DNA from: a virus
Lineage: Duplodnaviria > Caudoviricetes
DNA: 64,000 bases
Virus record (IMG/VR): IMGVR_UViG_3300033076_001139
Coordinates: 87,106 to 151,105 of that record
Direction: 5' to 3' (one strand)
Shown: one piece after another, positions 1 through 64,000 of the stretch
Layout: each line of letters starts with the position of its first letter
How positions within the stretch are numbered: the first letter of the stretch is position 1
Notes under the pieces: generated by a model
Database searches by the model: none
The model's input: only the letters and a program-made list of their open reading frames with translations
Told to the model about the DNA's origin: nothing
Translations under genes and position numbers: made by a program

Positions 1-1
1 C

Positions 2-577
2 CCTGCGTACTGCTACTTACGAGTAGGTGACGTGTTTTCCTGGGCGGGAGGGGAAACAACGATCACAGCCGTAGGAACCTCTACGGCTACCCTAGCAACA
101 GACGTTGGTAGCCCCGCCACGTATGCAGTTGCGCCTAGCAGTTACTCGGCACTAACGGCCCTTCAAAAAGCCTGCGCCAGTTTCCTGGCTGCACAAGAAG
201 TTGCAGACAAGGGCTTCCGTGCTGCTGTGGGCGACCTGTCTTCTCCGCAGCGAGTGCGCGATACGATCTTTCTGCTCGCGACCATCCAAAACGGCATTAC
301 GGGGGTGTCCCCGGAAGTAGAAGAGACGCTGACACGCCTAGGACTGCCGGACCCTCCTACGACTTCCGCCATATCTTCAGCCCTCTACACGTATGCTCCC
401 GCATTACCGAGTGGCACAAAAGAGACGACAAAGAGCTGCCTCGCCTTGCTCCAGCGTGAGGGTTTTCAGCTAGCGTCTCAGAGGTTTCTAGTTGGGGATC
501 TGACATTCTTGTCTGAGGAGTCGGACAGCCAGCAGCTGTCCGGGCTCTTTACTGCGGTATCGGAGAATCGACTATGA
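2..577 (+). CDS. Hypothetical virion/baseplate-region protein (5'-truncated by window edge)
   Basis: The frame is open from position 2 with no upstream stop, so the ORF-track start at 32 is probably not the true start. Its stop overlaps the next start (ATGA). Confidence 0.55.
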   Translation, partial: PAYCYLRVGDVFSWAGGETTITAVGTSTATLATDVGSPATYAVAPSSYSALTALQKACASFLAAQEVADKGFRAAVGDLSSPQRVRDTIFLLATIQNGITGVSPEVEETLTRLGLPDPPTTSAISSALYTYAPALPSGTKETTKSCLALLQREGFQLASQRFLVGDLTFLSEESDSQQLSGLFTAVSENRL

Positions 578-861
578 GGTTCCGCCTTAACGAGACGCAG
601 CGGTTTACTGCGAATCTACGTCTGCTAGAGGACGTGCTTTCCTCAAGCATGGCCTACGCGCCGCCGCACACCGTTAGCCAGAGAGTCCTTGACGCCATCG
701 CAGAAATAGACGGGCGGCCCTACAACCAGGAAACAGGCACCTTTGCCGGGGGGCTTTCCTTGAACCCGCGTGCTAAACTACAAGTTCTAGCTATGGCCGA
801 GGCCCTCGCACTGCCCGACGGTGAGCTGCCTCCTCAATTTGCGAACTACTCCGAGGTCTGA
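574..861 (+). CDS. Hypothetical protein
   Basis: 95-aa ORF translationally coupled (ATGA) to the upstream gene. Confidence 0.6.
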   Translation: MRFRLNETQRFTANLRLLEDVLSSSMAYAPPHTVSQRVLDAIAEIDGRPYNQETGTFAGGLSLNPRAKLQVLAMAEALALPDGELPPQFANYSEV

Positions 862-863
862 GG

Positions 864-869
864 TACACT
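864..869 (+). promoter_or_regulatory. Putative -10 element TACACT, leaderless promoter
   Basis: TAnnnT hexamer exactly 6 nt before GTG 876, with no good Shine-Dalgarno at normal spacing. Same geometry at 40934 and 56061. Confidence 0.5.
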
Positions 870-875
870 CCGCCC

Positions 876-1517
876 GTGACTGACTTCCGTGCCATCTCCT
901 ACCAAGGACTGACGTTCCCAACCTCGTACCGGCAAAGTGCCGACGCGGAGTTTTTGGATATCCGTGGCACCGGTTTTGAGGATGTCGCCAACGTCGTGAT
1001 CAATGGGTACCGTTCCCCCAACTTCATCGTAGAGTCCTCACGGCGCATCTTCGCGGAAGTGCCGAGCGCTGTACGGGGAGAGCCCGTAAGCGACATTCAG
1101 GTCCTACTTCTGTCTGCGGCGGCCGGGCAGGAGAGCGCGGTAGTTTTGGATGTAGGCGGAGGCAACGGCTACGTGTCCGGCACCGCCAAGCTGCTTCAGA
1201 CAGTGATCAAGGTACTGCTGACTACGCCGGGATCGGACCTCTTCAACCCGCAGTTGGGCGGTGGTTTGCGTTCTGTACTCGGATCAAACTTCAATGACGT
1301 AAATTCCGCAGAGTCGCGTGTAAGGCAGGCCATCTCCAATACGGAAAGCCAGCTCCAAGCCCTACATGCCGGGATGCCTCGCCTTCCACTTGCAGAGAAA
1401 CTACGGAGCATTTCGGTGTTGTCCGTAAACATCTCTATTGACGATAGTGCCCTCTACGCACGAATTGCGGTGACGTCTCAGGACGGGAATCGCGTATCCT
1501 CTGGAGTCACGCTGTAA
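876..1517 (+). CDS. Baseplate wedge protein, gp25/GpW-like C-terminal domain with IPT/TIG-like N-terminus
   Basis: C-terminal 'KLLQTVIKVLLTTPGSDLFNPQLGGGL' fits the gp25 pattern (L.T..Ge....P.fG..l). N-terminal 'IRGTGF...VVING' is IPT-like. Lies directly upstream of a baseplate-J-like gene. Confidence 0.7.
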   Translation: MTDFRAISYQGLTFPTSYRQSADAEFLDIRGTGFEDVANVVINGYRSPNFIVESSRRIFAEVPSAVRGEPVSDIQVLLLSAAAGQESAVVLDVGGGNGYVSGTAKLLQTVIKVLLTTPGSDLFNPQLGGGLRSVLGSNFNDVNSAESRVRQAISNTESQLQALHAGMPRLPLAEKLRSISVLSVNISIDDSALYARIAVTSQDGNRVSSGVTL

Positions 1518-4500
1518 TGGCTACACAAGCTGAACGTGTCCAGGAGCTGCTGATTCAGCGGCTTGAGACGTACTACTCGGGTCGCACGATTGCCCCCGGC
1601 ACCTCGCTATACGACACAGTCGTCACTCCTGTCGCCAACTATCTGGGCGTTGATGCAACGGATACCGACATTGCCGAGTTCCTGAAGACGCGTCTACGCC
1701 AGGAGTACCCCTCTGTATCTGCCGAAGATGGCGATGCTATTGTCGACCTATTGATCAACCCGCTTAGCCTGCTCCTTGAAGCACTGAAGCGGGAGACTGC
1801 GCTCATCAAACTTGGCCAGTCGGTGCAGTCCGCTGTTTCGATGCGTGAGTCAGATGCAGACGCACTTGCGGCCAACTTCTTTGTCAGCCGCCGCGTCGGC
1901 GGCAAGGCATACGGCGTTGTGCGGGTGTACTACGCCAACCCCACCTCCGTGTTCGTCGGGGTAAATGCCCGGTGGACTACGGCAGACGGCCTTGTATTTC
2001 AGCCTGTCACGTCACAGACGTTTCCCGCAGAGCAGCTGCTCCTACAACGAGCAGGAAACTACTACTATATTGACGTGTCTCTTGTCAGTGCCGATACCGG
2101 CGCGCAGTACAACATCGGGCCGAACCAGCTTACGAGTGTCACTGGCCTTTCTGGGTATGTGAAGTTCACAAACCTAGCCGCGTTTGCCGGGGCCTCAGAT
2201 CGAGAAACAAACGTAGAGCTGCTTACGCGTGTCCGTTCCGCGTTGACGGAGCGCTCTCTAAATACTCGGCGCGGAATTGTGTCTCGTATTCAGGGGCAGT
2301 TCCCCTCGGTGCGTGCCGTGGAGGTCGTTGGGTACGGCGACCCGGAGATGCGGCGTGACGTGGTTACTGGAACTTCCGAGGGGCACGCGGTAGCCTCCGG
2401 CACCTGCTTTATCGTAGGTCAGTTCTGCCTGATGCTTTCGCAGTTTGAGGACCGAGGACGGGACGGCACAACAACAATAAAGGTAGGGGATACCGTTGCG
2501 CTGAACTACTGGAACCTCCTCTACTCGCTGCCGCAGGCGGCACGCAATGAGGAGTTCAAGATCGCGGATATCGTGTTTGACACCCGCGATACTTTACCGG
2601 ATATCCCGTCGATTCTGTTGTTCCGGCTTGATTCCGCCCCGTCTCCGGAAAGCAGCACGCTCGGCATGTTGCCGGGTATGCTGCCGGGTGTTTTCTGCGT
2701 AGTTCGCTCGAACACCAAGATCACGATCTCAGGAATCCCTGGAGGAATCCAGGAGCCACAGACCCCTGCCGGCGAGCTGGAGATCTTCGACAATGAAGTG
2801 CATATTGGCGGGCATTACGACGTCTGGCTTCGCCCGAGCATAGATCAGTCTGCGACCGCTACGTTCGGGCAGATGCTGTCCAATTCAAGCGTCGCGGAGG
2901 GACGCCAGCTCTCGACCTTTGGCGGCGCAGACACCGGCAGAAACGTAGTATCTATTCCCTACTCTGTGTCTTTCAGGGACGGGTTTAGCAGCTCGTCTAC
3001 CATCTTCACCCCCGGCACCGCCGTAGTTGGGTCGCGTAGCGGGGCAACCGCTACAGTTGCTACGGCGTCAATTATCCGTGCGACCGGCTCTGTTACGCTC
3101 ACGGCAGTTACCGGTGCGTTTGAGGTAGGTGAGGAGATTACCAACGTTGCGGCTACGGCGGGAGGGACGATCACCTACGTATCCTCTGACCTACAGACGC
3201 TGGGCGCACGCGCGGGCATGACCATCGTCCTTCTCACCGGAGCAGACGTTGGGTCGTACCGGATTCTAGATGTCGTAGGCGAGTTGGTCTACCTAGATAC
3301 GGACCTGACAGAGTCAGAAACGCAGATACACTTCCGCGTCCTATCCGAGATTACGGAGGACCTGTTCGCACCCAAGGTTGTGCTTGTGCCATTCGCGGAC
3401 GCGCTTGGGGATGACCTATCTACCGTAGTAGGCTCTCAGCGTCTTCGCCTGACAACTGATCTCCAGCAGTACGGCGTCGTTCCGGGAGACTCTATCGAGA
3501 TCTTTGGCGGCAACGATGCCGGTGTCTACGCGATTCAGTCGTTCGATACGGTACTCGGCGGTACTGCGCCAATTGTTAGCAGTGCTATGAGCGCGTCTAA
3601 CTCGAAGCTGGCCTACCGGGTTTACCGCGCAGGAACTGGCGTTCAGCGCCCCCTTGTGCGCATCAAGCCAGAGGGCGTGCGCCTCCTTGATTCAGCAGGC
3701 AAGGACGCCAACATTGTTGTGCCGTACGCCCTGCCTCTTGGGGCGTATGCTCTTGGAGATTTCTCTGGAGCAAAGGAAGGACTCACTGGCCGCAACGGTT
3801 TCGTGCTACCCGACCCGGGCACTTCATGGACCCCTACGGCAGATCTTACAGCCAGCCGGGATGAGTTCTCAGAAGCACTGTCCTGTTACTCCGACGAATG
3901 TATTCCGTGCGACGGGTACATCGCTGTCGTGACGCTAATGGCAAATGGGCAGTTCTACCTGAACTCCAACATGCCGACAGCGGTAAAAGAGTTCTTCAGG
4001 AACATGCAGAACTGGCTACTCAACGTCGTAGATCAGTTCAATATTGGGCCAGATGCCAAGGCCTTTGTGCACGGCCTCACGCCCATCACGTTTGGCTCCC
4101 CTGTCGACGCAACAGAGTTCACAAGTACCGACGGAACCCTTCGCGCGGGCGAGACGCTCACAGTCGGATCTGTGAGCGCAACAATCTCCGATATTGAGCA
4201 GGAACTCGTGGTTGCATCCACGGCGGGGTTCAAGGACGGAGAGACGGTTACGCAGGGGAGTATGACGGGCTCTATTCGAGTCACGTCACCTACGACCCTG
4301 TCTGTCTCCTCAATCACCGGCCCGGCGGCAGATGCGTTCCGAGTTGGTACGCCCGTTACCGGGGGAGCGACAGGGACAACCCAAACTCTAACGGGTGTTC
4401 GCGGTCGCTTTGTCGTTGCGGGGATGACCGGGGGTTCTATTGCTAGCGGCGACACTGTCAGCGCCACCGCCACCGGAGTGCAGGCCACAATTACGATTCT

Positions 4501-7500
4501 TGTCGTGCCGGTGGCTCAGTTTGAAATTTGCCTACCCGGAGAGATGTTTGACGGGTGCAACAACGTGTTTGTTGCCCTCCCGGAGTTTGATTGGGAGGCC
4601 CTCCTTGCAACGACGGATACATTCGCAGAGGCGGTCAGCAAATATACGACGGGCCAGCTTTTCGGCCCCCCTCCTGCGCTAGCAACGGCCAAGCCCGGTG
4701 ACGTTGTGTCTTTGCTTGCCGGCGCAAACGAGGGCCAGTACTCGATACACTCGGTCAAGAACTATAAAGTCGGCACTGCTGGGGCAATTGTTTCTGGTAC
4801 GACCGACTTTACCAAGTTCTACCCAGTTACGGCGGTCGTGATTGACGGGGAGTTCCCAGTAGCCGCGTTTGGGGACCTAGCCTCTTTCTTTGCTGACGGG
4901 ATTCCAGACCTTGCAGCACTGCCGGTTCCCAACGATTTCCCAGGCATCTCTTACGATGAGACGGGGATGATCCAGTCTCCTTGGGACTGGATTGGGCAGT
5001 TCCTTACGTGGCTGTTCCGATTCCTAGACTCGATGGGCTTTGATCTCCCAGAGACGTTTAGTATCGACCCTGCGGAGACCATCAAAACGCTCTGGCAGAT
5101 GCTGTTTACGGAGTACCGAGTCGGTCGCCGTACGGCAGACCAGACTGTCCGACTCTATTTTCAGGAGCCAACTTCCATTTCAGTTTTTGGTCCTCGGCCG
5201 TGTCGTAGATTCGTTTACGACGAGCCTGTGTACGCCCCAGCATCGATAACAACGACATATACGGCTACTACTATACCAAGCACTCCGACAGGGGGCGTTA
5301 TCTCTGTCGAGTACACGGCTATGTCAACCCCTGCTGCGGCAGGGTATCTGCTCACCGTTGAAGTACACACCAACGTCGTTGACGGCGGCTATACCGGTGT
5401 TTCTGGGACCTATACGGCCGCTGCGGGAGACCTCAACAAGACCGCCGAAGAACTAGCTCCACTTATTCAGGCGCAGATCGATCCCTCGGGCAGCTTTGTG
5501 CTTATCACGGGCTCTGCCGGGACAATTACGTTTGAGTCGGTTGCAAAAGGAAGTGATGTACAGACCCTGATCTCTCTCACAGACTTTACGACTGCGGGTG
5601 TCTTTCCATCGGACATGGAGACTCTTGGGACGGGGACAACTCCACCAACGGGAGTACTTACCGTTGCAGTGATGTCCACCTACGCCAACAACTCTGGCAC
5701 CTTTACAGCTGTTGCAGGGGACTTAAATAAGCCCGCTGCGGAACTTGCCGCGCTGATACAAACAGCAGTGGATGCGTCGCGCCTGTTTGTACTAGTAAGT
5801 GCGAATATTGCCACAAACGAGATTACTTTTGCCTCGGCGGAGAAGGGACAAGACGTCGTGCTGCTGCTGTCGTGCGGCGACTTTGTAGATGCAGGGGTGT
5901 TCTCGATGGACACAGAGACCTCCGCTACTGGCTCTAGCACCGCAGGTACGGTGATTACTCAAATCTACGAGCCGCATGCGCCGACGCTGTTCTCGGTCCC
6001 TGTGGGGTCGGAGCAGTTGCTATTTACGGCGTCTGCGGACGTTGCCCCTGTGCGCCTGTTCCCAAGCGCACAGGAAGTAGCAGGAGAGGATCCTCCGTTG
6101 CTGCCACGGGACTGCCGTATCCCTACAGCGCATACGGATGCTACAGCGCTACGGCTGACGTTTACGGAGCAGAATGGCGAGTCCTGGTTCTACCGTGGTC
6201 TTGAGCAAGGAGATCTTTTCCAGCTCTTTGAGCAAAAAGTAATGCTCAAGCCCACGCTAGACCCTGTGCCTGGCGGGGCTCTGGAGCGGTTTCCTGCCTT
6301 GATCACCACGGCCGGCTCCGCCAGCGTGCGGCTACCTGCACTCTACTCCCCAGAGTTCACATTCCTTACCCCAGCTCGCTGGATGGATGAGGACGTATTT
6401 GACTCGTTTGACGTCGTGCAGGTGGGGGACCTCCTCTACATTGAAGAGGGTGACGACACAGGCGTTTACCGTATCAGCAGCCGAGTATCCGCAAGTGAAC
6501 TAGTGCTAGATAGGCCGCTTACGACCAGCAGCGGCACTGTCTACTTTAGCGGCAACAGAAGCGAAGTAGACATTTCGGACCCGCTAATTACAAACCGCGT
6601 TGTTGTACGAAGCGTCGGAGGGACGCTGAACTCTTCGTACGTGGGTAAGTACCTAACAATCTGGGGATCTAACTACGCAGGGGTGGACGGCAGCTACGAA
6701 ATCACCGCCATCAGCGCCGTGGATGACGGGTACCAGCTTACGTTAGCTTCCGCGGATCTACAAAACCCGGAGATGGGACTTCACTGGGCTATTGTTCGCG
6801 CACCAAACACAACCCCTGCCGATTCTGCCTTGGGAGGTAAGACCGAACTTGTAGGCGTACGCCCCTTCCGTATCTATTCTGGGCGCGCAAAAGAATGGCC
6901 TGTTGTAGCCGTAGAGCGCACGCTCGATGCGTCTGCTTGCTCAGTGCTAATTTCCATTGCGGAGGAGATTACCTCCTCAGGCGCATCAGATCCTACGGAG
7001 CCCACACCCCGCGCCCCGCGTTTTGGGTTCCGCCAACCTTACGGCTTTGTACGCAATAGCGCGCAGCACATCTCCTCCACCGGAATGATGACGCAGCGCG
7101 AGGGGACACTCTACTACTTTGACGTGGTAGCGCACTCCCTTGACTCTCGTGACTTGAACAACATTACCCGAGGCACGAGGCTAGAACCTGTATTCGGGAC
7201 GTATGACTCTGACGGCTACTACCTGACCGTGAGCGACGCGAACTACACGTTCTCTCCGCTGGAGCAGGTGCAGATAACCCTGACTCCTCGTATGCTCCCG
7301 GCGGGCAGGGATGACACAGCAGAAAACCTGCTTCTGATTGCCGGTAGGCGTGTCACAGTTCAGTATCAGCTAGCCCCGGCAGTCGCGCAGGTTCAGGATC
7401 TTCTGCGTAGCCAGGCCGATCGTGTGCTCTGCGCAAATCCTCTTGCACGTCATTTCTTGCCGTCGTACGTCTCGTTTACGGTCGCGCCCAGCGTAGTAGC

Positions 7501-7837
7501 CGAGGATGCGCAGCTCATCGCTACCAAGATCTCGGATTACATCGACGGCCTGTCGTCTACTCAGTATGTCGAGCTATCTAAGATCGAGGGCGTGATGCAG
7601 TCGGGCGGGATCACGGACTACTCCCACCCGATCTACATGTACGCGGTAGCCCACGACCTAGACCGACGGCTTGTGTTGACAAGGTCGGAGAGCAGGATTG
7701 GGGACGTTATAAACCACAACGGAACCAACAAGATCACCTACTACATTCCCGGCCCGTCGGGCACTAGCGCCCCGACTGGAGCAGGCGAAGCAATCACAGT
7801 CCTCTCTACTGGGACAGCTACGGCGACTCTACAGTGA
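1517..7837 (+). CDS. Giant baseplate J-like protein (2106 aa)
   Basis: N-terminal ~280 aa has J-like motifs ('DALAANFFVSRRVGGKAYGVVRVY', 'GAQYNIGPNQL', 'AFAGASDRETNVELLTRVR'). The rest is a long beta-rich region with repeated GD.l.i..G.n.G.Y.I modules. Follows the gp25-like gene. Confidence 0.75.
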   Translation: MATQAERVQELLIQRLETYYSGRTIAPGTSLYDTVVTPVANYLGVDATDTDIAEFLKTRLRQEYPSVSAEDGDAIVDLLINPLSLLLEALKRETALIKLGQSVQSAVSMRESDADALAANFFVSRRVGGKAYGVVRVYYANPTSVFVGVNARWTTADGLVFQPVTSQTFPAEQLLLQRAGNYYYIDVSLVSADTGAQYNIGPNQLTSVTGLSGYVKFTNLAAFAGASDRETNVELLTRVRSALTERSLNTRRGIVSRIQGQFPSVRAVEVVGYGDPEMRRDVVTGTSEGHAVASGTCFIVGQFCLMLSQFEDRGRDGTTTIKVGDTVALNYWNLLYSLPQAARNEEFKIADIVFDTRDTLPDIPSILLFRLDSAPSPESSTLGMLPGMLPGVFCVVRSNTKITISGIPGGIQEPQTPAGELEIFDNEVHIGGHYDVWLRPSIDQSATATFGQMLSNSSVAEGRQLSTFGGADTGRNVVSIPYSVSFRDGFSSSSTIFTPGTAVVGSRSGATATVATASIIRATGSVTLTAVTGAFEVGEEITNVAATAGGTITYVSSDLQTLGARAGMTIVLLTGADVGSYRILDVVGELVYLDTDLTESETQIHFRVLSEITEDLFAPKVVLVPFADALGDDLSTVVGSQRLRLTTDLQQYGVVPGDSIEIFGGNDAGVYAIQSFDTVLGGTAPIVSSAMSASNSKLAYRVYRAGTGVQRPLVRIKPEGVRLLDSAGKDANIVVPYALPLGAYALGDFSGAKEGLTGRNGFVLPDPGTSWTPTADLTASRDEFSEALSCYSDECIPCDGYIAVVTLMANGQFYLNSNMPTAVKEFFRNMQNWLLNVVDQFNIGPDAKAFVHGLTPITFGSPVDATEFTSTDGTLRAGETLTVGSVSATISDIEQELVVASTAGFKDGETVTQGSMTGSIRVTSPTTLSVSSITGPAADAFRVGTPVTGGATGTTQTLTGVRGRFVVAGMTGGSIASGDTVSATATGVQATITILVVPVAQFEICLPGEMFDGCNNVFVALPEFDWEALLATTDTFAEAVSKYTTGQLFGPPPALATAKPGDVVSLLAGANEGQYSIHSVKNYKVGTAGAIVSGTTDFTKFYPVTAVVIDGEFPVAAFGDLASFFADGIPDLAALPVPNDFPGISYDETGMIQSPWDWIGQFLTWLFRFLDSMGFDLPETFSIDPAETIKTLWQMLFTEYRVGRRTADQTVRLYFQEPTSISVFGPRPCRRFVYDEPVYAPASITTTYTATTIPSTPTGGVISVEYTAMSTPAAAGYLLTVEVHTNVVDGGYTGVSGTYTAAAGDLNKTAEELAPLIQAQIDPSGSFVLITGSAGTITFESVAKGSDVQTLISLTDFTTAGVFPSDMETLGTGTTPPTGVLTVAVMSTYANNSGTFTAVAGDLNKPAAELAALIQTAVDASRLFVLVSANIATNEITFASAEKGQDVVLLLSCGDFVDAGVFSMDTETSATGSSTAGTVITQIYEPHAPTLFSVPVGSEQLLFTASADVAPVRLFPSAQEVAGEDPPLLPRDCRIPTAHTDATALRLTFTEQNGESWFYRGLEQGDLFQLFEQKVMLKPTLDPVPGGALERFPALITTAGSASVRLPALYSPEFTFLTPARWMDEDVFDSFDVVQVGDLLYIEEGDDTGVYRISSRVSASELVLDRPLTTSSGTVYFSGNRSEVDISDPLITNRVVVRSVGGTLNSSYVGKYLTIWGSNYAGVDGSYEITAISAVDDGYQLTLASADLQNPEMGLHWAIVRAPNTTPADSALGGKTELVGVRPFRIYSGRAKEWPVVAVERTLDASACSVLISIAEEITSSGASDPTEPTPRAPRFGFRQPYGFVRNSAQHISSTGMMTQREGTLYYFDVVAHSLDSRDLNNITRGTRLEPVFGTYDSDGYYLTVSDANYTFSPLEQVQITLTPRMLPAGRDDTAENLLLIAGRRVTVQYQLAPAVAQVQDLLRSQADRVLCANPLARHFLPSYVSFTVAPSVVAEDAQLIATKISDYIDGLSSTQYVELSKIEGVMQSGGITDYSHPIYMYAVAHDLDRRLVLTRSESRIGDVINHNGTNKITYYIPGPSGTSAPTGAGEAITVLSTGTATATLQ
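5340..5945 (+). repeat. Internal tandem duplication (~97 aa) in baseplate J-like protein
   Basis: 'TYTAAAGDLNKTAEELAPLIQAQIDPSGSFVLI...ITFESVAKGSDV...DFTTAGVF' versus 'TFTAVAGDLNKPAAELAALIQTAVDASRLFVLV...ITFASAEKGQDV...DFVDAGVF'. The GDLNK codons are at 5426 and 5717 (291 nt apart). Confidence 0.8.
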
Positions 7838-8066
7838 CCTTCCGGCAGTACCCGCACCTCCCTTGGTACACGAGGCCTTTGCCCCGAAACAGTACTTCGG
7901 GCTTGGGGTGCGGCACTGGTTGGAGGTAATTACCGCAGGCCGGGCACGTTACTTGGCGTATCCGAGCCTTCTCCGCGTCGTTCGCCTGAGAAACGCCTTC
8001 AATGCTGCTTTTGTGGTCCTTGAGTAAATCAAGCAGAAGATCGGCAGGAAGGGGAGTGAATTCCAC
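7818..8066 (-). CDS. Small zinc-ribbon protein
   Basis: CPACG...CGYC motif and a GGAG Shine-Dalgarno upstream of GTG. Fills the gap between two + strand tail genes. Confidence 0.65.
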   Translation of the reverse strand: MEFTPLPADLLLDLLKDHKSSIEGVSQANDAEKARIRQVTCPACGNYLQPVPHPKPEVLFRGKGLVYQGRCGYCRKVTVESP

Positions 8067-8077
8067 TGAAACTCCAA

Positions 8078-8083
8078 TAGAAT
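8078..8083 (+). promoter_or_regulatory. Putative -10 element TAGAAT
   Basis: Near-consensus sigma70-type -10 about 20 nt upstream of ATG 8103, followed by SD AGGAG. Confidence 0.45.
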
Positions 8084-8102
8084 GCGGTGGAGAGGAGCGC
8101 AG

Positions 8103-11100
8103 ATGTCGGTCAGTATCGTACTAGCCCCAGCCGAGTTCGTTACGAGCCCGGGGGTTGCTGTCCGCCTTAACGCGTCGTCCTCGTACGATAGTGGCGGTGA
8201 AGTCATCAGTTTTACGTGGGAGTTTACGCAGATCCCCGTAGGCAGCCGCCTTACAGCAGCAGACATCGCATCTGCTGATCTTGAAAACAGCGTCGTCATC
8301 TTCACCCCAGACCAGGTGGGGACCTACGTCGTACAGCTGACGATTGAGAACGAAAGCGGCGCAACAGCCGTGGCAACCTCTACGGTAATGAGCCAGTACT
8401 CCCTTGGGTTTACCAAGGAGCCTACGACTCCCGATGCGTCGTACGTGTTCTCCCTCATTCCAGACTTCTGGAAGAGCGTCGCAAACAACGAGGTCTTCTC
8501 AGTCCTGTGGTCTGGCTATACGCAGGTGGTCGGTACGGACATTTCGCGTGCCTACCAGAACAGCGATGCTAAGTCACTAGCCACAGTCCGAGGCCTGTAC
8601 GAGCGCCGGTGGCTCCCGTATCACCCGTTCTACTCGCTAGAGGGGGTAAACTACACGGCAATCGTTGGGGACGTTCAAGGCGGCCTAGGTGCGCGGACTA
8701 CGGATGATTCGCAAGCCGCAACTGCCGTCGTAATCAGCCATCAAGAACTCCTGCTGTTGGGTGACGTACCGTCGGAGCGAGCCGTTGGGCAGCAAGTGGT
8801 CATCTCCTCCGGCGGAAACGCAGGAAGCTACTCCGTTCTTCGCGTGAACTCAGACAACACAGGATACGTTGTTCAGCGCAGTTCTTTGTCTCCCGCCGCA
8901 GACACCATTACGGCTGGATCAGATCTCTATGGCGTACGGACGTCCCCAGTATTTACCTCTGCAACAGTCGACTTTGTAGCCGCTGGTGTCGTAGCCGGGG
9001 ATGTTCTTAAGCTCGTAGCAGGGGCCGACTCCGGCTACTACATCGTGCAAAAGGTTGGCCTGGCAGATGGTCTGTTGAGCGACCGACAGGTTCAAATAGA
9101 GACCTCCCTGATTCGCAACAGAACCGGACTGTCGTTCACGGTTCTGCGTCCGTGCGCTCTATCGGTAGACTTCCCGGGTGCGGCCTACTCAACCCGCGTC
9201 TACCTGCCCACCGCAGAGGCAGACCTAGCTAAGTACCAGGCCCCCACATTCTCGGGCTCGGGAAACGTCCGTGGGTCCTATGAGATCGCGGTCGCACCAC
9301 GCCACGTCTTTGACTCCATGGTCGGCAAGCAGATCCTTGTCACTTCTGGGCCAGATGGTGGAGCAACTTTTGTAATCAGTGGAATAAATGGGGCAAGAGA
9401 CGGGTACTTCTTGTCCTCAGCCTTATCGGCTGGGCCAGGGGCGTCCTTCTCTTACGTGCTCTCCGCGCCCTACGAGATCACAGATAGGCTGATAACGGTT
9501 GGCGGGGTCACCGCGCCTATCCTCGGAGCAACTCTATCTGGGTCCGACTGGGTAATCACGGTCCCTTCTGAAACGGTGCCTGCGGGTCTGTCCAGCGCAG
9601 CGTGGTACATCGGCCACGTATGCACGCTGACGGGGACAGACATTGAAGAGCAAGGCGCAAGCCCTGGGGATGTTCTAGTTCTCACCGCGCGGGAAACACG
9701 CACAGGGTACGCAACAGAGATCTCGGCTGCGGTGTTGGGCGCGTATGCAAACAAAGTCATGTTTGCTAACGGCACCCGCATGCCGACTTTGTTTTCCGGC
9801 AGCCCAGCTATCTCAGAGTTTACTGATGCGGAGAAGTACAAGTTCTTCAACGACTTGCTCGTTCCGACGGCCTCCTACGATGCGGCAACTGAAACTGTCA
9901 CGCTATCCCGGGTAGCTCTTTCCGTAGCGGCCGAAATAGGCTCGTTAGCCTTTCAGACGCGCAACTACAATTTGCCCCTCAGCGATGAGACGATAATTAC
10001 GGCCGATGCCGTGTCAGTCGTAGTCACGCTTGGCGGGTTGCTTCGCAATACGAAGATCAAAGTAGATAACTACCTGCGCAGTGCCCCCGCCTTGTTCGAG
10101 TACATACGAGATCCCGTGTTCCAGCAAAATGGGGCTTCCTTCACGGTAGCTGCACAGGACGGCACAACGACAGATCTCGCTCGTGCTCCAGCGGTGCTCC
10201 AGCATAACGACGAGTATGTCATCGACTATGACCTAGTTCTAAGGGGCTCCGACGCTTCGGTTATAGCCGGCGCAGACACTGTCACAATCCCAGACATCCG
10301 GCTTCTGAGCATCGGCGTCACAGCAGGCGACATGCTTAAGTTGCGGATTGGCTCTGCTTTTGGGAACTACGTAATCTGCAAGGTAACTGGGGAAGCAACG
10401 GTTGTGGTTAGGCCCACAGTGGGGGCGTCTACGACCTTTACGGCCACGAAAACGGGGCTTCATTACGAGATCGTTCGCAGGAAGGACTTTAACTTCCTTC
10501 GTATGCTGCCAGGGGTGTTCTCCAGTGCCCATGCAGCGCCTCGGCATCTTTGGGCAGAAATCTCCCTATTCGACAACTCACCCACTATTGAAGCCAACTT
10601 TGGAACTCTCGTAGGCATCACTAAGGCCGAGCTGGACGCGTACGGTACCTCTCAGGATTCCTACCTCACCGTGGTGCGGGGGCTTGCATATGGGCTGACG
10701 CACGGTCCCACCCTACTAAACGTAGTGACCTCCGCAAACTTGTTGCTTGGTGTCCCGGTTTCTCCAAAGACTGGAATTGTCTACGACATAGATGAGGAGT
10801 TTTCAGTCTCGCACGGCCGTATGACATTACAAGACATCTCTGACGACGGCATCCCTCAGGCGTCGTATCGGTCGTTCCTATACGCGCGGGAAGGGCACGC
10901 AGCTCCTGGGTTCTACGGGCTGGCCGTAAACCCGTTGACCGGTGCCTCCCTGTCCGTAGGGGATGTGGTCTTAGACAATCAGATCCTTTCGAGGGCTGTG
11001 GCCGTTACGGATTACGTAGATGATCCGAACTGGTGGCGTCGTTACGGATCGCTGAGCGGAAGAGAGCTAGAGAAGTACCATTCTTGGGAGGTCGTGGGAG

Positions 11101-12806
11101 ACCTACTACAGATCCCGTCGGAGGACTTATCCCTCGTTACCGATTTCATGATGATGGCGCGGCCCGTCTATACACGGCCAAATGTCGTCGGTCTTCTCTA
11201 CATAGTCGATGACGTAACGGTAGAGGACGACGTCTACTTTGACGGCACACTGCTTCTGTTTGACGATCCCGCGTTCAGCGTAGAGTCTACGCACATGGTG
11301 GACGACTACGACGAGAGTAGCGTCTCGCTACGAACGCTAGACGTAGGCTCGTTCGGTACGCGAGTACTGTTCAGGGGCAGGGACCTGTCTACCGTCGGTG
11401 GTACGGGCAGTGGACTACTATCCGTGACCTCGGCCCGCGGTGGATTTGTTGAGCCGCTGACCTCTGCCGTCAACGGCTATTTCTCTTCTGTAGAAACGCG
11501 AGGTGCTGGGTTTGTGAAGGGTGCGCAAGACGTCGTCAAGTTTCCTGGAGACGTTCTACGCATCCTTACTGGGCCAAATGCAGGAGTCTACGAAATCCAA
11601 GAGGTCGTCAGCGACACTGAGTTAGTCGTTCGGGCCTTCGGTACGTACTTCTTCGCGGAAACAGGGGTTGAGGGACCAAACCCAGATGAGGCCTCCCCTG
11701 CGGACAATCAAGAGTTCACGATCCAACGCCTAAACGGCATGCTGGTTGCCTATGGCTCCGGTACTGTGCTGAACGGCTCACCCAGCATCTTTGATAACTC
11801 CGGCAACTTCATCGTTAACAACGTCACCGTCGGAGATGTTGTGCTCGTCATTGACTCTGTCGGGGATGCGGTCGAGCGTTCGGTGCTGGATGTGGTTCGT
11901 GCGGCATCAGGAACGCAAGACTCGACAGAGATTGTTCTTAGCAAGGAGTTCCTCTCCGACGACGTAGTTGAGTACTACGTTTACCGAGAAGCTCTATTTC
12001 AGAACCCGTTGCTGATTACCGACAAGGCAAGCACAAACGGGACTTCTGTAATCTCGACCCTTGGGCATCAAGGGTCTTTCCTGCGCGCCGGGGACATCCT
12101 TGAGATTGTCATGGGAGACCCCGCCGATATAGGTAAAACGTTTGAGATTGCTGGTATCCCCAACCCCGACGACATTATCGTGCTGCTTGGCTCGCAGACC
12201 CTCGCCACCGTCTCAAACGTGGCCATCAAGGTTACTCGCCCTTCGCTAGTCAACGCTGAAGACTCAGACTCCGCACTTGAGACACTATGGACGGGCGAAG
12301 AGACTACGTTTGACGTAATGAACCCTGTTGCGATTGTTGTGCCAGAGGGGGTCGTAACTGACGCAGTAGTGAGCGTATCCGCAAGCTCAGTGACCTCCGC
12401 GACGGACTTTGCCGCTGCGGGCGTAACCTCGGGAATGCGTGTGCAGTTTCCTGCCTCTTCTCCAAACGCCGGCGTCTACGAGATCGCCACTGTCAGTACG
12501 ACAACTCTGACGCTGGCAACTCCGCCAAACGCAGATGAGTCAGGTGCCGACCTGACGGTCGTAGAAAACTCCGTCGAGTTCATTGTAGACGGGGTGGGTA
12601 ACGTCACCTCCGTATCTGGATACAACTTCTTGGGGGATCTCAGCTACGATCCTTTCGTGGCAAGCCTAAGCCCCGGCGACATCTTCGAGTACGAGGGGAT
12701 TCAAGTTATGATCGCAGATGTCTCTGCGACTAGCTTTCACCTTTGCTGGATACCTCCCTTTGCGGGGACGTATACTGGTCGGGTCTTCAGAACACGAAGG
12801 ACATGA
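8103..12806 (+). CDS. Large baseplate/tail structural protein with N-terminal PKD/Ig-like domain
   Basis: 'VRLNASSSYDSGGEVISFTWEF...FTPDQVGTYVVQLTI' is PKD-like, and there are many GD.l.i..G.n.G.Y.I repeats. Start moved from 8082 to ATG 8103, which has SD AGGAG. Confidence 0.65.
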   Translation: MSVSIVLAPAEFVTSPGVAVRLNASSSYDSGGEVISFTWEFTQIPVGSRLTAADIASADLENSVVIFTPDQVGTYVVQLTIENESGATAVATSTVMSQYSLGFTKEPTTPDASYVFSLIPDFWKSVANNEVFSVLWSGYTQVVGTDISRAYQNSDAKSLATVRGLYERRWLPYHPFYSLEGVNYTAIVGDVQGGLGARTTDDSQAATAVVISHQELLLLGDVPSERAVGQQVVISSGGNAGSYSVLRVNSDNTGYVVQRSSLSPAADTITAGSDLYGVRTSPVFTSATVDFVAAGVVAGDVLKLVAGADSGYYIVQKVGLADGLLSDRQVQIETSLIRNRTGLSFTVLRPCALSVDFPGAAYSTRVYLPTAEADLAKYQAPTFSGSGNVRGSYEIAVAPRHVFDSMVGKQILVTSGPDGGATFVISGINGARDGYFLSSALSAGPGASFSYVLSAPYEITDRLITVGGVTAPILGATLSGSDWVITVPSETVPAGLSSAAWYIGHVCTLTGTDIEEQGASPGDVLVLTARETRTGYATEISAAVLGAYANKVMFANGTRMPTLFSGSPAISEFTDAEKYKFFNDLLVPTASYDAATETVTLSRVALSVAAEIGSLAFQTRNYNLPLSDETIITADAVSVVVTLGGLLRNTKIKVDNYLRSAPALFEYIRDPVFQQNGASFTVAAQDGTTTDLARAPAVLQHNDEYVIDYDLVLRGSDASVIAGADTVTIPDIRLLSIGVTAGDMLKLRIGSAFGNYVICKVTGEATVVVRPTVGASTTFTATKTGLHYEIVRRKDFNFLRMLPGVFSSAHAAPRHLWAEISLFDNSPTIEANFGTLVGITKAELDAYGTSQDSYLTVVRGLAYGLTHGPTLLNVVTSANLLLGVPVSPKTGIVYDIDEEFSVSHGRMTLQDISDDGIPQASYRSFLYAREGHAAPGFYGLAVNPLTGASLSVGDVVLDNQILSRAVAVTDYVDDPNWWRRYGSLSGRELEKYHSWEVVGDLLQIPSEDLSLVTDFMMMARPVYTRPNVVGLLYIVDDVTVEDDVYFDGTLLLFDDPAFSVESTHMVDDYDESSVSLRTLDVGSFGTRVLFRGRDLSTVGGTGSGLLSVTSARGGFVEPLTSAVNGYFSSVETRGAGFVKGAQDVVKFPGDVLRILTGPNAGVYEIQEVVSDTELVVRAFGTYFFAETGVEGPNPDEASPADNQEFTIQRLNGMLVAYGSGTVLNGSPSIFDNSGNFIVNNVTVGDVVLVIDSVGDAVERSVLDVVRAASGTQDSTEIVLSKEFLSDDVVEYYVYREALFQNPLLITDKASTNGTSVISTLGHQGSFLRAGDILEIVMGDPADIGKTFEIAGIPNPDDIIVLLGSQTLATVSNVAIKVTRPSLVNAEDSDSALETLWTGEETTFDVMNPVAIVVPEGVVTDAVVSVSASSVTSATDFAAAGVTSGMRVQFPASSPNAGVYEIATVSTTTLTLATPPNADESGADLTVVENSVEFIVDGVGNVTSVSGYNFLGDLSYDPFVASLSPGDIFEYEGIQVMIADVSATSFHLCWIPPFAGTYTGRVFRTRRT

Positions 12807-13000
12807 TGGGCGCGTTCTCTAAGTTCCTTGAGGCCCCTAGGGTAGTAGACAGCCTACGCATTGTGGGAAAAGGCCTGCTGCCGAAGACTTCCTCTGCAAA
12901 GTACACAATTAACGGCAAACTCCCTACTGCCGAAGACATCATGGCGCGTTTTGGGGTAGACAGGGAATACGCTGACGCGTTCCTCCGGAGAAATGCATGA
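12803..13000 (+). CDS. Hypothetical small protein
   Basis: ATGA overlaps at both ends (12803-12806 and 12997-13000) indicate a coupled gene. Confidence 0.55.
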   Translation: MMGAFSKFLEAPRVVDSLRIVGKGLLPKTSSAKYTINGKLPTAEDIMARFGVDREYADAFLRRNA

Positions 13001-13614
13001 ACCCGCTTTTCAGGATCTTCTCGCCCTCCGTATGGCGCTCTGTCATCCACCATGACCCTATGGTGGAGGGGCGTTTTCGCGCGGAGACACGCGAGGGCGG
13101 AAAGCGGCGGCAGGTAGTTGAGGGTAAGAATATCTGGACGCTGACCGGCCGTGAATATCTGGCAGAGATGATTGCCCTTAGCTCCCGCAGCCCGCGCACT
13201 ACGTTCCGAGAGGACCGCGTCTCGTACATCGGCCTAGGAATCGGCTCGCAAGCCGAAGTCGCAAACATCGAGTCTCTAGTAGACCCAGTTCCCTACGCGA
13301 CCGCCGAGTTTCTTGCGACTACGCAGACGCCTGCTCTGTTTCCGGCCTCGGGAACCGGAACTCCGATCACAAGCGTTCAGTTTGTGCGCGAGTTTGGAAC
13401 TGACGAGATCAGCTACGACGGCTCCGCAGTTGTACTGACTGAGGCCGGGCTGTTTACCGACGGGGACCCCAATAATGACTGGGCTCTCGGCTCACTAGAC
13501 ACGACGTTTGCGGTCGCCTCTGGGCGGGCCCCGGTTGCCTACAAGACTTTTGAGCCCATCACAAAGACCACGAGCTTTACCATGCGCGTGATCTGGGAGA
13601 TTCGATTCGTATGA
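12997..13614 (+). CDS. Tail-fibre attachment/collar-like structural protein
   Basis: Pattern 'N..T..GR..LA...YIGLGIG...TEAGLF...YKTF.PI.K....V.WEI.F' is typical of phage tail-collar/fibre-proximal proteins. Located upstream of the fibre gene. Confidence 0.6.
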   Translation: MNPLFRIFSPSVWRSVIHHDPMVEGRFRAETREGGKRRQVVEGKNIWTLTGREYLAEMIALSSRSPRTTFREDRVSYIGLGIGSQAEVANIESLVDPVPYATAEFLATTQTPALFPASGTGTPITSVQFVREFGTDEISYDGSAVVLTEAGLFTDGDPNNDWALGSLDTTFAVASGRAPVAYKTFEPITKTTSFTMRVIWEIRFV

Positions 13615-16600
13615 GCACCCCTTACGTTCGTCGTCCTAACCTCGAAGGAAACACCGATGTCCCTGTCCAGGTGCAGCCGTACCTTCAGGGAACGGTTCGT
13701 AAGACCTCTGCGGGAATCGTCCCCGGGTTTGCAGCATTAGTTGCTACTGACGCGGCAGATCTTGTAGTTGAGTCCGATCTTTCAGGCGGAGGGCCGATTA
13801 CGGTCACATTTACGCCCGGTCACTCCGACCTACTCACGGACATCATCTCGACGATCAATGGGTACGTGTCTGGGGCTGTGACTGCATCTGAGAGAGACGG
13901 CTGTCTGCGGATTCAGACGGACGGGGTCGGGGAGACCGTACTGGGCGTCAAGTCCTTTATCCGCGTATATCCAGCCACGAATAATTACCTTGGCACGGGG
14001 ATTCCGCAGGACTGCGCACCACTTTTCGGGTTTGCGTGCCATCCTGACCCGGCCGCAACGGTAACTGCTGGAGATATAGAATCAGCTGCTACGCGTCCGG
14101 TAGAGCAGGGAAATCTTCCTGGTACGCGGTTTGTGGCGCGAGGCGAGGATCGCACGTCGGCGGCGTTCAATCGCGCACTCTCTCAACTTGCCTTGAACGC
14201 GGATGTGACGCGTACTGCCGCTGTGCGGGAGGCCTACTACCCCGTTGAGGTTGAACTAGATTTCAACGACGCGTACGCTGCCGGCTGGCTAAGATTCGAT
14301 GCAAGCGGGAATACCACTCAGATCAAGCTGTCTGCGTTGTCCGACCTGTTCCCACTCCTCACTGGGCGCCTGTACGTAGGAAACCTCTCAAACACCTCTA
14401 CTCTTCGAGAGATTGCAAAGTATTGGAGTGTGTCTGACGTTGAAGGGCGTGCTCTCTCCGTCTATGACGCGTACTACGAGACTACGAGGACCCTGAGAAT
14501 CGGTGCGGTTACGCGCGGAGAGCAGGGTTTTGGGCGGATGCACTTCCCCGACGAGGACTCTGCGCCCACTAGCACAGTTCCCGACACGCAATACGTAGTG
14601 GCCGACGGCAGGAACGCTCTAGGAGTCTCCCGCCTGAAGCAGCCTACTGCTGCGATCACGGAGATTCGCGGAAGGACAAATGTTGTATGCGGGTCTCTTG
14701 CAACCCCGGCTGTCACCCCTACTTCTACAACATCTCCAACGGCAGGCGTTGGATTTAAGTCCCACGGCGTAACAAAAGGCGACATCGCCGTAATTGCAAG
14801 TGCGACAGTCACGTCGCCGTTTTGCCACAACGGCACCTACTACGTCGAGGACGTGGTATCCGAGCAGGAGCTAATCCTGCGCCCTATCGCAGACACTGAT
14901 GTAGAGTCCCTCAACCCAAGCGATGCTGGTTCATTTGGCGAGATCACAATCTACAGCAGCAAGGAGTGGGAAGCAGAGGCCTGGGTCACTCTCGACCCGC
15001 CGCTGCCCCGGTTCCCGAACAATAAGCTGGTTATCTCCTTCGGGCTGGAGCGTGAAACGCTTAACCAGCGCGAGGACGTTTACGCCTCGTACACGGACAC
15101 CTCTGCGGTACCGGAGAATGTAGAGCTTACCGCATTTCAGGGCTTACAGTTCCGCCAGCGGCAAAGCCTTGGCGGGGCGTACGCGGGTATGTCCGCAGAC
15201 AGAACCGCAGACGCGGGCTCAATCATTAAGGAGAGAACCCGCCCGGTTACCCTTGTTGCGCCAGAGAAAACCCCGCCCTCGGCAGGAACGTACGTGCGGG
15301 GTCCATTTTCGGGTAGTTTGCTTGGAGATGGCGTACTAGCTGCTTTGGGGGGTACACCTCCGACGTACGACGACACCTTCACAATTGGCGATGTTGGGCG
15401 AGTTGTTAAGCTGTCAGGAGTGGGCGTTTTGTTTGATCAGGAGCCATTCCTGATTACTGAGTTTATTGACGGCGCGCACGTGCGCCTGTCCCCACTTGGC
15501 GCGCTGCCAGGAGTAGAGCTTTCTAACTACGGCGCAGCAACATATGAGGTGTACGACGACGTGGTGGACTACCCCACACCGCTCCTAACCCTAATTGCGC
15601 CTGAGATGGATCGAGATGGCAGGGATTTGGCCGACGTAGGCGTGCTTTATATTCGCGAACAAAACGATGCAGCCCCTCCGTATATGATGCCCACTAGGCG
15701 GCACGGACGGTCCCTGCTGCACCTAGAACGCGTAGCTATCGGGCACAATTCTGGGACTGCTTCAGATCTGCTGTTTAAGCTTATAACAAGCAACACAGCC
15801 ACGACTGTGACGCTACCTATCAACATAGAGGCGTTTCAAAACATCTTTGCGGTAGAGGGCGGAGACACACGTCCAGTAGAGCCTCCGTACAACGGAGGAT
15901 CAGTATTCCGGATCATAAACGGCCCTAATGCCGGCTTTTATCTGCTGCAAAAGACTACAAGTGCGGGCGAACTGACACTGCGGACACTGGATGGAGACCC
16001 CGTATCTCTAGATACTTCGGTGACCGTTGACCAGTTTGGCGTGTTCTACAACGCGCATGTGTCTATCGGCCACACACTGGCTGGGGCAGGATACGGCGAT
16101 GTCGCCTACCGTACTGCCAAGCTACGCGTCTTTTTCGACTCACTTGAGCAGGGTGAGGAGGCAGGCGTAGGCCTTTCTCTAGACTGGCGCGGGCAAGGCG
16201 CGGGCATAGCTGCGCAACTTAATGATGCCGACTTTGTCGCGTATGACTCCGGTGCTGGGGCTATCGGCTACTTTCAGCACGTAAAAGGCTATGCTCCTGC
16301 CCACGGGGAGCTATTTGACCTAAAAGGAGCTACATCAGGAGATTTAGACCGCCGTTCCGTTCGCGGCGGCACATGGGTAGTGGAATCAAATAGCCGAGAC
16401 CTTGCCGTATTTGGTGTGACGTCTGATACTCCAAACGCGTGGGCAGGCTGGTTTGCGCAGACAGGCCTAGACGGCACCCTAGTGGTCACCAAGGTAGAGC
16501 CTTCGCGTTCCTGGGCGTACCATACGGCTCCCGCAAACGGGGCACCGCTGGAACTCGGGGACATGGCCCCCACAGCTGCTCTATCCGTAATTTACGATGG

Positions 16601-19088
16601 AACCTCTCAAGCCCGAAACGCTGCAATTGACGTAGTAGGGTCTATTTATCAGCGCACTCGTGAGACGGGCAGTGTAGACCAGGGGGATGTGGGCCACGGC
16701 GGTATATTCTCTGAGTCGGGGGTGGGAGCTGGGCGTTGGGCACACCCAATTCCGTCCGGTGTGCCCTTTATCGGCATACTTGGTTTAGACGGTAGCCGCC
16801 CAACTACTCTCGGAGAGCCAGGAGTGATGTACCCGTACACGGGCGCAGCTCCTGTGAATGCAGCCACCTTACCCCCCGATTATGGTAGGTTTAACCAACC
16901 ACATAACGGGTTTATTGTGCTTCCCGCTGATGCCCTAGACCGCCCGTGGTCCCGGTGGGTTGGTCAGCGTGCTCATGTAGACTACCCAGGAATTGGTGTT
17001 GTAACTCATGAGATTTGCTCAGTAGTCGTAAACGGTCCTATGCAGTACGTGGCGGTGTACAACCACGGGTTCGCTGACCTCCCGAACAATCCAGGCGTAA
17101 CTGTCTGGATAAGTGGGGAACGGTGGGAGCGTGCCTACGTAAACGTGGCAGACTACGCGTTTGTGGGCACGCACGATACGAGTACCGACTCCGAAAAGGC
17201 GTATCTACCCTTTATAACATCTGCAGAAACGCCCAGCGTGTCGCGGGTGCCTACTCCTATTCCGGGGGGTTTTTCGCACCGAGTAGACGGCCTATTGAGT
17301 CCGCCTAGGATAGAGGCCGGAACGGCCGGGGTTGGTGTAGGAGCGGTTAACGCACTAAGCGACGCTCCCCTTACCGCTGGTAAATCCTTGGCCGGATATA
17401 CCGAAACGTACGTCGATAACGTCCACATAGGAGACTGGCAGTACGACGCCGAGGAGCCACGCAGCGGGTACCCGAATAAAGGCATATCAATAGGCGGCAT
17501 TAATAATAGCCATCCGGGGGTCTTTCCCGTTGACGACGTATCTGTGACGTACGTCAGCCACGGCTGCGATATTGCCGCAGGGTACTCCCCATTATTGGGA
17601 GGTTCCCTGCATGTACATGCCAGCGGCGGCACTGGTGACTCCGTCGCACGGGTATGGAGCTACCCGTTTACTCTCTCTGAAAACGTATACGCGGTTCGCG
17701 CCCACGTTATCATGAACCCGTACCTTTCCCCGCGACGAAACCTGGTACTCGCTCTTCGTAGAACGGACGGAACTCTTATTGCGGCCTCCCATACTTACGG
17801 AGTAAATGGAGACGAGGTTCAGGAGATCGACCATACTTTTGACCTGTGCGATCTTGTACAACGTGGCGGAGATGCGCTGTCTGGTGAGGTAGTAAGCGCG
17901 TGTCTTACCCTAGATGTACAAATAAAAGATACGGAAAACCCTGCTTACGTAGTTCATTCGGGGTTTTACCTGATGCAGCTTGCGGCTCGGCCGCTTGCAA
18001 AAGTGCTGCGCGCTGGGTCGTTATCCGTAGACGGCCTTATGACGGTTGGGGTGCTGCGGGCTAGCACGGCAGTAAAGGGGTATTCTACAGTAGGCCCTGC
18101 GCAGGCCGGGTGGCTTATCAACTCGGAGTACGCTTTAGTAGACGGGGCGGGTAGTACGTCTGTCTCGGCCTACCAAGAGTACGCGAGTCAGGAAGGGCGT
18201 ACTGGGTTCATCGTAGTGGGAGGCCAGACGTATTCGTTGCTGCCAGAGGCAGGTAGATACTTCAACCGTGGCAGGCACTCAGCCGCGATCGTTGGCTACC
18301 ATCCGGCATTTGATCCGTTCTTCTTCAGGCACTCAGTCGATATAGCGGACGGCGTAGTACCGGGACGTACGGGTTTTGTGCTACCTGTGGAGATCCCGCA
18401 CGGTGCGCGTATTGTGTCAATTTCTCACATGTGTAGCCTGCGTCCGTGCTACTCAAACAACGTGGGGTCTGGAGCTACTGCATCACCGGATCATTCCGAC
18501 TTCCAAGTATGGCACACAGATCCGTTTGCTTCGAGCGCCATTCCGACGACCGCGGATAATAAGCCTGATTGGGATTCATCCGAGGGGTACAGGATAACGC
18601 TCTTCCGACAAAATTGTGTACCCTTCGACGTGGAAATGGAGCAGTTTACTACGTCAGGCGCACTACCCGAGGGGTTTGCCGAACCACTATGGACAAAGAT
18701 CATCGACCTATCCTCCACAACCGAGCCAGCTGCTGCCGACCTAGAAGAGCACTCAATTAAGGATTTTTCCGCCCTGTTTGATACGTCTGCCGCCACAATC
18801 CCCGCCTACTTGATCGCAGACCGCCGGCAGTACGACTACTTTGTAACAATAGAGTTCTATATAGGTTGTCGGGTAAACAACAGTGGCGTCTACGAGTACC
18901 GTACGGGATTCTCTCCCGTACCTACCACGCTATCCCTAGCTAGCGGGGCGGAGATCGGCGCCACACCTACTGGAGAGTTCCGTAGTGGTGTGTTCTCTGA
19001 GGAATTCCCTAGACCCCCCGTTTTTAAGTTTAGAGGACTTCGTGTAGGCTGGGTAAACGACCGGGTAGGTAACGGAGGATGGGGATGA
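13611..19088 (+). CDS. Putative tail fibre / receptor-binding protein (1825 aa)
   Basis: N-terminal 'GEDRTSAAFNRALSQLALN' resembles fibre-anchor segments. Long beta-rich Gly/Thr/Val body. Last large gene of the tail module. Confidence 0.55.
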   Translation: MSTPYVRRPNLEGNTDVPVQVQPYLQGTVRKTSAGIVPGFAALVATDAADLVVESDLSGGGPITVTFTPGHSDLLTDIISTINGYVSGAVTASERDGCLRIQTDGVGETVLGVKSFIRVYPATNNYLGTGIPQDCAPLFGFACHPDPAATVTAGDIESAATRPVEQGNLPGTRFVARGEDRTSAAFNRALSQLALNADVTRTAAVREAYYPVEVELDFNDAYAAGWLRFDASGNTTQIKLSALSDLFPLLTGRLYVGNLSNTSTLREIAKYWSVSDVEGRALSVYDAYYETTRTLRIGAVTRGEQGFGRMHFPDEDSAPTSTVPDTQYVVADGRNALGVSRLKQPTAAITEIRGRTNVVCGSLATPAVTPTSTTSPTAGVGFKSHGVTKGDIAVIASATVTSPFCHNGTYYVEDVVSEQELILRPIADTDVESLNPSDAGSFGEITIYSSKEWEAEAWVTLDPPLPRFPNNKLVISFGLERETLNQREDVYASYTDTSAVPENVELTAFQGLQFRQRQSLGGAYAGMSADRTADAGSIIKERTRPVTLVAPEKTPPSAGTYVRGPFSGSLLGDGVLAALGGTPPTYDDTFTIGDVGRVVKLSGVGVLFDQEPFLITEFIDGAHVRLSPLGALPGVELSNYGAATYEVYDDVVDYPTPLLTLIAPEMDRDGRDLADVGVLYIREQNDAAPPYMMPTRRHGRSLLHLERVAIGHNSGTASDLLFKLITSNTATTVTLPINIEAFQNIFAVEGGDTRPVEPPYNGGSVFRIINGPNAGFYLLQKTTSAGELTLRTLDGDPVSLDTSVTVDQFGVFYNAHVSIGHTLAGAGYGDVAYRTAKLRVFFDSLEQGEEAGVGLSLDWRGQGAGIAAQLNDADFVAYDSGAGAIGYFQHVKGYAPAHGELFDLKGATSGDLDRRSVRGGTWVVESNSRDLAVFGVTSDTPNAWAGWFAQTGLDGTLVVTKVEPSRSWAYHTAPANGAPLELGDMAPTAALSVIYDGTSQARNAAIDVVGSIYQRTRETGSVDQGDVGHGGIFSESGVGAGRWAHPIPSGVPFIGILGLDGSRPTTLGEPGVMYPYTGAAPVNAATLPPDYGRFNQPHNGFIVLPADALDRPWSRWVGQRAHVDYPGIGVVTHEICSVVVNGPMQYVAVYNHGFADLPNNPGVTVWISGERWERAYVNVADYAFVGTHDTSTDSEKAYLPFITSAETPSVSRVPTPIPGGFSHRVDGLLSPPRIEAGTAGVGVGAVNALSDAPLTAGKSLAGYTETYVDNVHIGDWQYDAEEPRSGYPNKGISIGGINNSHPGVFPVDDVSVTYVSHGCDIAAGYSPLLGGSLHVHASGGTGDSVARVWSYPFTLSENVYAVRAHVIMNPYLSPRRNLVLALRRTDGTLIAASHTYGVNGDEVQEIDHTFDLCDLVQRGGDALSGEVVSACLTLDVQIKDTENPAYVVHSGFYLMQLAARPLAKVLRAGSLSVDGLMTVGVLRASTAVKGYSTVGPAQAGWLINSEYALVDGAGSTSVSAYQEYASQEGRTGFIVVGGQTYSLLPEAGRYFNRGRHSAAIVGYHPAFDPFFFRHSVDIADGVVPGRTGFVLPVEIPHGARIVSISHMCSLRPCYSNNVGSGATASPDHSDFQVWHTDPFASSAIPTTADNKPDWDSSEGYRITLFRQNCVPFDVEMEQFTTSGALPEGFAEPLWTKIIDLSSTTEPAAADLEEHSIKDFSALFDTSAATIPAYLIADRRQYDYFVTIEFYIGCRVNNSGVYEYRTGFSPVPTTLSLASGAEIGATPTGEFRSGVFSEEFPRPPVFKFRGLRVGWVNDRVGNGGWG

Positions 19089-19456
19089 GTGGAATAGACG
19101 GGCTCCTGACTCTGTTCGGTAGCGAGGCGTTTCTCATGAACTGCCTCGCTACTTACGCCGTAGTCCACGTTGCCCGCGCAAATACGTCGGTCATCTCGGT
19201 AGAGAACCGGCGCTGGGCCAAACTTGCTATCGACGTCGCCAACCTCGTGGTTGGCGTGTCGGTATCCTTGATGGTGAAGTACTCCGACAGTCCGGCAACC
19301 AACGTAGTTGTTGGATTAATCGCAGCACTATTTTCTGCGCAAGTGTACAACACGGTGAAGCGGTATCTGCCTGAGAAGTTAGGCGGAGAAAACGACGCAA
19401 TCATCGTTGAGCGCGAGGAGCGTCGTCGTAGGAAGACGGACTCCGCAGGAAACTAG
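19085..19456 (+). CDS. Holin-like membrane protein
   Basis: Three hydrophobic segments and a highly charged C-terminus (EREERRRRK). Follows the tail fibre and is coupled by ATGA at 19085-19088. Confidence 0.5.
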   Translation: MSGIDGLLTLFGSEAFLMNCLATYAVVHVARANTSVISVENRRWAKLAIDVANLVVGVSVSLMVKYSDSPATNVVVGLIAALFSAQVYNTVKRYLPEKLGGENDAIIVEREERRRRKTDSAGN

Positions 19457-19459
19457 GCC

Positions 19460-19954
19460 ATGATCATCGTCCACTCGTCTGCGTTCAGCCCCAACCAGGT
19501 GGCCGCCTTCATGGCGGCTCACATGGACAGACTCTCTGCCACTTACATAACGCAGGCCGATATTGACGCAGGAAGAAGCACCGACGGCGTCACATGGGTC
19601 TCAGACCTCATTGGCGTGCTAGCAGACGAAATCGCCAGTGTGGTCGGTGACAAGGTCTGCCTTGTCGCGCATACCTCGCATTTCGACACGCCGTACCCGG
19701 TCCTGCGCGGGGTGCTCATCGCCACGTGCCATGGGGAACTGGCGGACGTAGAGGACATCGTGATCCACGCCGACTATCGTGGGTCGGGCGTAGGTCGCGC
19801 ATTACTCGATAAGTTTTGCAACATTGCAAAGTCACGGGGCTGCGTAGAGGCCGAAGGGCACATAAACCCGGGCAACCGCGGATCGCTTATTGCCGCGCAG
19901 TCCTGGGGATTTGAGCACGTGGGCGACACACGAGTCATCAGGAAGCTAAAATAA
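19460..19954 (+). CDS. GNAT-family acetyltransferase
   Basis: Acetyl-CoA motif A 'IVIHADYRGSGVGRALL' and motif B 'NPGNRGS....SWGF'. Confidence 0.8.
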   Translation: MIIVHSSAFSPNQVAAFMAAHMDRLSATYITQADIDAGRSTDGVTWVSDLIGVLADEIASVVGDKVCLVAHTSHFDTPYPVLRGVLIATCHGELADVEDIVIHADYRGSGVGRALLDKFCNIAKSRGCVEAEGHINPGNRGSLIAAQSWGFEHVGDTRVIRKLK

Positions 19955-19974
19955 AAGCCCCTCCGTAGAGGGGC
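19948..19974 (-). terminator. Intrinsic terminator at the convergence of tail and replication operons
   Basis: Minus strand reads GCCCCTC-TACG-GAGGGGC (C-UACG-G tetraloop) followed by TTTTATTTT. Confidence 0.8.
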
Positions 19975-19980
19975 CTTGCT

Positions 19981-20139
19981 TCAACGACGCCCGAGGGCCT
20001 CTTCGACAATGCGCAGTCGGTAGATCTGCTGCACCATCCACTCCCTCGACTTGTCAGGATCAAGGGAGATACTCAGCTCGCGGTAAGCAAAGTCGGATAG
20101 TTCCTCTTTGCTCATCCCATCCAGCTCAGACGTCTCCAT
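19981..20139 (-). CDS. Small helix-extension-helix (Rho-N-like) protein
   Basis: 'ELDGMSKEELSDFAYRELSISLDPDKSREWMVQQI' pattern. Start taken at ATG 20139 rather than 20346. Confidence 0.45.
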   Translation of the reverse strand: METSELDGMSKEELSDFAYRELSISLDPDKSREWMVQQIYRLRIVEEALGRR

Positions 20140-20149
20140 GTACACGAAG

Positions 20150-20187
20150 GCCCCGGAGGTATCCGGTTTCTCGGGGGCCTCCGGGGC
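20150..20187 (-). terminator. GC-rich stem-loop (attenuator or mRNA-stabilising)
   Basis: Perfect 10-bp inverted repeat GCCCCGGAGG (20150-20159) / CCTCCGGGGC (20178-20187) just after the stop at 20210, with only a weak U-tract. Confidence 0.4.
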
Positions 20188-20209
20188 TACGTCAGGGCTA
20201 TTGCCCCGG

Positions 20210-21184
20210 TTAGCGCAGGAACTGCGACCAGTCGATGTTCTCGATGCTCTCGCCGTCCTCGTCGCCGCTGGCCGTGGCGTAGAGGAAGCTGAGCGCGCCA
20301 ACAATTGCGGAGATCCGGTCATCCTGCGTGCCAAAGGCATCCTCAACGCGCTTGACGCGCGTGTTGAGGTCCTTGACCGCAGTGTTGATCAGGTCGCTCT
20401 GCTGCCCGATCACATCGATGCGCTTGCGGAGATCCTCAAGGGCAACGAGCACAGGGCCGAGATCGACGGCTGCGGTAACCGCAACAGGCGCCGGAGTCTC
20501 CGTAGTCTGGACAACCTCAGCCTGCTGCGTCACAGGGCCGCGGCGAAGCGGGACCTTGGGACCGGCCTTCACGACCTTCGAGAGCACGGGCTCCTCGGAA
20601 GCAACCGGCGTCTCCTCAACAACTTCCTCAACGGGCGCAGGCGTCGGTGCCGCCGAGCCGGGGGTCTTGGGCTTCGGCGGACGGCCGGGGCCGCGCTTGA
20701 CAGGGGCAGGTGCCGCCTCCGCCTCGGGCTCAGCAACAGGCTTCGGCGTAGCAGCCTTGGGGGCTGCGACGACAGGAGCGGGAGTCGCGGGGCGGTTGCC
20801 GCTGGTCACGTCGGCGGCGAGAGCCTGGACTTCGTCGTAAGACATCTCTGCGATGTTCGGCACGTCCTGCTTGATCAGCTCCTGGAGCTGCGGGACAGTC
20901 ATGCGGATCGCATCCAACTCCTTCTCGACCTTGCCAAGGGCCTTGGCAATCTGACGGAGGGGAAGGCGGAACTTGAAGGTTTCGGTGGTGTCAGCCATTG
21001 GCTTATCTTTCTCCGGATGATGGGTAAGCAGGGCACTCGGCCCGAAGTCACAAATTGCTCTCTCACGTGCGTAGAGTGTTCCTAGGTCCGTGAGTGTGAA
21101 CAGCGCGCAGATAGGGCCGTCAAAGACCATCTCTGTCGTCACCGACTCGCACTTACGGAGCCTGGAACACTCAATGCACCTCAA
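20210..21184 (-). CDS. Hypothetical protein with AT-hook, Pro/Ala-rich linker and C-terminal coiled coil
   Basis: AT-hook 'KRGPGRPPK'. TTG start is coupled to the upstream stop. A possible second in-frame start at ATG 20997 (MADTT) has GGAG upstream. Confidence 0.65.
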   Translation of the reverse strand: MRCIECSRLRKCESVTTEMVFDGPICALFTLTDLGTLYARERAICDFGPSALLTHHPEKDKPMADTTETFKFRLPLRQIAKALGKVEKELDAIRMTVPQLQELIKQDVPNIAEMSYDEVQALAADVTSGNRPATPAPVVAAPKAATPKPVAEPEAEAAPAPVKRGPGRPPKPKTPGSAAPTPAPVEEVVEETPVASEEPVLSKVVKAGPKVPLRRGPVTQQAEVVQTTETPAPVAVTAAVDLGPVLVALEDLRKRIDVIGQQSDLINTAVKDLNTRVKRVEDAFGTQDDRISAIVGALSFLYATASGDEDGESIENIDWSQFLR

Positions 21185-21486
21185 AGGATGTCTCCGTCAA
21201 AACCCTTCCAACAGCGTTGAACGATGATGTTGGGACACCCGTACGAGACGCATTTACCGGTGCACCCCGGTAATTGAGTACGTAACCTTCTCCAGTTCTT
21301 CTCGATATGCTGCTGCATCATTTTTCTTTTGCCCTCAAGAGGGCACTCGATTTCCGATGGGTCAGCAGAACCCTCAAGCACTGCGTAAATCTGCTCACGG
21401 TCTTGAGTACGCCCGACGCTCCCGAGACCGGCAGCGCGACACGTCTCCACAAGTTCCGTGCGGTTCAGGTCGTCGATGCCACTCAT
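21181..21486 (-). CDS. Cys-rich hypothetical protein with HeH-like N-terminus
   Basis: 'LNRTELVETCRAAGL' followed by C..C.GKC...GC......C. Coupled to both neighbours. Confidence 0.6.
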   Translation of the reverse strand: MSGIDDLNRTELVETCRAAGLGSVGRTQDREQIYAVLEGSADPSEIECPLEGKRKMMQQHIEKNWRRLRTQLPGCTGKCVSYGCPNIIVQRCWKGFDGDIL

Positions 21487-21992
21487 TACGGCCTCGCTAG
21501 GAACGCAGCAGGGATGCCGAAGTCGGCGGGATTTACTTCCTCAAGGTAGAGAACCACTCGCGGATTTGTAGGGTCCATTGCTTTCACTAGGGTCAGTTCC
21601 ATAGTGAGGGAGTCATCAAGACCCAACGCATCCGCAAGACAGTCTTCTATGAGCTTACGCCGGTTTCCGGCGTCCATCTTCTTATAGACGGTTTTCGCCC
21701 CTCTTTTACCGTCGCGCCCAATTTTTAGCCATCCCTCATTTACCAACGTCTCGAAGTAGAAGACGATGGTGAGCCGATAGGCCGCACAGGGGGTATGCCC
21801 CTGGACGAATTTCTGAATGGGCAGGAAGTAATTCTTATGGGCGTGCGCCCGGAAGTTCGAGCGAAACTGCTCCGCTTCCTTGCTGTAGACCTCCCCGCCC
21901 TGCCGCCGATGCACCCGAATGTGGTTGTCACTCGGCGGCAAGTTGGGAAAGTGGATTTCAAGGTTACGGGCGGGCAAAGGGATTTCGGCCAT
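21486..21992 (-). CDS. RusA-like Holliday junction resolvase
   Basis: 'PPSDNH' N-terminal motif and 'MDAGNRRKLIEDCLA...DDS....L.L.K' match the RusA D-x-x-N-x-x-K-x-x-x-D...DD signature. Confidence 0.7.
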   Translation of the reverse strand: MAEIPLPARNLEIHFPNLPPSDNHIRVHRRQGGEVYSKEAEQFRSNFRAHAHKNYFLPIQKFVQGHTPCAAYRLTIVFYFETLVNEGWLKIGRDGKRGAKTVYKKMDAGNRRKLIEDCLADALGLDDSLTMELTLVKAMDPTNPRVVLYLEEVNPADFGIPAAFLARP

Positions 21993-22560
21993 TGTTCATC
22001 CCCGTCACACGACGGCCACCCTCCATCTCCATCTTCTTCGTCTCTAGGTGACGAGAAAGAATTCGGAGATCTCGGCTGGCAGCGTCAACCATCCCATTGA
22101 TGATCTCGTAGTACTCCGTTGCCTCAAGCCACTGGGCGTTGGCCTCGATGTACCGCGAGTCGCAAATCGTGGAATCGTCCTTGTCATCGTTATTGCCAAT
22201 TTTCGACTTGCGAACCTTGGCCTTTACGAGGCGCAGACGCTCCTCCGCGTTCATCTTTTCTGCCTTGGCAAGCGTAGCCTTCGCACCCAAGAAGTCTGCG
22301 TGAGCCGTCATCATCTCGAACAGCTCACCGATCTGCTGGTTGTTTAGGCTGGCCCAGTTCGGCGGGAGGCGACCATCGAAGTACTGGTTGCCGCGCTTAG
22401 GACGAGTGTCGTGCGGGCGCAGCCCCTCGTCCATGACGCGCAGAAGTGCCTTCTCCGAGGCCTCAAGGTACCGGTTCAATCCCTCGTCAAGAGGCGTATC
22501 GTAGAGATCCGCCTTTCCGGGCTCGTCAACGACGAGTGCCCGTGCTCCGCGTGGCGGCAT
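21964..22560 (-). CDS. Coiled-coil protein, possibly a UvsY-like recombination mediator
   Basis: Helical coiled-coil ending '...DLRILSRHLETKK'. Sits in the recombination cluster near recA. Family assignment is tentative. Confidence 0.35.
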   Translation of the reverse strand: MPPRGARALVVDEPGKADLYDTPLDEGLNRYLEASEKALLRVMDEGLRPHDTRPKRGNQYFDGRLPPNWASLNNQQIGELFEMMTAHADFLGAKATLAKAEKMNAEERLRLVKAKVRKSKIGNNDDKDDSTICDSRYIEANAQWLEATEYYEIINGMVDAASRDLRILSRHLETKKMEMEGGRRVTGMNNGRNPFARP

Positions 22561-22563
22561 TAA

Positions 22564-23403
22564 TTACCTCGAAAACGGGTTGCGGGATCCACCACCAAGA
22601 CGCTGAGAGCAGTGCTCGCGGTAACCGCAGCCCTTGCACTCATACTTGCCGGCATCAGCAATTGGCTCAGTGCCCGTCTCAAGTGCCTTCTCAAGCGGCT
22701 CGATCTTGTCGCGACGCCAGTTCTGGTACACCCGCTCGTCGTACACCATCGGGTACTGCTTCATCGAACCGGTTCCCTTGTCCACGTACAGGAAGCACAT
22801 GAACGGGACATTCAGGGCTCGGCAGTAAATCGAGGCCTGGAGGATGTGCTCCTCCTTTGGCTTCGAGAGCTTGCTGTACCCATCCGAGCTGATGGTCTTG
22901 ATCTCGATGACGTAGGTGTGGTCTACCTGCTCCACGACACCGTCAGCGTGGCCGTTCTCGATGAACGACTCCGGCAGGTCAACGGTTACTTCATCCGCAA
23001 AGTTATTCGGAAGGGCGCGATGAATTGCCTTCTGAATAGTTGCGTGGATTGCATGGCCGATATCGAAGATGAACTGGAGTTCGGGAGAAATCTCCTCCTC
23101 TCCTTCGATCTCAGCAAGCACGTCGTAGTACAGCTTCAGGCGGCAGCGGTGTGCCGACGACGGGTGCACGGTTCCGATGCTACGGAAGTGCGGCTGAATC
23201 TCGCCCTGTCCGTCACAGGCCTTGCACTTGTGCGGACGCGCGTTGGCGACTACGGCCTCAAACACGTCACGGGTCATGCTCCGGCGTCGGCCGTCTTTCG
23301 ACAGCTGGCGGTAGACCAAGCCCTTCAGGTCAATTCGGTTGAGCACGGATTCAACGTCAGCGGGCGTTGCGTGCTCTAGGTCAGCAATCGTGTGGATGTT
23401 CAC
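22564..23403 (-). CDS. Cas4/AddB-like PD-(D/E)XK exonuclease with Fe-S cysteines
   Basis: 'HPSSAHRC', 'GHAIH', 'GHADG', 'IEIKT', 'QASIY' and C-terminal 'CKGCGYREHC' give a 1+3 Cys arrangement. Confidence 0.8.
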   Translation of the reverse strand: MNIHTIADLEHATPADVESVLNRIDLKGLVYRQLSKDGRRRSMTRDVFEAVVANARPHKCKACDGQGEIQPHFRSIGTVHPSSAHRCRLKLYYDVLAEIEGEEEISPELQFIFDIGHAIHATIQKAIHRALPNNFADEVTVDLPESFIENGHADGVVEQVDHTYVIEIKTISSDGYSKLSKPKEEHILQASIYCRALNVPFMCFLYVDKGTGSMKQYPMVYDERVYQNWRRDKIEPLEKALETGTEPIADAGKYECKGCGYREHCSQRLGGGSRNPFSR

Positions 23404-23870
23404 GTTTTGTCCTGCTTGTAGGTTTCAAGTAGCTCTTTGAACCAGGCGTCCGGGAGTACCACGTACTGCTCGTATTTCCCGGCACGGTCTTGTGGCCGGA
23501 ATTCGATAGTAAATGCGGGGATCTCGCCGTCGTTTGCCTGCGCGATGAGCTTGTGTAGGTCTTCTAGTTTTAGCGAAAAGGACTTCTTCTCTGTGCTCTT
23601 GCACTCCATGCGGAACCCTTCCCCCTTAACATCGCCCTTGTCGACTGGGGTAGAGCCGGAGGCGATAGTGCGGCGGCCTTCATACCGCTTCGCATTTATC
23701 TTCTCCTGCCTGTCCGAAATCGTACGGGTGGGACGTGTAAGAGGAGGAGGGGCCGCATCCTCAAGTTGAGATGGCCGGAGAACGCTCCCGCAGCCACCAC
23801 AAGAGAATGACGACCCGCTCCAGTGCCGCAGGTCCGTGCTCCCGCAGTTAGGGCAGCACTTCTGCGCCAT
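23400..23870 (-). CDS. PD-(D/E)XK Holliday-junction-resolvase-like endonuclease with N-terminal zinc ribbon
   Basis: 'QEK..AK...G.R..ASGS....KGDV......MECKST' motif plus N-terminal CPNCG...CGGC. Confidence 0.7.
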   Translation of the reverse strand: MAQKCCPNCGSTDLRHWSGSSFSCGGCGSVLRPSQLEDAAPPPLTRPTRTISDRQEKINAKRYEGRRTIASGSTPVDKGDVKGEGFRMECKSTEKKSFSLKLEDLHKLIAQANDGEIPAFTIEFRPQDRAGKYEQYVVLPDAWFKELLETYKQDKT

Positions 23871-25093
23871 TAGTCCATGTCCTCGTCAGTGTAATTGCAC
23901 TTGATGCCCGCCTCGTGCAGCGTGAGGCGTTCAATCTCGGCAAGCACTTCGGGGCCAAGCTCACGAACCTTTTCCGTGAACGCGTCGATGCCGCGCACAG
24001 TGAGGTCCCCGAATTCGTACATCGCACCGTTCTTGCTGACCACGTCGTAGTCGGCAGCAACGCGGATGGACTCCTTCACGCGGTCAAACCCGACGAGGGA
24101 GAAGATGAAGTCATAATTGCCCTTGCCGCCTTCGTGGCCGCCGGCCTTTTGCTTCATGATCTCGTACTCGATGGTCTTTCCGATGCGAACCTGAGACTCG
24201 CCGATCTTCTTGTTCACATAAGCAAGCCGACGTAGCTGGATGGTGACCCAGCGTGCGTGCTTGAGTGCGTGGCCGCCTGCCTCAATCGTGTCCGGAGAAA
24301 ACGGCGTAGCCTTCTTCATGTTGTCTCGGACCTGGTTGATGCCGAGGATGCATGTGAGGTTGGGCATGCCGTTCTTGTCGGGAGCAGTCGCAGCATTGAT
24401 GCGCTTCGCAAACTGGCTGTTCACAATCGACGCGCCGCCTGGGCGGACGTTGTCCTCAAGTGTGTTCTGGTCTTCGAGTTCCGTCAGCATAGAGCCGAAG
24501 GAGTCGATCATCACCACATTGAACTCGCGCGAGGCGACCATCTCCGTAGCGATGGACAACGCACGCTCTGCCGTGTCGGGCGGACAGACCACGAACTCCC
24601 CAATCTGGTCGGAGAACGCGGCGCGCTCTTCGGCAGAGAAACGGAAAGACTCGTCCTGCCTAGATGCGGCCTCGGCACGCTCGATTGAGCGAATTTCCTG
24701 TGGCGAAAGTGCGATGCGAACACCGCAGTCACGCGCAAAGAGCTTGTCGTACGGCATCTCAAGAGAGACAACGCCAATGCGACAACGATCACCAAACAGG
24801 ATCTGCTGGTTCTTGATGACCTGATTGCAAAGCCAGTTCTTGCCGATGCCTTCCGGAGCAACAAGCATCGTCATGCCGCCGGCGGGAAGCCCACCGCGCA
24901 GATCAATATCCAACTTCAGGATGCCCGTGGGCAGACGACGCATCGCCCACGGCATCGTGTACTCGTCGCCCTTGAAGATGCGGCCCGGATACTTTGTCTT
25001 TAGGGTGTTCATCAGGTTTAGAAAACCTGTGTTGTCCGCGCCGCGAATGGGCTGTTCCGCGCGAGTGGACTCTGCTTTCTTACGAGGGGGCAC
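23870..25093 (-). CDS. recA: RecA/UvsX-like recombinase
   Basis: 'PTGILKLDIDLRGGLPAG', Walker A 'APEGIGKN', Walker B 'VMIDS', 'INQVR', 'GGHALKH'. Confidence 0.9.
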   Translation of the reverse strand: MPPRKKAESTRAEQPIRGADNTGFLNLMNTLKTKYPGRIFKGDEYTMPWAMRRLPTGILKLDIDLRGGLPAGGMTMLVAPEGIGKNWLCNQVIKNQQILFGDRCRIGVVSLEMPYDKLFARDCGVRIALSPQEIRSIERAEAASRQDESFRFSAEERAAFSDQIGEFVVCPPDTAERALSIATEMVASREFNVVMIDSFGSMLTELEDQNTLEDNVRPGGASIVNSQFAKRINAATAPDKNGMPNLTCILGINQVRDNMKKATPFSPDTIEAGGHALKHARWVTIQLRRLAYVNKKIGESQVRIGKTIEYEIMKQKAGGHEGGKGNYDFIFSLVGFDRVKESIRVAADYDVVSKNGAMYEFGDLTVRGIDAFTEKVRELGPEVLAEIERLTLHEAGIKCNYTDEDMD

Positions 25094-25120
25094 GTTTCCT
25101 CCGAATGGGAGGGACGGCTC

Positions 25121-25300
25121 CTACCGACGGAAGTCCTTGTTGATCTTCCGAGGTTCCCACGGAGCCGTCCCGCAGGTGGGACAGTGGGGCGTCTGGTAGC
25201 GGTAATCCACGCTCTTGCTGCCACAGGACGGGCAAGGACGCCCGGCCAAAGATGCAACCTTCGTGGCCTCTTCCTCAATCACTACTGCGAACTTGTCCAT
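25121..25300 (-). CDS. Small zinc-ribbon protein (59 aa, not in ORF track)
   Basis: Read manually: MDKFAVVIEEEATKVASLAGRPCPSCGSKSVDYRYQTPHCPTCGTAPWEPRKINKDFRR*, with SD GAGGT upstream. Confidence 0.75.
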   Translation of the reverse strand: MDKFAVVIEEEATKVASLAGRPCPSCGSKSVDYRYQTPHCPTCGTAPWEPRKINKDFRR

Positions 25301-25583
25301 CGGTTACCTCGGAGCCCCACTGGTTCAGGAGCTTTCGCAAGCTCACGTAGGGCCGTACATAGAGTACTAACCGTTTCACCTTTCGGCGAGGTTTTCCGGG
25401 AGCGGCAACAGACAAGGTTCGTTCTTCCGTGTGGACACGGAAAAGTGTGCGGAAAACAATTTCTTCTTGGGCAACGAGGGCGTCCCGGAGCACCCGGATC
25501 TGCGCCTGAAGCAGATGCCTCACCGTGGGCTCCGGGTACCCAGACTCCTTCACCATGCGGCGAATGAGTTCTTCGTGGGTCAT
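25275..25583 (-). CDS. HU/IHF-like DNA-binding protein
   Basis: 'MTHEELIRRM.......TVRHLL.....L..AL...EEI.F..LF.V....R.........RP...LRK.LN' follows the HU fold pattern. Coupled to polA. Confidence 0.7.
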   Translation of the reverse strand: MTHEELIRRMVKESGYPEPTVRHLLQAQIRVLRDALVAQEEIVFRTLFRVHTEERTLSVAAPGKPRRKVKRLVLYVRPYVSLRKLLNQWGSEVTDGQVRSSD

Positions 25584-27997
25584 TTTGCCTCACCCCAGGT
25601 CTTCGCAGCGTGGATCGAGACGGTCAGGGGAACCGACAGATCCTCGTCAAAGGGATGCTCCATCAAGAACTTGATGCGCTCCTTCGCCGCAGCCACGTAC
25701 TCAGGGATGTCAGGAACCTCGAAAACCAACTCGTCGTGGATCTGCAAGAGCATGCGCGCTCCGAACTCTCGGAGGTAAGGATCGCGCTCGCACTTGAGCA
25801 TCGCAGCCTGTGCAACGTCCGCAGCAGAACCTTGGATGCGGGAGTTGAACGCTTGACGCTCAGCCTGAGAAGCCACACCGCGGTCGTCGGAGATAATGTC
25901 CGGCAGACGACGGAACCGGCCCGTGATCGTCTGGACGTACAGCTTCTCTGCGCACTCTTCGTGGGTGGCGTCAATGGCTTCCTTGAGTCCGGGGTAAACC
26001 TCAAACACGCCGTCAATAATCGCCTGCGCTTCGGGACAAGTCTCGCGAATCTTTCCATTACGCTGCTTCGTGCGAACAATCGGCTTTCCTAGCTGCGTGC
26101 CCAGCTTGGCCGCTCCGATGCCGTAGAAAATGCCGAACAGTGCGCTCTTGTTGCCGGAGCGAATGTCGATCAGCCTCTCCTGCTCTGGAGTCGGGTTGTC
26201 CGCCTTCTTTGCTGCAATGAAGTCTGCGTACGGAATTCCGGTAAGGCTGGCCGAGGTCTTGGAGTGAACGTCCAGTCCCTGCCGCAGCGTGTCGATAAGT
26301 ACCTCGTCCCCACTGACGTGCGCCGCAATCTTGACCTCAAGCTGATCGTAGTCAGCCACGATCAACGTCATGGGCGTATCGTCGGGGAGAATCGGCACGG
26401 GAATATCCGCGACCTCTGGCATGCACCAGGCAGGGTCACAGTCGCCCCACTTGCCGGCAATGAACAACTTGCGAATGACGCGACCCCAGTCTCCCTTTGC
26501 GGGGATGTTCTGTAGGTTTGGATCACCGGAAGAAAGGCGGCCAGTACGCGCGCCGTGTGCCTTCAAGTCGGTGTGGATGCGGTTGCGGAAATCGACCCAC
26601 TGTGGAAGACCGGAGAAGTACGTACCCTCCAGCTTGCTCAACTCTCTGTGAGCGATGATTTCTTTCGCGAGGAAATTGCCCCGCTCTGCCCACTCCTCAA
26701 GTGTCTCGGCATCGGTGGACGGAAGCTTTGTTCCTGTCTCTCCGCCGCTCGTCCATCGCTTTGGGGCATCCCCAAACGGATCAAACCACCCCGTGCTGTT
26801 CTGCGTGTAGAACAGTTTACGAAGCTGGATAGGGCTGTTGAGGTTTACATCCGGGTTTTTCGTCAGCTTGACGACCTTCCGCTCGATGGCCTCAATGTCC
26901 TTCTTCATCTGCACCGCGTGTGCGTTGATCTGATCGAGGTCGATGGCGAACCCACGACGCTCGCAGTTCCAGAGAACGCGCAGGAACGGGGCAGCAACCT
27001 GTTCGTACCGTTCTCGGGTATTTCGACCCTCACCCTCATCAATTGCGGCAAGCTCCTCACGCAGAACGGTGGACAACTCGTAGGAGGCCCAGGCGTCAAG
27101 CGAGGCATAGTCCGCCACCGACAGCGTAAGCATGTCGAGCGGATCGTCGTCCACCTGAACACGCTTCATCAGCGCGTACTGGAGGACATGCGCCATCTCT
27201 GAGGCGATTGCAGACGTATTCGCCTCAAGCTCCTTCTCTGCTCGTGGGAAATCCACAGGAGACAACGGGACGCCAAGAAGGGCAAATGCTTCTACGACCG
27301 ACCCGTACTTCTTTACCGTGCTCTTTTCTACCAACCCGTGAAGGCGGGCCATGGAGAGCATCTTCTTGATGGGCAGAGGTTCCCCGCTCTGGCGCGCAAG
27401 GGACAGCTTCTTAAGACTGTCCATCACTTCCTCATCGCCAGAAGCGCGCTTCAGGGTAACGAGGATTTCCGCAGCCTTCTCATGGTCCTGCGCCTCAATG
27501 ACATCGTGGAAAAGACAGACGGCTGCCACCTCGTCATTCTTCCTTCCAAGCTTTCCGAAGACCTCGGTAAACGGGGCCATCCGGAGGCCGAGGAATTCCT
27601 TGGAGCACTCCTTCAAGCCGTGCTGGCCCATCCGGTTCTCGTCGTAGTGCCAGCTCATGTGAACCGTATCTACGATGTGTCCCTGGACCAGAATTCCGTG
27701 GTTAGCCACCATGTGCATGTCGAATTTCGCATTCGACATACGCTTTTCAATTTCCGGATCCTGCAAGATTGGCGCAAAGACGTCCAACAATTCTACTGGC
27801 GCAGCAATACGACTCGACCCGTCCGAGAACGAGAAGAACTTGATGCGTGCCTCGGTCTTGCTCAGACCCGTAGTCTCAGTGTCGAAGGCGACAGAGTCGC
27901 AGGCAGCGTAGCGAGCAGCCCACTTCTTTGCCTCTTCGAGCGTTGAGACGTACACAGGGTCCGGCGTGCGAACGAACTGATACCCGTGCGTGCTCAT
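25580..27997 (-). CDS. polA: Family A DNA polymerase with 3'-5' exonuclease, no 5'-3' exonuclease
   Basis: ExoI 'FDTETTG', ExoII 'NAKFD', ExoIII 'YASLD', 'TGRLSSGDPNLQNIP', motif A 'ADYDQLE', motif B 'R...K...FG..YG', motif C 'QIHDELV'. Start moved to ATG 27997 (SD GGAGG). Confidence 0.95.
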   Translation of the reverse strand: MSTHGYQFVRTPDPVYVSTLEEAKKWAARYAACDSVAFDTETTGLSKTEARIKFFSFSDGSSRIAAPVELLDVFAPILQDPEIEKRMSNAKFDMHMVANHGILVQGHIVDTVHMSWHYDENRMGQHGLKECSKEFLGLRMAPFTEVFGKLGRKNDEVAAVCLFHDVIEAQDHEKAAEILVTLKRASGDEEVMDSLKKLSLARQSGEPLPIKKMLSMARLHGLVEKSTVKKYGSVVEAFALLGVPLSPVDFPRAEKELEANTSAIASEMAHVLQYALMKRVQVDDDPLDMLTLSVADYASLDAWASYELSTVLREELAAIDEGEGRNTRERYEQVAAPFLRVLWNCERRGFAIDLDQINAHAVQMKKDIEAIERKVVKLTKNPDVNLNSPIQLRKLFYTQNSTGWFDPFGDAPKRWTSGGETGTKLPSTDAETLEEWAERGNFLAKEIIAHRELSKLEGTYFSGLPQWVDFRNRIHTDLKAHGARTGRLSSGDPNLQNIPAKGDWGRVIRKLFIAGKWGDCDPAWCMPEVADIPVPILPDDTPMTLIVADYDQLEVKIAAHVSGDEVLIDTLRQGLDVHSKTSASLTGIPYADFIAAKKADNPTPEQERLIDIRSGNKSALFGIFYGIGAAKLGTQLGKPIVRTKQRNGKIRETCPEAQAIIDGVFEVYPGLKEAIDATHEECAEKLYVQTITGRFRRLPDIISDDRGVASQAERQAFNSRIQGSAADVAQAAMLKCERDPYLREFGARMLLQIHDELVFEVPDIPEYVAAAKERIKFLMEHPFDEDLSVPLTVSIHAAKTWGEAK

Positions 27998-28010
27998 GCC
28001 TACCCTCCGA

Positions 28011-28036
28011 GATAAAAAATGCCGGTCTTTCCCGGC
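28011..28036 (-). terminator. Intrinsic terminator/attenuator between the SSB-like gene and polA
   Basis: Minus strand reads GCCGG-GAAAGA-CCGGC followed by ATTTTTTAT. Confidence 0.6.
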
Positions 28037-28064
28037 TGTCAGCACTAACTGTGCAAGTTGCTAA

Positions 28065-29219
28065 TCAGCGTCCGAAACGCTTCACGCCGCCGGCCGGGCC
28101 GTTGCCCTGCGCGCCGTAAGAACGCGTCTGTGGCTTGGCGGGCTCTCCAAAGGGATTGTTGATCCCAAGGAGCGACGACACGTACTGACTGTCGGAGGCT
28201 GCAAAGACCTGCTCGAAGTCGAACTGCGTCATCGAGCCCGCGACGTTGTCGGCCCACACAGGGGTCACGCCTTCGGCACCAACGTCCCAGTCCTTCACAA
28301 GGGCGTTGTTGTCCGCGAGCGTGAACTCCGTGAGCGGAACGATCTTCTCGACCATGATGGTCGAGGCGGTGTTCTCGCCGTGCTTGCGGACATACGCAAC
28401 CACGTCAAACACGCTCATCGGCGACGGCTCCTCGCAGGAGTCACAGATCGTGATGATCTTCGTGAACCCGAGGTGGCCACAGGACGAGCAACGCTGACGG
28501 CTGCCGGAGTACTCGTTGACCTGCTTGGCGGTCATGTTCGAGTTCTCCACGTCGCACAGCAGCTCGTCGCAGCTCTCGCAGTGGAACGCCGTCGGAGCAA
28601 GAGACCCGCCGCAGAAGCAGAGCTTCGAGGCAAGCTCGTCAATCGCCATAAGGGCTTCAAGGTGGTTGCGGCCCAGGTCGAGGTACTTCCGGCGGAACAG
28701 CGACACGTCACCAGAGGCAACGGCGGCTGCGGGGTTTGCCATGATGTCCTTACGGTCCTTACGGCCCGTAACCTCGTTCCAGCCCATCACCGCGTCGCCA
28801 CGGCGATGATCCTTGCCGTCCTCACTGTAGGTAACAACCTTGCCGTCCTTGTCCTTGATCGGCTCCTTCCGGTAGATCGAAAGATGCAGGACGTTCAACG
28901 CGAACTTGTCGCGCGTCGTAACGCGGGGGTCGCCGCCGTCCTTGGCGTAGCAGCCAACGCACTCGTGCCCAGAGCACGGGATCTCTCGGAAAGAGCCAGG
29001 ACCAGAGGCCGCCAGCTTCAGCGAGTGAACCGTGTGCGGGTAGTAGGCCAGCTCACCCTGCTGCTTGCCACGGGGATCCTCGTACTTGCCGCGAAGAAGG
29101 AGGATAGGCGTCGCCTCATCCTTCGGCACGTCGAGGCGGTCGCGGAAAGAGCCGCGCCATCCCTTGCCATTCTTTTCCTTGCGCTCTCCCATGACGGAGT
29201 TGCGAAACGTACTGCGCAT
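28065..29219 (-). CDS. Putative single-stranded DNA-binding protein (gp32-like position) with multiple Cys clusters
   Basis: Lies between primase and polA, with strongly biased codons. H...C....CVGC site, extra CFC/CESC/CSSC/CDSC motifs and a Gly-rich tail. Start moved to ATG 29219 (SD GGAG). Confidence 0.5.
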   Translation of the reverse strand: MRSTFRNSVMGERKEKNGKGWRGSFRDRLDVPKDEATPILLLRGKYEDPRGKQQGELAYYPHTVHSLKLAASGPGSFREIPCSGHECVGCYAKDGGDPRVTTRDKFALNVLHLSIYRKEPIKDKDGKVVTYSEDGKDHRRGDAVMGWNEVTGRKDRKDIMANPAAAVASGDVSLFRRKYLDLGRNHLEALMAIDELASKLCFCGGSLAPTAFHCESCDELLCDVENSNMTAKQVNEYSGSRQRCSSCGHLGFTKIITICDSCEEPSPMSVFDVVAYVRKHGENTASTIMVEKIVPLTEFTLADNNALVKDWDVGAEGVTPVWADNVAGSMTQFDFEQVFAASDSQYVSSLLGINNPFGEPAKPQTRSYGAQGNGPAGGVKRFGR

Positions 29220-30189
29220 GTTGTTTGCTCCAGATAGATAGGGACAAAGCCCTGTGTACAGCGTCCTGCAAAGCTTCGGTAGATAGCCCATCGGGCTGCT
29301 GAACTTCAGGCGGATACCGCATAACTAGGACGCGGGCTCCACTAAGCCTATAACCGATTCGCGCCGTGCCTTTGATCCCTGCGGGATTATTGTCGAGGCA
29401 TAGGATGATCGGCCCGCCAAGGCGTTCAAGGAACATCTTCTGTACGTCGGTCATGCTGGAGCCCATGAGTGCGACGGTGTTCGGAAACCCGTTCTGTACC
29501 ATCCAGAGGCAAGCCTTGAATCCCTCTGTCACGTAAACAGGCGGGCGATCAGGATTGCCGTAGACGTTTGGGTACACGCGATCCCACCGCCAGAGATAGT
29601 GCCCCTTCTCGATGCGGTAGTTGCGAAAGCCTAGGTCTTGCAGCTCTCGCTGGTAGACCTTGTACTTCTCAAGAGCGTGGCCCGTCACATCTCTGCCAGA
29701 GATCCCAGCCAGGGTCCCGCTGAGGTCGCGGATCGGGAAGGTGATCCTCTGTTGCTCCTCGTCAAACCCCACGTCGTGCGTCCACAGAGTCTCCTCTGTA
29801 AACCCTGCCTCGATGAGGTTGATAGGGCACTCCTCGTACAGACCAAGAATCTTCTCAGGCAGAGGATAGGGCGTCTGAAATAGCCCCCGTGCCTGTGTAA
29901 GATCCTGCTTCTTCTCAACCGGGGTTAGGTGCGGCTTTAGCCGCTCCATCATCGAGTCGACGCGAGGACGCGGCACGTCGAGAAGTTTCAGGAAGGTGGG
30001 AAGCCCTCCTCCGCCACAACCTGCAAAGCAGTACCACATTCCTGTGGCTGCGTTGAAGCTGAAGGAGGGCTTACTCTTTCCTGCCTGCTCTCCGTGAATC
30101 GGACAGAACCCGATCCAGTTGTTGCCGGCTCCTTTCTTTAGCCCCGGTACGTACTTCGAAATCTCGTCGACGACCGGGCCTTGGTTCAT
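29116..30189 (-). CDS. dnaG: DnaG-type DNA primase
   Basis: Zn finger 'CPIH...SFS......WYCFAGC', 'FPIRD..G....ISGR', TOPRIM 'VTEGFKA' and 'CLDNNPAG'. Confidence 0.9.
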   Translation of the reverse strand: MNQGPVVDEISKYVPGLKKGAGNNWIGFCPIHGEQAGKSKPSFSFNAATGMWYCFAGCGGGGLPTFLKLLDVPRPRVDSMMERLKPHLTPVEKKQDLTQARGLFQTPYPLPEKILGLYEECPINLIEAGFTEETLWTHDVGFDEEQQRITFPIRDLSGTLAGISGRDVTGHALEKYKVYQRELQDLGFRNYRIEKGHYLWRWDRVYPNVYGNPDRPPVYVTEGFKACLWMVQNGFPNTVALMGSSMTDVQKMFLERLGGPIILCLDNNPAGIKGTARIGYRLSGARVLVMRYPPEVQQPDGLSTEALQDAVHRALSLSIWSKQHAQYVSQLRHGRAQGKEWQGMARLFPRPPRRAEG

Positions 30190-31586
30190 ACGCGGAACAT
30201 GGGCGTCCTAGGCGGACGCTTCTGTCCCGGCGCAAGGCGATTATTCCCCTGCGCAGCACCCGGCCCCTTGCTGTCCTCTTCTTGGTCCATCGCACGCTTG
30301 TCGCGAAGGAAAGCCGCGACATCAACGCTAGTCTGGAGCAAGGAGAAGTCAGTGCCCGGAACCGCGTTGATGAGAAACGGGTTGAGCTGCGCCTCACGCA
30401 TACCGGGAAAGGTAAGCATGACTGCGCAGCGTCCGTTCGGCCCACGACCGCGGAAGCATCGCATGACAAGGTCGGCATCCTGACCAATCGCGTCAGAGCC
30501 AGCCAACTCGGAGAGGTCATCTCCGTGAGACTGGTTCGCAGTACGGTTGGCCTGCGTCGTGCCGAGAACGGGGACCTTCAGAGCACGAGCCATCAGCTTC
30601 AGGTCTTGGCTGATGTGAGCGATGTTCTTCCAGTCCGCCGTACGCGTATTCGTGCGGCCGTCTCGCATGAGGTAGAACGCGTCTGCAATTACAAGGTCGG
30701 CACCGAAACGCTCTGCCTTTGCAGCCAGTGCGTCAACCGTGCCACCCTTCTTGTCGGCGTCACCCACGAACATCAAGGACCGCTTGCGCTGCCCGTTCTG
30801 CGTGGCGTTCTCAAGGTTCGTCAGCTCCTCAAGGAACTCGAAGAACTCCTGCTGCTTCTGCGGACTGAGCTTTGCCGTGCGGAGAAGCTCGTAGTCAATC
30901 TTGCAGAGGATCGACGCCGAACGGCGAAGCGTCTGCTCCTTCGACATTTCCTTCGAGTACACGAGGACGCGGCGGTTGCTTTCGTAGGCGTGAACGCCCA
31001 TCGCCAGCGCGAGCCAGGACTTCATGTTCTTGGGGCGGCCGTAGAGCACGAGCAATTCTTCAGGCTGCATACCGCACGTTGCAACGTTCAGCGGGTCCCA
31101 CGGGTACGGAATACCCGTGATGCCTCCGGCAAGATGCTTTGTCTCGTACTCCTGACGGAGCAGAGCAGCAGAGCCGGCCATGAGCAGGCCGTCGGTGTCT
31201 GCGGACTGCGAGTTCAAGTCGCGCATGCGGGGCAGAAACGCCGTGAGGACGAGGTAGGGATCTTCGCCCGCGTCCAGCAACTCCTGCACCTCAAGGCTGA
31301 CCATCGTCAGCTCCTCTCGCATCTTGTTGGAGAGGATTTCCTGCGTCAGCGCCTCGATGCTGTTCCGGCTCGGGCGGTAGTCGAAGTTCGGAAACTTGCG
31401 ACGAAGCCGCTCCTTGTCGGGAACCTCACCGGGGTGCGCCGGGGAATGAAACTCGTCCCACAACCACCGGAAAACCGTCTTGGCCTCATCCGTGGAGAAG
31501 GTCTCCTGGTTGATGCCCTTCTTTCGCACCGTACTGAAGTCAGCGCGGTCGATAATATTCGAAATCAGCTCGAGTTCGACGTTCAC
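30186..31586 (-). CDS. dnaB: DnaB-like replicative helicase
   Basis: 'GIPYPWDPLN', Walker A 'GRPKNMKS', 'YSKEM', Walker B 'VIADAFYLM', 'TQANR', 'SDAIGQDAD'. Confidence 0.9.
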   Translation of the reverse strand: MNVELELISNIIDRADFSTVRKKGINQETFSTDEAKTVFRWLWDEFHSPAHPGEVPDKERLRRKFPNFDYRPSRNSIEALTQEILSNKMREELTMVSLEVQELLDAGEDPYLVLTAFLPRMRDLNSQSADTDGLLMAGSAALLRQEYETKHLAGGITGIPYPWDPLNVATCGMQPEELLVLYGRPKNMKSWLALAMGVHAYESNRRVLVYSKEMSKEQTLRRSASILCKIDYELLRTAKLSPQKQQEFFEFLEELTNLENATQNGQRKRSLMFVGDADKKGGTVDALAAKAERFGADLVIADAFYLMRDGRTNTRTADWKNIAHISQDLKLMARALKVPVLGTTQANRTANQSHGDDLSELAGSDAIGQDADLVMRCFRGRGPNGRCAVMLTFPGMREAQLNPFLINAVPGTDFSLLQTSVDVAAFLRDKRAMDQEEDSKGPGAAQGNNRLAPGQKRPPRTPMFRV

Positions 31587-31880
31587 TCACAGCTCCCAGT
31601 CGGGTTCGGTTTGCATGGGTTCGGCAGGAATAGGCGAAGACGACAGCCCAACCGCAGAGTTGATCCTGTCTTGAATCGCCGTTGCCAAGCCGTCCGCCAG
31701 ACGAAGAAGGTCCTCGTCGGCGACGCTCGTTGTGCCCGCACCGACTGACCCGGAGAACTCCTCGGTGGCGAGGTCAACAGTGTATCCCACGCGAACGGCG
31801 ATGAGACCATTCGCGTTGCGGTGCACCGTAACTTCGTTGAGAACCAAGGTTACAGGCGCGTCTTTCGGAATGGGCTTCAT
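31587..31880 (-). CDS. Hypothetical protein
   Basis: Coupled ORF in the replication operon. Confidence 0.55.
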   Translation of the reverse strand: MKPIPKDAPVTLVLNEVTVHRNANGLIAVRVGYTVDLATEEFSGSVGAGTTSVADEDLLRLADGLATAIQDRINSAVGLSSSPIPAEPMQTEPDWEL

Positions 31881-32212
31881 CGACCCCTCACCTGCTGGTA
31901 ACGCTCCCCTGCAAGAAGGAACGCCTCGTGCACAAAAGCCGCAGCTAGGTCCGACGCCTCGGCGTAGGCCTGCTCAACGGTGTCCGTGTCCTGCCGACAG
32001 GCGAGAGACACGGAGGCAAACGCCCCAAAGCCACGACCGTAGTCGTTGTCCTTCATCTCCATAGAGATGGTCACTCGGGCAGCGCCCGTATCATCAAGAC
32101 CCTTCAGAGAATCCTTCGGCATATGTACGTCCTCCGCGCTTAGGTCACGTTCGGCAATAAGGTCAGGCTGCCCCGGCACGCGCACGTCGTGCCGGAGCCT
32201 CCCCACAATCAC
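31877..32212 (-). CDS. Hypothetical protein
   Basis: Coupled ORF with 4-nt overlaps on both sides. Confidence 0.6.
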   Translation of the reverse strand: MIVGRLRHDVRVPGQPDLIAERDLSAEDVHMPKDSLKGLDDTGAARVTISMEMKDNDYGRGFGAFASVSLACRQDTDTVEQAYAEASDLAAAFVHEAFLLAGERYQQVRGR

Positions 32213-32646
32213 TGCTTGAACCGAGACGGCATGTAGACGCGGGGAGTGTCCTCCTCAACGCGGACAAACTCGGAGTACTCACTCTGCAAGTCGGAGGGCA
32301 GACGGGCCAGCTGGTCCGTGTTGACCTCGAAATACAGAAGGCCAAAATCCTCAACAAGACGCGTCAACTCCCCGCGAGCGCGGGCCTTCTCGATCAGGTT
32401 TGCTCGATCAACAACCGTCTTCTTGTACGGCTTCACCTGAAACGTGAACCCAGCAGCCTCAACCGTCTTCTTTCCCTGCCGCAGCAGATCCTCAACCGTC
32501 TTTCGCTCGCGCGCGATCTCCGCGCCAAGAAAGTCGATGCGCTCGAAGTCCTCAGCATGCTGCTCACGGATCTCGTTGAGGATCAGTTCCTTCTCTTCGG
32601 TAAACTCGACCAGCTTCGCGATGGCCTCGGCCATTTCATCGGTCAT
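32209..32646 (-). CDS. Hypothetical coiled-coil protein (Gam/Gp157-like architecture)
   Basis: N-terminal coiled coil followed by a short beta region. Coupled. Confidence 0.5.
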   Translation of the reverse strand: MTDEMAEAIAKLVEFTEEKELILNEIREQHAEDFERIDFLGAEIARERKTVEDLLRQGKKTVEAAGFTFQVKPYKKTVVDRANLIEKARARGELTRLVEDFGLLYFEVNTDQLARLPSDLQSEYSEFVRVEEDTPRVYMPSRFKQ

Positions 32647-33392
32647 TTTTGATACCCCTCTGGGCGGTGTGGAAAAGACTGTCCAAATGCGTCCTTGTAC
32701 TCCGCGTCAAGCAGAGTGAGCGCCTGCTTCAAGTCTTGCAACGTCTTGTAGGTGTCTCCCTTTTTCTCGGCGACAAGAGACTGGTCACCCTTCTTCAGCA
32801 GAAAACCGGGAGCAAGGAGGGCCATCATCGGGTACCGCACCTCCGTCCCAGAGATGGGGCTAGCTACGGTGACATCGAAGATGCTACCTCTTTTGTCCGT
32901 AATCTGGACTGTTTTGCCGACCACGGCGGATGCCGCCGTCTTGCCGAGGGCGATGATCAGCAACGGGTCTACAGCGTAGATGATCCGCTGTAGGCGATCG
33001 TTGCAGGCCTCGATCTCGACGTTAGTCGGGGTACGCCCCTCTGGGGTTCGACAACCGACTACGTTCGTCCAGAAGATATGGCGGTCGAGGTACTCCCTGA
33101 GGTCAAGGAAGTACCCCTCGTTATCCTCCGTGTCGTAGGAGCGGAAGCGCAGCATCTCTTCCGTGTCGGGCCACACCATCGCAAGCATGTCCATCAGGAG
33201 ACGGCCAGACTTCCCGAGAAACGGGATGCCCTGGTTCTCGTCTTCCTCAGACGGAGCCTCTCCTACTACGAGGATGTCCGCGCTCGCACTTCCGCTGCCG
33301 AACACGACCTGAAGACGCCTCTCGCAGAGTCCACAAGCCGCACAGTCCGCGTATTTCTCAAAGGTATCTTCAAGGGCGGAGATACCGCTCAT
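32643..33392 (-). CDS. Family-4 (Fe-S) uracil-DNA glycosylase-like protein
   Basis: 'CAACGLC', 'VVFGSG', 'VVGEAP', 'PFLGKSGRLL', 'TNVVGCR...P...EIEAC', 'LGKTA'. Start moved to ATG 33392 (ATGA overlap). Confidence 0.85.
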   Translation of the reverse strand: MSGISALEDTFEKYADCAACGLCERRLQVVFGSGSASADILVVGEAPSEEDENQGIPFLGKSGRLLMDMLAMVWPDTEEMLRFRSYDTEDNEGYFLDLREYLDRHIFWTNVVGCRTPEGRTPTNVEIEACNDRLQRIIYAVDPLLIIALGKTAASAVVGKTVQITDKRGSIFDVTVASPISGTEVRYPMMALLAPGFLLKKGDQSLVAEKKGDTYKTLQDLKQALTLLDAEYKDAFGQSFPHRPEGYQK

Positions 33393-33751
33393 CGGTAGTT
33401 CACGCCGGGTGCGGGAAGCACGATCCCCGAACGTCCCGTCATCGCGCGGTAAATGTCGATGAAGTCCTTGTGGTCCTCGACAGAGAAATGCGCGCACGGG
33501 GGAAGCCAGATCGTCATTGGCTTGTTTGCCGGTACTATCGGACTGGGAGCGACCTGCATCACTGGAGCGCGTGGGTCGCCCGCCATCTGGATCCGTAGCT
33601 CAATCGCGTCAAGGACATTGATGCCCCTCTTCATCAACTCCTCGGTGCTGTGGGAATCGGGCCAGAGCCCGAGAAAGCAGCGGCTGTTGTACATGAAGAC
33701 CGTCAGGTTCTTCAGGTACGCCCCATCGGATTGCGTCGTTTTTGATTCCAC
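33389..33751 (-). CDS. Hypothetical protein
   Basis: Coupled ORF between the helicase and UDG. Confidence 0.55.
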   Translation of the reverse strand: MESKTTQSDGAYLKNLTVFMYNSRCFLGLWPDSHSTEELMKRGINVLDAIELRIQMAGDPRAPVMQVAPSPIVPANKPMTIWLPPCAHFSVEDHKDFIDIYRAMTGRSGIVLPAPGVNYR

Positions 33752-35112
33752 GTAGAGTTCCTGAACGGGTAGTTCTTAGATTTCAAGTAGTTCAAGACGC
33801 TGTAGGTAAGGCCCTTGCACTCATCGATATTCCTGTCGAGGAAGATGATGACCTCGGGCGTCTTCTTTCCCTGCGCCGCTCGCTGAACGCGGCCGATGGC
33901 CTGGCGGAGTTGCGGGGCCTCCGCATAACCGTCTGCCGCTAGGGGCGTTAGCATGAACAAGCAGTCAAGGTCTTTACGGTTGTAGTTCTCGGTCGCGACC
34001 CCGAACGTCGCAAAGACGATCTTGCTCTTGTTCAGCTCCTTCAGTCGTTCCTCGCTTGGCGTCTCACCGGTAATGAGGCCGCTGCCGGGAAACATCGCGG
34101 ACAAGGTCTTCACGTGCTCGACGCTATGGCTGAGCGCGTAGATCGTCCGGCCCTCAGCTATGGCTTTGGTCAGCCTCCGGCTTATAGCCGCATTCCGCTC
34201 CGTATTCTGGGCCAACCAGGACTTCAGCATGGCAAGGTTTCGCTGCTTGCTGCGGTCCTGCACCAGCTTCTCGTCAGCGTCCGTCAGCTCCGTATCCAGT
34301 TCGATGACCTCGATCTCGGGGATCATCTCCTGCGTGTCGTCGCTGTAGACGATGGGGCCGATATGGGAGAGGAACACACCCTCGTTTCGGTCTGTGCGCT
34401 TCGGAGTAGCGGTGAGTCCGTACCGATTTCCGATGCACAAGTCGATGCTGCGGGCGAACCACTCTGCGCTCATGTGGTGGCACTCGTCAAAGATGATCGT
34501 CCCAAAGCGGTGCGCGAAGTCGATAGGAAGCTTTCCGTCTTCCGCACGAGTCGCGAGAGTCTGGACGGTACAGAGAACTACCTCGCGGTCGTACTCCATC
34601 TTCCCGTCCCCCACGCGCCCTGGCTCCGAGTCCAGATCGAAAAACTGGCTCAGCTCTGCCAACCAGTTGTCGAGGTGAGCCGCCTGTGGGGAAACAATGA
34701 GCGTCGTCAATCCTTCATGCGCTGCCTTGTAGAGACCCATCACAGTCTTACCGGCGCCGCAGGGTAAATGAAGAACGCTACCCTTGCTGTCCTTGAATGC
34801 GGCCCACGGCTCAAGTTGACGATCCCGAAGGGCAAAACCCGGTTTGGGACGTAAACTAGAACGCGGAAACTGCTTGGGGCGGAGGTCTACGACCTCGATC
34901 CCAAGGTCTTCGTGTATCTGCTGCGGGGTGAGAAACCCGCGCGGCACTTCTAAATGCGTAGGATGGTTTTTGACTAAAACTCTGGGCTCGTTGTCCTTGC
35001 CAAGGCCGAAAGTGAGGGCCCCACGAATGGGGCCCTCTGATACTTTCGACAACGGAAGGAACAAGGAAGCCCCGATGTACGCCTTGTCCGGGTGTAATCG
35101 AGGCAACTTCAT
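33712..35112 (-). CDS. Superfamily 2 (DEAH, UvsW/XPB-like) helicase
   Basis: Q motif 'LRDRQ', 'LPCGAGKT', 'FDECHH', 'GLTATP', 'QAIGRVQR'. Confidence 0.9.
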   Translation of the reverse strand: MKLPRLHPDKAYIGASLFLPLSKVSEGPIRGALTFGLGKDNEPRVLVKNHPTHLEVPRGFLTPQQIHEDLGIEVVDLRPKQFPRSSLRPKPGFALRDRQLEPWAAFKDSKGSVLHLPCGAGKTVMGLYKAAHEGLTTLIVSPQAAHLDNWLAELSQFFDLDSEPGRVGDGKMEYDREVVLCTVQTLATRAEDGKLPIDFAHRFGTIIFDECHHMSAEWFARSIDLCIGNRYGLTATPKRTDRNEGVFLSHIGPIVYSDDTQEMIPEIEVIELDTELTDADEKLVQDRSKQRNLAMLKSWLAQNTERNAAISRRLTKAIAEGRTIYALSHSVEHVKTLSAMFPGSGLITGETPSEERLKELNKSKIVFATFGVATENYNRKDLDCLFMLTPLAADGYAEAPQLRQAIGRVQRAAQGKKTPEVIIFLDRNIDECKGLTYSVLNYLKSKNYPFRNSTWNQKRRNPMGRT

Positions 35113-35120
35113 CTTCTCAC

Positions 35121-35537
35121 CTACTTGAACGGGTTTGGATACTTGCGACGCGGGATCGACCGGACGCTGTAAACTGCCTCGTGCATTACTGCCTCAAGCG
35201 CGCTGAGGAAGCTGTTGTGCGCCAACGCCCCCATGAACGTGTCCTCTGCCTGCACCGCTGTTCGAAGGTGGTCAGCAACCGGCGCAGGAACAGATGTACT
35301 CCCTTGCACAGTTGCAGCCTGTGTCGTGGTGGGGCGAATTGCAGTTGACGCAGTACTTGTGTAGGCTGACTGCGACCTACTGATCTTCTGCTCTACTTGA
35401 TACCGACACGTACCGCGGAAGGGACAAGCCCGGCACTCAGCATCCGAATCATCGTACTTCGTAACGTCCGCATAGCAGGGCGGTTTGTTGATTGTCCCCG
35501 TGGCTCCAAAGCTCCTTCCGTAAAGACCCTCTGCCAA
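35121..35537 (-). CDS. Cys-cluster protein, first gene of the replication operon
   Basis: 'PPCY...ECRACPFRGTC'. TTG start with SD GGAGGT. Confidence 0.65.
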   Translation of the reverse strand: MAEGLYGRSFGATGTINKPPCYADVTKYDDSDAECRACPFRGTCRYQVEQKISRSQSAYTSTASTAIRPTTTQAATVQGSTSVPAPVADHLRTAVQAEDTFMGALAHNSFLSALEAVMHEAVYSVRSIPRRKYPNPFK

Positions 35538-35561
35538 TAGCTACCTCCGGTGTAGCAACTA

Positions 35562-35570
35562 CTTATGCCC
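35562..35570 (-). promoter_or_regulatory. Candidate phage promoter GGGCATAAG
   Basis: Heads the 15.5-kb replication operon. The same motif occurs at 40915, 56070 and (variant) 58282. Confidence 0.55.
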
Positions 35571-35612
35571 GCGTTGTCGTTATACTTCGTACCCTTCTTC
35601 TTCGGGGGATAG

Positions 35613-35618
35613 TATGAT
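35613..35618 (+). promoter_or_regulatory. Putative -10 element TATGAT
   Basis: In the divergent intergenic region, upstream of SD AGGAG and GTG 35642. Confidence 0.5.
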
Positions 35619-35641
35619 AGGCACGCCTAGGAGAATCCGCC

Positions 35642-36250
35642 GTGAACGCATTTGACCTCATCGAAGACCTGAAGCACCGGTGGCATGATCTCGACTCATA
35701 CGACCGCCACGATCTCTCGGTTGCTGCTGCTAAACTGGCGTCTGCGCACGGAGCACAGGTCCCTGACGAAATCTACCGCTACAGCGGTGAGAGCGTCAGC
35801 CAGAATTTCAGCACCTACATGCGTCAGCGGCAAGAGTTTACGGCGAATGCGGATATCCAGGAGGCTTACGGCCGTCTGGCTAAGGTGGCGTCCGCAATTA
35901 ACCCCGACGAGCTTGTAAACCTTATTTACAAGCTTGACGACGATGCGGGCCTCATTCACCGTTACGGCAAGAACCTCCCTGACCCGCACCTCTGCGTGTT
36001 TGACCGCACGAAGGAAGCCTCGTGGTCCTGGATCCACGGGGGGCACTACGTCAATGAGGATCAGCTTCGTCGCCTTGCTACGGGGCCGACTCGCGATCAA
36101 ATGGAGAAGCTATTTGACTGTGACTTCGTGACGGAGTTCCGCAAGGATCCGCTTGGCAAGTTCCGGGACCTTGCGCCCGAGGCGCAGATCATCATTGCTA
36201 ATATGGCGTCACAGTCACAGCTCCGTAACGACGGAGGCTTCCGTTCGTGA
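35642..36250 (+). CDS. Hypothetical head-region protein with K-x-A-S motifs
   Basis: Contains KLAS, KVAS and KEAS. SD AGGAG. First gene of the portal operon. Confidence 0.7.
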   Translation: MNAFDLIEDLKHRWHDLDSYDRHDLSVAAAKLASAHGAQVPDEIYRYSGESVSQNFSTYMRQRQEFTANADIQEAYGRLAKVASAINPDELVNLIYKLDDDAGLIHRYGKNLPDPHLCVFDRTKEASWSWIHGGHYVNEDQLRRLATGPTRDQMEKLFDCDFVTEFRKDPLGKFRDLAPEAQIIIANMASQSQLRNDGGFRS

Positions 36251-37041
36251 AGTTATTGACGGACGATACAACCTCTCCCGTCGTTCTGTTTTTCTACTGC
36301 ACAAAGAAATACGGACACGAGTGGATGAAGTGGGCACCGGAGGTCCTCAAGCGCACGCTTGAGCTAGACCACCCGGGCGTCGTGCTATCCAAGAAAGCCC
36401 TCAACAGGGCTCTTGCAGCGGCGGTAGTTGCGTCTCGTGACTCGTTTTTTGAGGACTGGGAGCCTTTTCATTTTCTGACGCAGGCCCTCGTCCTCGGTAC
36501 GCCTACCGCCGACACAATGCAGGAGCACTCAGTTGGAGAGATGATGGCGGCGGTAGATGACGCGATCTACATTCGTGATCACCTCGGTAAGCTTGTTGCG
36601 CGCCCGTCCTTCTCGGATACCGTGGCACGCTACGTCGCTGCGCAGGCACTGAATCAGGGAGTCTGGTACCTTCCCGCACCTCTAGATTTTGCAAGCGACT
36701 ACGCGGGCATGAAGCGGTATCACTGCCGCGACTGCGGACATGAGGGAGAGATTTTCGCAAACGACGGCCTCTGTGACGTATGCACAGAGCGGTTCGACAC
36801 GGATAGCCTGCGTGAGTTCAAACCGAGCACGAGCACCGCAGCACGTGGCTTGGGCAGAAATACACAGATTATCTTTAAGAATCCGCAGGACGGCGTAAAG
36901 GCTCGGTTACGCGCTCTCCAGCAGAATCCTGCATCATTTAATGGCACGCAGGATGATGTGTGTGCTGCAAAGCTGCTAGAGGCTATCGACTACACGAACC
37001 ATCGCCGCGTTCAGCGCGATCTTGAGATGCGAGGGCTGTGA
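36247..37041 (+). CDS. Hypothetical protein with zinc ribbon
   Basis: CRDC...CDVC. Coupled on both sides. Confidence 0.7.
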   Translation: MKLLTDDTTSPVVLFFYCTKKYGHEWMKWAPEVLKRTLELDHPGVVLSKKALNRALAAAVVASRDSFFEDWEPFHFLTQALVLGTPTADTMQEHSVGEMMAAVDDAIYIRDHLGKLVARPSFSDTVARYVAAQALNQGVWYLPAPLDFASDYAGMKRYHCRDCGHEGEIFANDGLCDVCTERFDTDSLREFKPSTSTAARGLGRNTQIIFKNPQDGVKARLRALQQNPASFNGTQDDVCAAKLLEAIDYTNHRRVQRDLEMRGL

Positions 37042-37787
37042 TGGACGCACGTATACTGCGGGCTTTTGGCTCAGAACTAGAAAAAATAGCGGTCATGTCC
37101 GAGGACAAGCCGGGATTCTGGTCTGCGGCTAAGGCTCCGTTTACTGAGACGGCCAAGCTTGTCCGACCAAGTACTGCCAAAGACGCGTGGAAAGACCTGT
37201 GGCATGGCTCGTCTAACGCACACCCCTTAAACCGAGAGTTCCTGCACGAAGAACTACACGGCACCGTAAACCCAAAAACTGGACGTAGAGAAGGCGGGGC
37301 AATTGCTGGACTGAAAGGCAAGGGTACGTACGTCGATGACATTTCGCATGCTAAAGGCGTGCGCGCGGACCTACGCCGCGGTGGCTGGCTTGCCAACATG
37401 GCTAAGTATGAGGGCCCCAGCACCTGGCGAAAAGGAATAAACGCAGTGACTCGCCACCTTCCCGGGCAGCGCACCCTTCTGCTGGGCGGTACTGCCCTGG
37501 GGCTTCATTCTGATTTACAGAAAAAAGACCCCACTACCGGCCGCGAAAGAGGGGCGGCTGAGCGCGTGCTTGGGGCAACGGGCGGAGTAGCGGGCAGCCT
37601 AGGTGCAAGCGCACCCGGTGCTGTTCGCGCTATGTCTCGCGGAGGTATGAAAGGAATGGTGGGCGGCATACTTGGCTCTACCGTCCTTGGTATCGGCGGA
37701 AGCATGGGCGGCGGTTATCTTGGTCGTAAGATCGACGAGGCGCGGGGTTTTAAGCCTAGCGCCCCTCCTAACCAGGTGCCCGGATGA
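37038..37787 (+). CDS. Putative internal virion protein with AF..EL.K.A leader and glycine-zipper C-terminus
   Basis: 'LRAFGSELEKIA' N-terminus, basic middle and Gly-rich hydrophobic helices at the C-terminus. Confidence 0.55.
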   Translation: MMDARILRAFGSELEKIAVMSEDKPGFWSAAKAPFTETAKLVRPSTAKDAWKDLWHGSSNAHPLNREFLHEELHGTVNPKTGRREGGAIAGLKGKGTYVDDISHAKGVRADLRRGGWLANMAKYEGPSTWRKGINAVTRHLPGQRTLLLGGTALGLHSDLQKKDPTTGRERGAAERVLGATGGVAGSLGASAPGAVRAMSRGGMKGMVGGILGSTVLGIGGSMGGGYLGRKIDEARGFKPSAPPNQVPG

Positions 37788-39937
37788 ACTTCTTCAGCGG
37801 CTCGGTAGACTCGGGCGACCGGTTTAATACCCGGAATCTACAAGCAAATGGGCAGCGGAGCTTTGGCGTCCGCTACCCTTCGCCATTCTTCGATGTCGCG
37901 CAGCAGTTCCTACCTGACAACGTCCACCAGCTCCTCACGTGGTGTAGGTTCTACTTCTTGTCGAACCCCATCATCAATGTGGCGTGCTCAAAGATGGCGG
38001 AGTACCCGGTTACTCCCATTATCTTTGACACGGATGACGCAGGTAAAAAGAAGCTCTACAAGGACTTAGAGGAGCAGCTCAACCTGCGCCAGTTCCAGGT
38101 CGAGGCTGGGCTGGACTACTTTGCTTACGGAAACGCATTTGTTTCCGTGTACTACCCGTTTGTTAAATACCTTGCTTGCCGTCACTGCAAGGAGCGGTAC
38201 CGCGCAGAGACAAACCGCTCCCTGTACAAATGGCGTAACAATCGCTTTTTCCTGAATTGTCCGGGCTGTCGCAAGGCAGACTACGCAGAAGAGCGGGATG
38301 TCTACATTCGTTCCGTCCGTGACATTCGCCTTGTGCGTTGGAACCCGGAAAATATCCAGATCAAGCACAACGAAGTTACCGGACAGAGCAGGTACTACTA
38401 CAAGCTTTCGCGCGCAATTATCAACGATATCACAATGGGAGATCCCGATACTATCGAGAAACTGCCCATCGAGTTCCTTGAGGCGGCGCGCAAGAATAAG
38501 GCACTGCGCTTCAGCACGGACAACTTCTTCCACCTGAAGCGGCCTACTCTGGCGCAGAAGGACCAGGGCTGGGGTTCCCCGCTTATCTATCCGCTCCTCA
38601 AGGACGCGTTCTACCTTCAGACATTGAAGAAGGCGCAGGAAAGCATCGCGATGGAGCATATCGTTCCACTGCGTATGATCTTCCCCGGGCCGTCCACCGG
38701 AGGAAACGACCAGCCGTACGGTTCGTACAACCTTACGAACTGGAAATCCAAGATTGAGACGGAACTCTCTATTTGGAAGCGCGACAATAACTACATCCCC
38801 ATCCTGCCTGTGAATATTGGTTTCCAGCAGTTTGGCGGAGATGCCCGCGCTCTCATGTTGCATCAGGAATTCCGCCTCGTCGCGGAACAGATGCTTGTTG
38901 GTGCGGGCATCCCGATTGAATTCGTATTCGGCGGACTGTCCTGGAGCGGCAGCAACACGTCGTTGCGCGCTCTTGAGAACATGTTCCTTGGGTACAACCG
39001 TGCCCGTCACCACATGGTGAACGAGTTCATCTTCGGCAACATCGCGGCATTCATGCGGTGGCCTACCGTCACTTGTCGCTTTGACCGCTTCAAGATGGCG
39101 GACGACCTTCAGCGGTCGATGTTCTACCTCCAGCTCAATCAGGCGCTCAAGATCTCCGACAAGCGTCTTCACGAGGAGCTGGGGGAGGACACAGATACAG
39201 AAGTACGCCGTATGCGCGACGAGATGAAAATCCAGCTCGATGTGCAGCGGAAGATGCAGGTTGCCACCGCGGATATCCAGGGCGAGGCTCAGCTTCGTTC
39301 CTCGCGTTACTCCATCAAGGCGCAGGAGCTTCAGGGCAAAGCGCAGATGGCACAGCAGCAGGAAATGGCCGCTATGCAGCAGCAACAGGCACAGGAGCAG
39401 GCCGCCGCACAGGGCGGACAGCCACAGTCCCCCCTTACGCCTGCACAGCGTGCGCCAAACGCGCAAACCCCAGAAGCTGCACAGCAAAACGAAGCTGCAC
39501 AGCAACAGCAGCCGCAGGAGCAGGCTCCCGAGCAGGAGCAGCCTGCGCAAGAGCAACCGCAAGAGCAAGCGCAGCAGACCGCAGGAATGCCCCAGGGCGC
39601 AACTGCGTACGATGAGAACGCGCAGACGCCCAACGGGGCACTTCCCGTTGCGATGGCCGGCATGACCTCGCCGCTAGCGGCAGGCGCGGGTGGGGTGGAT
39701 CTCCGCTACGTAGCTCAGCGCGCCAAGGCGTTCCTCGACACAATCGGAGAGGAGCAGGGTGAGGCGCAGAAGCAGCAAGAGCTGATGAAGATGCGTGTAG
39801 AGAATCCCGCGCTGTACCAACTAGTCATACAGCTAATGAATGAGACCGCAGGGTCTCAAGTAAATCCCCTCAACGCCATGAAGGCGCCAGTGCCCGCTGG
39901 TGGAACCCAGCGGGCAGCTGGACGTCAGATTGGCTAA
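37784..39937 (+). CDS. Portal protein (with zinc-finger insertion and Gln-rich C-terminal extension)
   Basis: 'NPIINVACSKMAEYP', 'DYFAYGNAFV', 'FFHLK.......WGSPLI' and 'QMLVGAGIP' follow HK97-like portal motifs. CRHC...CPGC insertion. Confidence 0.7.
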   Translation: MNFFSGSVDSGDRFNTRNLQANGQRSFGVRYPSPFFDVAQQFLPDNVHQLLTWCRFYFLSNPIINVACSKMAEYPVTPIIFDTDDAGKKKLYKDLEEQLNLRQFQVEAGLDYFAYGNAFVSVYYPFVKYLACRHCKERYRAETNRSLYKWRNNRFFLNCPGCRKADYAEERDVYIRSVRDIRLVRWNPENIQIKHNEVTGQSRYYYKLSRAIINDITMGDPDTIEKLPIEFLEAARKNKALRFSTDNFFHLKRPTLAQKDQGWGSPLIYPLLKDAFYLQTLKKAQESIAMEHIVPLRMIFPGPSTGGNDQPYGSYNLTNWKSKIETELSIWKRDNNYIPILPVNIGFQQFGGDARALMLHQEFRLVAEQMLVGAGIPIEFVFGGLSWSGSNTSLRALENMFLGYNRARHHMVNEFIFGNIAAFMRWPTVTCRFDRFKMADDLQRSMFYLQLNQALKISDKRLHEELGEDTDTEVRRMRDEMKIQLDVQRKMQVATADIQGEAQLRSSRYSIKAQELQGKAQMAQQQEMAAMQQQQAQEQAAAQGGQPQSPLTPAQRAPNAQTPEAAQQNEAAQQQQPQEQAPEQEQPAQEQPQEQAQQTAGMPQGATAYDENAQTPNGALPVAMAGMTSPLAAGAGGVDLRYVAQRAKAFLDTIGEEQGEAQKQQELMKMRVENPALYQLVIQLMNETAGSQVNPLNAMKAPVPAGGTQRAAGRQIG
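39350..39580 (+). repeat. Gln/Ala/Glu/Pro low-complexity region
   Basis: QQQ.AQEQ / EQ.PQEQ repeats. Direct repeat GAAGCTGCACAGCAA at 39473 and 39491. Confidence 0.7.
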
Positions 39938-40518
39938 CCGGCCTGCCTCCTCGGAAAGAAGCAGGAGTCGGCGTGCGCAAAGAAGCAGTTGGTGTGGAAC
40001 AACCGCTCGTCATCTCCGTGGGGAAAGGTAACCGGGGCCAGAAATAGGCCCCCATGCCTTTTGCTCACGGCCACTCTGTGCGGGGTCAGAGATATGACAC
40101 CCTCCTCAAACTGAAACGGGTTGTCGCACCACGCGCACTTCCCGTTCATCTTTGAGGAATGGTCCATCAGGTTTGTGCCTACCGCGGCGTGCAGGCACCA
40201 GCGGTGCATCAGCATCTCGTGCGAGCCATTCTCCAGTTGGCTCTCCACTAGGCACAGGTTTAGGGTCCTTACCCCAATCCCCATCTCGAACGCTGCTATA
40301 TTTACGGCATCTTCCTCAAGGTAGATTGCCGTAGCGCACCAGTCGCAGCGATAGTCTAGTTCTTCCAGAGACTGAGTACCGGGCTCTCCTCCCCGCATTT
40401 TGTGCATGCTCCGTCGGTGTAGTAGGACAAGGTTGCCTCGTTTTTTGCACAAGTCGAACAAAGCCAGCCCTGCCCTTCGGGCGTGAACTGGCAGTTGCCA
40501 CAGTCTGGGTTGCCACAA
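39934..40518 (-). CDS. Cys/His-rich protein with two tandem C..C-(x)n-H..C zinc sites (start uncertain, likely near 40397)
   Basis: CDWC...HRWC and CAWC...HTNC. Confidence 0.6.
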   Translation of the reverse strand: MWQPRLWQLPVHARRAGLALFDLCKKRGNLVLLHRRSMHKMRGGEPGTQSLEELDYRCDWCATAIYLEEDAVNIAAFEMGIGVRTLNLCLVESQLENGSHEMLMHRWCLHAAVGTNLMDHSSKMNGKCAWCDNPFQFEEGVISLTPHRVAVSKRHGGLFLAPVTFPHGDDERLFHTNCFFAHADSCFFPRRQAG

Positions 40519-40670
40519 AGACCACGGTCAGTGTGCTCAAACAACATCGGGCAGAACGCTAGGCGCCCGCCCTCCGTTGTTCCTGCTTCCGAACTGGGGA
40601 TCTCTGCCGCAGGGAGAAGCCCGCCTGTCCCCTCTTTCATCAGGCGGGCAAGCGGGCTCCGCTTTACCAT
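40356..40670 (-). CDS. Cys-rich zinc-binding protein
   Basis: CGNPDC, CSTC and CTKC motifs. Confidence 0.6.
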   Translation of the reverse strand: MVKRSPLARLMKEGTGGLLPAAEIPSSEAGTTEGGRLAFCPMLFEHTDRGLCGNPDCGNCQFTPEGQGWLCSTCAKNEATLSYYTDGACTKCGEESPVLSLWKN

Positions 40671-40756
40671 GCGTCGTCGGCCATTAGTTGTGGTAGGGTG
40701 TCGACATAGAACTGGAAGAACCCCACGAGGAATGAGAAGAAAAACAGCGAGAGCAT
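40664..40756 (-). CDS. 30-aa hydrophobic peptide (not in ORF track)
   Basis: MLSLFFFSFLVGFFQFYVDTLPQLMADDAW*. SD GGAGG upstream, and the stop overlaps the next start (ATGGTAA). Confidence 0.5.
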   Translation of the reverse strand: MLSLFFFSFLVGFFQFYVDTLPQLMADDAW

Positions 40757-40757
40757 C

Positions 40758-40874
40758 CTAGCTGTCCTCCCCAGAGGGTGAGCTGTCGTCAGTGTCCCAG
40801 CCGGCTACCGCGTCGTCACACATGTCGGCAAAGTCTTCAAGGCTGTTGTAGTCATCGTCGTTATCTTCGGCCAC
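40758..40874 (-). CDS. 38-aa highly acidic peptide (not in ORF track)
   Basis: MAEDNDDDYNSLEDFADMCDDAVAGWDTDDSSPSGEDS*. GTG start with AGGA upstream. First ORF after the GGTCATAAG motif. Confidence 0.5.
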   Translation of the reverse strand: MAEDNDDDYNSLEDFADMCDDAVAGWDTDDSSPSGEDS

Positions 40875-40914
40875 GTGTTCCTATGCACTACGGCGTTATG
40901 CCGCGTGCAGTTAT

Positions 40915-40923
40915 CTTATGACC
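40915..40923 (-). promoter_or_regulatory. Candidate phage promoter GGTCATAAG
   Basis: Identical to 56070-56078. Followed on the minus strand by a hairpin (40884-40909). Confidence 0.55.
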
Positions 40924-40933
40924 TCCAACGGGT

Positions 40934-40939
40934 TACGAT
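40934..40939 (+). promoter_or_regulatory. Putative -10 element TACGAT, leaderless promoter of the RNAP gene
   Basis: Exactly 6 nt before ATG 40946, with no SD. Confidence 0.55.
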
Positions 40940-40945
40940 TTCGCC

Positions 40946-43900
40946 ATGCCTGAACTAAATCCAGAGTCCGCATTCGACGAAGTTAAGACTCGCGCAGCTG
41001 CCGCGATCCGTGCTCAGTTCCCGATGGCGGGCACAAAGCACCGGCTGGAGCTGGAGAACCTTGAGGTCGAGGACAACCTGCACCTGGACGACATCCAGTC
41101 GCAGTACCAAAAGCGGGTAGAGGGCGGAACGTGGGCGGTTCCCGTCAAGGCAACGTTCCGTCTCGTAGATATTGCTACGGGCAAGAAGCTAGATGAGGGC
41201 GTAATCACGGTTGCCCGCATCCCCAAGATTACGCGCCGCTACAGCTACATTGTTGACGGGCACGAGAGGCAGCACGACAGCGTGTTCCTACTCAAGCCCG
41301 GCGTGTACCACCGCGTTGCGGACAACGGAGAGATCCAGTCCAAGTGGGCTTTCCAGGGTAAGCGCGGCTTTGACCTGAATATTGATCGCGCAACTGGCCG
41401 CGTAAACATGAGTATCGGCACCGCTACCGTGCCTATCTACTCGGTGCTGAAGTCCCTCAATATGCCGGATGCGGATATTGAGAAGGCGCTCGGAAAGGCC
41501 GTCTTTGACGCCAACAAGGCCAAGACCAAGCCCGAGGATCTGCTAAAGATCCCCAAGACATTTGCGAAGACTAACGACGAAAAAAAGAAGCTCGTCGGCA
41601 TGACCCCGGCCGATGCCTCGGCCTACGTGGCTAAGCTCTTTACGGACATGAAGACGACGCGCCCAGACGGTGACCAGCACAACACGCTGGGCCTGGAGTT
41701 TGGTCACGTCACCGCTCCCGCTCTCCTAGCGTCTGCAAAACGCATCTTGGATATCTCTCGCGCACACGCAGAGCCTGACGACCGACAGACGCTGGCAGCA
41801 AAAGACATCACAAGTACGCCGGATTTCGTGGAGCGGTTTATTACCCGCGCTCAGCGCGACTCTACGCGCAAGATTACGGCCGTCATTGACCGCGCCTCAA
41901 AGCTTTCCGAGCTTCCGATTCGTGATCTTTACACCGGAACGATTGCAAATACCTTCCGTGCCGCGCAACTACCTGAGCAGACCAACCCGCTCCAGTTCCT
42001 ATCGGGGCATCTGCGCACTACGATCCTCGGTGCCGACTTTGGCGGTATCAAGGGCGGTGAGACGATCAAGACAGAGGACAAGCTCATCAATGCGTCGCAC
42101 CTTGGGTTCCTTGACCCAATTCAGACGCCAGAGAGTGACTCTACTGGTATCTCCCTTAACCTCCCAATTGGTGCGCGTAAGAAGGGCAAGGTCCTTGTTA
42201 CTCGTGTCTGGGACGTAAAGAAGGGGTCGTTCGTAGAAGCTACACCGGGGATGCTGGAGCGCGCAGTCGTCGCGTATCCCGACCAGGTATCGTGGAAAAA
42301 CGGCAAGCCTACGCCTAACGGCACGACTGTCACTGTATTCGACGCAGACCGCCGCACAGCCCAGCGGGCATGGTCAGACGTGCAGTACGTACTGCCTTCC
42401 TCAAAGGGCTTGTTCTCGTTTGCGGCCAATCTGGTTCCGTTTCTATCTACGAACTCTGGCGGCCGTGCCATGTTCGCAGCTAAGCAGATGGAGCAGGCAA
42501 TCTCCCTCAAGGACCGAGAGGCTCCCCTAGTTCAGACGAAGACGGATGCTGATTACACGTTTGATGAGTTGGTTGGGACGTTTGGGTCGCACACCGCCCC
42601 CACTAGCGGGACCGTCGCAAAGGTAGACAGCAGCCACGTGCACATCAAGGGCGACGATGGCAAGGTCAAAAAGGTAGCCCTGTACGACCACTTCCCGCTG
42701 AACGGCGGCAAGACCATGCTGCACTCCGACACGTTGGTGAAGGCGGGCGACAAGGTAAAGAAGGGCCAGACCATCGCGGACACAAACTACACGCGAGGCG
42801 GCAAGCTAGCTCTTGGCACGAATATGCGCGTCGGGTACATGACGTACCACGGGCGTACGTTTGAGGACTCCATCGTAGTCTCCGAGAGCGCCGCAAAGAA
42901 GCTCACGTCTACTCACCTACACGAGATGGCTACCGAGCTGTTTGCGGGCATGCAGACGGACAAGAAACGCTGGATTTCCTACTCAACGCCCGACAAGGCA
43001 ACGGCCGCCCGAGTGAACAAACTCGGCGACGATGGCGTGATCAAGGAAGGGCAGCGTGTTGAGCACGGCGATGTACTTATTGCAGTTGTTGCGCCTGCTC
43101 GTGTTGATCCTCGAGATGAGGCGCGGACGATCGCACGATCCCTTGCCACGCCGTACGACACCCGAGGAAGTGTATATTGGGAGCACGATTACCCCGGGGT
43201 AGTCGCCAAGGTCTCCCGATCTGGGAAGTCCGTAAAGGTTTTCGTGCGTACCGAGGAGCCCTCTACAATCGGCGACAAGCTCACTGGTCGCTACGGCAAC
43301 AAGGGCATTATCGGTACGATCCTTCCTGACCACGAAATGCCGCACGACAAGGAAGGCAAGCCGCTTGAGGTAATCCTCGGGCCGGCGGGCGTTCCTAGCC
43401 GTATGAATATTGGTCAGCTGCTTGAGACGGCGGCATCCAAGATTGCGCGTAAGACTGGCAAGCCGTACGTCGTCGACAATTTCTCGCCCGGCGTTGACTA
43501 CACACAAAAGGTGATGGACGAGCTGAAGCAGCACAATCTGTCCGATACAGAAGAGCTGTTTGACCCGAAGACCAAGCGCAGTCTGGGAAAGATTCTCACA
43601 GGGGATCAATACCTACTGAAGCTGCACCACCAGGTTGATAAGAAGATGACTGCGCGCTCACACGGAGGTGCGTATGATTCTAACGGTGAGCCTCCTGGTG
43701 GCTCTGGTATTCCCGGCGGTGGTCAGACGCTTGACCAGCTTACGACGTACGCTCTTCTTGCCCACGGGGCGTCCAATATCCTTCGTGAGGCCCAGACATG
43801 GAAGTCTGACCAGACTCAGTCGGATGTCTGGGTAGCCCTCCAGCAAAATCGTCCGTTGCCCGACCCCAAGCCAAACAAGAGCATGGGGAAGTTCATCAAC

Positions 43901-46900
43901 TACATGCGCGCGATGGGTATGCACATGGAGAAGAAGGGGGACAAATACGTCCTTCAGCCTCTCACAGATGAGCAGACCCTAAAATTCAGTACGGGCAAGC
44001 TGGCCGCCCCATCAAAACTGACCACAATTAAGGGCGACCTCAAGCAAGTTACTGCGCGCACTATTGAGGACAAGGGTGGCCTCTTCGACAAGAAGTTGAC
44101 GGGCGGTCTCCAGGGCAACTTCTGGACGCACATCGACCTGCACCACAGGCTCCCCAACCCAGTATTTGAGCGGGCTATTCAGTCACTCACTGGCATTGAT
44201 GAGAAGACCTACGACAAGCTCGTGTCGGCCGAAGGAAACGAGGGCGGCAAACTTGGTACTGAGGTAATTGTCGACGCCCTCAAGAAAATTGACGTAGACA
44301 AGGAACTGAAAGACCTTCAGGCGCAGCTGCCAAAATTAAAAGCCGCTCCGCTGGATCGGGCGTATCGCCGTATCCGCTACCTACAGGCCCTCAAGAAGAC
44401 AAACATCAAGCCTGTAGACGCGTACACCATGAACCATTTACCGGTTCTGCCGCCTACGATGCGTCCGCTCATGGTAAATCCCGACGGCACGCAGACGGTC
44501 GATGACCTCAACTTGCTCTACCAAAATGTCGGCATCCTGAATGAGTCTCTCCGCAAGAATGTGGCAGAGGGAGTTGGCAAGGCTGCGCAGCAAAAGCAGG
44601 TTGCAGACCTCTACGACTCCGTAAAGGCGCTTCGCGTCGGCGGCATGGACATCCAGCAGAAGTCCTCCAAGGCCCGACACTACCGCGGTCTCATGGAGCT
44701 GATGGAAGGGACCAAGGGTTCATACTTCCAAAGTTCTGTTGTTTACCGCCGGCAAGATCTATCTGGGCGTTCAACGATTATTACCGCACCAGAGCTTGGA
44801 CTAGACGAGGCGGGTATCCCGCTGCCCATCGCGTTCGAGATGTACAAGCCGTTCGTCGTGAAGGAATTGCATGCTCGCCACAACTACCTTCCACACGAAG
44901 CTAAGAAGATGGTGGACGAAAAGCACCCATTTGCCGTGGAAGTGCTTCATCGTGTTGTTGCTGATCGTCCTGTTCTTCTGAAGCGCGACCCGTCGCTCCA
45001 CAAGTTCTCAATCCTTGCGTTTACTCCGCGCATCACCGAGGGCAAAGCTATCGGCCTGCACCCGCTTGTGACTACTGGATTCAACGCAGACCACGACGGC
45101 GATACGATGGCCCTCTACGTCCCACTCGGAAACGAGGCTGTAGAGGACGCAAAGAAGATGATGCCCTCGAACAATCTGTTCTCTCCCACCTCGGGGCAGA
45201 TCATGGCGATGCCCGAGAAGGATCTACTGATTGGTCTGTTCCAGGCAACCAAGTGGGGAGACAAAGCCTCCGTTAAAATCGCGTCTGCGGAAGAAGCCTA
45301 CAAGCTGTGGACGGACGGCAAAGTACACGAAGACCAGACGTTCAACCTGAACGGCCGAGAAACAACCGTAGGGCGCGCCATCATCGCGCACTTCCTACCT
45401 ACGGATATGCAGAATGACGACAAGCTCCTGCATGACAAGTCGTACCGCTTTGACAAGGGAACCCTACAAACCCTTCTCACAAAAGTCGCCAAGGAGCACA
45501 AGCAGGACTACGCACGCGTTGTGAAGTCCCTTCAGGACTTCAGCGTGAAGGCAGCCTACTTCAACGGCAGCTCGTTCTCACTTCACGACTTCCATGATGC
45601 TGTGAAACTGCGCGACGACATCCTTGGCAAGTACGAGGCAGAGGAAAAGAAAATCCGCGCCTCTAAGATCTCGGATGCCGAGAAGGATCAGAAGATCATC
45701 CAGCTCTACGCTGGTGCCGTAGATGAGATCAAGAAGAAGGGTGAGGCTGCATATGGGGGCAGCAAGAACAAGATGTACGAGTGGGTAGCGGCGAAGGCGC
45801 GCGGAAACTGGGAACAGTTCCGGCAAATGACGTTCGGACCCATTCTTGTTGCCGACGCCAAGAACCGCCCGATCCCAATCCCCATCAACAAGTCGTACGC
45901 GGAAGGTCTGACAACCTCCCAGTACTGGACCTCGATGCACGGCGCACGTAAAGGTGCAATTGACCGAGCAGCAGGAACTGCCGAGCCCGGCGCAATGTCG
46001 AAGATCATCATTAACACTGTGATCGACCATCAGATCACGGGTGAGGATTGTCACACGACAAAGGGCGTGGCCCTCTCGATTGACGATCGCGACGTGCATG
46101 ACCGCTACCTTGCACAGCCGGTGCACGTCTCAGGCGGCAAGGACGTTCCCGCAAATACCCTCCTGACCTCGCAGGTAGTGCAGCAGTTGCGGGCCGCCAA
46201 GGTGGCGCAGGTTGTTGTGCGCTCTCCGCTCTACTGCCAGATGCCGAAAGGCACCTGTGCAAAATGCTACGGGCTTAATGAGAACGGTAAGCACTACAAC
46301 GTGGGTACGAACGTTGGCGTCATCGCGGGTCATACCCTTGGCGAGCCCATGACGCAGATGGCGATGAAAACGTTTCACACAGGCGGTACCGTCTCCTCTT
46401 CAAAGGGCGGCGGGGAGTACTCGGCCGACGCCTTCGAGCGTGTGAAGCAGATCTTTAATGTCCCGGCGATTCTACCAGGAGCGGCAACAATCTCCTCAAT
46501 TGGCGGGAAGATCACCAAGATCGAAGAAGATAAGGCGCGCGGCGGCCACCGAGTATTTGTGAACGACAAGGAGCACCGCGTTCTCGCGGATCGTCATCTT
46601 CTCGATACGACCAAGGTGGGGACGGAAGTCAAGGCGGGTCAGCCGCTATCACACGGCGCGATTAACCCCCACGACCTGCTCGATGCCACGGGCAATATCC
46701 ACGTTGTTCGCAATTACCTGACAAATGAAGCGTTGTCTGCGTACGCAAACTCCGGCGCAAAGCTACGGCGGCGTAACGTAGAAACAGTCGTAAAGTCGAT
46801 GACAAACGTTGTCCGCATCGAAAATGCGCCGGATCACCACGAATACATTCGTGGACAGCTTGCGCCGTTTGACCAGGTGGAGCACCTAAATCGCGAGGCA

Positions 46901-47146
46901 AAGACTAAGGGCCTGCACCCGATTGAGTTCACTCATGTTCTGAAGAGCATGGAGCAGATCCCGCTCACTTATTCTGAGGACTTCCTTGCGCGTGCAAACT
47001 ACCGCAGGTTGAAGGACACGTTCACGGAAGCGGCGTCACAGGCGTGGTCCTCGGATATCCACGGGTCGCACGTTGCAGGATTGGCTCATGGCGCTGAGTA
47101 CGGTCTCAAGAAGCTCCAGCCCCCGGGACAGGCACCGCACGTATGA
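40946..47146 (+). CDS. Single-chain fused beta-beta' DNA-directed RNA polymerase (2066 aa)
   Basis: Beta motifs: 'TFEDSI', 'GDKLTGRYGNKG', 'GVPSRMNIGQ', 'KLHHQVDKKMTARS', 'GGQ..D....YALLAHGA'. Beta' motifs: 'LPVLPPTMRP', 'SGRSTI', 'R.PSLH', catalytic 'NADHDGD', bridge helix 'HGARKG..D.A..TA', 'VRSPLYC....C..CYG', trigger loop 'GEPMTQ..MKTFHTGG'. Confidence 0.97.
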   Translation: MPELNPESAFDEVKTRAAAAIRAQFPMAGTKHRLELENLEVEDNLHLDDIQSQYQKRVEGGTWAVPVKATFRLVDIATGKKLDEGVITVARIPKITRRYSYIVDGHERQHDSVFLLKPGVYHRVADNGEIQSKWAFQGKRGFDLNIDRATGRVNMSIGTATVPIYSVLKSLNMPDADIEKALGKAVFDANKAKTKPEDLLKIPKTFAKTNDEKKKLVGMTPADASAYVAKLFTDMKTTRPDGDQHNTLGLEFGHVTAPALLASAKRILDISRAHAEPDDRQTLAAKDITSTPDFVERFITRAQRDSTRKITAVIDRASKLSELPIRDLYTGTIANTFRAAQLPEQTNPLQFLSGHLRTTILGADFGGIKGGETIKTEDKLINASHLGFLDPIQTPESDSTGISLNLPIGARKKGKVLVTRVWDVKKGSFVEATPGMLERAVVAYPDQVSWKNGKPTPNGTTVTVFDADRRTAQRAWSDVQYVLPSSKGLFSFAANLVPFLSTNSGGRAMFAAKQMEQAISLKDREAPLVQTKTDADYTFDELVGTFGSHTAPTSGTVAKVDSSHVHIKGDDGKVKKVALYDHFPLNGGKTMLHSDTLVKAGDKVKKGQTIADTNYTRGGKLALGTNMRVGYMTYHGRTFEDSIVVSESAAKKLTSTHLHEMATELFAGMQTDKKRWISYSTPDKATAARVNKLGDDGVIKEGQRVEHGDVLIAVVAPARVDPRDEARTIARSLATPYDTRGSVYWEHDYPGVVAKVSRSGKSVKVFVRTEEPSTIGDKLTGRYGNKGIIGTILPDHEMPHDKEGKPLEVILGPAGVPSRMNIGQLLETAASKIARKTGKPYVVDNFSPGVDYTQKVMDELKQHNLSDTEELFDPKTKRSLGKILTGDQYLLKLHHQVDKKMTARSHGGAYDSNGEPPGGSGIPGGGQTLDQLTTYALLAHGASNILREAQTWKSDQTQSDVWVALQQNRPLPDPKPNKSMGKFINYMRAMGMHMEKKGDKYVLQPLTDEQTLKFSTGKLAAPSKLTTIKGDLKQVTARTIEDKGGLFDKKLTGGLQGNFWTHIDLHHRLPNPVFERAIQSLTGIDEKTYDKLVSAEGNEGGKLGTEVIVDALKKIDVDKELKDLQAQLPKLKAAPLDRAYRRIRYLQALKKTNIKPVDAYTMNHLPVLPPTMRPLMVNPDGTQTVDDLNLLYQNVGILNESLRKNVAEGVGKAAQQKQVADLYDSVKALRVGGMDIQQKSSKARHYRGLMELMEGTKGSYFQSSVVYRRQDLSGRSTIITAPELGLDEAGIPLPIAFEMYKPFVVKELHARHNYLPHEAKKMVDEKHPFAVEVLHRVVADRPVLLKRDPSLHKFSILAFTPRITEGKAIGLHPLVTTGFNADHDGDTMALYVPLGNEAVEDAKKMMPSNNLFSPTSGQIMAMPEKDLLIGLFQATKWGDKASVKIASAEEAYKLWTDGKVHEDQTFNLNGRETTVGRAIIAHFLPTDMQNDDKLLHDKSYRFDKGTLQTLLTKVAKEHKQDYARVVKSLQDFSVKAAYFNGSSFSLHDFHDAVKLRDDILGKYEAEEKKIRASKISDAEKDQKIIQLYAGAVDEIKKKGEAAYGGSKNKMYEWVAAKARGNWEQFRQMTFGPILVADAKNRPIPIPINKSYAEGLTTSQYWTSMHGARKGAIDRAAGTAEPGAMSKIIINTVIDHQITGEDCHTTKGVALSIDDRDVHDRYLAQPVHVSGGKDVPANTLLTSQVVQQLRAAKVAQVVVRSPLYCQMPKGTCAKCYGLNENGKHYNVGTNVGVIAGHTLGEPMTQMAMKTFHTGGTVSSSKGGGEYSADAFERVKQIFNVPAILPGAATISSIGGKITKIEEDKARGGHRVFVNDKEHRVLADRHLLDTTKVGTEVKAGQPLSHGAINPHDLLDATGNIHVVRNYLTNEALSAYANSGAKLRRRNVETVVKSMTNVVRIENAPDHHEYIRGQLAPFDQVEHLNREAKTKGLHPIEFTHVLKSMEQIPLTYSEDFLARANYRRLKDTFTEAASQAWSSDIHGSHVAGLAHGAEYGLKKLQPPGQAPHV

Positions 47147-48144
47147 ACGAGCCTACTAAGTCGGGATTACTACCAGTCACCGTCCAAGCCGGGCAGATCG
47201 TAAGGGTCTACCCGGATAGGATGACCTGCGACGTACAGGTTGAGATTGGTAAGAAAAACCTGTATCAAGATTGTCTGTTGCACACCGGGTATTTTAATTT
47301 CTCCGTAGGCTCCGGAATATTTGCCATGCCTGAGGAGGGAGCCCTTGTGTGGGTTGCTCGCGGTTCCGAGGGCAGTGATCGCCTCTTTGTTGTGGGCTAT
47401 CGAGGGGCCGTAGACCAGGCCGGCTCCTACGCAGGCAAGCTACGTCCCATGGCAAAAGGGGACCTGATGATGGTCTCTAAAAATAACAATGGCGTACGAG
47501 TTTACCGAGAAGGTTCGGTGGAAATCCGTGGCGTGTCGCCCCTGTGTTTCCTGTCTCTTGAGTCTTACCAACAGACTCTCCGTACCCACGCCAACAATTA
47601 CTATTTCCAGTCCCCCGGTGCGGAGATTGCGGTAACAACGCAAATGCCGGAAGAGGACCTGGATTACATAGAGTCCTGCCGGATTAAGACCAAGGTACGG
47701 GCATTTGCAGACGAAAAGTACGCCGCCGTCGAGACACACATGGGAGGGGCCCTCGAAGACCTCTTCGAGGAAGGCAATGAGCCCATTACCGTTGCGGAGC
47801 CGGTATTTCGTGCGCTAGTCCGGCAGAGCGGGGATTCCTCTACAACGGCATCTCAGGTACTGTTGGATCGCACCGGACGTATCGGAATTGAACCCAAAGA
47901 TGTACGCGTGAAGCTCCGTGATAACGGAAACGTGGTCATCTACCAGGACGATGAGAGCAAGGCGCAGCAGATGATCTTGGGGGATGACTTCATGGTCGAC
48001 CTGTACTTCGCGCTGGCTGAGGTACTTCTTGCGTTCAACACGCTGGGTATTCCCGCCGGCAATCTCAATACTCTTTTGGGAAAGATGGGTAACTCCATTA
48101 GCGACAGTGCCCCCTACCTTACCCCTAAGCTGAAAGTGGAGTAA
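47143..48144 (+). CDS. Putative baseplate hub/spike (gp5/GpV-like OB-fold) protein
   Basis: N-terminal 'GQIVRV......CDV...GIFAMPEEGALVWV' resembles the GpV/gp5 OB-fold, followed by beta-strand repeats. Coupled to the RNAP stop (ATGA). Confidence 0.55.
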   Translation: MNEPTKSGLLPVTVQAGQIVRVYPDRMTCDVQVEIGKKNLYQDCLLHTGYFNFSVGSGIFAMPEEGALVWVARGSEGSDRLFVVGYRGAVDQAGSYAGKLRPMAKGDLMMVSKNNNGVRVYREGSVEIRGVSPLCFLSLESYQQTLRTHANNYYFQSPGAEIAVTTQMPEEDLDYIESCRIKTKVRAFADEKYAAVETHMGGALEDLFEEGNEPITVAEPVFRALVRQSGDSSTTASQVLLDRTGRIGIEPKDVRVKLRDNGNVVIYQDDESKAQQMILGDDFMVDLYFALAEVLLAFNTLGIPAGNLNTLLGKMGNSISDSAPYLTPKLKVE

Positions 48145-48147
48145 CAG

Positions 48148-48498
48148 ATGGCCCTAAACTCTACTGAACTCGCGGAACTCATTCAGTCCAAGATCGTAGC
48201 CTTAAACCCGGAAGCCGCAGGACTAGACCGGTCCAACCTTGTGAACGCAATAGCAGCGGCTATTGTGGAGCACATCACAACAAAGGCGGAGGTACGCGTC
48301 CCAGTCGTAGGTCTTGATCTTGGGGCCTCTCTGTCGGCAGATTGGGGTTCACGGTTTACAAATCGGGGAGACGAAACCGTACCCGGCAGCCTAGTGCCGG
48401 ATATGGCTCTCCAGAACGAGAATGCTCCGACTCCGCTAACGCCTACCACTGCCCCTACGGTATCTACTATGATATCTACGCCGGGCTTCATAAACTAA
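48148..48498 (+). CDS. Hypothetical tail-tip-associated protein
   Basis: 'MALN...LA..I...........IA.AIV.HI...AEV' pattern, often found after spike genes. Confidence 0.45.
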   Translation: MALNSTELAELIQSKIVALNPEAAGLDRSNLVNAIAAAIVEHITTKAEVRVPVVGLDLGASLSADWGSRFTNRGDETVPGSLVPDMALQNENAPTPLTPTTAPTVSTMISTPGFIN

Positions 48499-48507
48499 CG
48501 TCTGCTC

Positions 48508-48516
48508 TGCTATCCT
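48508..48516 (+). promoter_or_regulatory. Putative extended -10 (TGcTATCCT)
   Basis: TGn-TAnnnT upstream of SD GAGG and ATG 48533. Confidence 0.45.
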
Positions 48517-48532
48517 TGCAGCCGAGGCGCAA

Positions 48533-50674
48533 ATGCTCCATACCCCCACGTCCCAGCCACTCTTCATCCGCCACAAGTCTGCGGCCGAGCTTCTTGAGAA
48601 GCAGGCAGCCGCCGTTGCTCGTATGCCGGATGATGACAAGCGTTGGCCCGCGCAGGTACTCAGCGAGATGCACAAGCAGCTCCCGTTCCTGTCGAAGTTT
48701 GACGTGGATATCGAGCTAACTCGTGTAGAGCCGGAGGCAGGGTACGCCCTGGGCTACGCGATGCTCCGCAACAAGACCGGCAAGCAGCGCGCTGCCGAGG
48801 AACTGGGAAAGCCGACGAACAAGATTCGCGTGCCAGTGATTGTTGCAGACCGCCTTCTTCAGCCGTTTCACGTGTTCGAGGTTGGCGGCAAAACCTACCC
48901 ACTCACGCAAGAGCGCGTTGAGTCGGCAATGATGAATCCGTCTATGTTTGACGGCATCTCCGATCCTCCGGGCACGCAGTCGCTGCTGGATCAGATCTAT
49001 CCGCCGTTCCAGCACCGTCAGGGCTACGGCATGATGAGCGGAGATCGTGCCACCGTGGGCCTCTCCAAGCTCAGCTCTGCGCCGCGCGTAACAAATACCG
49101 CGAGCGGGGAATCTGGCCCGCTCCGGGAGTTTCTTCGGCAACAAGAAATAGCAAAACTAGCAAATATTGTTACCACAGAGGCAAAGGCGGTCGCGGGGCC
49201 TTTGTCTAAGTTCTTATCTAAGAGGCCGCCTGCGTTTGTGCGCCCGCAAGGGATGGGGCCTGTACGGACAGCACCTGGCACGGCTGCCACAAGAACCACA
49301 ACTACGGCAGCTCGTCGTGTCCCGGCAGCGGAGACTACGCAAGCCCTACCAAGGACAGTACCGACGGCCGCTCCCCCAGTATCAATGGGGGGAGGTCTTC
49401 CTGTTCGTGCGGGACCCGGCGTGGGTCCCGCAGGCAGCCGCCCTGTGTCCACAAGTGGAGAGGCAACGCAAAGTCTTCGCTTTGATGAAACCCCTACTCG
49501 GATGCCTGATTTACCCAGAACGCACCCCAATCGTCTGGAAAACTGGCCCAGCGTGCACGACGCGGCACCTGCTCCTGCGACTTCCGGGCTAAAAGAAAAA
49601 ACTCAGGCCATAGTTGCCCAAGACGCTCCCCCCGCGGCAGGGGGAGGACCCTTAGAGATCCGCACAAGACAGCCCGATATGCTAGACCAACTTACTGCAA
49701 GAAGACGCGCAGCTGCCGGCACCACGGCACCCGCTCCAGCAGTGAGCACGCCGGTAGCCCGTGATCCTGCGCAGGTTCTTGCAGACCGTAGAGCCGTAGT
49801 CCAACGGGTCGAAGCCGCAAACGCAGGTTCTGCGCCCGGGGCTGCTCAATCCGCGCCACCTACCTCGCCCCCCGCAGCAGCTCCGGCCGGAATGAGCCGA
49901 GAAGAGATGCTTGCGCATGATTTCCACATGACCAGCCAGGGTATGCGTGGTGTGTCTCCCGAGCAGTACAAGCAGTACGAGGCTGCGGCCGCGGAAGCCA
50001 GCAACCGTACGGGCAAGCAGGTATCAGCGGCGGATATACACGCACACCTCAACCCCGCCCGTCCCGCCGCCGCCCCCAAGGCACCGAGCCAGGCAGAAAC
50101 GCTTGCACACGATAGCCTCGTACAGCACCACAAGCTTCATCCGCACACCTCCCCTGCGGACCTAAAAGACCTTCAGGAAGCGCAGAAGATAATAAAGAAA
50201 GAGACGGGTAAAGATGTTTCGTTGGGGCAGATCCAGCGCCGCGAGGTCGCCGGCGCCCCTGACGTACGTGCCGCAGAGCCCGCTACGCACGATCCAATGG
50301 GCGCACACGACTCACGCGCACGTGAGTACTACAACCTACAGCCAGAGGCTGTCCGAGGAATTGCCGCTGAGGCAGGAATCAGCAACGACTGGCTAGCAGC
50401 CTACGCTAAACAGCAAAACGCCACCCCCGGGCAGGCACTGCACCTGCTTGAGGGCCAGTTCCTTCAGGCACAAAGTGTAAATCCCAATCTGAAGTTCCCT
50501 GACTTCATGGCGGCACAGCAGGCGCGCGGCGGGCTGTTTGGGAATAAGTATTCTCCCACCGGAGCAGCCGGCGGAGGTTTCCTAGGGTCAGCTGCCGGCG
50601 GGGCCACGATGCTAGGTCTCGGTGCGCTTGGCGGCGGCATGATGATGGCTAACAAAGCCTCCGAAAACTACTGA
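48533..50674 (+). CDS. Head-region protein: globular N-terminus, long Ala/Pro-rich region, glycine-zipper C-terminus
   Basis: EKQAA, KLSS and KLAN motifs. C-terminal 'GAAGGGFLGSAAGGATMLGLGALGGG'. Confidence 0.65.
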   Translation: MLHTPTSQPLFIRHKSAAELLEKQAAAVARMPDDDKRWPAQVLSEMHKQLPFLSKFDVDIELTRVEPEAGYALGYAMLRNKTGKQRAAEELGKPTNKIRVPVIVADRLLQPFHVFEVGGKTYPLTQERVESAMMNPSMFDGISDPPGTQSLLDQIYPPFQHRQGYGMMSGDRATVGLSKLSSAPRVTNTASGESGPLREFLRQQEIAKLANIVTTEAKAVAGPLSKFLSKRPPAFVRPQGMGPVRTAPGTAATRTTTTAARRVPAAETTQALPRTVPTAAPPVSMGGGLPVRAGPGVGPAGSRPVSTSGEATQSLRFDETPTRMPDLPRTHPNRLENWPSVHDAAPAPATSGLKEKTQAIVAQDAPPAAGGGPLEIRTRQPDMLDQLTARRRAAAGTTAPAPAVSTPVARDPAQVLADRRAVVQRVEAANAGSAPGAAQSAPPTSPPAAAPAGMSREEMLAHDFHMTSQGMRGVSPEQYKQYEAAAAEASNRTGKQVSAADIHAHLNPARPAAAPKAPSQAETLAHDSLVQHHKLHPHTSPADLKDLQEAQKIIKKETGKDVSLGQIQRREVAGAPDVRAAEPATHDPMGAHDSRAREYYNLQPEAVRGIAAEAGISNDWLAAYAKQQNATPGQALHLLEGQFLQAQSVNPNLKFPDFMAAQQARGGLFGNKYSPTGAAGGGFLGSAAGGATMLGLGALGGGMMMANKASENY

Positions 50675-50682
50675 GGATCCAC

Positions 50683-52215
50683 ATGACACGTTCACTTTGC
50701 GCCGCGATTTCCGGCACGATCAACGCTGAGGACTTTGCCCGCTTTGAGAGCGTCATGGCCGATCCTCAGTGGAGACATGCTATCGAGAAGAACGCCTCGC
50801 TTCTCTACTACATGGGCAACCTCCTTGAGACGCCCCCCGTAGTTGCTGAGCAGGCCGCGAAGGAGGCGCAGGCTTTTGCTGCGCGCCAGCGGTACGACGT
50901 GATTCAGGTTCGCCCTGAGGCGGGAGGCTACGTCGTCAAGGTGTCTTCAGCTCCTGACAACATGCAGCCCGTTTCCATTTTCCTCACGGAGAAGCAGGCG
51001 GCAGAAGTTCTTCCTCCTGAGACAATGCAGGCGGCAGACCAGATGGGTGCCGCAACAATGACCGGCGTCGAAGCTGACGCAGATCCTCTTGTTGAGGCTG
51101 CCGCCCCAGTGCAGACATTTGGCCTGTACAAGGTCATGGAGAAGGGTTCGGGCAAGCAGATTGTCGGTTACGTCATCCCGCAGCTCATGGACATCATGAC
51201 GGGGCAGATGGTGCCGCAGGCCCTGTTTGTGAACGGCAGTCAGTACGCCATGCAGCAGGCAATAGTGGGCAGCCCGGTTGGAATTAACTTCAACCTGCCC
51301 GCTACTCCTAACATTCGTGGCCTTGGTGCTTTCTACAAATCTGACGGACGCTCAATTGTCGTCACGACGCCTGTAGAGATCATCTCCGAAGTCACCGTTG
51401 AGGGGCGCAAGTACTACGCAACCCGGCTCCAGAATGGGCAGGAAGTTCAGCTTGCACGCGTAGACAATCTCAAGAAGCCCGTGCAGATGAGCCCCGGCGA
51501 GATCGCAGTCCCCAAGGACTACGATTTCATGGTGCTTGACTCTCCCGTCCAGCTTGAGGACGGCGGCGCAGCGCAACAGGGCATGGCGCAGCCAGCAGCC
51601 CCCGGTCAGCCCCCTGCGCCGATGCAGGTTCCAATGAAAGAGGCACAGGCCTCCGCGTACCCGACGATGGTTGAGATCCGCGCGTGGGGAGACCTTAGCT
51701 GCGACCTTCGTGGTCCGGTATTCGACAAGATCGGCTCGGGCGTGCAGTCCTGGGCAGACGGCATCTTCCACCTTGCCGCAGCAGGGGTTCCGCAGAACCT
51801 TGCAACTGCGCTGCTTGAGAAGTCGGCCTCAGAGTCGCAGCCTGTTCGTCTTTACGGGCTGCACCCGCTCTCAACTCCAGTTGAGCGCGTAAAGACCGCA
51901 GCCGCAATGGCCGCCGTGAAGCTTGCAAACGTGAAGCTTCCGCCCAAGCAGTGTCTCCTCAAGGAGGCCGCTGCGCTTTCGGATGTCGCCTCGGTGGACT
52001 CGGTCCTCGCGTTGAACTTCATCAACCCCGAGAACCTTGAGACGTTCATCGAGTACATCCCGGAGCTTGAGGAGACTTCAACGAAGTTGGCAAACATTGT
52101 CCTAGCCTCGCAGATGGGTCTTCAGACAGTTCCGCAGCAAGCTGCTGTCCGCGCGATGTTTGCTATCGAAAATGTGGTTAGTGCTCTAAAGGATCTCCAG
52201 ACGCACAAGATTTAA
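50683..52215 (+). CDS. Hypothetical head-region protein with many K-x-A motifs
   Basis: EKNAS, KEAQA (twice), EKSAS, KTAA, KEAA. SD GAGG. Confidence 0.7.
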   Translation: MTRSLCAAISGTINAEDFARFESVMADPQWRHAIEKNASLLYYMGNLLETPPVVAEQAAKEAQAFAARQRYDVIQVRPEAGGYVVKVSSAPDNMQPVSIFLTEKQAAEVLPPETMQAADQMGAATMTGVEADADPLVEAAAPVQTFGLYKVMEKGSGKQIVGYVIPQLMDIMTGQMVPQALFVNGSQYAMQQAIVGSPVGINFNLPATPNIRGLGAFYKSDGRSIVVTTPVEIISEVTVEGRKYYATRLQNGQEVQLARVDNLKKPVQMSPGEIAVPKDYDFMVLDSPVQLEDGGAAQQGMAQPAAPGQPPAPMQVPMKEAQASAYPTMVEIRAWGDLSCDLRGPVFDKIGSGVQSWADGIFHLAAAGVPQNLATALLEKSASESQPVRLYGLHPLSTPVERVKTAAAMAAVKLANVKLPPKQCLLKEAAALSDVASVDSVLALNFINPENLETFIEYIPELEETSTKLANIVLASQMGLQTVPQQAAVRAMFAIENVVSALKDLQTHKI

Positions 52216-53093
52216 TGGCACGACACCCCGCAGAATACTTCGTAGCGTTCCTGTGTGCCTCGCTGGAGGACTCGCAGGAACGCACCATAAACAGCACGCT
52301 CCGCCTCCACGGCATCGCGCCGATTGAGAGAGCGGAGCTGTCGCGTATTCGTCAGGACTCCGTACCACCCGAAGGGTTCAAGGCCTGGGACCCTAATGAC
52401 GGCCCCAGCAAGCGGTGGCTAAAATCAAAAGCCATCTACTCCTTCATGCACCCCGATGAAACAACGCGGGAGATGAAGGCGCAGATTCTAGAGACGCCAG
52501 TAGTACGAGAAAAGGTAGACACTCTCCTGATCGGCCGTGTCTCTTCGTCCGAGGCAGCGTTCCGGCTCCAGAAGCTTGGTCACACGGTTTCTGCTGGCGC
52601 GATTGAGGAGTACCAGCATTACTTCTGGAACACCGAGATCATGGGCCTCTCGGACTGGGTAGCCTACTTCCAGAGTGATGCCGACCCTGACGACGGATCG
52701 GGGCGCACGCAGGGCCGTAAGTCCCCACTGAAGTCGTCACTGCTCGGCGGCCCCGACCTTGCCAAGTACAAGGCTGGCATCACGCAAGAGCTAGACGGAA
52801 AGAAGATCCTCGCCGAGCTTCAGCAGGAACTTTATTTCACGTTCCGGGAGATTAAGACCCTGCCGGTATCCGAGAAAAAGGTCGTTATGCTGTCTGCGGT
52901 TACACGCAGTCTTGCTCGACTTGACGAGCGCATCTCCTCCAGCGACCAGGCACTTCAGGACACGCTCAAGCGATTCGAGAAGTTCAAGGTCATCACGGAT
53001 ACGGCCAAGCCGCCGTCTTTGTTGCAGCTAGCTCCACAGGGAACAATCAGTTCCCGGTCGAAAACCGAAATTCAGATTTCAAGAGAGAAGTAA
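52215..53093 (+). CDS. Hypothetical protein
   Basis: 292-aa coupled ORF (TAATG overlaps at both ends) with a helical C-terminus. Confidence 0.7.
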   Translation: MARHPAEYFVAFLCASLEDSQERTINSTLRLHGIAPIERAELSRIRQDSVPPEGFKAWDPNDGPSKRWLKSKAIYSFMHPDETTREMKAQILETPVVREKVDTLLIGRVSSSEAAFRLQKLGHTVSAGAIEEYQHYFWNTEIMGLSDWVAYFQSDADPDDGSGRTQGRKSPLKSSLLGGPDLAKYKAGITQELDGKKILAELQQELYFTFREIKTLPVSEKKVVMLSAVTRSLARLDERISSSDQALQDTLKRFEKFKVITDTAKPPSLLQLAPQGTISSRSKTEIQISREK

Positions 53094-53488
53094 TGATCAC
53101 CGCCGACGTCGTGAAGATGGTTCAGCAGTTCAACAAAGAGCTGCAAAAGTCCGCACAGTTCGGAATTCAGCTTCCCGAGACTTCTGAGTTCCAGGGTAAG
53201 CGTCTGTCGTGTCGCATGGTTCGCAAGGGCAACGACATCATCTTCCAGCTCTTTGCTCCGAAGTTTCCTACAGACTTCTCTGCGCTGCTCGCCGAGGTAG
53301 TTGAGTCACACTTTGGAAATACGGCCGACTTCAAGCTCGACCACGTAGCAGAGCTAAATAGTTATGCCCTTCTGGCAAAGGGTATTCTTGATCGCCCGAC
53401 AGTTCGGGTAGACTACGTCACCACCGACTTTCTCAATCTCCTCGACGAGGTGCTAAACTCGCCGGAGATTAAAGGGCAGGCCCGATGA
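53093..53488 (+). CDS. Hypothetical protein with F..EL.K.A leader
   Basis: 'QQFNKELQKSAQF'. Confidence 0.65.
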   Translation: MITADVVKMVQQFNKELQKSAQFGIQLPETSEFQGKRLSCRMVRKGNDIIFQLFAPKFPTDFSALLAEVVESHFGNTADFKLDHVAELNSYALLAKGILDRPTVRVDYVTTDFLNLLDEVLNSPEIKGQAR

Positions 53489-54303
53489 TTCGCTCTACTT
53501 CATTCCGTACTGAAATCGAGATGACGCGCTGGATGAACGCGCAGGGCCTCGACATTGCGGACATCTATGTTCTTTGGATGAACGCCTCAAACTTTTGGAC
53601 GGTGTTCTACGAGGACGGACTAGGGCGCGACATTATTGATACAACTGACGGGCCTGCGGGGACTGCGTACGGTACAGCTACAGGTGTAGGTACCGGAGGC
53701 ACGACGGTTCAGGTGCGCGCACTTCGAGTTGCGGTGCCAACGGAGGCGGCCGGTACGCCCGACCTCGCCACCGGCACACTCGGAGGAACCGTCTCGTACA
53801 CGTACGTCATCCCTGACTCATTCTCTATCTCTGATCCGGGTGGTGTCGGCTTTTCTGTGAAGGACGACGGCTTTGGGTTCCTTGTAAGTGCAGAGACTGG
53901 ACAGCAGGTCGGCGTTATTGACTACGCTACTGGCAACTTCAACGTGAAGTGGCCTTTTGGCAAGATCCCGCAGGGCGCTGTCAACGCAACGTACACCTAC
54001 TCAGCCTTGCCCGACTCGGACAATGTCCCTGTCCGTGCTCGCCTAAGCAACTTAGCAATCAAGATGACTTCTGGCACCGCTGCTACAGTTGCGTGGGCTA
54101 TCTACAACGAGTCTGCAAAGGCGCGTCCACCTGCCGCCACAGGGACAATTACCCTGTCTAACGGGGTCGGCGCCGCAAACCTCCTAATGACCCTGTCCAA
54201 CGTCCTAGATCTCACTACACGCGATAGTCGCTGGGTAGAGCTGATCCCAAACACAGGTACAAATAATTTTGAGGTCGTTTTAACGTGGGAACGCGTCCTG
54301 TGA
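53485..54303 (+). CDS. Putative virion structural protein
   Basis: 'DDGFG.L.......GVIDYATG.....' motif seen in baseplate/tail domains. Thr/Gly rich. Confidence 0.55.
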   Translation: MIRSTSFRTEIEMTRWMNAQGLDIADIYVLWMNASNFWTVFYEDGLGRDIIDTTDGPAGTAYGTATGVGTGGTTVQVRALRVAVPTEAAGTPDLATGTLGGTVSYTYVIPDSFSISDPGGVGFSVKDDGFGFLVSAETGQQVGVIDYATGNFNVKWPFGKIPQGAVNATYTYSALPDSDNVPVRARLSNLAIKMTSGTAATVAWAIYNESAKARPPAATGTITLSNGVGAANLLMTLSNVLDLTTRDSRWVELIPNTGTNNFEVVLTWERVL

Positions 54304-54467
54304 TCTCACAAGCCGTACTTCGCGCGTTTGGCGAAGAGCTAAAAAAGGTAGCGGCAATGGCTCCGCTACCTCCTACTAAGCCGACGTTTAACGTCGCAGC
54401 TACGCAAGCCCCGAAGGCGTCTACGGCGGCGCAGCCTGTAAAGGCCGCGATCCCGTCAGTCTCCTAG
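54300..54467 (+). CDS. 55-aa peptide consisting largely of an AF..EL.K.A leader
   Basis: GTG 54300 overlaps the upstream TGA. MISQAVLRAFGEELKKVAAMAPLPP..., nearly identical to the leader of 37038. Confidence 0.6.
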   Translation: MISQAVLRAFGEELKKVAAMAPLPPTKPTFNVAATQAPKASTAAQPVKAAIPSVS

Positions 54468-55060
54468 GCCGCTTTTCGTAACGCTGTATGGGCTGCCTTC
54501 TCTCGATGTAGAGGAGATAGCCCATACTTATTTAGTGCCTCTACATGCTCCTTGGTGCCGTATCCCCTGTTGCTATCCCACTTGTAAGTTGGGTACTGCT
54601 TCGCAAGGTCATCCATTTCTAGGTCTCGGTAGACCTTGGCAATGATAGATGCTGCGGCACACAGGAAGTTATTTGCGTCCATCTTTGGTGCAATTCTCTG
54701 CGGCCCGGGGTAGCCGTCTACGCCAAAATCCCCGTCAACGAGTAGCAACTTAGGACGCTGAAATAGGGTTGCTTCACGTACAGCCCGTTTGTAGGAGAGC
54801 TGTAGTGCGGCGGTGTGGCCGAGCAAGTTGATTTCCTCTACAGAGGCCTCGCCCACTCCGACAATTCCGCCTTGGCTGTGTACGAACCGTAGGATGCTTT
54901 CGACTGACCGAGCCCGCTGAAGGGCCGTGGTCTTCTTTGAGTCCTTGACCTCTGGCATAGGCCACGCGTCGAGGACCATTTCCATCTGCACGGCAACAGA
55001 CACAATCGGACCGGCCAGACAGCCAGTACCGACCTCATCGAGACCGCAGTAGATGTTCAC
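54464..55060 (-). CDS. rnhB: Ribonuclease HII
   Basis: 'GLDEVG.G.LAGP', 'VKDSK', 'LVDG', 'AAASIIAKV.RD', 'GYGT..H......G..PLHR'. Start moved to GTG 55060 (SD GGAGG). Confidence 0.92.
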   Translation of the reverse strand: MNIYCGLDEVGTGCLAGPIVSVAVQMEMVLDAWPMPEVKDSKKTTALQRARSVESILRFVHSQGGIVGVGEASVEEINLLGHTAALQLSYKRAVREATLFQRPKLLLVDGDFGVDGYPGPQRIAPKMDANNFLCAAASIIAKVYRDLEMDDLAKQYPTYKWDSNRGYGTKEHVEALNKYGLSPLHREKAAHTALRKAA

Positions 55061-55370
55061 GTTCTCCCTCCACGAAGGGGTTGTTGTTAAGCACTGGACC
55101 AATCCCCTTTACGAAAATCAGGGCAGTAAAATCATAGCCCTGCCAGCGCGATTTACGGTAAGAAGCGTCGTTCACTTCCGCCCACTGACGGAGGAGGTCA
55201 CGGATAATCCGCGCCTCCTCCGCCTTCATGGGCCGTTTCGACCGGAGAAGCAGACCCCATTTGAGGGGGTCTGCCTGATCCGGCTGAAGATCCCACCCGA
55301 GCAAGCCATCGAGGAGAGCACGGTTAGTGCTCTCCGCAAATGACTTGACCCAGGTGAGACTCTTGATCAT
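55035..55370 (-). CDS. Hypothetical protein
   Basis: Coupled ORF upstream of rnhB. Confidence 0.6.
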   Translation of the reverse strand: MIKSLTWVKSFAESTNRALLDGLLGWDLQPDQADPLKWGLLLRSKRPMKAEEARIIRDLLRQWAEVNDASYRKSRWQGYDFTALIFVKGIGPVLNNNPFVEGEREHLLRSR

Positions 55371-56020
55371 GCGTTGCGGTAAGCCGACGCAAAGGCGTCA
55401 GCAAGCGCACGACCAGTGAGGCCAGTCGAGGTCTGCTCTGCGACCTTCGGCCCGGCAGCCACCTGCCCCATGCGGGTGATCCCGATGAAATTCGGGGCCT
55501 TCATCCCAAGGCTCACCTCCAGCCACCAGGGGAACTCCTGAACGGTCTGGAGGTACGCTTCCCGGACCATCTCCTGAAGCTCCTCGGGAGACGAGGGGCG
55601 GCGACCTTCGCCTTCCTTCGGGCTGACGCGGAAGTGGAGCAGCCCCACCGGCGCGTTCACCGTGACGAACCGCACCACCTGTGGCACGGGGTCCGTGCTG
55701 AGAATGGCAGCGTGGCCGTAGATCATGCCGCTGACCTCGGGACCCGGCTTCGGCATCCAGAGCTTCCCTGCACGCGCGGACGGCCCGCACTCGATCACCG
55801 CGCCGATGGGGCGCTCCGCTTCTGCCGCCTCAAGCGCGGAGAAGAGCCGCGGCACCGTGCGCAACGCGCCCGATGCCTCCGTGATGTTCTCGAATCCCGC
55901 CTCTCCCGGGGCGAGCAGCCGATCTACCACGATCCACGCGGCGCCGTAGGCCACGCCGTTGCGAACACCCTCACGCGATTCCCTCACCTCGCGACCTGCG
56001 AGTACTGCCAAGTTGGCCAT
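55367..56020 (-). CDS. Hypothetical protein
   Basis: Strong SD GGAGG and high-GC3 codons. First gene after the GGTCATAAG motif. Confidence 0.7.
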   Translation of the reverse strand: MANLAVLAGREVRESREGVRNGVAYGAAWIVVDRLLAPGEAGFENITEASGALRTVPRLFSALEAAEAERPIGAVIECGPSARAGKLWMPKPGPEVSGMIYGHAAILSTDPVPQVVRFVTVNAPVGLLHFRVSPKEGEGRRPSSPEELQEMVREAYLQTVQEFPWWLEVSLGMKAPNFIGITRMGQVAAGPKVAEQTSTGLTGRALADAFASAYRNA

Positions 56021-56060
56021 GTGGCCTCCCTCTTTGTTGTGAATGCTACCCGGAATGGGT

Positions 56061-56066
56061 TAGCAT
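56061..56066 (+). promoter_or_regulatory. Putative -10 element TAGCAT, leaderless promoter of terminase
   Basis: Exactly 6 nt before ATG 56073, with no SD. Confidence 0.5.
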
Positions 56067-56069
56067 TTT

Positions 56070-56078
56070 CTTATGACC
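56070..56078 (-). promoter_or_regulatory. Candidate phage promoter GGTCATAAG
   Basis: Overlaps the terminase start codon. Followed on the minus strand by hairpin 56042-56067. Confidence 0.55.
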
Positions 56079-57833
56079 ACATCTTTTCAGGAATTTTCTG
56101 CGGGTATTGACGACGAAATCCACAACGCGTGGGACTTCGAGCCGCCCGCGCGCGAGGTTGAAGACTGGGAGGCAGCGGCTTTTGAGGAGGAAGTAGGTAC
56201 TTCTTTTACGCTCAGCCCAAGCCAGTTTGTCGAGCAGGCAATCCTGATGCCAGACCCGCACACTCGCAAGCTGGAGCCGTTTGATTTTGCCGAGCGGCCC
56301 TACCTAAAGAAGATCTACGACACACCAAGCAAGCGCCGTCTGTTGGTCTGCGCCCGTCAGGTCGAGAAGTCGACAATGCTTGGAAACTTGTCTCTCACTT
56401 ACAGCTGCTTGATCCCGCACTTCAAGGTCCTCTACGTTTCGCCCTCAAGCACCCAGACGAAGGTGTTTTCTAAGGACCGCCTGAAGGAGCCAATGGAGAC
56501 CTCGCCTGTACTGAAGGCGTGGTTTCCGGGCATGCTGACGGACAACGTCTACGAAAAGAAGGCACTGAACCGAAGCCAGATCATTTTGCGCTACGCGTTC
56601 CTGAGCGCAGACCGTGTCCGTGGTATCCCTACCGACGCCATCTTCATTGACGAGTTTCAGGACATCTTGCTTGAGAACGTGTCCGTTATCGAGGAGTGCG
56701 CTTCCCACTCCCCCTTCAAGTGGTTCTCATACTCTGGAACGCCTAAGTCACTCGACAACCCCATCGAGTTCTACCTGAGTAACTACTCAACACAGAACGA
56801 ATGGGCCGTTCCTTGTGATCGTCACGGCACGCCCAATAATCCTGGATCGTGGCACTGGAATATCTTGGGAGAGGATAATATCGGGGCGAATAGTCTCGTG
56901 TGTGACCGTTGTGGCGAGAAGATCATCGCCAATCACCCGATGGCACAGTGGGTTCGTACGGGAAGCCCAGACCCCAAGTTTGATGCTTTTGAGGGTTTCC
57001 GCATCCCACAACTGATGGTTCCGTGGCTGCCGTGGAAAGAATTGCTCGCAAAGTACAACCAGTACCCTCGCGCCAAGTTCTACAACGAGGTGCTTGGACG
57101 TAGTTTCGACTCCGGTCAGCGGCCCCTGACAAAGCAGGATGTGCTGGACAACTGTAATCCCGAGGTAGCCCTTGATCCGGAGTCGGTTGCCAAGACGCGC
57201 CAGAGGATTGGTAGCGGACGTATCTACGCCGGTATCGACTGGGGCCAGGACTCGACAAACTCGTACACTGTGATCTCCCTCGGTGCCTACCTCGATGGCA
57301 GATTTCAGATCTTCTTCATGCATAGGTTCACGGGCGCAGAGAGCGAACCAGGCGAGCAGCTAAAAAAGATCTTCAAGATCATCGAAGGGTTCAACGTATC
57401 CCGCGTGGGAGTTGACTACGGTGGTGGGTTCTTCCCTAACGGAGAGCTGCTCAAGAAATATGGGGCTGGACGCATCGTTCGTTACCAGTATTCTGCACCG
57501 GCTGTTTATATGAAGTACGACGCAAACCTTGGCCGATACATGGTTCACAAATCTGAGGTGATGAGTTCCGTGTTTGCGGCAATCAAGCGCAAGACAGTGT
57601 TCCGTTTCCCGCGCTGGAATGACTTCTCGTCACCGTTTGCGAGCGACTGTCTCGCGGTGTTCTCGGAGTACAACGAGCGCACACGGATGACAGAGTACAA
57701 GAAGTCTCCAAATACAACGGACGACTCCCTGCACTCCATCCTATTTTGCTTCTTAGCCTCGATGACAGACTTTCCACGAGAGGACGTGTTCGTGCCCAGC
57801 GCAGCGGTGGATCGACTTTCATCTATGGACTAA
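56073..57833 (+). CDS. terL: Terminase large subunit (lambda GpA-like)
   Basis: Walker A 'ARQVEKST', 'RVRGIP', Walker B 'IFIDE', 'SGTP', Zn ribbon CDRH...CDRC, 'FYNEVLG', nuclease 'AGIDWG' and C-terminal 'DDSLHS'. Confidence 0.9.
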   Translation: MTTSFQEFSAGIDDEIHNAWDFEPPAREVEDWEAAAFEEEVGTSFTLSPSQFVEQAILMPDPHTRKLEPFDFAERPYLKKIYDTPSKRRLLVCARQVEKSTMLGNLSLTYSCLIPHFKVLYVSPSSTQTKVFSKDRLKEPMETSPVLKAWFPGMLTDNVYEKKALNRSQIILRYAFLSADRVRGIPTDAIFIDEFQDILLENVSVIEECASHSPFKWFSYSGTPKSLDNPIEFYLSNYSTQNEWAVPCDRHGTPNNPGSWHWNILGEDNIGANSLVCDRCGEKIIANHPMAQWVRTGSPDPKFDAFEGFRIPQLMVPWLPWKELLAKYNQYPRAKFYNEVLGRSFDSGQRPLTKQDVLDNCNPEVALDPESVAKTRQRIGSGRIYAGIDWGQDSTNSYTVISLGAYLDGRFQIFFMHRFTGAESEPGEQLKKIFKIIEGFNVSRVGVDYGGGFFPNGELLKKYGAGRIVRYQYSAPAVYMKYDANLGRYMVHKSEVMSSVFAAIKRKTVFRFPRWNDFSSPFASDCLAVFSEYNERTRMTEYKKSPNTTDDSLHSILFCFLASMTDFPREDVFVPSAAVDRLSSMD

Positions 57834-57883
57834 AAACTGATCCCATCTCCCGATGGAACCAGCCAGCGGCCTTACGGCCGCTG
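57832..57883. terminator. Paired hairpins at convergent gene ends
   Basis: CAGCGGCC-TTAC-GGCCGCTG (57864-57883, GTAA loop on the minus strand) and CCATC-TCCC-GATGG (57843-57856), with a T-tract downstream on the minus strand. Confidence 0.55.
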
Positions 57884-57889
57884 CTTCTA

Positions 57890-58234
57890 CTACTTCTTGC
57901 GGAGCAGGCGGCTCGCGGCGTAGCCCGCGACCGCGCCGCCACCAACACCGATGCCGATGTTGAGCGGGTTCAGCTCCCACCAGCCCTGCGTCGCGCCGAG
58001 GTACGCGGCACCGCCACCGATGACGGCACCGCCGCCGGCGTACATGACGTCTTCCTTTGTCACCCAGCTGTCGGCCGCCTGGACGATCTGGTCACGGTTT
58101 GCCTGAAGGGCGCGGATGCGGGCCTCGGTGGCCTGCTTCCACGCGTGGTCTTCGGCGCGGTCGTTCTGGTAGATCTCCACCAGCTCATTGATGTTCAAGG
58201 TCGTCTCAACTGCTGCGGGCTTGGCTGCTGCCAT
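57890..58234 (-). CDS. Small membrane protein with two glycine-zipper helices
   Basis: 'GGGAVIGGGAAYLG' and 'GIGVGGGAVAGYAA'. Start moved to ATG 58234 (SD GGAG). Confidence 0.7.
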   Translation of the reverse strand: MAAAKPAAVETTLNINELVEIYQNDRAEDHAWKQATEARIRALQANRDQIVQAADSWVTKEDVMYAGGGAVIGGGAAYLGATQGWWELNPLNIGIGVGGGAVAGYAASRLLRKK

Positions 58235-58281
58235 TTGTCGGATCTCCGTCCGGTTTTTGTGCCTATGATTGGGCACAAATA

Positions 58282-58290
58282 ATTATGGCA
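58282..58290 (-). promoter_or_regulatory. Variant candidate promoter TGCCATAAT
   Basis: Followed after 2 nt by the 8-bp hairpin TTTGTGCC-N8-GGCACAAA (58256-58279). Confidence 0.45.
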
Positions 58291-58295
58291 GTTAT

Positions 58296-59006
58296 TTACT
58301 TATTTTTTTTTACACCAAGCACCGCGTCAAGCGCGTCGACGACAGAGACGGCAGGCTCCTGCCGCAGCATTGAGTGAATATCCACGTGACCGCGTAGGCC
58401 TTCGTACGTCACGGCTGCTGCGCGTAATCTGCGCCGCCCCTCCGCAAGGGAACGGTGTGCATCCTGGAGCGGCAACGAGACAGCGTACTCAGCAAGGCCT
58501 ACAACCGATTCGCTCATTGCCACGCAAAGACGAAGCAGGGGAGCCCAGGGACGTGAGTCGCCAGTTGCGGCAGCTATTACTGCGAAGTCATTTTCGTCAA
58601 TGCGCAGGAACACGTCGACCCACGGCTCGACCTCTTCGAGCTTCCATTTAGAGAGGCGAAGCTGTGCGCAGCACGCGGTGTGCAGGTCCTTCCCGTACTC
58701 GGTAGTAATCGACAATGGCACGGTGTTAGCGTCGAGTAGTTTTAGTAGGGTCTGTACGCTGAATTCCAGACGACGCAAACGTGCAGTCATCAGGAGAATT
58801 TCTTGGCGAGAGACCGGACCCGCCCCATTATTTTCGGTGCGCAGTCTCCGCAGTTCCTCAACCTCTCCTGCCGGTATAAACTTTCCGCGTGCGTTACTTA
58901 TGGTCTTCGCGCTAAGAAAGCCCTTCCGGACGTAGGTGCGGACAGAGCGTTCAGTGATCCCTAGGTGTTTCGCGGCCTCGGAGTAGGTAAGAAGCTCAGC
59001 AGCCAT
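58296..59006 (-). CDS. HTH (MerR/excisionase-like, HTH_17) DNA-binding protein
   Basis: 'LLTYSEAAKHLGITERSVRTYVRKGFL', then a coiled coil. Start moved to ATG 59006 (SD AAAGGA). Confidence 0.8.
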   Translation of the reverse strand: MAAELLTYSEAAKHLGITERSVRTYVRKGFLSAKTISNARGKFIPAGEVEELRRLRTENNGAGPVSRQEILLMTARLRRLEFSVQTLLKLLDANTVPLSITTEYGKDLHTACCAQLRLSKWKLEEVEPWVDVFLRIDENDFAVIAAATGDSRPWAPLLRLCVAMSESVVGLAEYAVSLPLQDAHRSLAEGRRRLRAAAVTYEGLRGHVDIHSMLRQEPAVSVVDALDAVLGVKKNK

Positions 59007-59020
59007 TACTCTGTTCTTCC

Positions 59021-59033
59021 TTTCGATTCGAAA
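59021..59033. promoter_or_regulatory. Palindrome TTTCGA-T-TCGAAA, candidate operator
   Basis: Perfect 6-bp arms in the divergent gap between the HTH gene and the head operon, next to the extended -10 TGaTAACCT (59037-59045). Confidence 0.4.
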
Positions 59034-59065
59034 TACTGATAACCTCTGCTTGGAAGAAACCCACA

Positions 59066-59977
59066 ATGCCCACGCAAATTAGCCCAGATATGCTGATGAG
59101 CATCGCCCGCCAGGCAGCCGGGGAGTACCTTGCTCGCGGCACCGACTTGACTACCGCAGTCGTCAAGGAGGCTTCGGCAAGTCGGCTACCATTGACCGAC
59201 GAGCATGTTAGGCGCATTTGCGAGATGACCTATCACGAAGCATTCGAGCGATCCTTTCATCAAAAGCGTGGAAGCCTTGATCGGTACATTTCTTTCGACC
59301 CGCCGGATGCGGTACAGTGCGCAAAGGAGCTGAAGGCTATGACGGTTGAGAAGAAGGCATCCGCGCCCGCACAGGGCCGCGCCCTCGCGCCGACAGAGTT
59401 TCTGAAGGCCGCCAGCGCAATGGCCGGTATTCCTGTTCGGGAAAAGTACCAGCCAATGAACGCCTATTTGGCGACCGTGCTAACTCCCGATGTTGAGAAA
59501 GTTGCTGCGCAGGACAACTGGCACAACCCGATGGGCGATATTGTACGCGCCCATCAGGCACTACGAGAGGCCATCCGTAAGGTCGAGTTAGACCTTGAGT
59601 CTACAGAGCACGAGGCCAAGATCGCCGCAGCTCATTTAGCAGCGCAGTCGGTGCAGGCCTGTAAGGATGGCGCAGATGTCTCCGACGTCCTTAATCTCTG
59701 CTACCACGCGGCAGAAGGCACAGGCATCACCGTAAAGGTTGCCCACGACACCGTCTGCGAGATTGCGGAGATCCTCAAGTCACACGGTTTCGATACGCGC
59801 GTACGCGAAAAAACTGCTTCGTATGCGGAAGCAAACCTCGCGCACCCGATCGCTGTGGTGTTTGCCAAGGTTGCATCGCTGCGGGACTCTCAGGCATACC
59901 TAGCCACGGCAGCGGAAGACCTCCGTGCCGAGTACGCACTCTCTGCTCGGAAAGTCCGTGCCGCATTCCCCGGTTAA
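59066..59977 (+). CDS. Head-region protein with eight K-x-A motifs
   Basis: KEAS, KKAS, KAAS, KVAA, KIAA, KVAH, KTAS, KVAS. Confidence 0.7.
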   Translation: MPTQISPDMLMSIARQAAGEYLARGTDLTTAVVKEASASRLPLTDEHVRRICEMTYHEAFERSFHQKRGSLDRYISFDPPDAVQCAKELKAMTVEKKASAPAQGRALAPTEFLKAASAMAGIPVREKYQPMNAYLATVLTPDVEKVAAQDNWHNPMGDIVRAHQALREAIRKVELDLESTEHEAKIAAAHLAAQSVQACKDGADVSDVLNLCYHAAEGTGITVKVAHDTVCEIAEILKSHGFDTRVREKTASYAEANLAHPIAVVFAKVASLRDSQAYLATAAEDLRAEYALSARKVRAAFPG

Positions 59978-61031
59978 AACTGCCAGCCTCAAGGCACTGG
60001 CAACTGGGGCCGTCCTAGGTGCCGGTGCTGTTGCGGGTGCGCCGCATTTTGCCGCGGGTATGCGTAAGTCTTTTCGGCCGCACCTTGAGTCAGCGGCTGT
60101 GAGAAAACAACTTGGTCCGCTAGGTACAATGGGAGACCTAGGACCAGATCAGTTTAAGTTCGCACATCTGGAGTCACCCATGCGCGCCCCTGTACCCGAC
60201 GAAGTCTACGTTGCTGCTGCCCATGGGCACCTTTCCGAGAACGAAGTCGCCCACCTAGAATCATTTGCGGCCGAGCTAACCAAGGGCGCTTCTTTCTCTC
60301 AGGCTCTACAGTATGGGCTTGGTACCGCAGCCGCTAGCGCAGTCGGCGGATTAGCTATGATGGGCATCTCCCACGGTATTCATAGCGCTTACGACTCAAT
60401 GACGTTTGAAAAAGACCTTCAGGCAGCCCTGAAGACACGCCCTGAGCTAAGCACCTACCCCAAGGAGCAGGTGCGGGTGGTCTATCAGTCACTACGTCGC
60501 CTGAGCCCTGAGATTGCAAGAGACCCTCTGACTGCCGGTACTTATCTTGTGCGCCAGTTTGAGCGTCGCAACCCCAGCGATCCGCACTCGCTCCCGACGG
60601 TTGAGCTTGAGAGCGCGCGTACTCTTTCTCAAATCACTGGTGAGCTTGGCAAGCGCCGCGACAACGTGCGCGACGCGCTACTACAGGCGAACGCGCATGG
60701 TGTACAGGCCGGCGTCGGGTACATGCAGGAGTCCCGCCAGGCTAAGCGCCAGAGCGATCTTGAGGATCGTAAGATCAAGGCGTCTCTGCATCTTGAGGGG
60801 GAGAAGTCGCGTCTCCGCGAGCAGTCCACGATTGCGGGAGAGCAGCGTAAGGAACTGCGCGAGAATGTTGTACAAAACCTCAAAGATCAGATGAGCGGAA
60901 TGCACGCGTCGTACGGCGACCTACAGCAGAAGCTGCAAGAGATGACAAACCGCGCAACGGCGTCTGAGGCTCGAAATGCCGCGCTGACTGCACAGGGTGT
61001 GCGGCTCCCCCTTACTACGCGCAAGAAGTAA
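59958..61031 (+). CDS. Putative internal head protein with hydrophobic Gly/Ala helices and coiled-coil tail
   Basis: KTAS and 'SFAAELTKGAS', each followed by a Gly/Ala hydrophobic helix. Start uncertain (59925, 59958, or ATG 60180 with GGAG). Confidence 0.6.
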   Translation: MPHSPVKTASLKALATGAVLGAGAVAGAPHFAAGMRKSFRPHLESAAVRKQLGPLGTMGDLGPDQFKFAHLESPMRAPVPDEVYVAAAHGHLSENEVAHLESFAAELTKGASFSQALQYGLGTAAASAVGGLAMMGISHGIHSAYDSMTFEKDLQAALKTRPELSTYPKEQVRVVYQSLRRLSPEIARDPLTAGTYLVRQFERRNPSDPHSLPTVELESARTLSQITGELGKRRDNVRDALLQANAHGVQAGVGYMQESRQAKRQSDLEDRKIKASLHLEGEKSRLREQSTIAGEQRKELRENVVQNLKDQMSGMHASYGDLQQKLQEMTNRATASEARNAALTAQGVRLPLTTRKK

Positions 61032-61043
61032 GCGAGGAATCCC

Positions 61044-62903
61044 TTGGAAAAGGTCTCCCTATTTCGTGGTACCAATGGCGAAGGACGCCCGCTCATCCAT
61101 CGTGTTGAGCCTGGGTCCGCGTACGGTATTTCTCAGACAGGAGACCTATCTAAGACTGCCTCGCACGAGCACTTGCCGCAGGTGCAGGAGCTGATTGAGT
61201 CCCTTGCTCCCCAGCCAGGGCGGCTGTACCTCATCAACTCTGCAATTGGCGCAGGCGAGTACGTAGGGTTCAACCTGCGCGGTGACTGGTTTACCGAGCG
61301 GGGGCTGCTACATACTCCTCCGGGCTGGGACAAGATCCCTGTTTGGGATATTGACGCGCGCCGTCGTGCAGCAAATACGACAGAGTCGGTGCCCGGCTGG
61401 GGTGACCAGGCGTGGGGCTATCCTACGTTCTACAACGCACATCGCTTCCGCCACCACATCAACAAGGATCCCGAGAAGGCCTACGGATTTATCCTAGGGG
61501 CTTTCTACGACCACCGCATGCACCGCGTTGTGCTGGTATCCGAGCTGGTTCGGGACATGTGCGAGAGCCTAAATGCCCTCGACATCTACGAGCGCATCGA
61601 GCGCGGAGAGTTTCCCGACTCCTCAATGGGCGCCAAGGTGCCCTACGATGAGTGCTCAATCTGCGGCAACAAAGCACGCAACCCCGCCGAGTACTGCCGG
61701 CATGTGAATAATCAGGATCCGTTGTTCGGTATGAGCAAGATCCTAGCAGACGGCCGGAAGTGCGGTGTCTACAATCACCATCCTCGTTTCTTTGATGATT
61801 CTTTTGTATTTGTCGGAGCCGAGAGATCCGCCAAAGTCATGTCCCTAGTCAACGACAGGGTCAAGGGCACCAATAAGTACTCACAGAAAATCTACCCATT
61901 TCAGTCTCCAGGTGCCAAACTCGCATCCGTAGAGCTTACTCCGCGTCAAGAAGAAAGCCGTACCATGCGCGACGTGGTGCGAAAGATGGAAGAGCGTAAA
62001 CAAAGCGACCGCGTAGAGGACAGGCTCACTCAGGCCCTTGAGGGAATTCCACAAGGCAACCGAATTGAGCGCGCTGCTGCTGTTGCCTTTGCGCGGCAAG
62101 CAAAAAAGAAGGATGCCCCAGACGCGCTGAAGGCAGTCGAGGAGAATTTTCAAGCTACCTACGGCCAGCCTCTAGAGCATTTCTCGTACCTACGAGAGAA
62201 GGTTGAGGGCGCCTCCGGGTTTGGCTCGGAAACAAAGATGGCCTCGCTGAGCAAGTGGGCAGAGATGTTGAAGAACATCCCTGCTCCGTCTCCGAGTCAA
62301 CTCTCTATTGTCAAAAGTCACGCGTCTAGGATGCCCGGACTGCCTACTCCGCTGCTTCAGGACTTGGCATCTACGCCAGACGAAAGCCTGCGGGGACTTG
62401 CCCACCTCGGAATTGTACTACGCCCCGATGAATTTCAGTACATGGCACTCGCGCGTGGCAATCGGGACGCCGCAGACGGTTACCGATCAGGTGGAATTGT
62501 ATTCAAGTCCTCACCGCTGGACATGGAGTGCATGCCCGAGTTCAGCCCGGAGCCGCGCCCTAATGCGATGACAATGGACATACTGCGTCAGGTACTTGGC
62601 GGGCTACTGAGTCAACGGTCATTTGCACCCGCCGCAGTGCGGATACGCATTACCCGCGTAATGCCCGTACAGGACCGTGCCGACTTTGAGCACTCGGACC
62701 CTGTGCTTGATAAAATCTCGCAAGCGTATAACGACTACCGGGGTGGATTAATCTTTTCCCGGCCTGCGCTGCACCATTTACAGTTGCCGGAAACAGCGGA
62801 TATCTTTGACCTCGGACAAGAGGTCAAGTTGGCCGATGCTTCCGCAGAGCTTTCTAGACTTCTTTTCCACTTAGCCTACTGGCATACTCTGCCAGTAGGT
62901 TAG
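61044..62903 (+). CDS. Putative prohead protease (HK97/assemblin-like fold) with zinc-ribbon insertion
   Basis: Ordered motifs 'NLRGDWF', 'FRHH.N......G', 'SMG' and 'FFDDSFVFVGA' parallel the H / S-x-G / E-x-S-x-V-x-x-P-A motifs of HK97-type proteases. CSIC...CRH insertion. Confidence 0.6.
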   Translation: MEKVSLFRGTNGEGRPLIHRVEPGSAYGISQTGDLSKTASHEHLPQVQELIESLAPQPGRLYLINSAIGAGEYVGFNLRGDWFTERGLLHTPPGWDKIPVWDIDARRRAANTTESVPGWGDQAWGYPTFYNAHRFRHHINKDPEKAYGFILGAFYDHRMHRVVLVSELVRDMCESLNALDIYERIERGEFPDSSMGAKVPYDECSICGNKARNPAEYCRHVNNQDPLFGMSKILADGRKCGVYNHHPRFFDDSFVFVGAERSAKVMSLVNDRVKGTNKYSQKIYPFQSPGAKLASVELTPRQEESRTMRDVVRKMEERKQSDRVEDRLTQALEGIPQGNRIERAAAVAFARQAKKKDAPDALKAVEENFQATYGQPLEHFSYLREKVEGASGFGSETKMASLSKWAEMLKNIPAPSPSQLSIVKSHASRMPGLPTPLLQDLASTPDESLRGLAHLGIVLRPDEFQYMALARGNRDAADGYRSGGIVFKSSPLDMECMPEFSPEPRPNAMTMDILRQVLGGLLSQRSFAPAAVRIRITRVMPVQDRADFEHSDPVLDKISQAYNDYRGGLIFSRPALHHLQLPETADIFDLGQEVKLADASAELSRLLFHLAYWHTLPVG

Positions 62904-62967
62904 AAATCTCACGGCCGAGAGGGAGAACCTCGAAGACGCCTTCTTTCCCCACAGGAGTAAATCCAAC

Positions 62968-63801
62968 ATGTCAATTTTCGATACACTGGTTGAGTCGGGC
63001 GTTACCCAGGAAGACCTGGAGAAGGCCGCATCTGCACGTCTTTTCGCCGAGGCGGCTGCCGCTGAGGGCATCGATCTCTCAGAGCTGACCGAGGATCAGG
63101 CTGAGGAGCTGTACGACTTCTGGGCCAACGGCGGCGAGGAGGCCGAGAAGGCCGCTTCTGCTGAGGACCTTCTTGCGGAGGCCGCTGTCAAGGAGGCGGG
63201 AGCCAAGCTCGCCGAGGCCGAGTACATCGGCCGCTACATGGCGCGCGTTTACGTCGACGAGATGGACAAGATCGCCAAGAAGGAGGGCCCCCCGGGCGCT
63301 CTCCGTTCGATGTACGAGGGCGCCAAGGACGAGGGTAAGTCACTCGGAAACCGCGCTAGCTCCGCTGCGGGTGAGGCCTACGATAAGGCCCATGCTGGCG
63401 CAACTCGCGAGAACCTCGCGGCCCGTATGAGCCGGGCAGGCGCTGCCATCAAGGGCATGACTGGCTACTCGGACATCAAGGGCGGACTGGCCGACCTTAA
63501 GGCCCTCCGGGACCCCAAGATGCGTAAGGGCCTCAAGGCCAAGGACGTCGCAGAGCTTCGTACGGCGGCACATCGCCAGCTCGGTAAGGGCGGTCTCCGT
63601 GCCGGCCTCACTGCGGGCGCCCTTGGCGGTACTGGCTACCTTGCCCACAAGGCGATGTCGCACAAGAAGGAGTCGGCTTTCGACACCGTCGTTGAGCAGC
63701 GCGCCATGGAGATCCTCGAGGCCCTCCAGGAGCCCTCGTTCGATGAGGCGGTTGACGAGGCGGCTCTCGACCTCCTCCGCGCGAACGGCTACGACGTCTG
63801 A
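62968..63801 (+). CDS. Scaffold-like / internal head protein
   Basis: Acidic Ala/Glu-rich helical termini, EKAAS twice, 'YVDEMDKIA', basic middle and a Gly-zipper. Strong SD AGGAG and highly biased codons. Directly after the protease. Confidence 0.55.
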   Translation: MSIFDTLVESGVTQEDLEKAASARLFAEAAAAEGIDLSELTEDQAEELYDFWANGGEEAEKAASAEDLLAEAAVKEAGAKLAEAEYIGRYMARVYVDEMDKIAKKEGPPGALRSMYEGAKDEGKSLGNRASSAAGEAYDKAHAGATRENLAARMSRAGAAIKGMTGYSDIKGGLADLKALRDPKMRKGLKAKDVAELRTAAHRQLGKGGLRAGLTAGALGGTGYLAHKAMSHKKESAFDTVVEQRAMEILEALQEPSFDEAVDEAALDLLRANGYDV

Positions 63802-63809
63802 GGTAAATA

Positions 63810-64000
63810 GTGCCTGCTTGGATCCACAATCGCGCTGAGCGCATCCTTCGGAAAAACCCGAACATGGATGAAGGCGAAGCTTTTGCGATTGCAACCCAGC
63901 AGGCACATGCCCTAGGCAAGTCACCTAAAGGGTACGGTACTTCGGAGGGCCGCGCAGAAGCCCACCGTAAGTACCGTACCCCGCAGGATGACCAGAAGAC
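63810..64000 (+). CDS. Hypothetical protein (3'-truncated, ChaB-like 'EGEAFAIA' segment; not in ORF track)
   Basis: GTG 63810 after SD GAGG: MPAWIHNRAERILRKNPNMDEGEAFAIATQQAHALGK..., open to the window end. Confidence 0.6.
   Translation, partial: MPAWIHNRAERILRKNPNMDEGEAFAIATQQAHALGKSPKGYGTSEGRAEAHRKYRTPQDDQK

What the first reader, a model, noticed from the sequence alone, without database searches (positions are those of the whole stretch)
35538..58290. Shared nGnCATAA[G/T] motif plus an immediate hairpin at the head of four minus-strand transcription units
Seen on the minus strand: (1) 35570 GGGCATAAG-tagtt-GCTAC accggag GTAGC, heading the replication operon. (2) 40923 GGTCATAAG-ataac-TGCAC g CGGC ataac GCCG ta GTGCA. 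(3) 56078 GGTCATAAG-aa-AATGCTA a CCC attcc GGG TAGCATT. (4) 58290 TGCCATAAT-ta-TTTGTGCC caatcata GGCACAAA. The motif is conserved, while the hairpins 2-5 nt downstream share only structure. I did not see it before any plus-strand virion gene. Inference: this is the promoter of the phage single-chain RNAP, with the stem-loop acting as a 5'-end mRNA stabiliser or as a structural promoter element (compare the N4 virion-RNAP hairpin promoters). Caveat: CATAAG also occurs a few times inside genes.
Basis: partly seen in the sequence, partly recalled or inferred. Interest (0 to 1): 0.88.

Follow-up and report, generated by a model that had tools for sequence, protein, structure and literature searches.

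The report
Phage sigma-type early promoter with 5' hairpin
The four sites belong to about 30 copies of a two-part promoter that heads the early and replication genes of a 151-kb phage and is shared by its whole phage clade; it is most likely read by the phage's own flagellar-type sigma factor together with its single-chain RNA polymerase, and the hairpin is the start of the mRNA, not part of the promoter.

Summary
Observation confirmed. All four motif-plus-hairpin sites are exactly as described.

- **Enrichment.** In the window alone the short motif is not over-represented (7 hits, 8.3 expected). In the whole 151,105-bp phage contig, GnCATAA[G/T] occurs 35 times on the minus strand and 4 on the plus strand (shuffles 8.6). 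In intergenic DNA the count is 22 versus 1 (shuffles 1.2).
- **Architecture.** The element is bipartite: cCTAAAa, a 17-nt spacer to the hexamer, K-G-Y-CATAAG, then T-G/purine about 6 nt later.
- **Resemblance.** This is the geometry, and partly the sequence, of sigma-28 (FliA) promoters.
- **Sigma factor.** The phage encodes a FliA/WhiG-like sigma in its structural block. In the cultured relative Arash, this sigma and the RNA polymerase are found in virion preparations.
- **Conservation.** The motif is strand-specific in relatives of 46-69% GC. Arash has a TGGTATAAGTA version.
- **Hairpin.** It starts 8-12 nt after the C of CATAAG and often carries the ribosome-binding site in its loop. Many promoters in relatives lack it, so it is a 5'-terminal RNA stem-loop and not an N4-like promoter element.

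Which core enzyme reads the promoter, and where transcription starts, remain inferred. Other agents of this scan reached a similar reading for related phages on other DNA.

The parts
35571..35591 (-). Site 1 upstream half: weak -35-like stretch (tacgaag, 35585-35591) and the spacer running down to the motif.
   Evidence: PWM 23.8.
35562..35570 (-). Site 1 -10-like element GGGCATAAG, heading the replication module.
   Evidence: The downstream operon holds helicase, DnaB-like helicase, primase, DNA polymerase, UvsX-like recombinase and Cas4-like exonuclease.
35540..35556 (-). Site 1 hairpin GCTAC-accggag-GTAGC. The loop contains GGAG. A TTG at 35537 follows, so the SD may lie in the loop, but the start codon is uncertain.
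40915..40923 (-). Site 2 -10-like element GGTCATAAG, with a -35-like cgaaat at about 40938-40944. It is divergent from the RNA polymerase gene.
   Evidence: PWM 15.7.
40884..40909 (-). Site 2 hairpin (-15.1 kcal/mol). It is followed by AGGA and a GTG start at about 40874 of a 38-aa ORF.
56070..56078 (-). Site 3 -10-like element GGTCATAAG, with a -35-like AGAAAAT at 56093-56099. Its CAT is the complement of the terminase start codon.
   Evidence: PWM 31.3. The orthologous promoter is conserved in relatives.
56042..56067 (-). Site 3 hairpin (-11.9 kcal/mol), followed by GAGGGAGG and the ATG at 56020.
   Evidence: Orthologues keep a hairpin with a different sequence.
58282..58290 (-). Site 4 -10-like element TGCCATAAT, with an A-run -35 at 58305-58311. 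It lies between two co-directional minus-strand genes.
   Evidence: PWM 26.9.
58256..58279 (-). Site 4 hairpin, followed by GGAG and the ATG at 58234. Predicted energy is -10.7 kcal/mol for a 32-nt fold of the hairpin and -15.0 for a 44-nt window that also holds a second small stem.
   Evidence: The inner stem differs in relative L005 with compensating changes.
21681..21689 (-). Candidate extra member: a TATAAG variant with a GACGCCGG-aaa-CCGGCGT hairpin, inside the replication module. It overlaps a called ORF.
   Evidence: PWM 18.9. Not followed further.
20210..35537 (-). Replication and recombination gene block transcribed from site 1.
40946..47146 (+). Fused beta-beta' bacterial-type RNA polymerase (2066 aa), the candidate core enzyme. 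The beta' clamp-helix region, where sigma region 2 docks, aligns without a gap to bacterial beta'.
37784..39937 (+). Portal protein homologue (30% to Arash gp204), placing the polymerase gene in the head-gene block as in Arash.
56073..57833 (+). Large terminase, divergent from site 3. It was used to fetch relatives.

Best explanation
**Promoter class.** The four sites are members of one promoter class with about 30 copies in this 151-kb phage. The class drives all minus-strand units: a long array of small early-type genes, the replication module, and three small operons in the window.

**Architecture.** The promoter is bipartite and sigma-type.
- An A-rich -35 element, cCTAAAa.
- A 17-nt spacer to the hexamer. 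Its last three bases, K-G-Y, form an extended -10-like element directly upstream of the hexamer.
- The hexamer CATAAG (G, rarely T, at the last position).
- T-G/purine about 6 nt downstream, where transcription most likely starts.

**Recognition.** It is most likely read by the phage's own FliA/WhiG-like sigma factor (genome 79245-80018, just upstream of the window) bound to the phage's fused beta-beta' polymerase. Both are probably made late, packed into the particle and delivered with the DNA, so that early genes are read without the host's sigma-70.

**Hairpin.** It is encoded right at the predicted 5' end of the RNA. It most likely acts as a 5'-terminal stem-loop that shields the mRNA from 5'-end-dependent decay. 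In short-leader genes it also presents the Shine-Dalgarno sequence in its loop.

**Shown here:** the motif, its architecture, its strand and position bias, the position-specific hairpin, clade-wide conservation, and the presence of the sigma and the polymerase.

**Inferred:** the start site, which sigma and which core enzyme act, virion delivery, and the role of the hairpin.
For: 1. **Enrichment and strand bias.**
2. **Bipartite logo.** A at positions -20 and -19, G at -2 in 23 of 25 sites, T at +10 in 20 of 25, G at +11 in 18 of 25 (numbered from the C of CATAAG).
3. **Terminator-promoter modules.** At least 5 of 29 sites sit just after a GC hairpin plus T-run. TTTCTTTT occurs 14 times on minus and 2 on plus.
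4. **Match to sigma-28.** The P. aeruginosa fliC sigma-28 promoter is (-36)TCTAAAG(-30) and (-15)GCCGATAA(-8) (PMC12784957). With C taken as -12, this element puts cCTAAAa at -36..-30 and KGYCATAA at -15..-8.
5. **The sigma factor.**
   - The phage sigma matches Pfam Sigma70_r3 above its cut-off.
   - Its best NCBIfam models are FliA/WhiG.
   - Its best PDB sequence match is the sigma chain of entries 6pfv/6pfj; Foldseek lists 6pfv chain G as the S. venezuelae RsiG-WhiG complex.
   - The AF2 model (pLDDT 87) matches full-length sigma factors; the top hit is a B. subtilis SigD model.
6. **Conservation of the sigma.** It is present in all five large relatives, always on the strand opposite the motif.
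7. **Strand-specific motif in relatives.** Forward/reverse counts with controls: G001 0/32 (control 2/1), G004 10/0, G005 0/13, G002 17/3. TerL loci of 46-69% GC show the same.
8. **Arash.** Salmonella phage Arash (polymerase about 30% identical) has about 25 minus-strand TGGTATAAGta sites before its small genes. G at the last hexamer position is not the sigma-70 consensus of its host.
9. **Virion proteomics in Arash.** RNAP beta is the top protein by spectra. Beta' and the sigma homologue Gp10 (100% coverage) are in virion preparations (PMC10585845). Synteny of sigma, portal and polymerase is shared.
10. **Docking site.** The beta' clamp-helix region is conserved.
11. **Hairpin.** The positional MFE dip is. 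The SD lies in the loop at genome 69238, 47669, 41204 and 38092. Orthologous hairpins keep their structure with different sequence.
Against: - No RNA data exist.
- The Arash authors themselves note that enzymes in their virion preparation may be abundant contaminants; ribonucleotide reductases are also listed.
- The sigma scores far below the FliA/WhiG family cut-offs.
- The -12 and -14 positions differ from the sigma-28 consensus.
- A phage sigma could equally well load onto the host core enzyme.
- The contig is only about 81% complete, so a second polymerase or sigma could be missing. Arash has a second sigma, gp196, with no homologue found here.
- The total folding energy of the 40 nt after the motif is only slightly lower than for random 40-mers of this GC-rich genome (p = 0.03).
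- A loose 5-bp hairpin criterion is not significant. The hairpin signal is positional and is weaker in relatives.
Confidence: 0.6

Rival explanations
1. The phage sigma reads these promoters, but on the host core RNA polymerase, as T4 gp55 and SPO1 gp28 do. The fused phage polymerase would then serve another gene class.
For: - All phage-encoded sigma70-family factors characterised so far redirect the host core (own knowledge).
- The promoter geometry is exactly bacterial.
Against: - The sigma gene sits in the late and structural block, while its promoters head early-type genes. The sigma must therefore pre-exist at infection.
- In Arash, the sigma and the polymerase are both in virion preparations.
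- The phage polymerase keeps the clamp helices where sigma docks.
- No other promoter class that could employ the phage polymerase was evident.
Confidence: 0.15
2. These are ordinary early promoters for host sigma-70 holoenzyme, of the extended -10 type (TGnTATAAT-like).
For: - K-G-n before the hexamer resembles an extended -10.
- CATAAG and TATAAG match TATAAT at 4-5 of 6 positions, with the usual distance to the gene start.
- Many phages use host polymerase for early genes.
Against: - The last hexamer base is G in 21 of 25 sites here, and in nearly all Arash sites. Sigma-70 requires T at -7 (sigma-70 rule cited in PMC7598289).
- There is no TTGACA-like -35; cTAAAa stands in its place.
- The same consensus is kept in phages of 46-69% GC.
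- A dedicated phage sigma co-occurs with it.
Confidence: 0.08
3. The host flagellar sigma (FliA, sigma-28) holoenzyme reads them, so the phage ties its early genes to motile cells.
For: The -35 element and the spacing are those of sigma-28 promoters, and ATAA at -11..-8 is identical.
Against: - The GCCG of the sigma-28 -10 element (GCCGATAA) reads KGYC here: -14 and -12 differ and -13 is a partial match. -14 and -13 are the GC pair that the cited paper calls the extended -10.
- The phage carries its own FliA-like sigma.
- Hosts are unknown, and reliance on a sigma held inactive by FlgM would be risky (own knowledge).
Confidence: 0.04
4. The hairpin is a DNA or structural promoter element, as in phage N4 virion-polymerase promoters, and not an RNA feature.
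Against: - The hairpin is downstream of the conserved element.
- It contains the SD and the start codon at several sites, so it is transcribed.
- Many promoters in G001 and Arash have no hairpin.
- The polymerase is a multisubunit-type enzyme with a sigma, not an N4/T7-like enzyme.
Confidence: 0.04
5. The motif is not a promoter. It would be an RNA-processing site or the operator of a phage regulator, repeated before genes.
For: No transcript data are available. Intergenic, strand-specific repeats can also be cleavage sites or operators.
Against: - The two conserved blocks stand at sigma-type spacing.
- The motif follows terminators and stands at divergent junctions where a promoter is required.
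- It has no dyad symmetry.
- It is conserved together with a sigma factor.
Confidence: 0.05

Closest known systems
Sigma-28 (FliA/WhiG/SigD) promoters, e.g. P. aeruginosa fliC: (-36)TCTAAAG(-30) ... (-15)GCCGATAA(-8) (PMC12784957)
   Same: - Two-block architecture.
- CTAAA -35 at the same distance.
- ATAA at -11..-8.
- The cognate factor here is most similar to FliA/WhiG sigmas.
   Different: - The -10 block reads KGYCATAAG: -12 is C not G, -14 is G not C, and there is a conserved G at -7.
- The sigma is phage-encoded and far below the family cut-offs.
- The probable core is a phage single-chain polymerase.
- The regulon is phage early and replication genes, not flagellar genes.
Early promoters of phiKZ- and AR9-type jumbo phages, read by the virion multisubunit polymerase (review PMC7598289)
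   Same: - A conserved AT-rich motif centred near -10, found bioinformatically before early operons.
- The polymerase is (probably) virion-delivered and related to cellular beta/beta'.
   Different: - Those enzymes have split beta/beta' pieces and no sigma70-family factor, and their promoters have a single block.
- Here the enzyme is one fused chain close to bacterial beta/beta', the promoter is bipartite, and a sigma70-family factor is present.
Salmonella phage Arash (OQ632216; PMC10585845)
   Same: - Homologous polymerase, sigma (gp10), portal and terminase.
- The same genome layout.
- An analogous minus-strand motif, TGGTATAAGta, before small genes.
- Polymerase and sigma detected in virion preparations.
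   Different: - Polymerase beta and beta' are separate genes in Arash.
- The hexamer is TATAAG, not CATAAG.
- Hairpins are rare.
- The paper reports no promoters.
Phage N4 virion-polymerase hairpin promoters
   Same: An inverted repeat is associated with each promoter of a virion-delivered polymerase.
   Different: - The N4 hairpin is upstream of the start and is the recognition element of a T7-like single-subunit enzyme (own knowledge; not checked in a paper here).
- Here the hairpin is downstream, transcribed, dispensable in relatives and variable in sequence.
5'-terminal stabilising stem-loops of bacterial mRNAs (ompA type) (own knowledge)
   Same: A stem-loop lies at, or within a few nt of, the predicted 5' end, upstream of or around the ribosome-binding site.
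   Different: - Here it is a systematic feature of one promoter class.
- It often has the SD in the loop.
- The stabilising effect is not tested.
T4 late promoters TATAAATA (gp55) (own knowledge)
   Same: Arash TATAAGTA differs at one of 8 positions. It is a phage-encoded sigma-family factor with a -10-centred motif.
   Different: T4 late promoters have no -35 block and need gp33 and the sliding clamp, and gp55 is a region-2-only factor. Here the sigma has regions 2-4 and there is a -35 block.

Membership tests
Sigma-28 (FliA) class promoter | -35 element TCTAAAG at -36..-30 | tested here: met
   The consensus is c-C-T-A-A-A-a at positions -24..-18 from the C of CATAAG, which is -36..-30 if C is -12 (reference sequence).
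Sigma-28 (FliA) class promoter | -10 element GCCGATAA at -15..-8 | tested here: not met
   The consensus is K-G-Y-C-A-T-A-A. ATAA and the first G agree, but -14 is G (23 of 25) instead of C and -12 is C (all sites, by selection) instead of G. It works like a sigma-28 promoter but is not a strict member.
Sigma-28 (FliA) class promoter | Read by a FliA/WhiG-family sigma | tested here: inconclusive
   The phage sigma's best models are FliA/WhiG (E 2e-10, 40.6 bits), far below the cut-offs of 190-326 bits. Its fold is that of a full sigma. No binding test was possible.
Sigma-70 housekeeping promoter (including extended -10) | -10 TATAAT with T at -7, and -35 TTGACA | tested here: not met
   The last hexamer base is G in 21 sites and T in 4 of 25. 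The first base is C. The -35 block is cTAAAa.
N4-type hairpin promoter | Hairpin upstream of the start site, required for recognition | tested here: not met
   The hairpin starts 8-12 nt downstream of the C of CATAAG and includes the SD and start codon at several sites. It is absent from many promoters of G001 and Arash.
Jumbo-phage virion-polymerase early promoter | Conserved AT-rich motif near -10 before early operons | tested here: met
   The motif lies before about 24 small minus-strand genes and the replication operon. The position relative to the start site is inferred only.
Jumbo-phage virion-polymerase early promoter | Polymerase present in the virion and acting without host polymerase | not testable with these tools
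   Only indirect evidence exists: Arash virion mass spectrometry and the gene's position in the head block.
5'-terminal stabilising stem-loop | Stem begins within a few nt of the transcript 5' end and prolongs mRNA life | not testable with these tools
   The predicted start (position +11/+12) coincides with the stem start (+8..+12). There are no 5'-end or half-life data.

The most novel reading that the evidence does not exclude
A large uncultured phage clade, with Arash as a cultured outlier, carries a self-contained, virion-delivered transcription machine. It consists of a single-chain bacterial-type beta-beta' polymerase, with no alpha-subunit gene identified here, that uses a co-packaged sigma-28-family sigma factor. 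Together they read a clade-wide promoter code (CTAAA, 17 nt to the hexamer, the last three being K-G-Y, then [C/T]ATAAG). To my knowledge this would be the first viral multisubunit polymerase shown to depend on a sigma70-family factor. Its early mRNAs would be built to start with a protective hairpin that displays the ribosome-binding site.
Probability: 0.4. Interest if true: 0.8.

Novelty: new variant of a known kind. Interest (0 to 1): 0.66.

Why it matters
- **A defined promoter for an unstudied polymerase family.** The fused ~2,050-2,120-aa polymerase is widespread in metagenomes: the best 120 hits are nearly all fused forms of about 2,000-2,800 aa, many on 100-200-kb contigs. I found no published promoter for it. 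The Arash paper never uses the word.
- **Directly testable.** A precise consensus plus a candidate sigma allows in vitro transcription, 5'-end mapping in Arash, and specificity swaps at -12, -14 and -7 against sigma-28.
- **Evolutionary reach.** If the sigma works on the phage core, sigma-dependent initiation extends to viral polymerases, and a bacterial-type enzyme may work without any alpha-subunit gene identified here.
- **Annotation.** The motif separates early/replication units from structural units in genomes where most genes have no known function.
- **mRNA design.** The SD-in-loop 5' hairpins are a compact design worth testing.

Tried and rejected
- **Motif count in the window alone.** Not above chance. 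The case rests on position, the whole genome and relatives.
- **Loose hairpin criterion.** At least 5 bp with GU allowed, starting 8-15 nt after the C: 16 of 29 sites against 39-41% of random positions, not significant. Replaced by the sliding-window energy profile.
- **Total MFE of 40 nt after the motif.** Only weakly different from random genomic 40-mers (p = 0.03).
- **The motif as merely the reverse complement of plus-strand start codons.** True only for site 3 (terminase ATG). The ATGs at sites 1 and 2 open ORFs of 10-15 codons (read).
- **The hairpins as terminators for the opposite strand.** Only site 3 has a T-run on the plus strand; the genome-wide consensus does not.
- **Exact GnCATAAG in Arash.** Not enriched. 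A de novo k-mer scan then found the TGGTATAAG variant.
- **Second sigma.** No homologue of Arash gp196 was found, and no further Sigma70_r2, r3 or r4_2 genes, apart from a weak r4_2-like HTH in the 256-aa protein at window 58296-59066.
- **A promoter of this class upstream of the sigma gene.** One weak plus-strand hit at genome 79056 is not conserved in five relatives.
- **Plus-strand promoter class.** No robust motif. Only GGGTTAnnnT at 4 intergenic sites.
- **PHROG annotation of most plus-strand genes.** It gave nothing.

Full report
**1. The observation.**
The four sites read exactly as reported. Each is followed by a hairpin, then a Shine-Dalgarno sequence and a start codon of a minus-strand gene about 46-58 nt from the motif; the start at site 1 is uncertain. 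Sites 1-3 lie at divergent junctions. Site 4 lies between two minus-strand genes. The CAT of site 3 is also the complement of the terminase ATG.

Inside the 64-kb window the bare motif is not enriched: 7 matches against 8.3 expected. The window alone could not have proved the point.

**2. The whole genome.**
The window is the last 64 kb of a single 151,105-bp IMG/VR phage contig, 57.6% GC, about 81% complete.
- GnCATAA[G/T] occurs 35 times on the minus strand and 4 on the plus strand, against 8.6 +/- 2.9 in dinucleotide shuffles.
- In intergenic DNA the count is 22 against 1, with shuffles giving 1.2 +/- 1.15 and a maximum of 5.
- Most extra copies precede small minus-strand genes between genome positions 10 and 58 kb.
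- An unbiased 8-mer scan for over-representation on the minus strand, with plus-strand counts alongside, returns GTCATAAG (15 v 0) and CATAAGTA (11 v 1). It also returns the terminator T-tract TTTCTTTT.

**3. Anatomy.**
Aligning 25 intergenic copies shows a two-block element. Positions are numbered from the C of CATAAG.
- cCTAAAa at -24 to -18.
- G at -2 (23 of 25), K at -3 and Y at -1.
- CATAAG, with G in 21 sites and T in 4 at the last base.
- T at +10 (20 of 25), G at +11 (18 of 25), and a purine at +12.

A PWM over -24..+12 gives 29 minus-strand hits of 15 or more and only two marginal plus-strand hits. At least 5 sites follow a GC hairpin plus T-run directly, forming terminator-promoter modules.

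**4. The hairpin.**
- Sliding 30-nt folds over the 29 sites show a sharp dip for windows starting at +6 to +10: mean -8.0 to -8.4 kcal/mol, mean z -2.0 to -2.15. Flanks give -3 to -5.
- Stems begin at +8 to +12 at most sites.
- At genome 69238, 47669, 41204 and 38092 the SD (AAGGAG) lies in the loop and the ATG lies in or just after the 3' arm. Others have the SD in the 3' arm or just after the stem. The hairpin is therefore transcribed.
- Cruder measures were weak.

**5. Relatives.**
- The terminase fetched 52 IMG/VR loci of 44-99% identity and 36-69% GC. GnCATAAG is almost always on the strand opposite the terminase.
- The orthologous terminase-divergent promoter keeps the A-rich -35 and the hexamer. 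It also keeps a hairpin whose sequence differs, for example TGCTCA-cga-TGAGCA against ATGCTAaCCC-attcc-GGGTAGCAT.
- Whole relatives give forward/reverse counts of 0/32 (G001, 183 kb, 99% complete; control 2/1), 10/0, 0/13, 17/3 and 1/8.
- In G001 many promoters have no hairpin: CATAAG-N5-TGAGGTGAAC-ATG. Transcription must then begin no later than about +12, and the hairpin is not required. The folding dip in relatives is weaker.
- The distant cultured relative Salmonella phage Arash (polymerase about 30% identical) lacks GnCATAAG enrichment. It has about 25 minus-strand TGGTATAAGta sites before its small genes, again with G at the last hexamer base and an A-rich block about 16-17 nt upstream.

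**6. Who reads it.**
The 2066-aa protein at window 40946-47146 is a fused bacterial-type beta-beta' polymerase. It is the only beta' homologue in the contig.

*The sigma.*
- A homologue of Arash gp10 lies at genome 79245-80018, plus strand, 7 kb before the window.
- It matches Sigma70_r3 above the Pfam cut-off.
- Its best NCBIfam models are FliA/WhiG.
- Its best PDB sequence match is the sigma chain of entries 6pfv/6pfj; Foldseek lists 6pfv chain G as the S. venezuelae RsiG-WhiG complex.
- Its AF2 model (pLDDT 87) aligns over its full length with sigma factors. The top hit is a B. subtilis SigD model.
- It is present in all five large relatives, always on the strand opposite the motif.

*The promoter match.*
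- The sigma-28 promoter of P. aeruginosa fliC is (-36)TCTAAAG(-30) and (-15)GCCGATAA(-8) (PMC12784957).
- With C taken as -12, the phage element places CTAAA and KGYCATAA at exactly those positions. It differs at -14 and -12 and adds G at -7.
- This fits a diverged sigma-28-type factor with its own specificity. It does not fit sigma-70, which needs T at -7 (PMC7598289).

*The virion link.*
- In Arash, polymerase beta is the most abundant protein in virion mass spectrometry. Beta' and Gp10 (100% coverage) are also present.
- The authors warn that abundant enzymes may contaminate the preparation (PMC10585845).
- Portal, polymerase, sigma and several structural genes are syntenic with Arash.
- The beta' clamp-helix region, where sigma region 2 docks, aligns without a gap to bacterial beta'.

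*The logic.*
- The sigma and polymerase genes lie among plus-strand structural genes, which lack the motif.
- The motif heads early-type and replication genes.
- The simplest programme is therefore virion delivery of a polymerase-sigma holoenzyme.

That step is inferred. The phage sigma acting on host core is the main rival.

**7. What is known.**
- Early-promoter motifs for virion multisubunit polymerases are known for phiKZ and AR9 phages. Those are single-block and sigma-independent.
- I found no paper describing promoters for this clade. The Arash paper does not use the word 'promoter'.
- Other notes of this scan reached similar readings. Two are on the same genome (e1-5781032, e1-5781045) and two are on related phages (e1-5644360, e1-5611650). 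I treat these as agreement, not as evidence.

**8. Verdict.**
This is a real, clade-wide promoter class of sigma-28-like architecture, most probably read by a phage sigma on the phage polymerase. In this phage most of its transcripts begin with a hairpin. I class it as a new variant of a known kind.

Noticed in passing
window 40930-40939 and 56057-56066 (+); also genome 53555 and 66519 (+): GGGTTAnnnT occurs 6 times on the plus strand and never on the minus strand, 4 of them intergenic. At the polymerase and terminase genes the TAnnnT part ends exactly 6 nt before an ATG that has no Shine-Dalgarno sequence. These may be leaderless late transcripts from a second promoter class. The numbers are small.
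   Followed up: partly
genome 69238, 47669, 41204, 38092 (outside the window); possibly window 35540-35556: Short-leader genes place the Shine-Dalgarno sequence in the loop of the 5' hairpin, with the start codon in or just after the 3' arm.
   Followed up: partly
L003, L073, L074 (Salmonella phage Arash OQ632216): About 25 minus-strand TGGTATAAGta sites precede Arash small genes and tRNAs. This is a promoter-like motif not mentioned in the phage's paper. Arash also has a second sigma (gp196, Sigma70_r2), which is absent from the part of the virion table I read (which skips from Gp194 to Gp197) and has no homologue in this contig.
   Followed up: partly
L063-L065 (relative G001): Many promoters run straight into TGAGGTGAAC-ATG 5 nt after CATAAG. 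The predicted leaders are only about 10 nt long and consist of a near-perfect anti-SD complement.
   Followed up: partly
L072:4310-8463 (relative G002): An array of 14 tRNA genes plus a tmRNA gene (tag ANNTNAFAPVALAA). One promoter copy has its hexamer 17 nt before tRNA-Arg.
   Followed up: no
genome 20796-39222 (before the window): Thirteen tRNA genes lie on the minus strand, eleven of them in one array at 38264-39222, inside the early-type gene region.
   Followed up: no
window 58296-59066 (-): A 256-aa protein with an N-terminal helix-turn-helix (HTH_17, MerR, weak Sigma70_r4_2, weak small-terminase PHROG) lies just upstream of site 4. It may be a DNA-binding regulator or a small terminase.
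   Followed up: no
window 21681-21689 (-): A TATAAG variant of the promoter with a strong GACGCCGG-aaa-CCGGCGT hairpin lies inside the replication module, overlapping a called ORF. It may be an internal promoter.
   Followed up: no
relatives L007, L008, L010, L019, L040 (terminase starts): The terminase ATG in relatives also lacks a Shine-Dalgarno sequence and lies 5-11 nt downstream of the complement of the divergent hexamer (CTTATG). The two divergent units overlap tightly. The meaning is unexplained.
   Followed up: no
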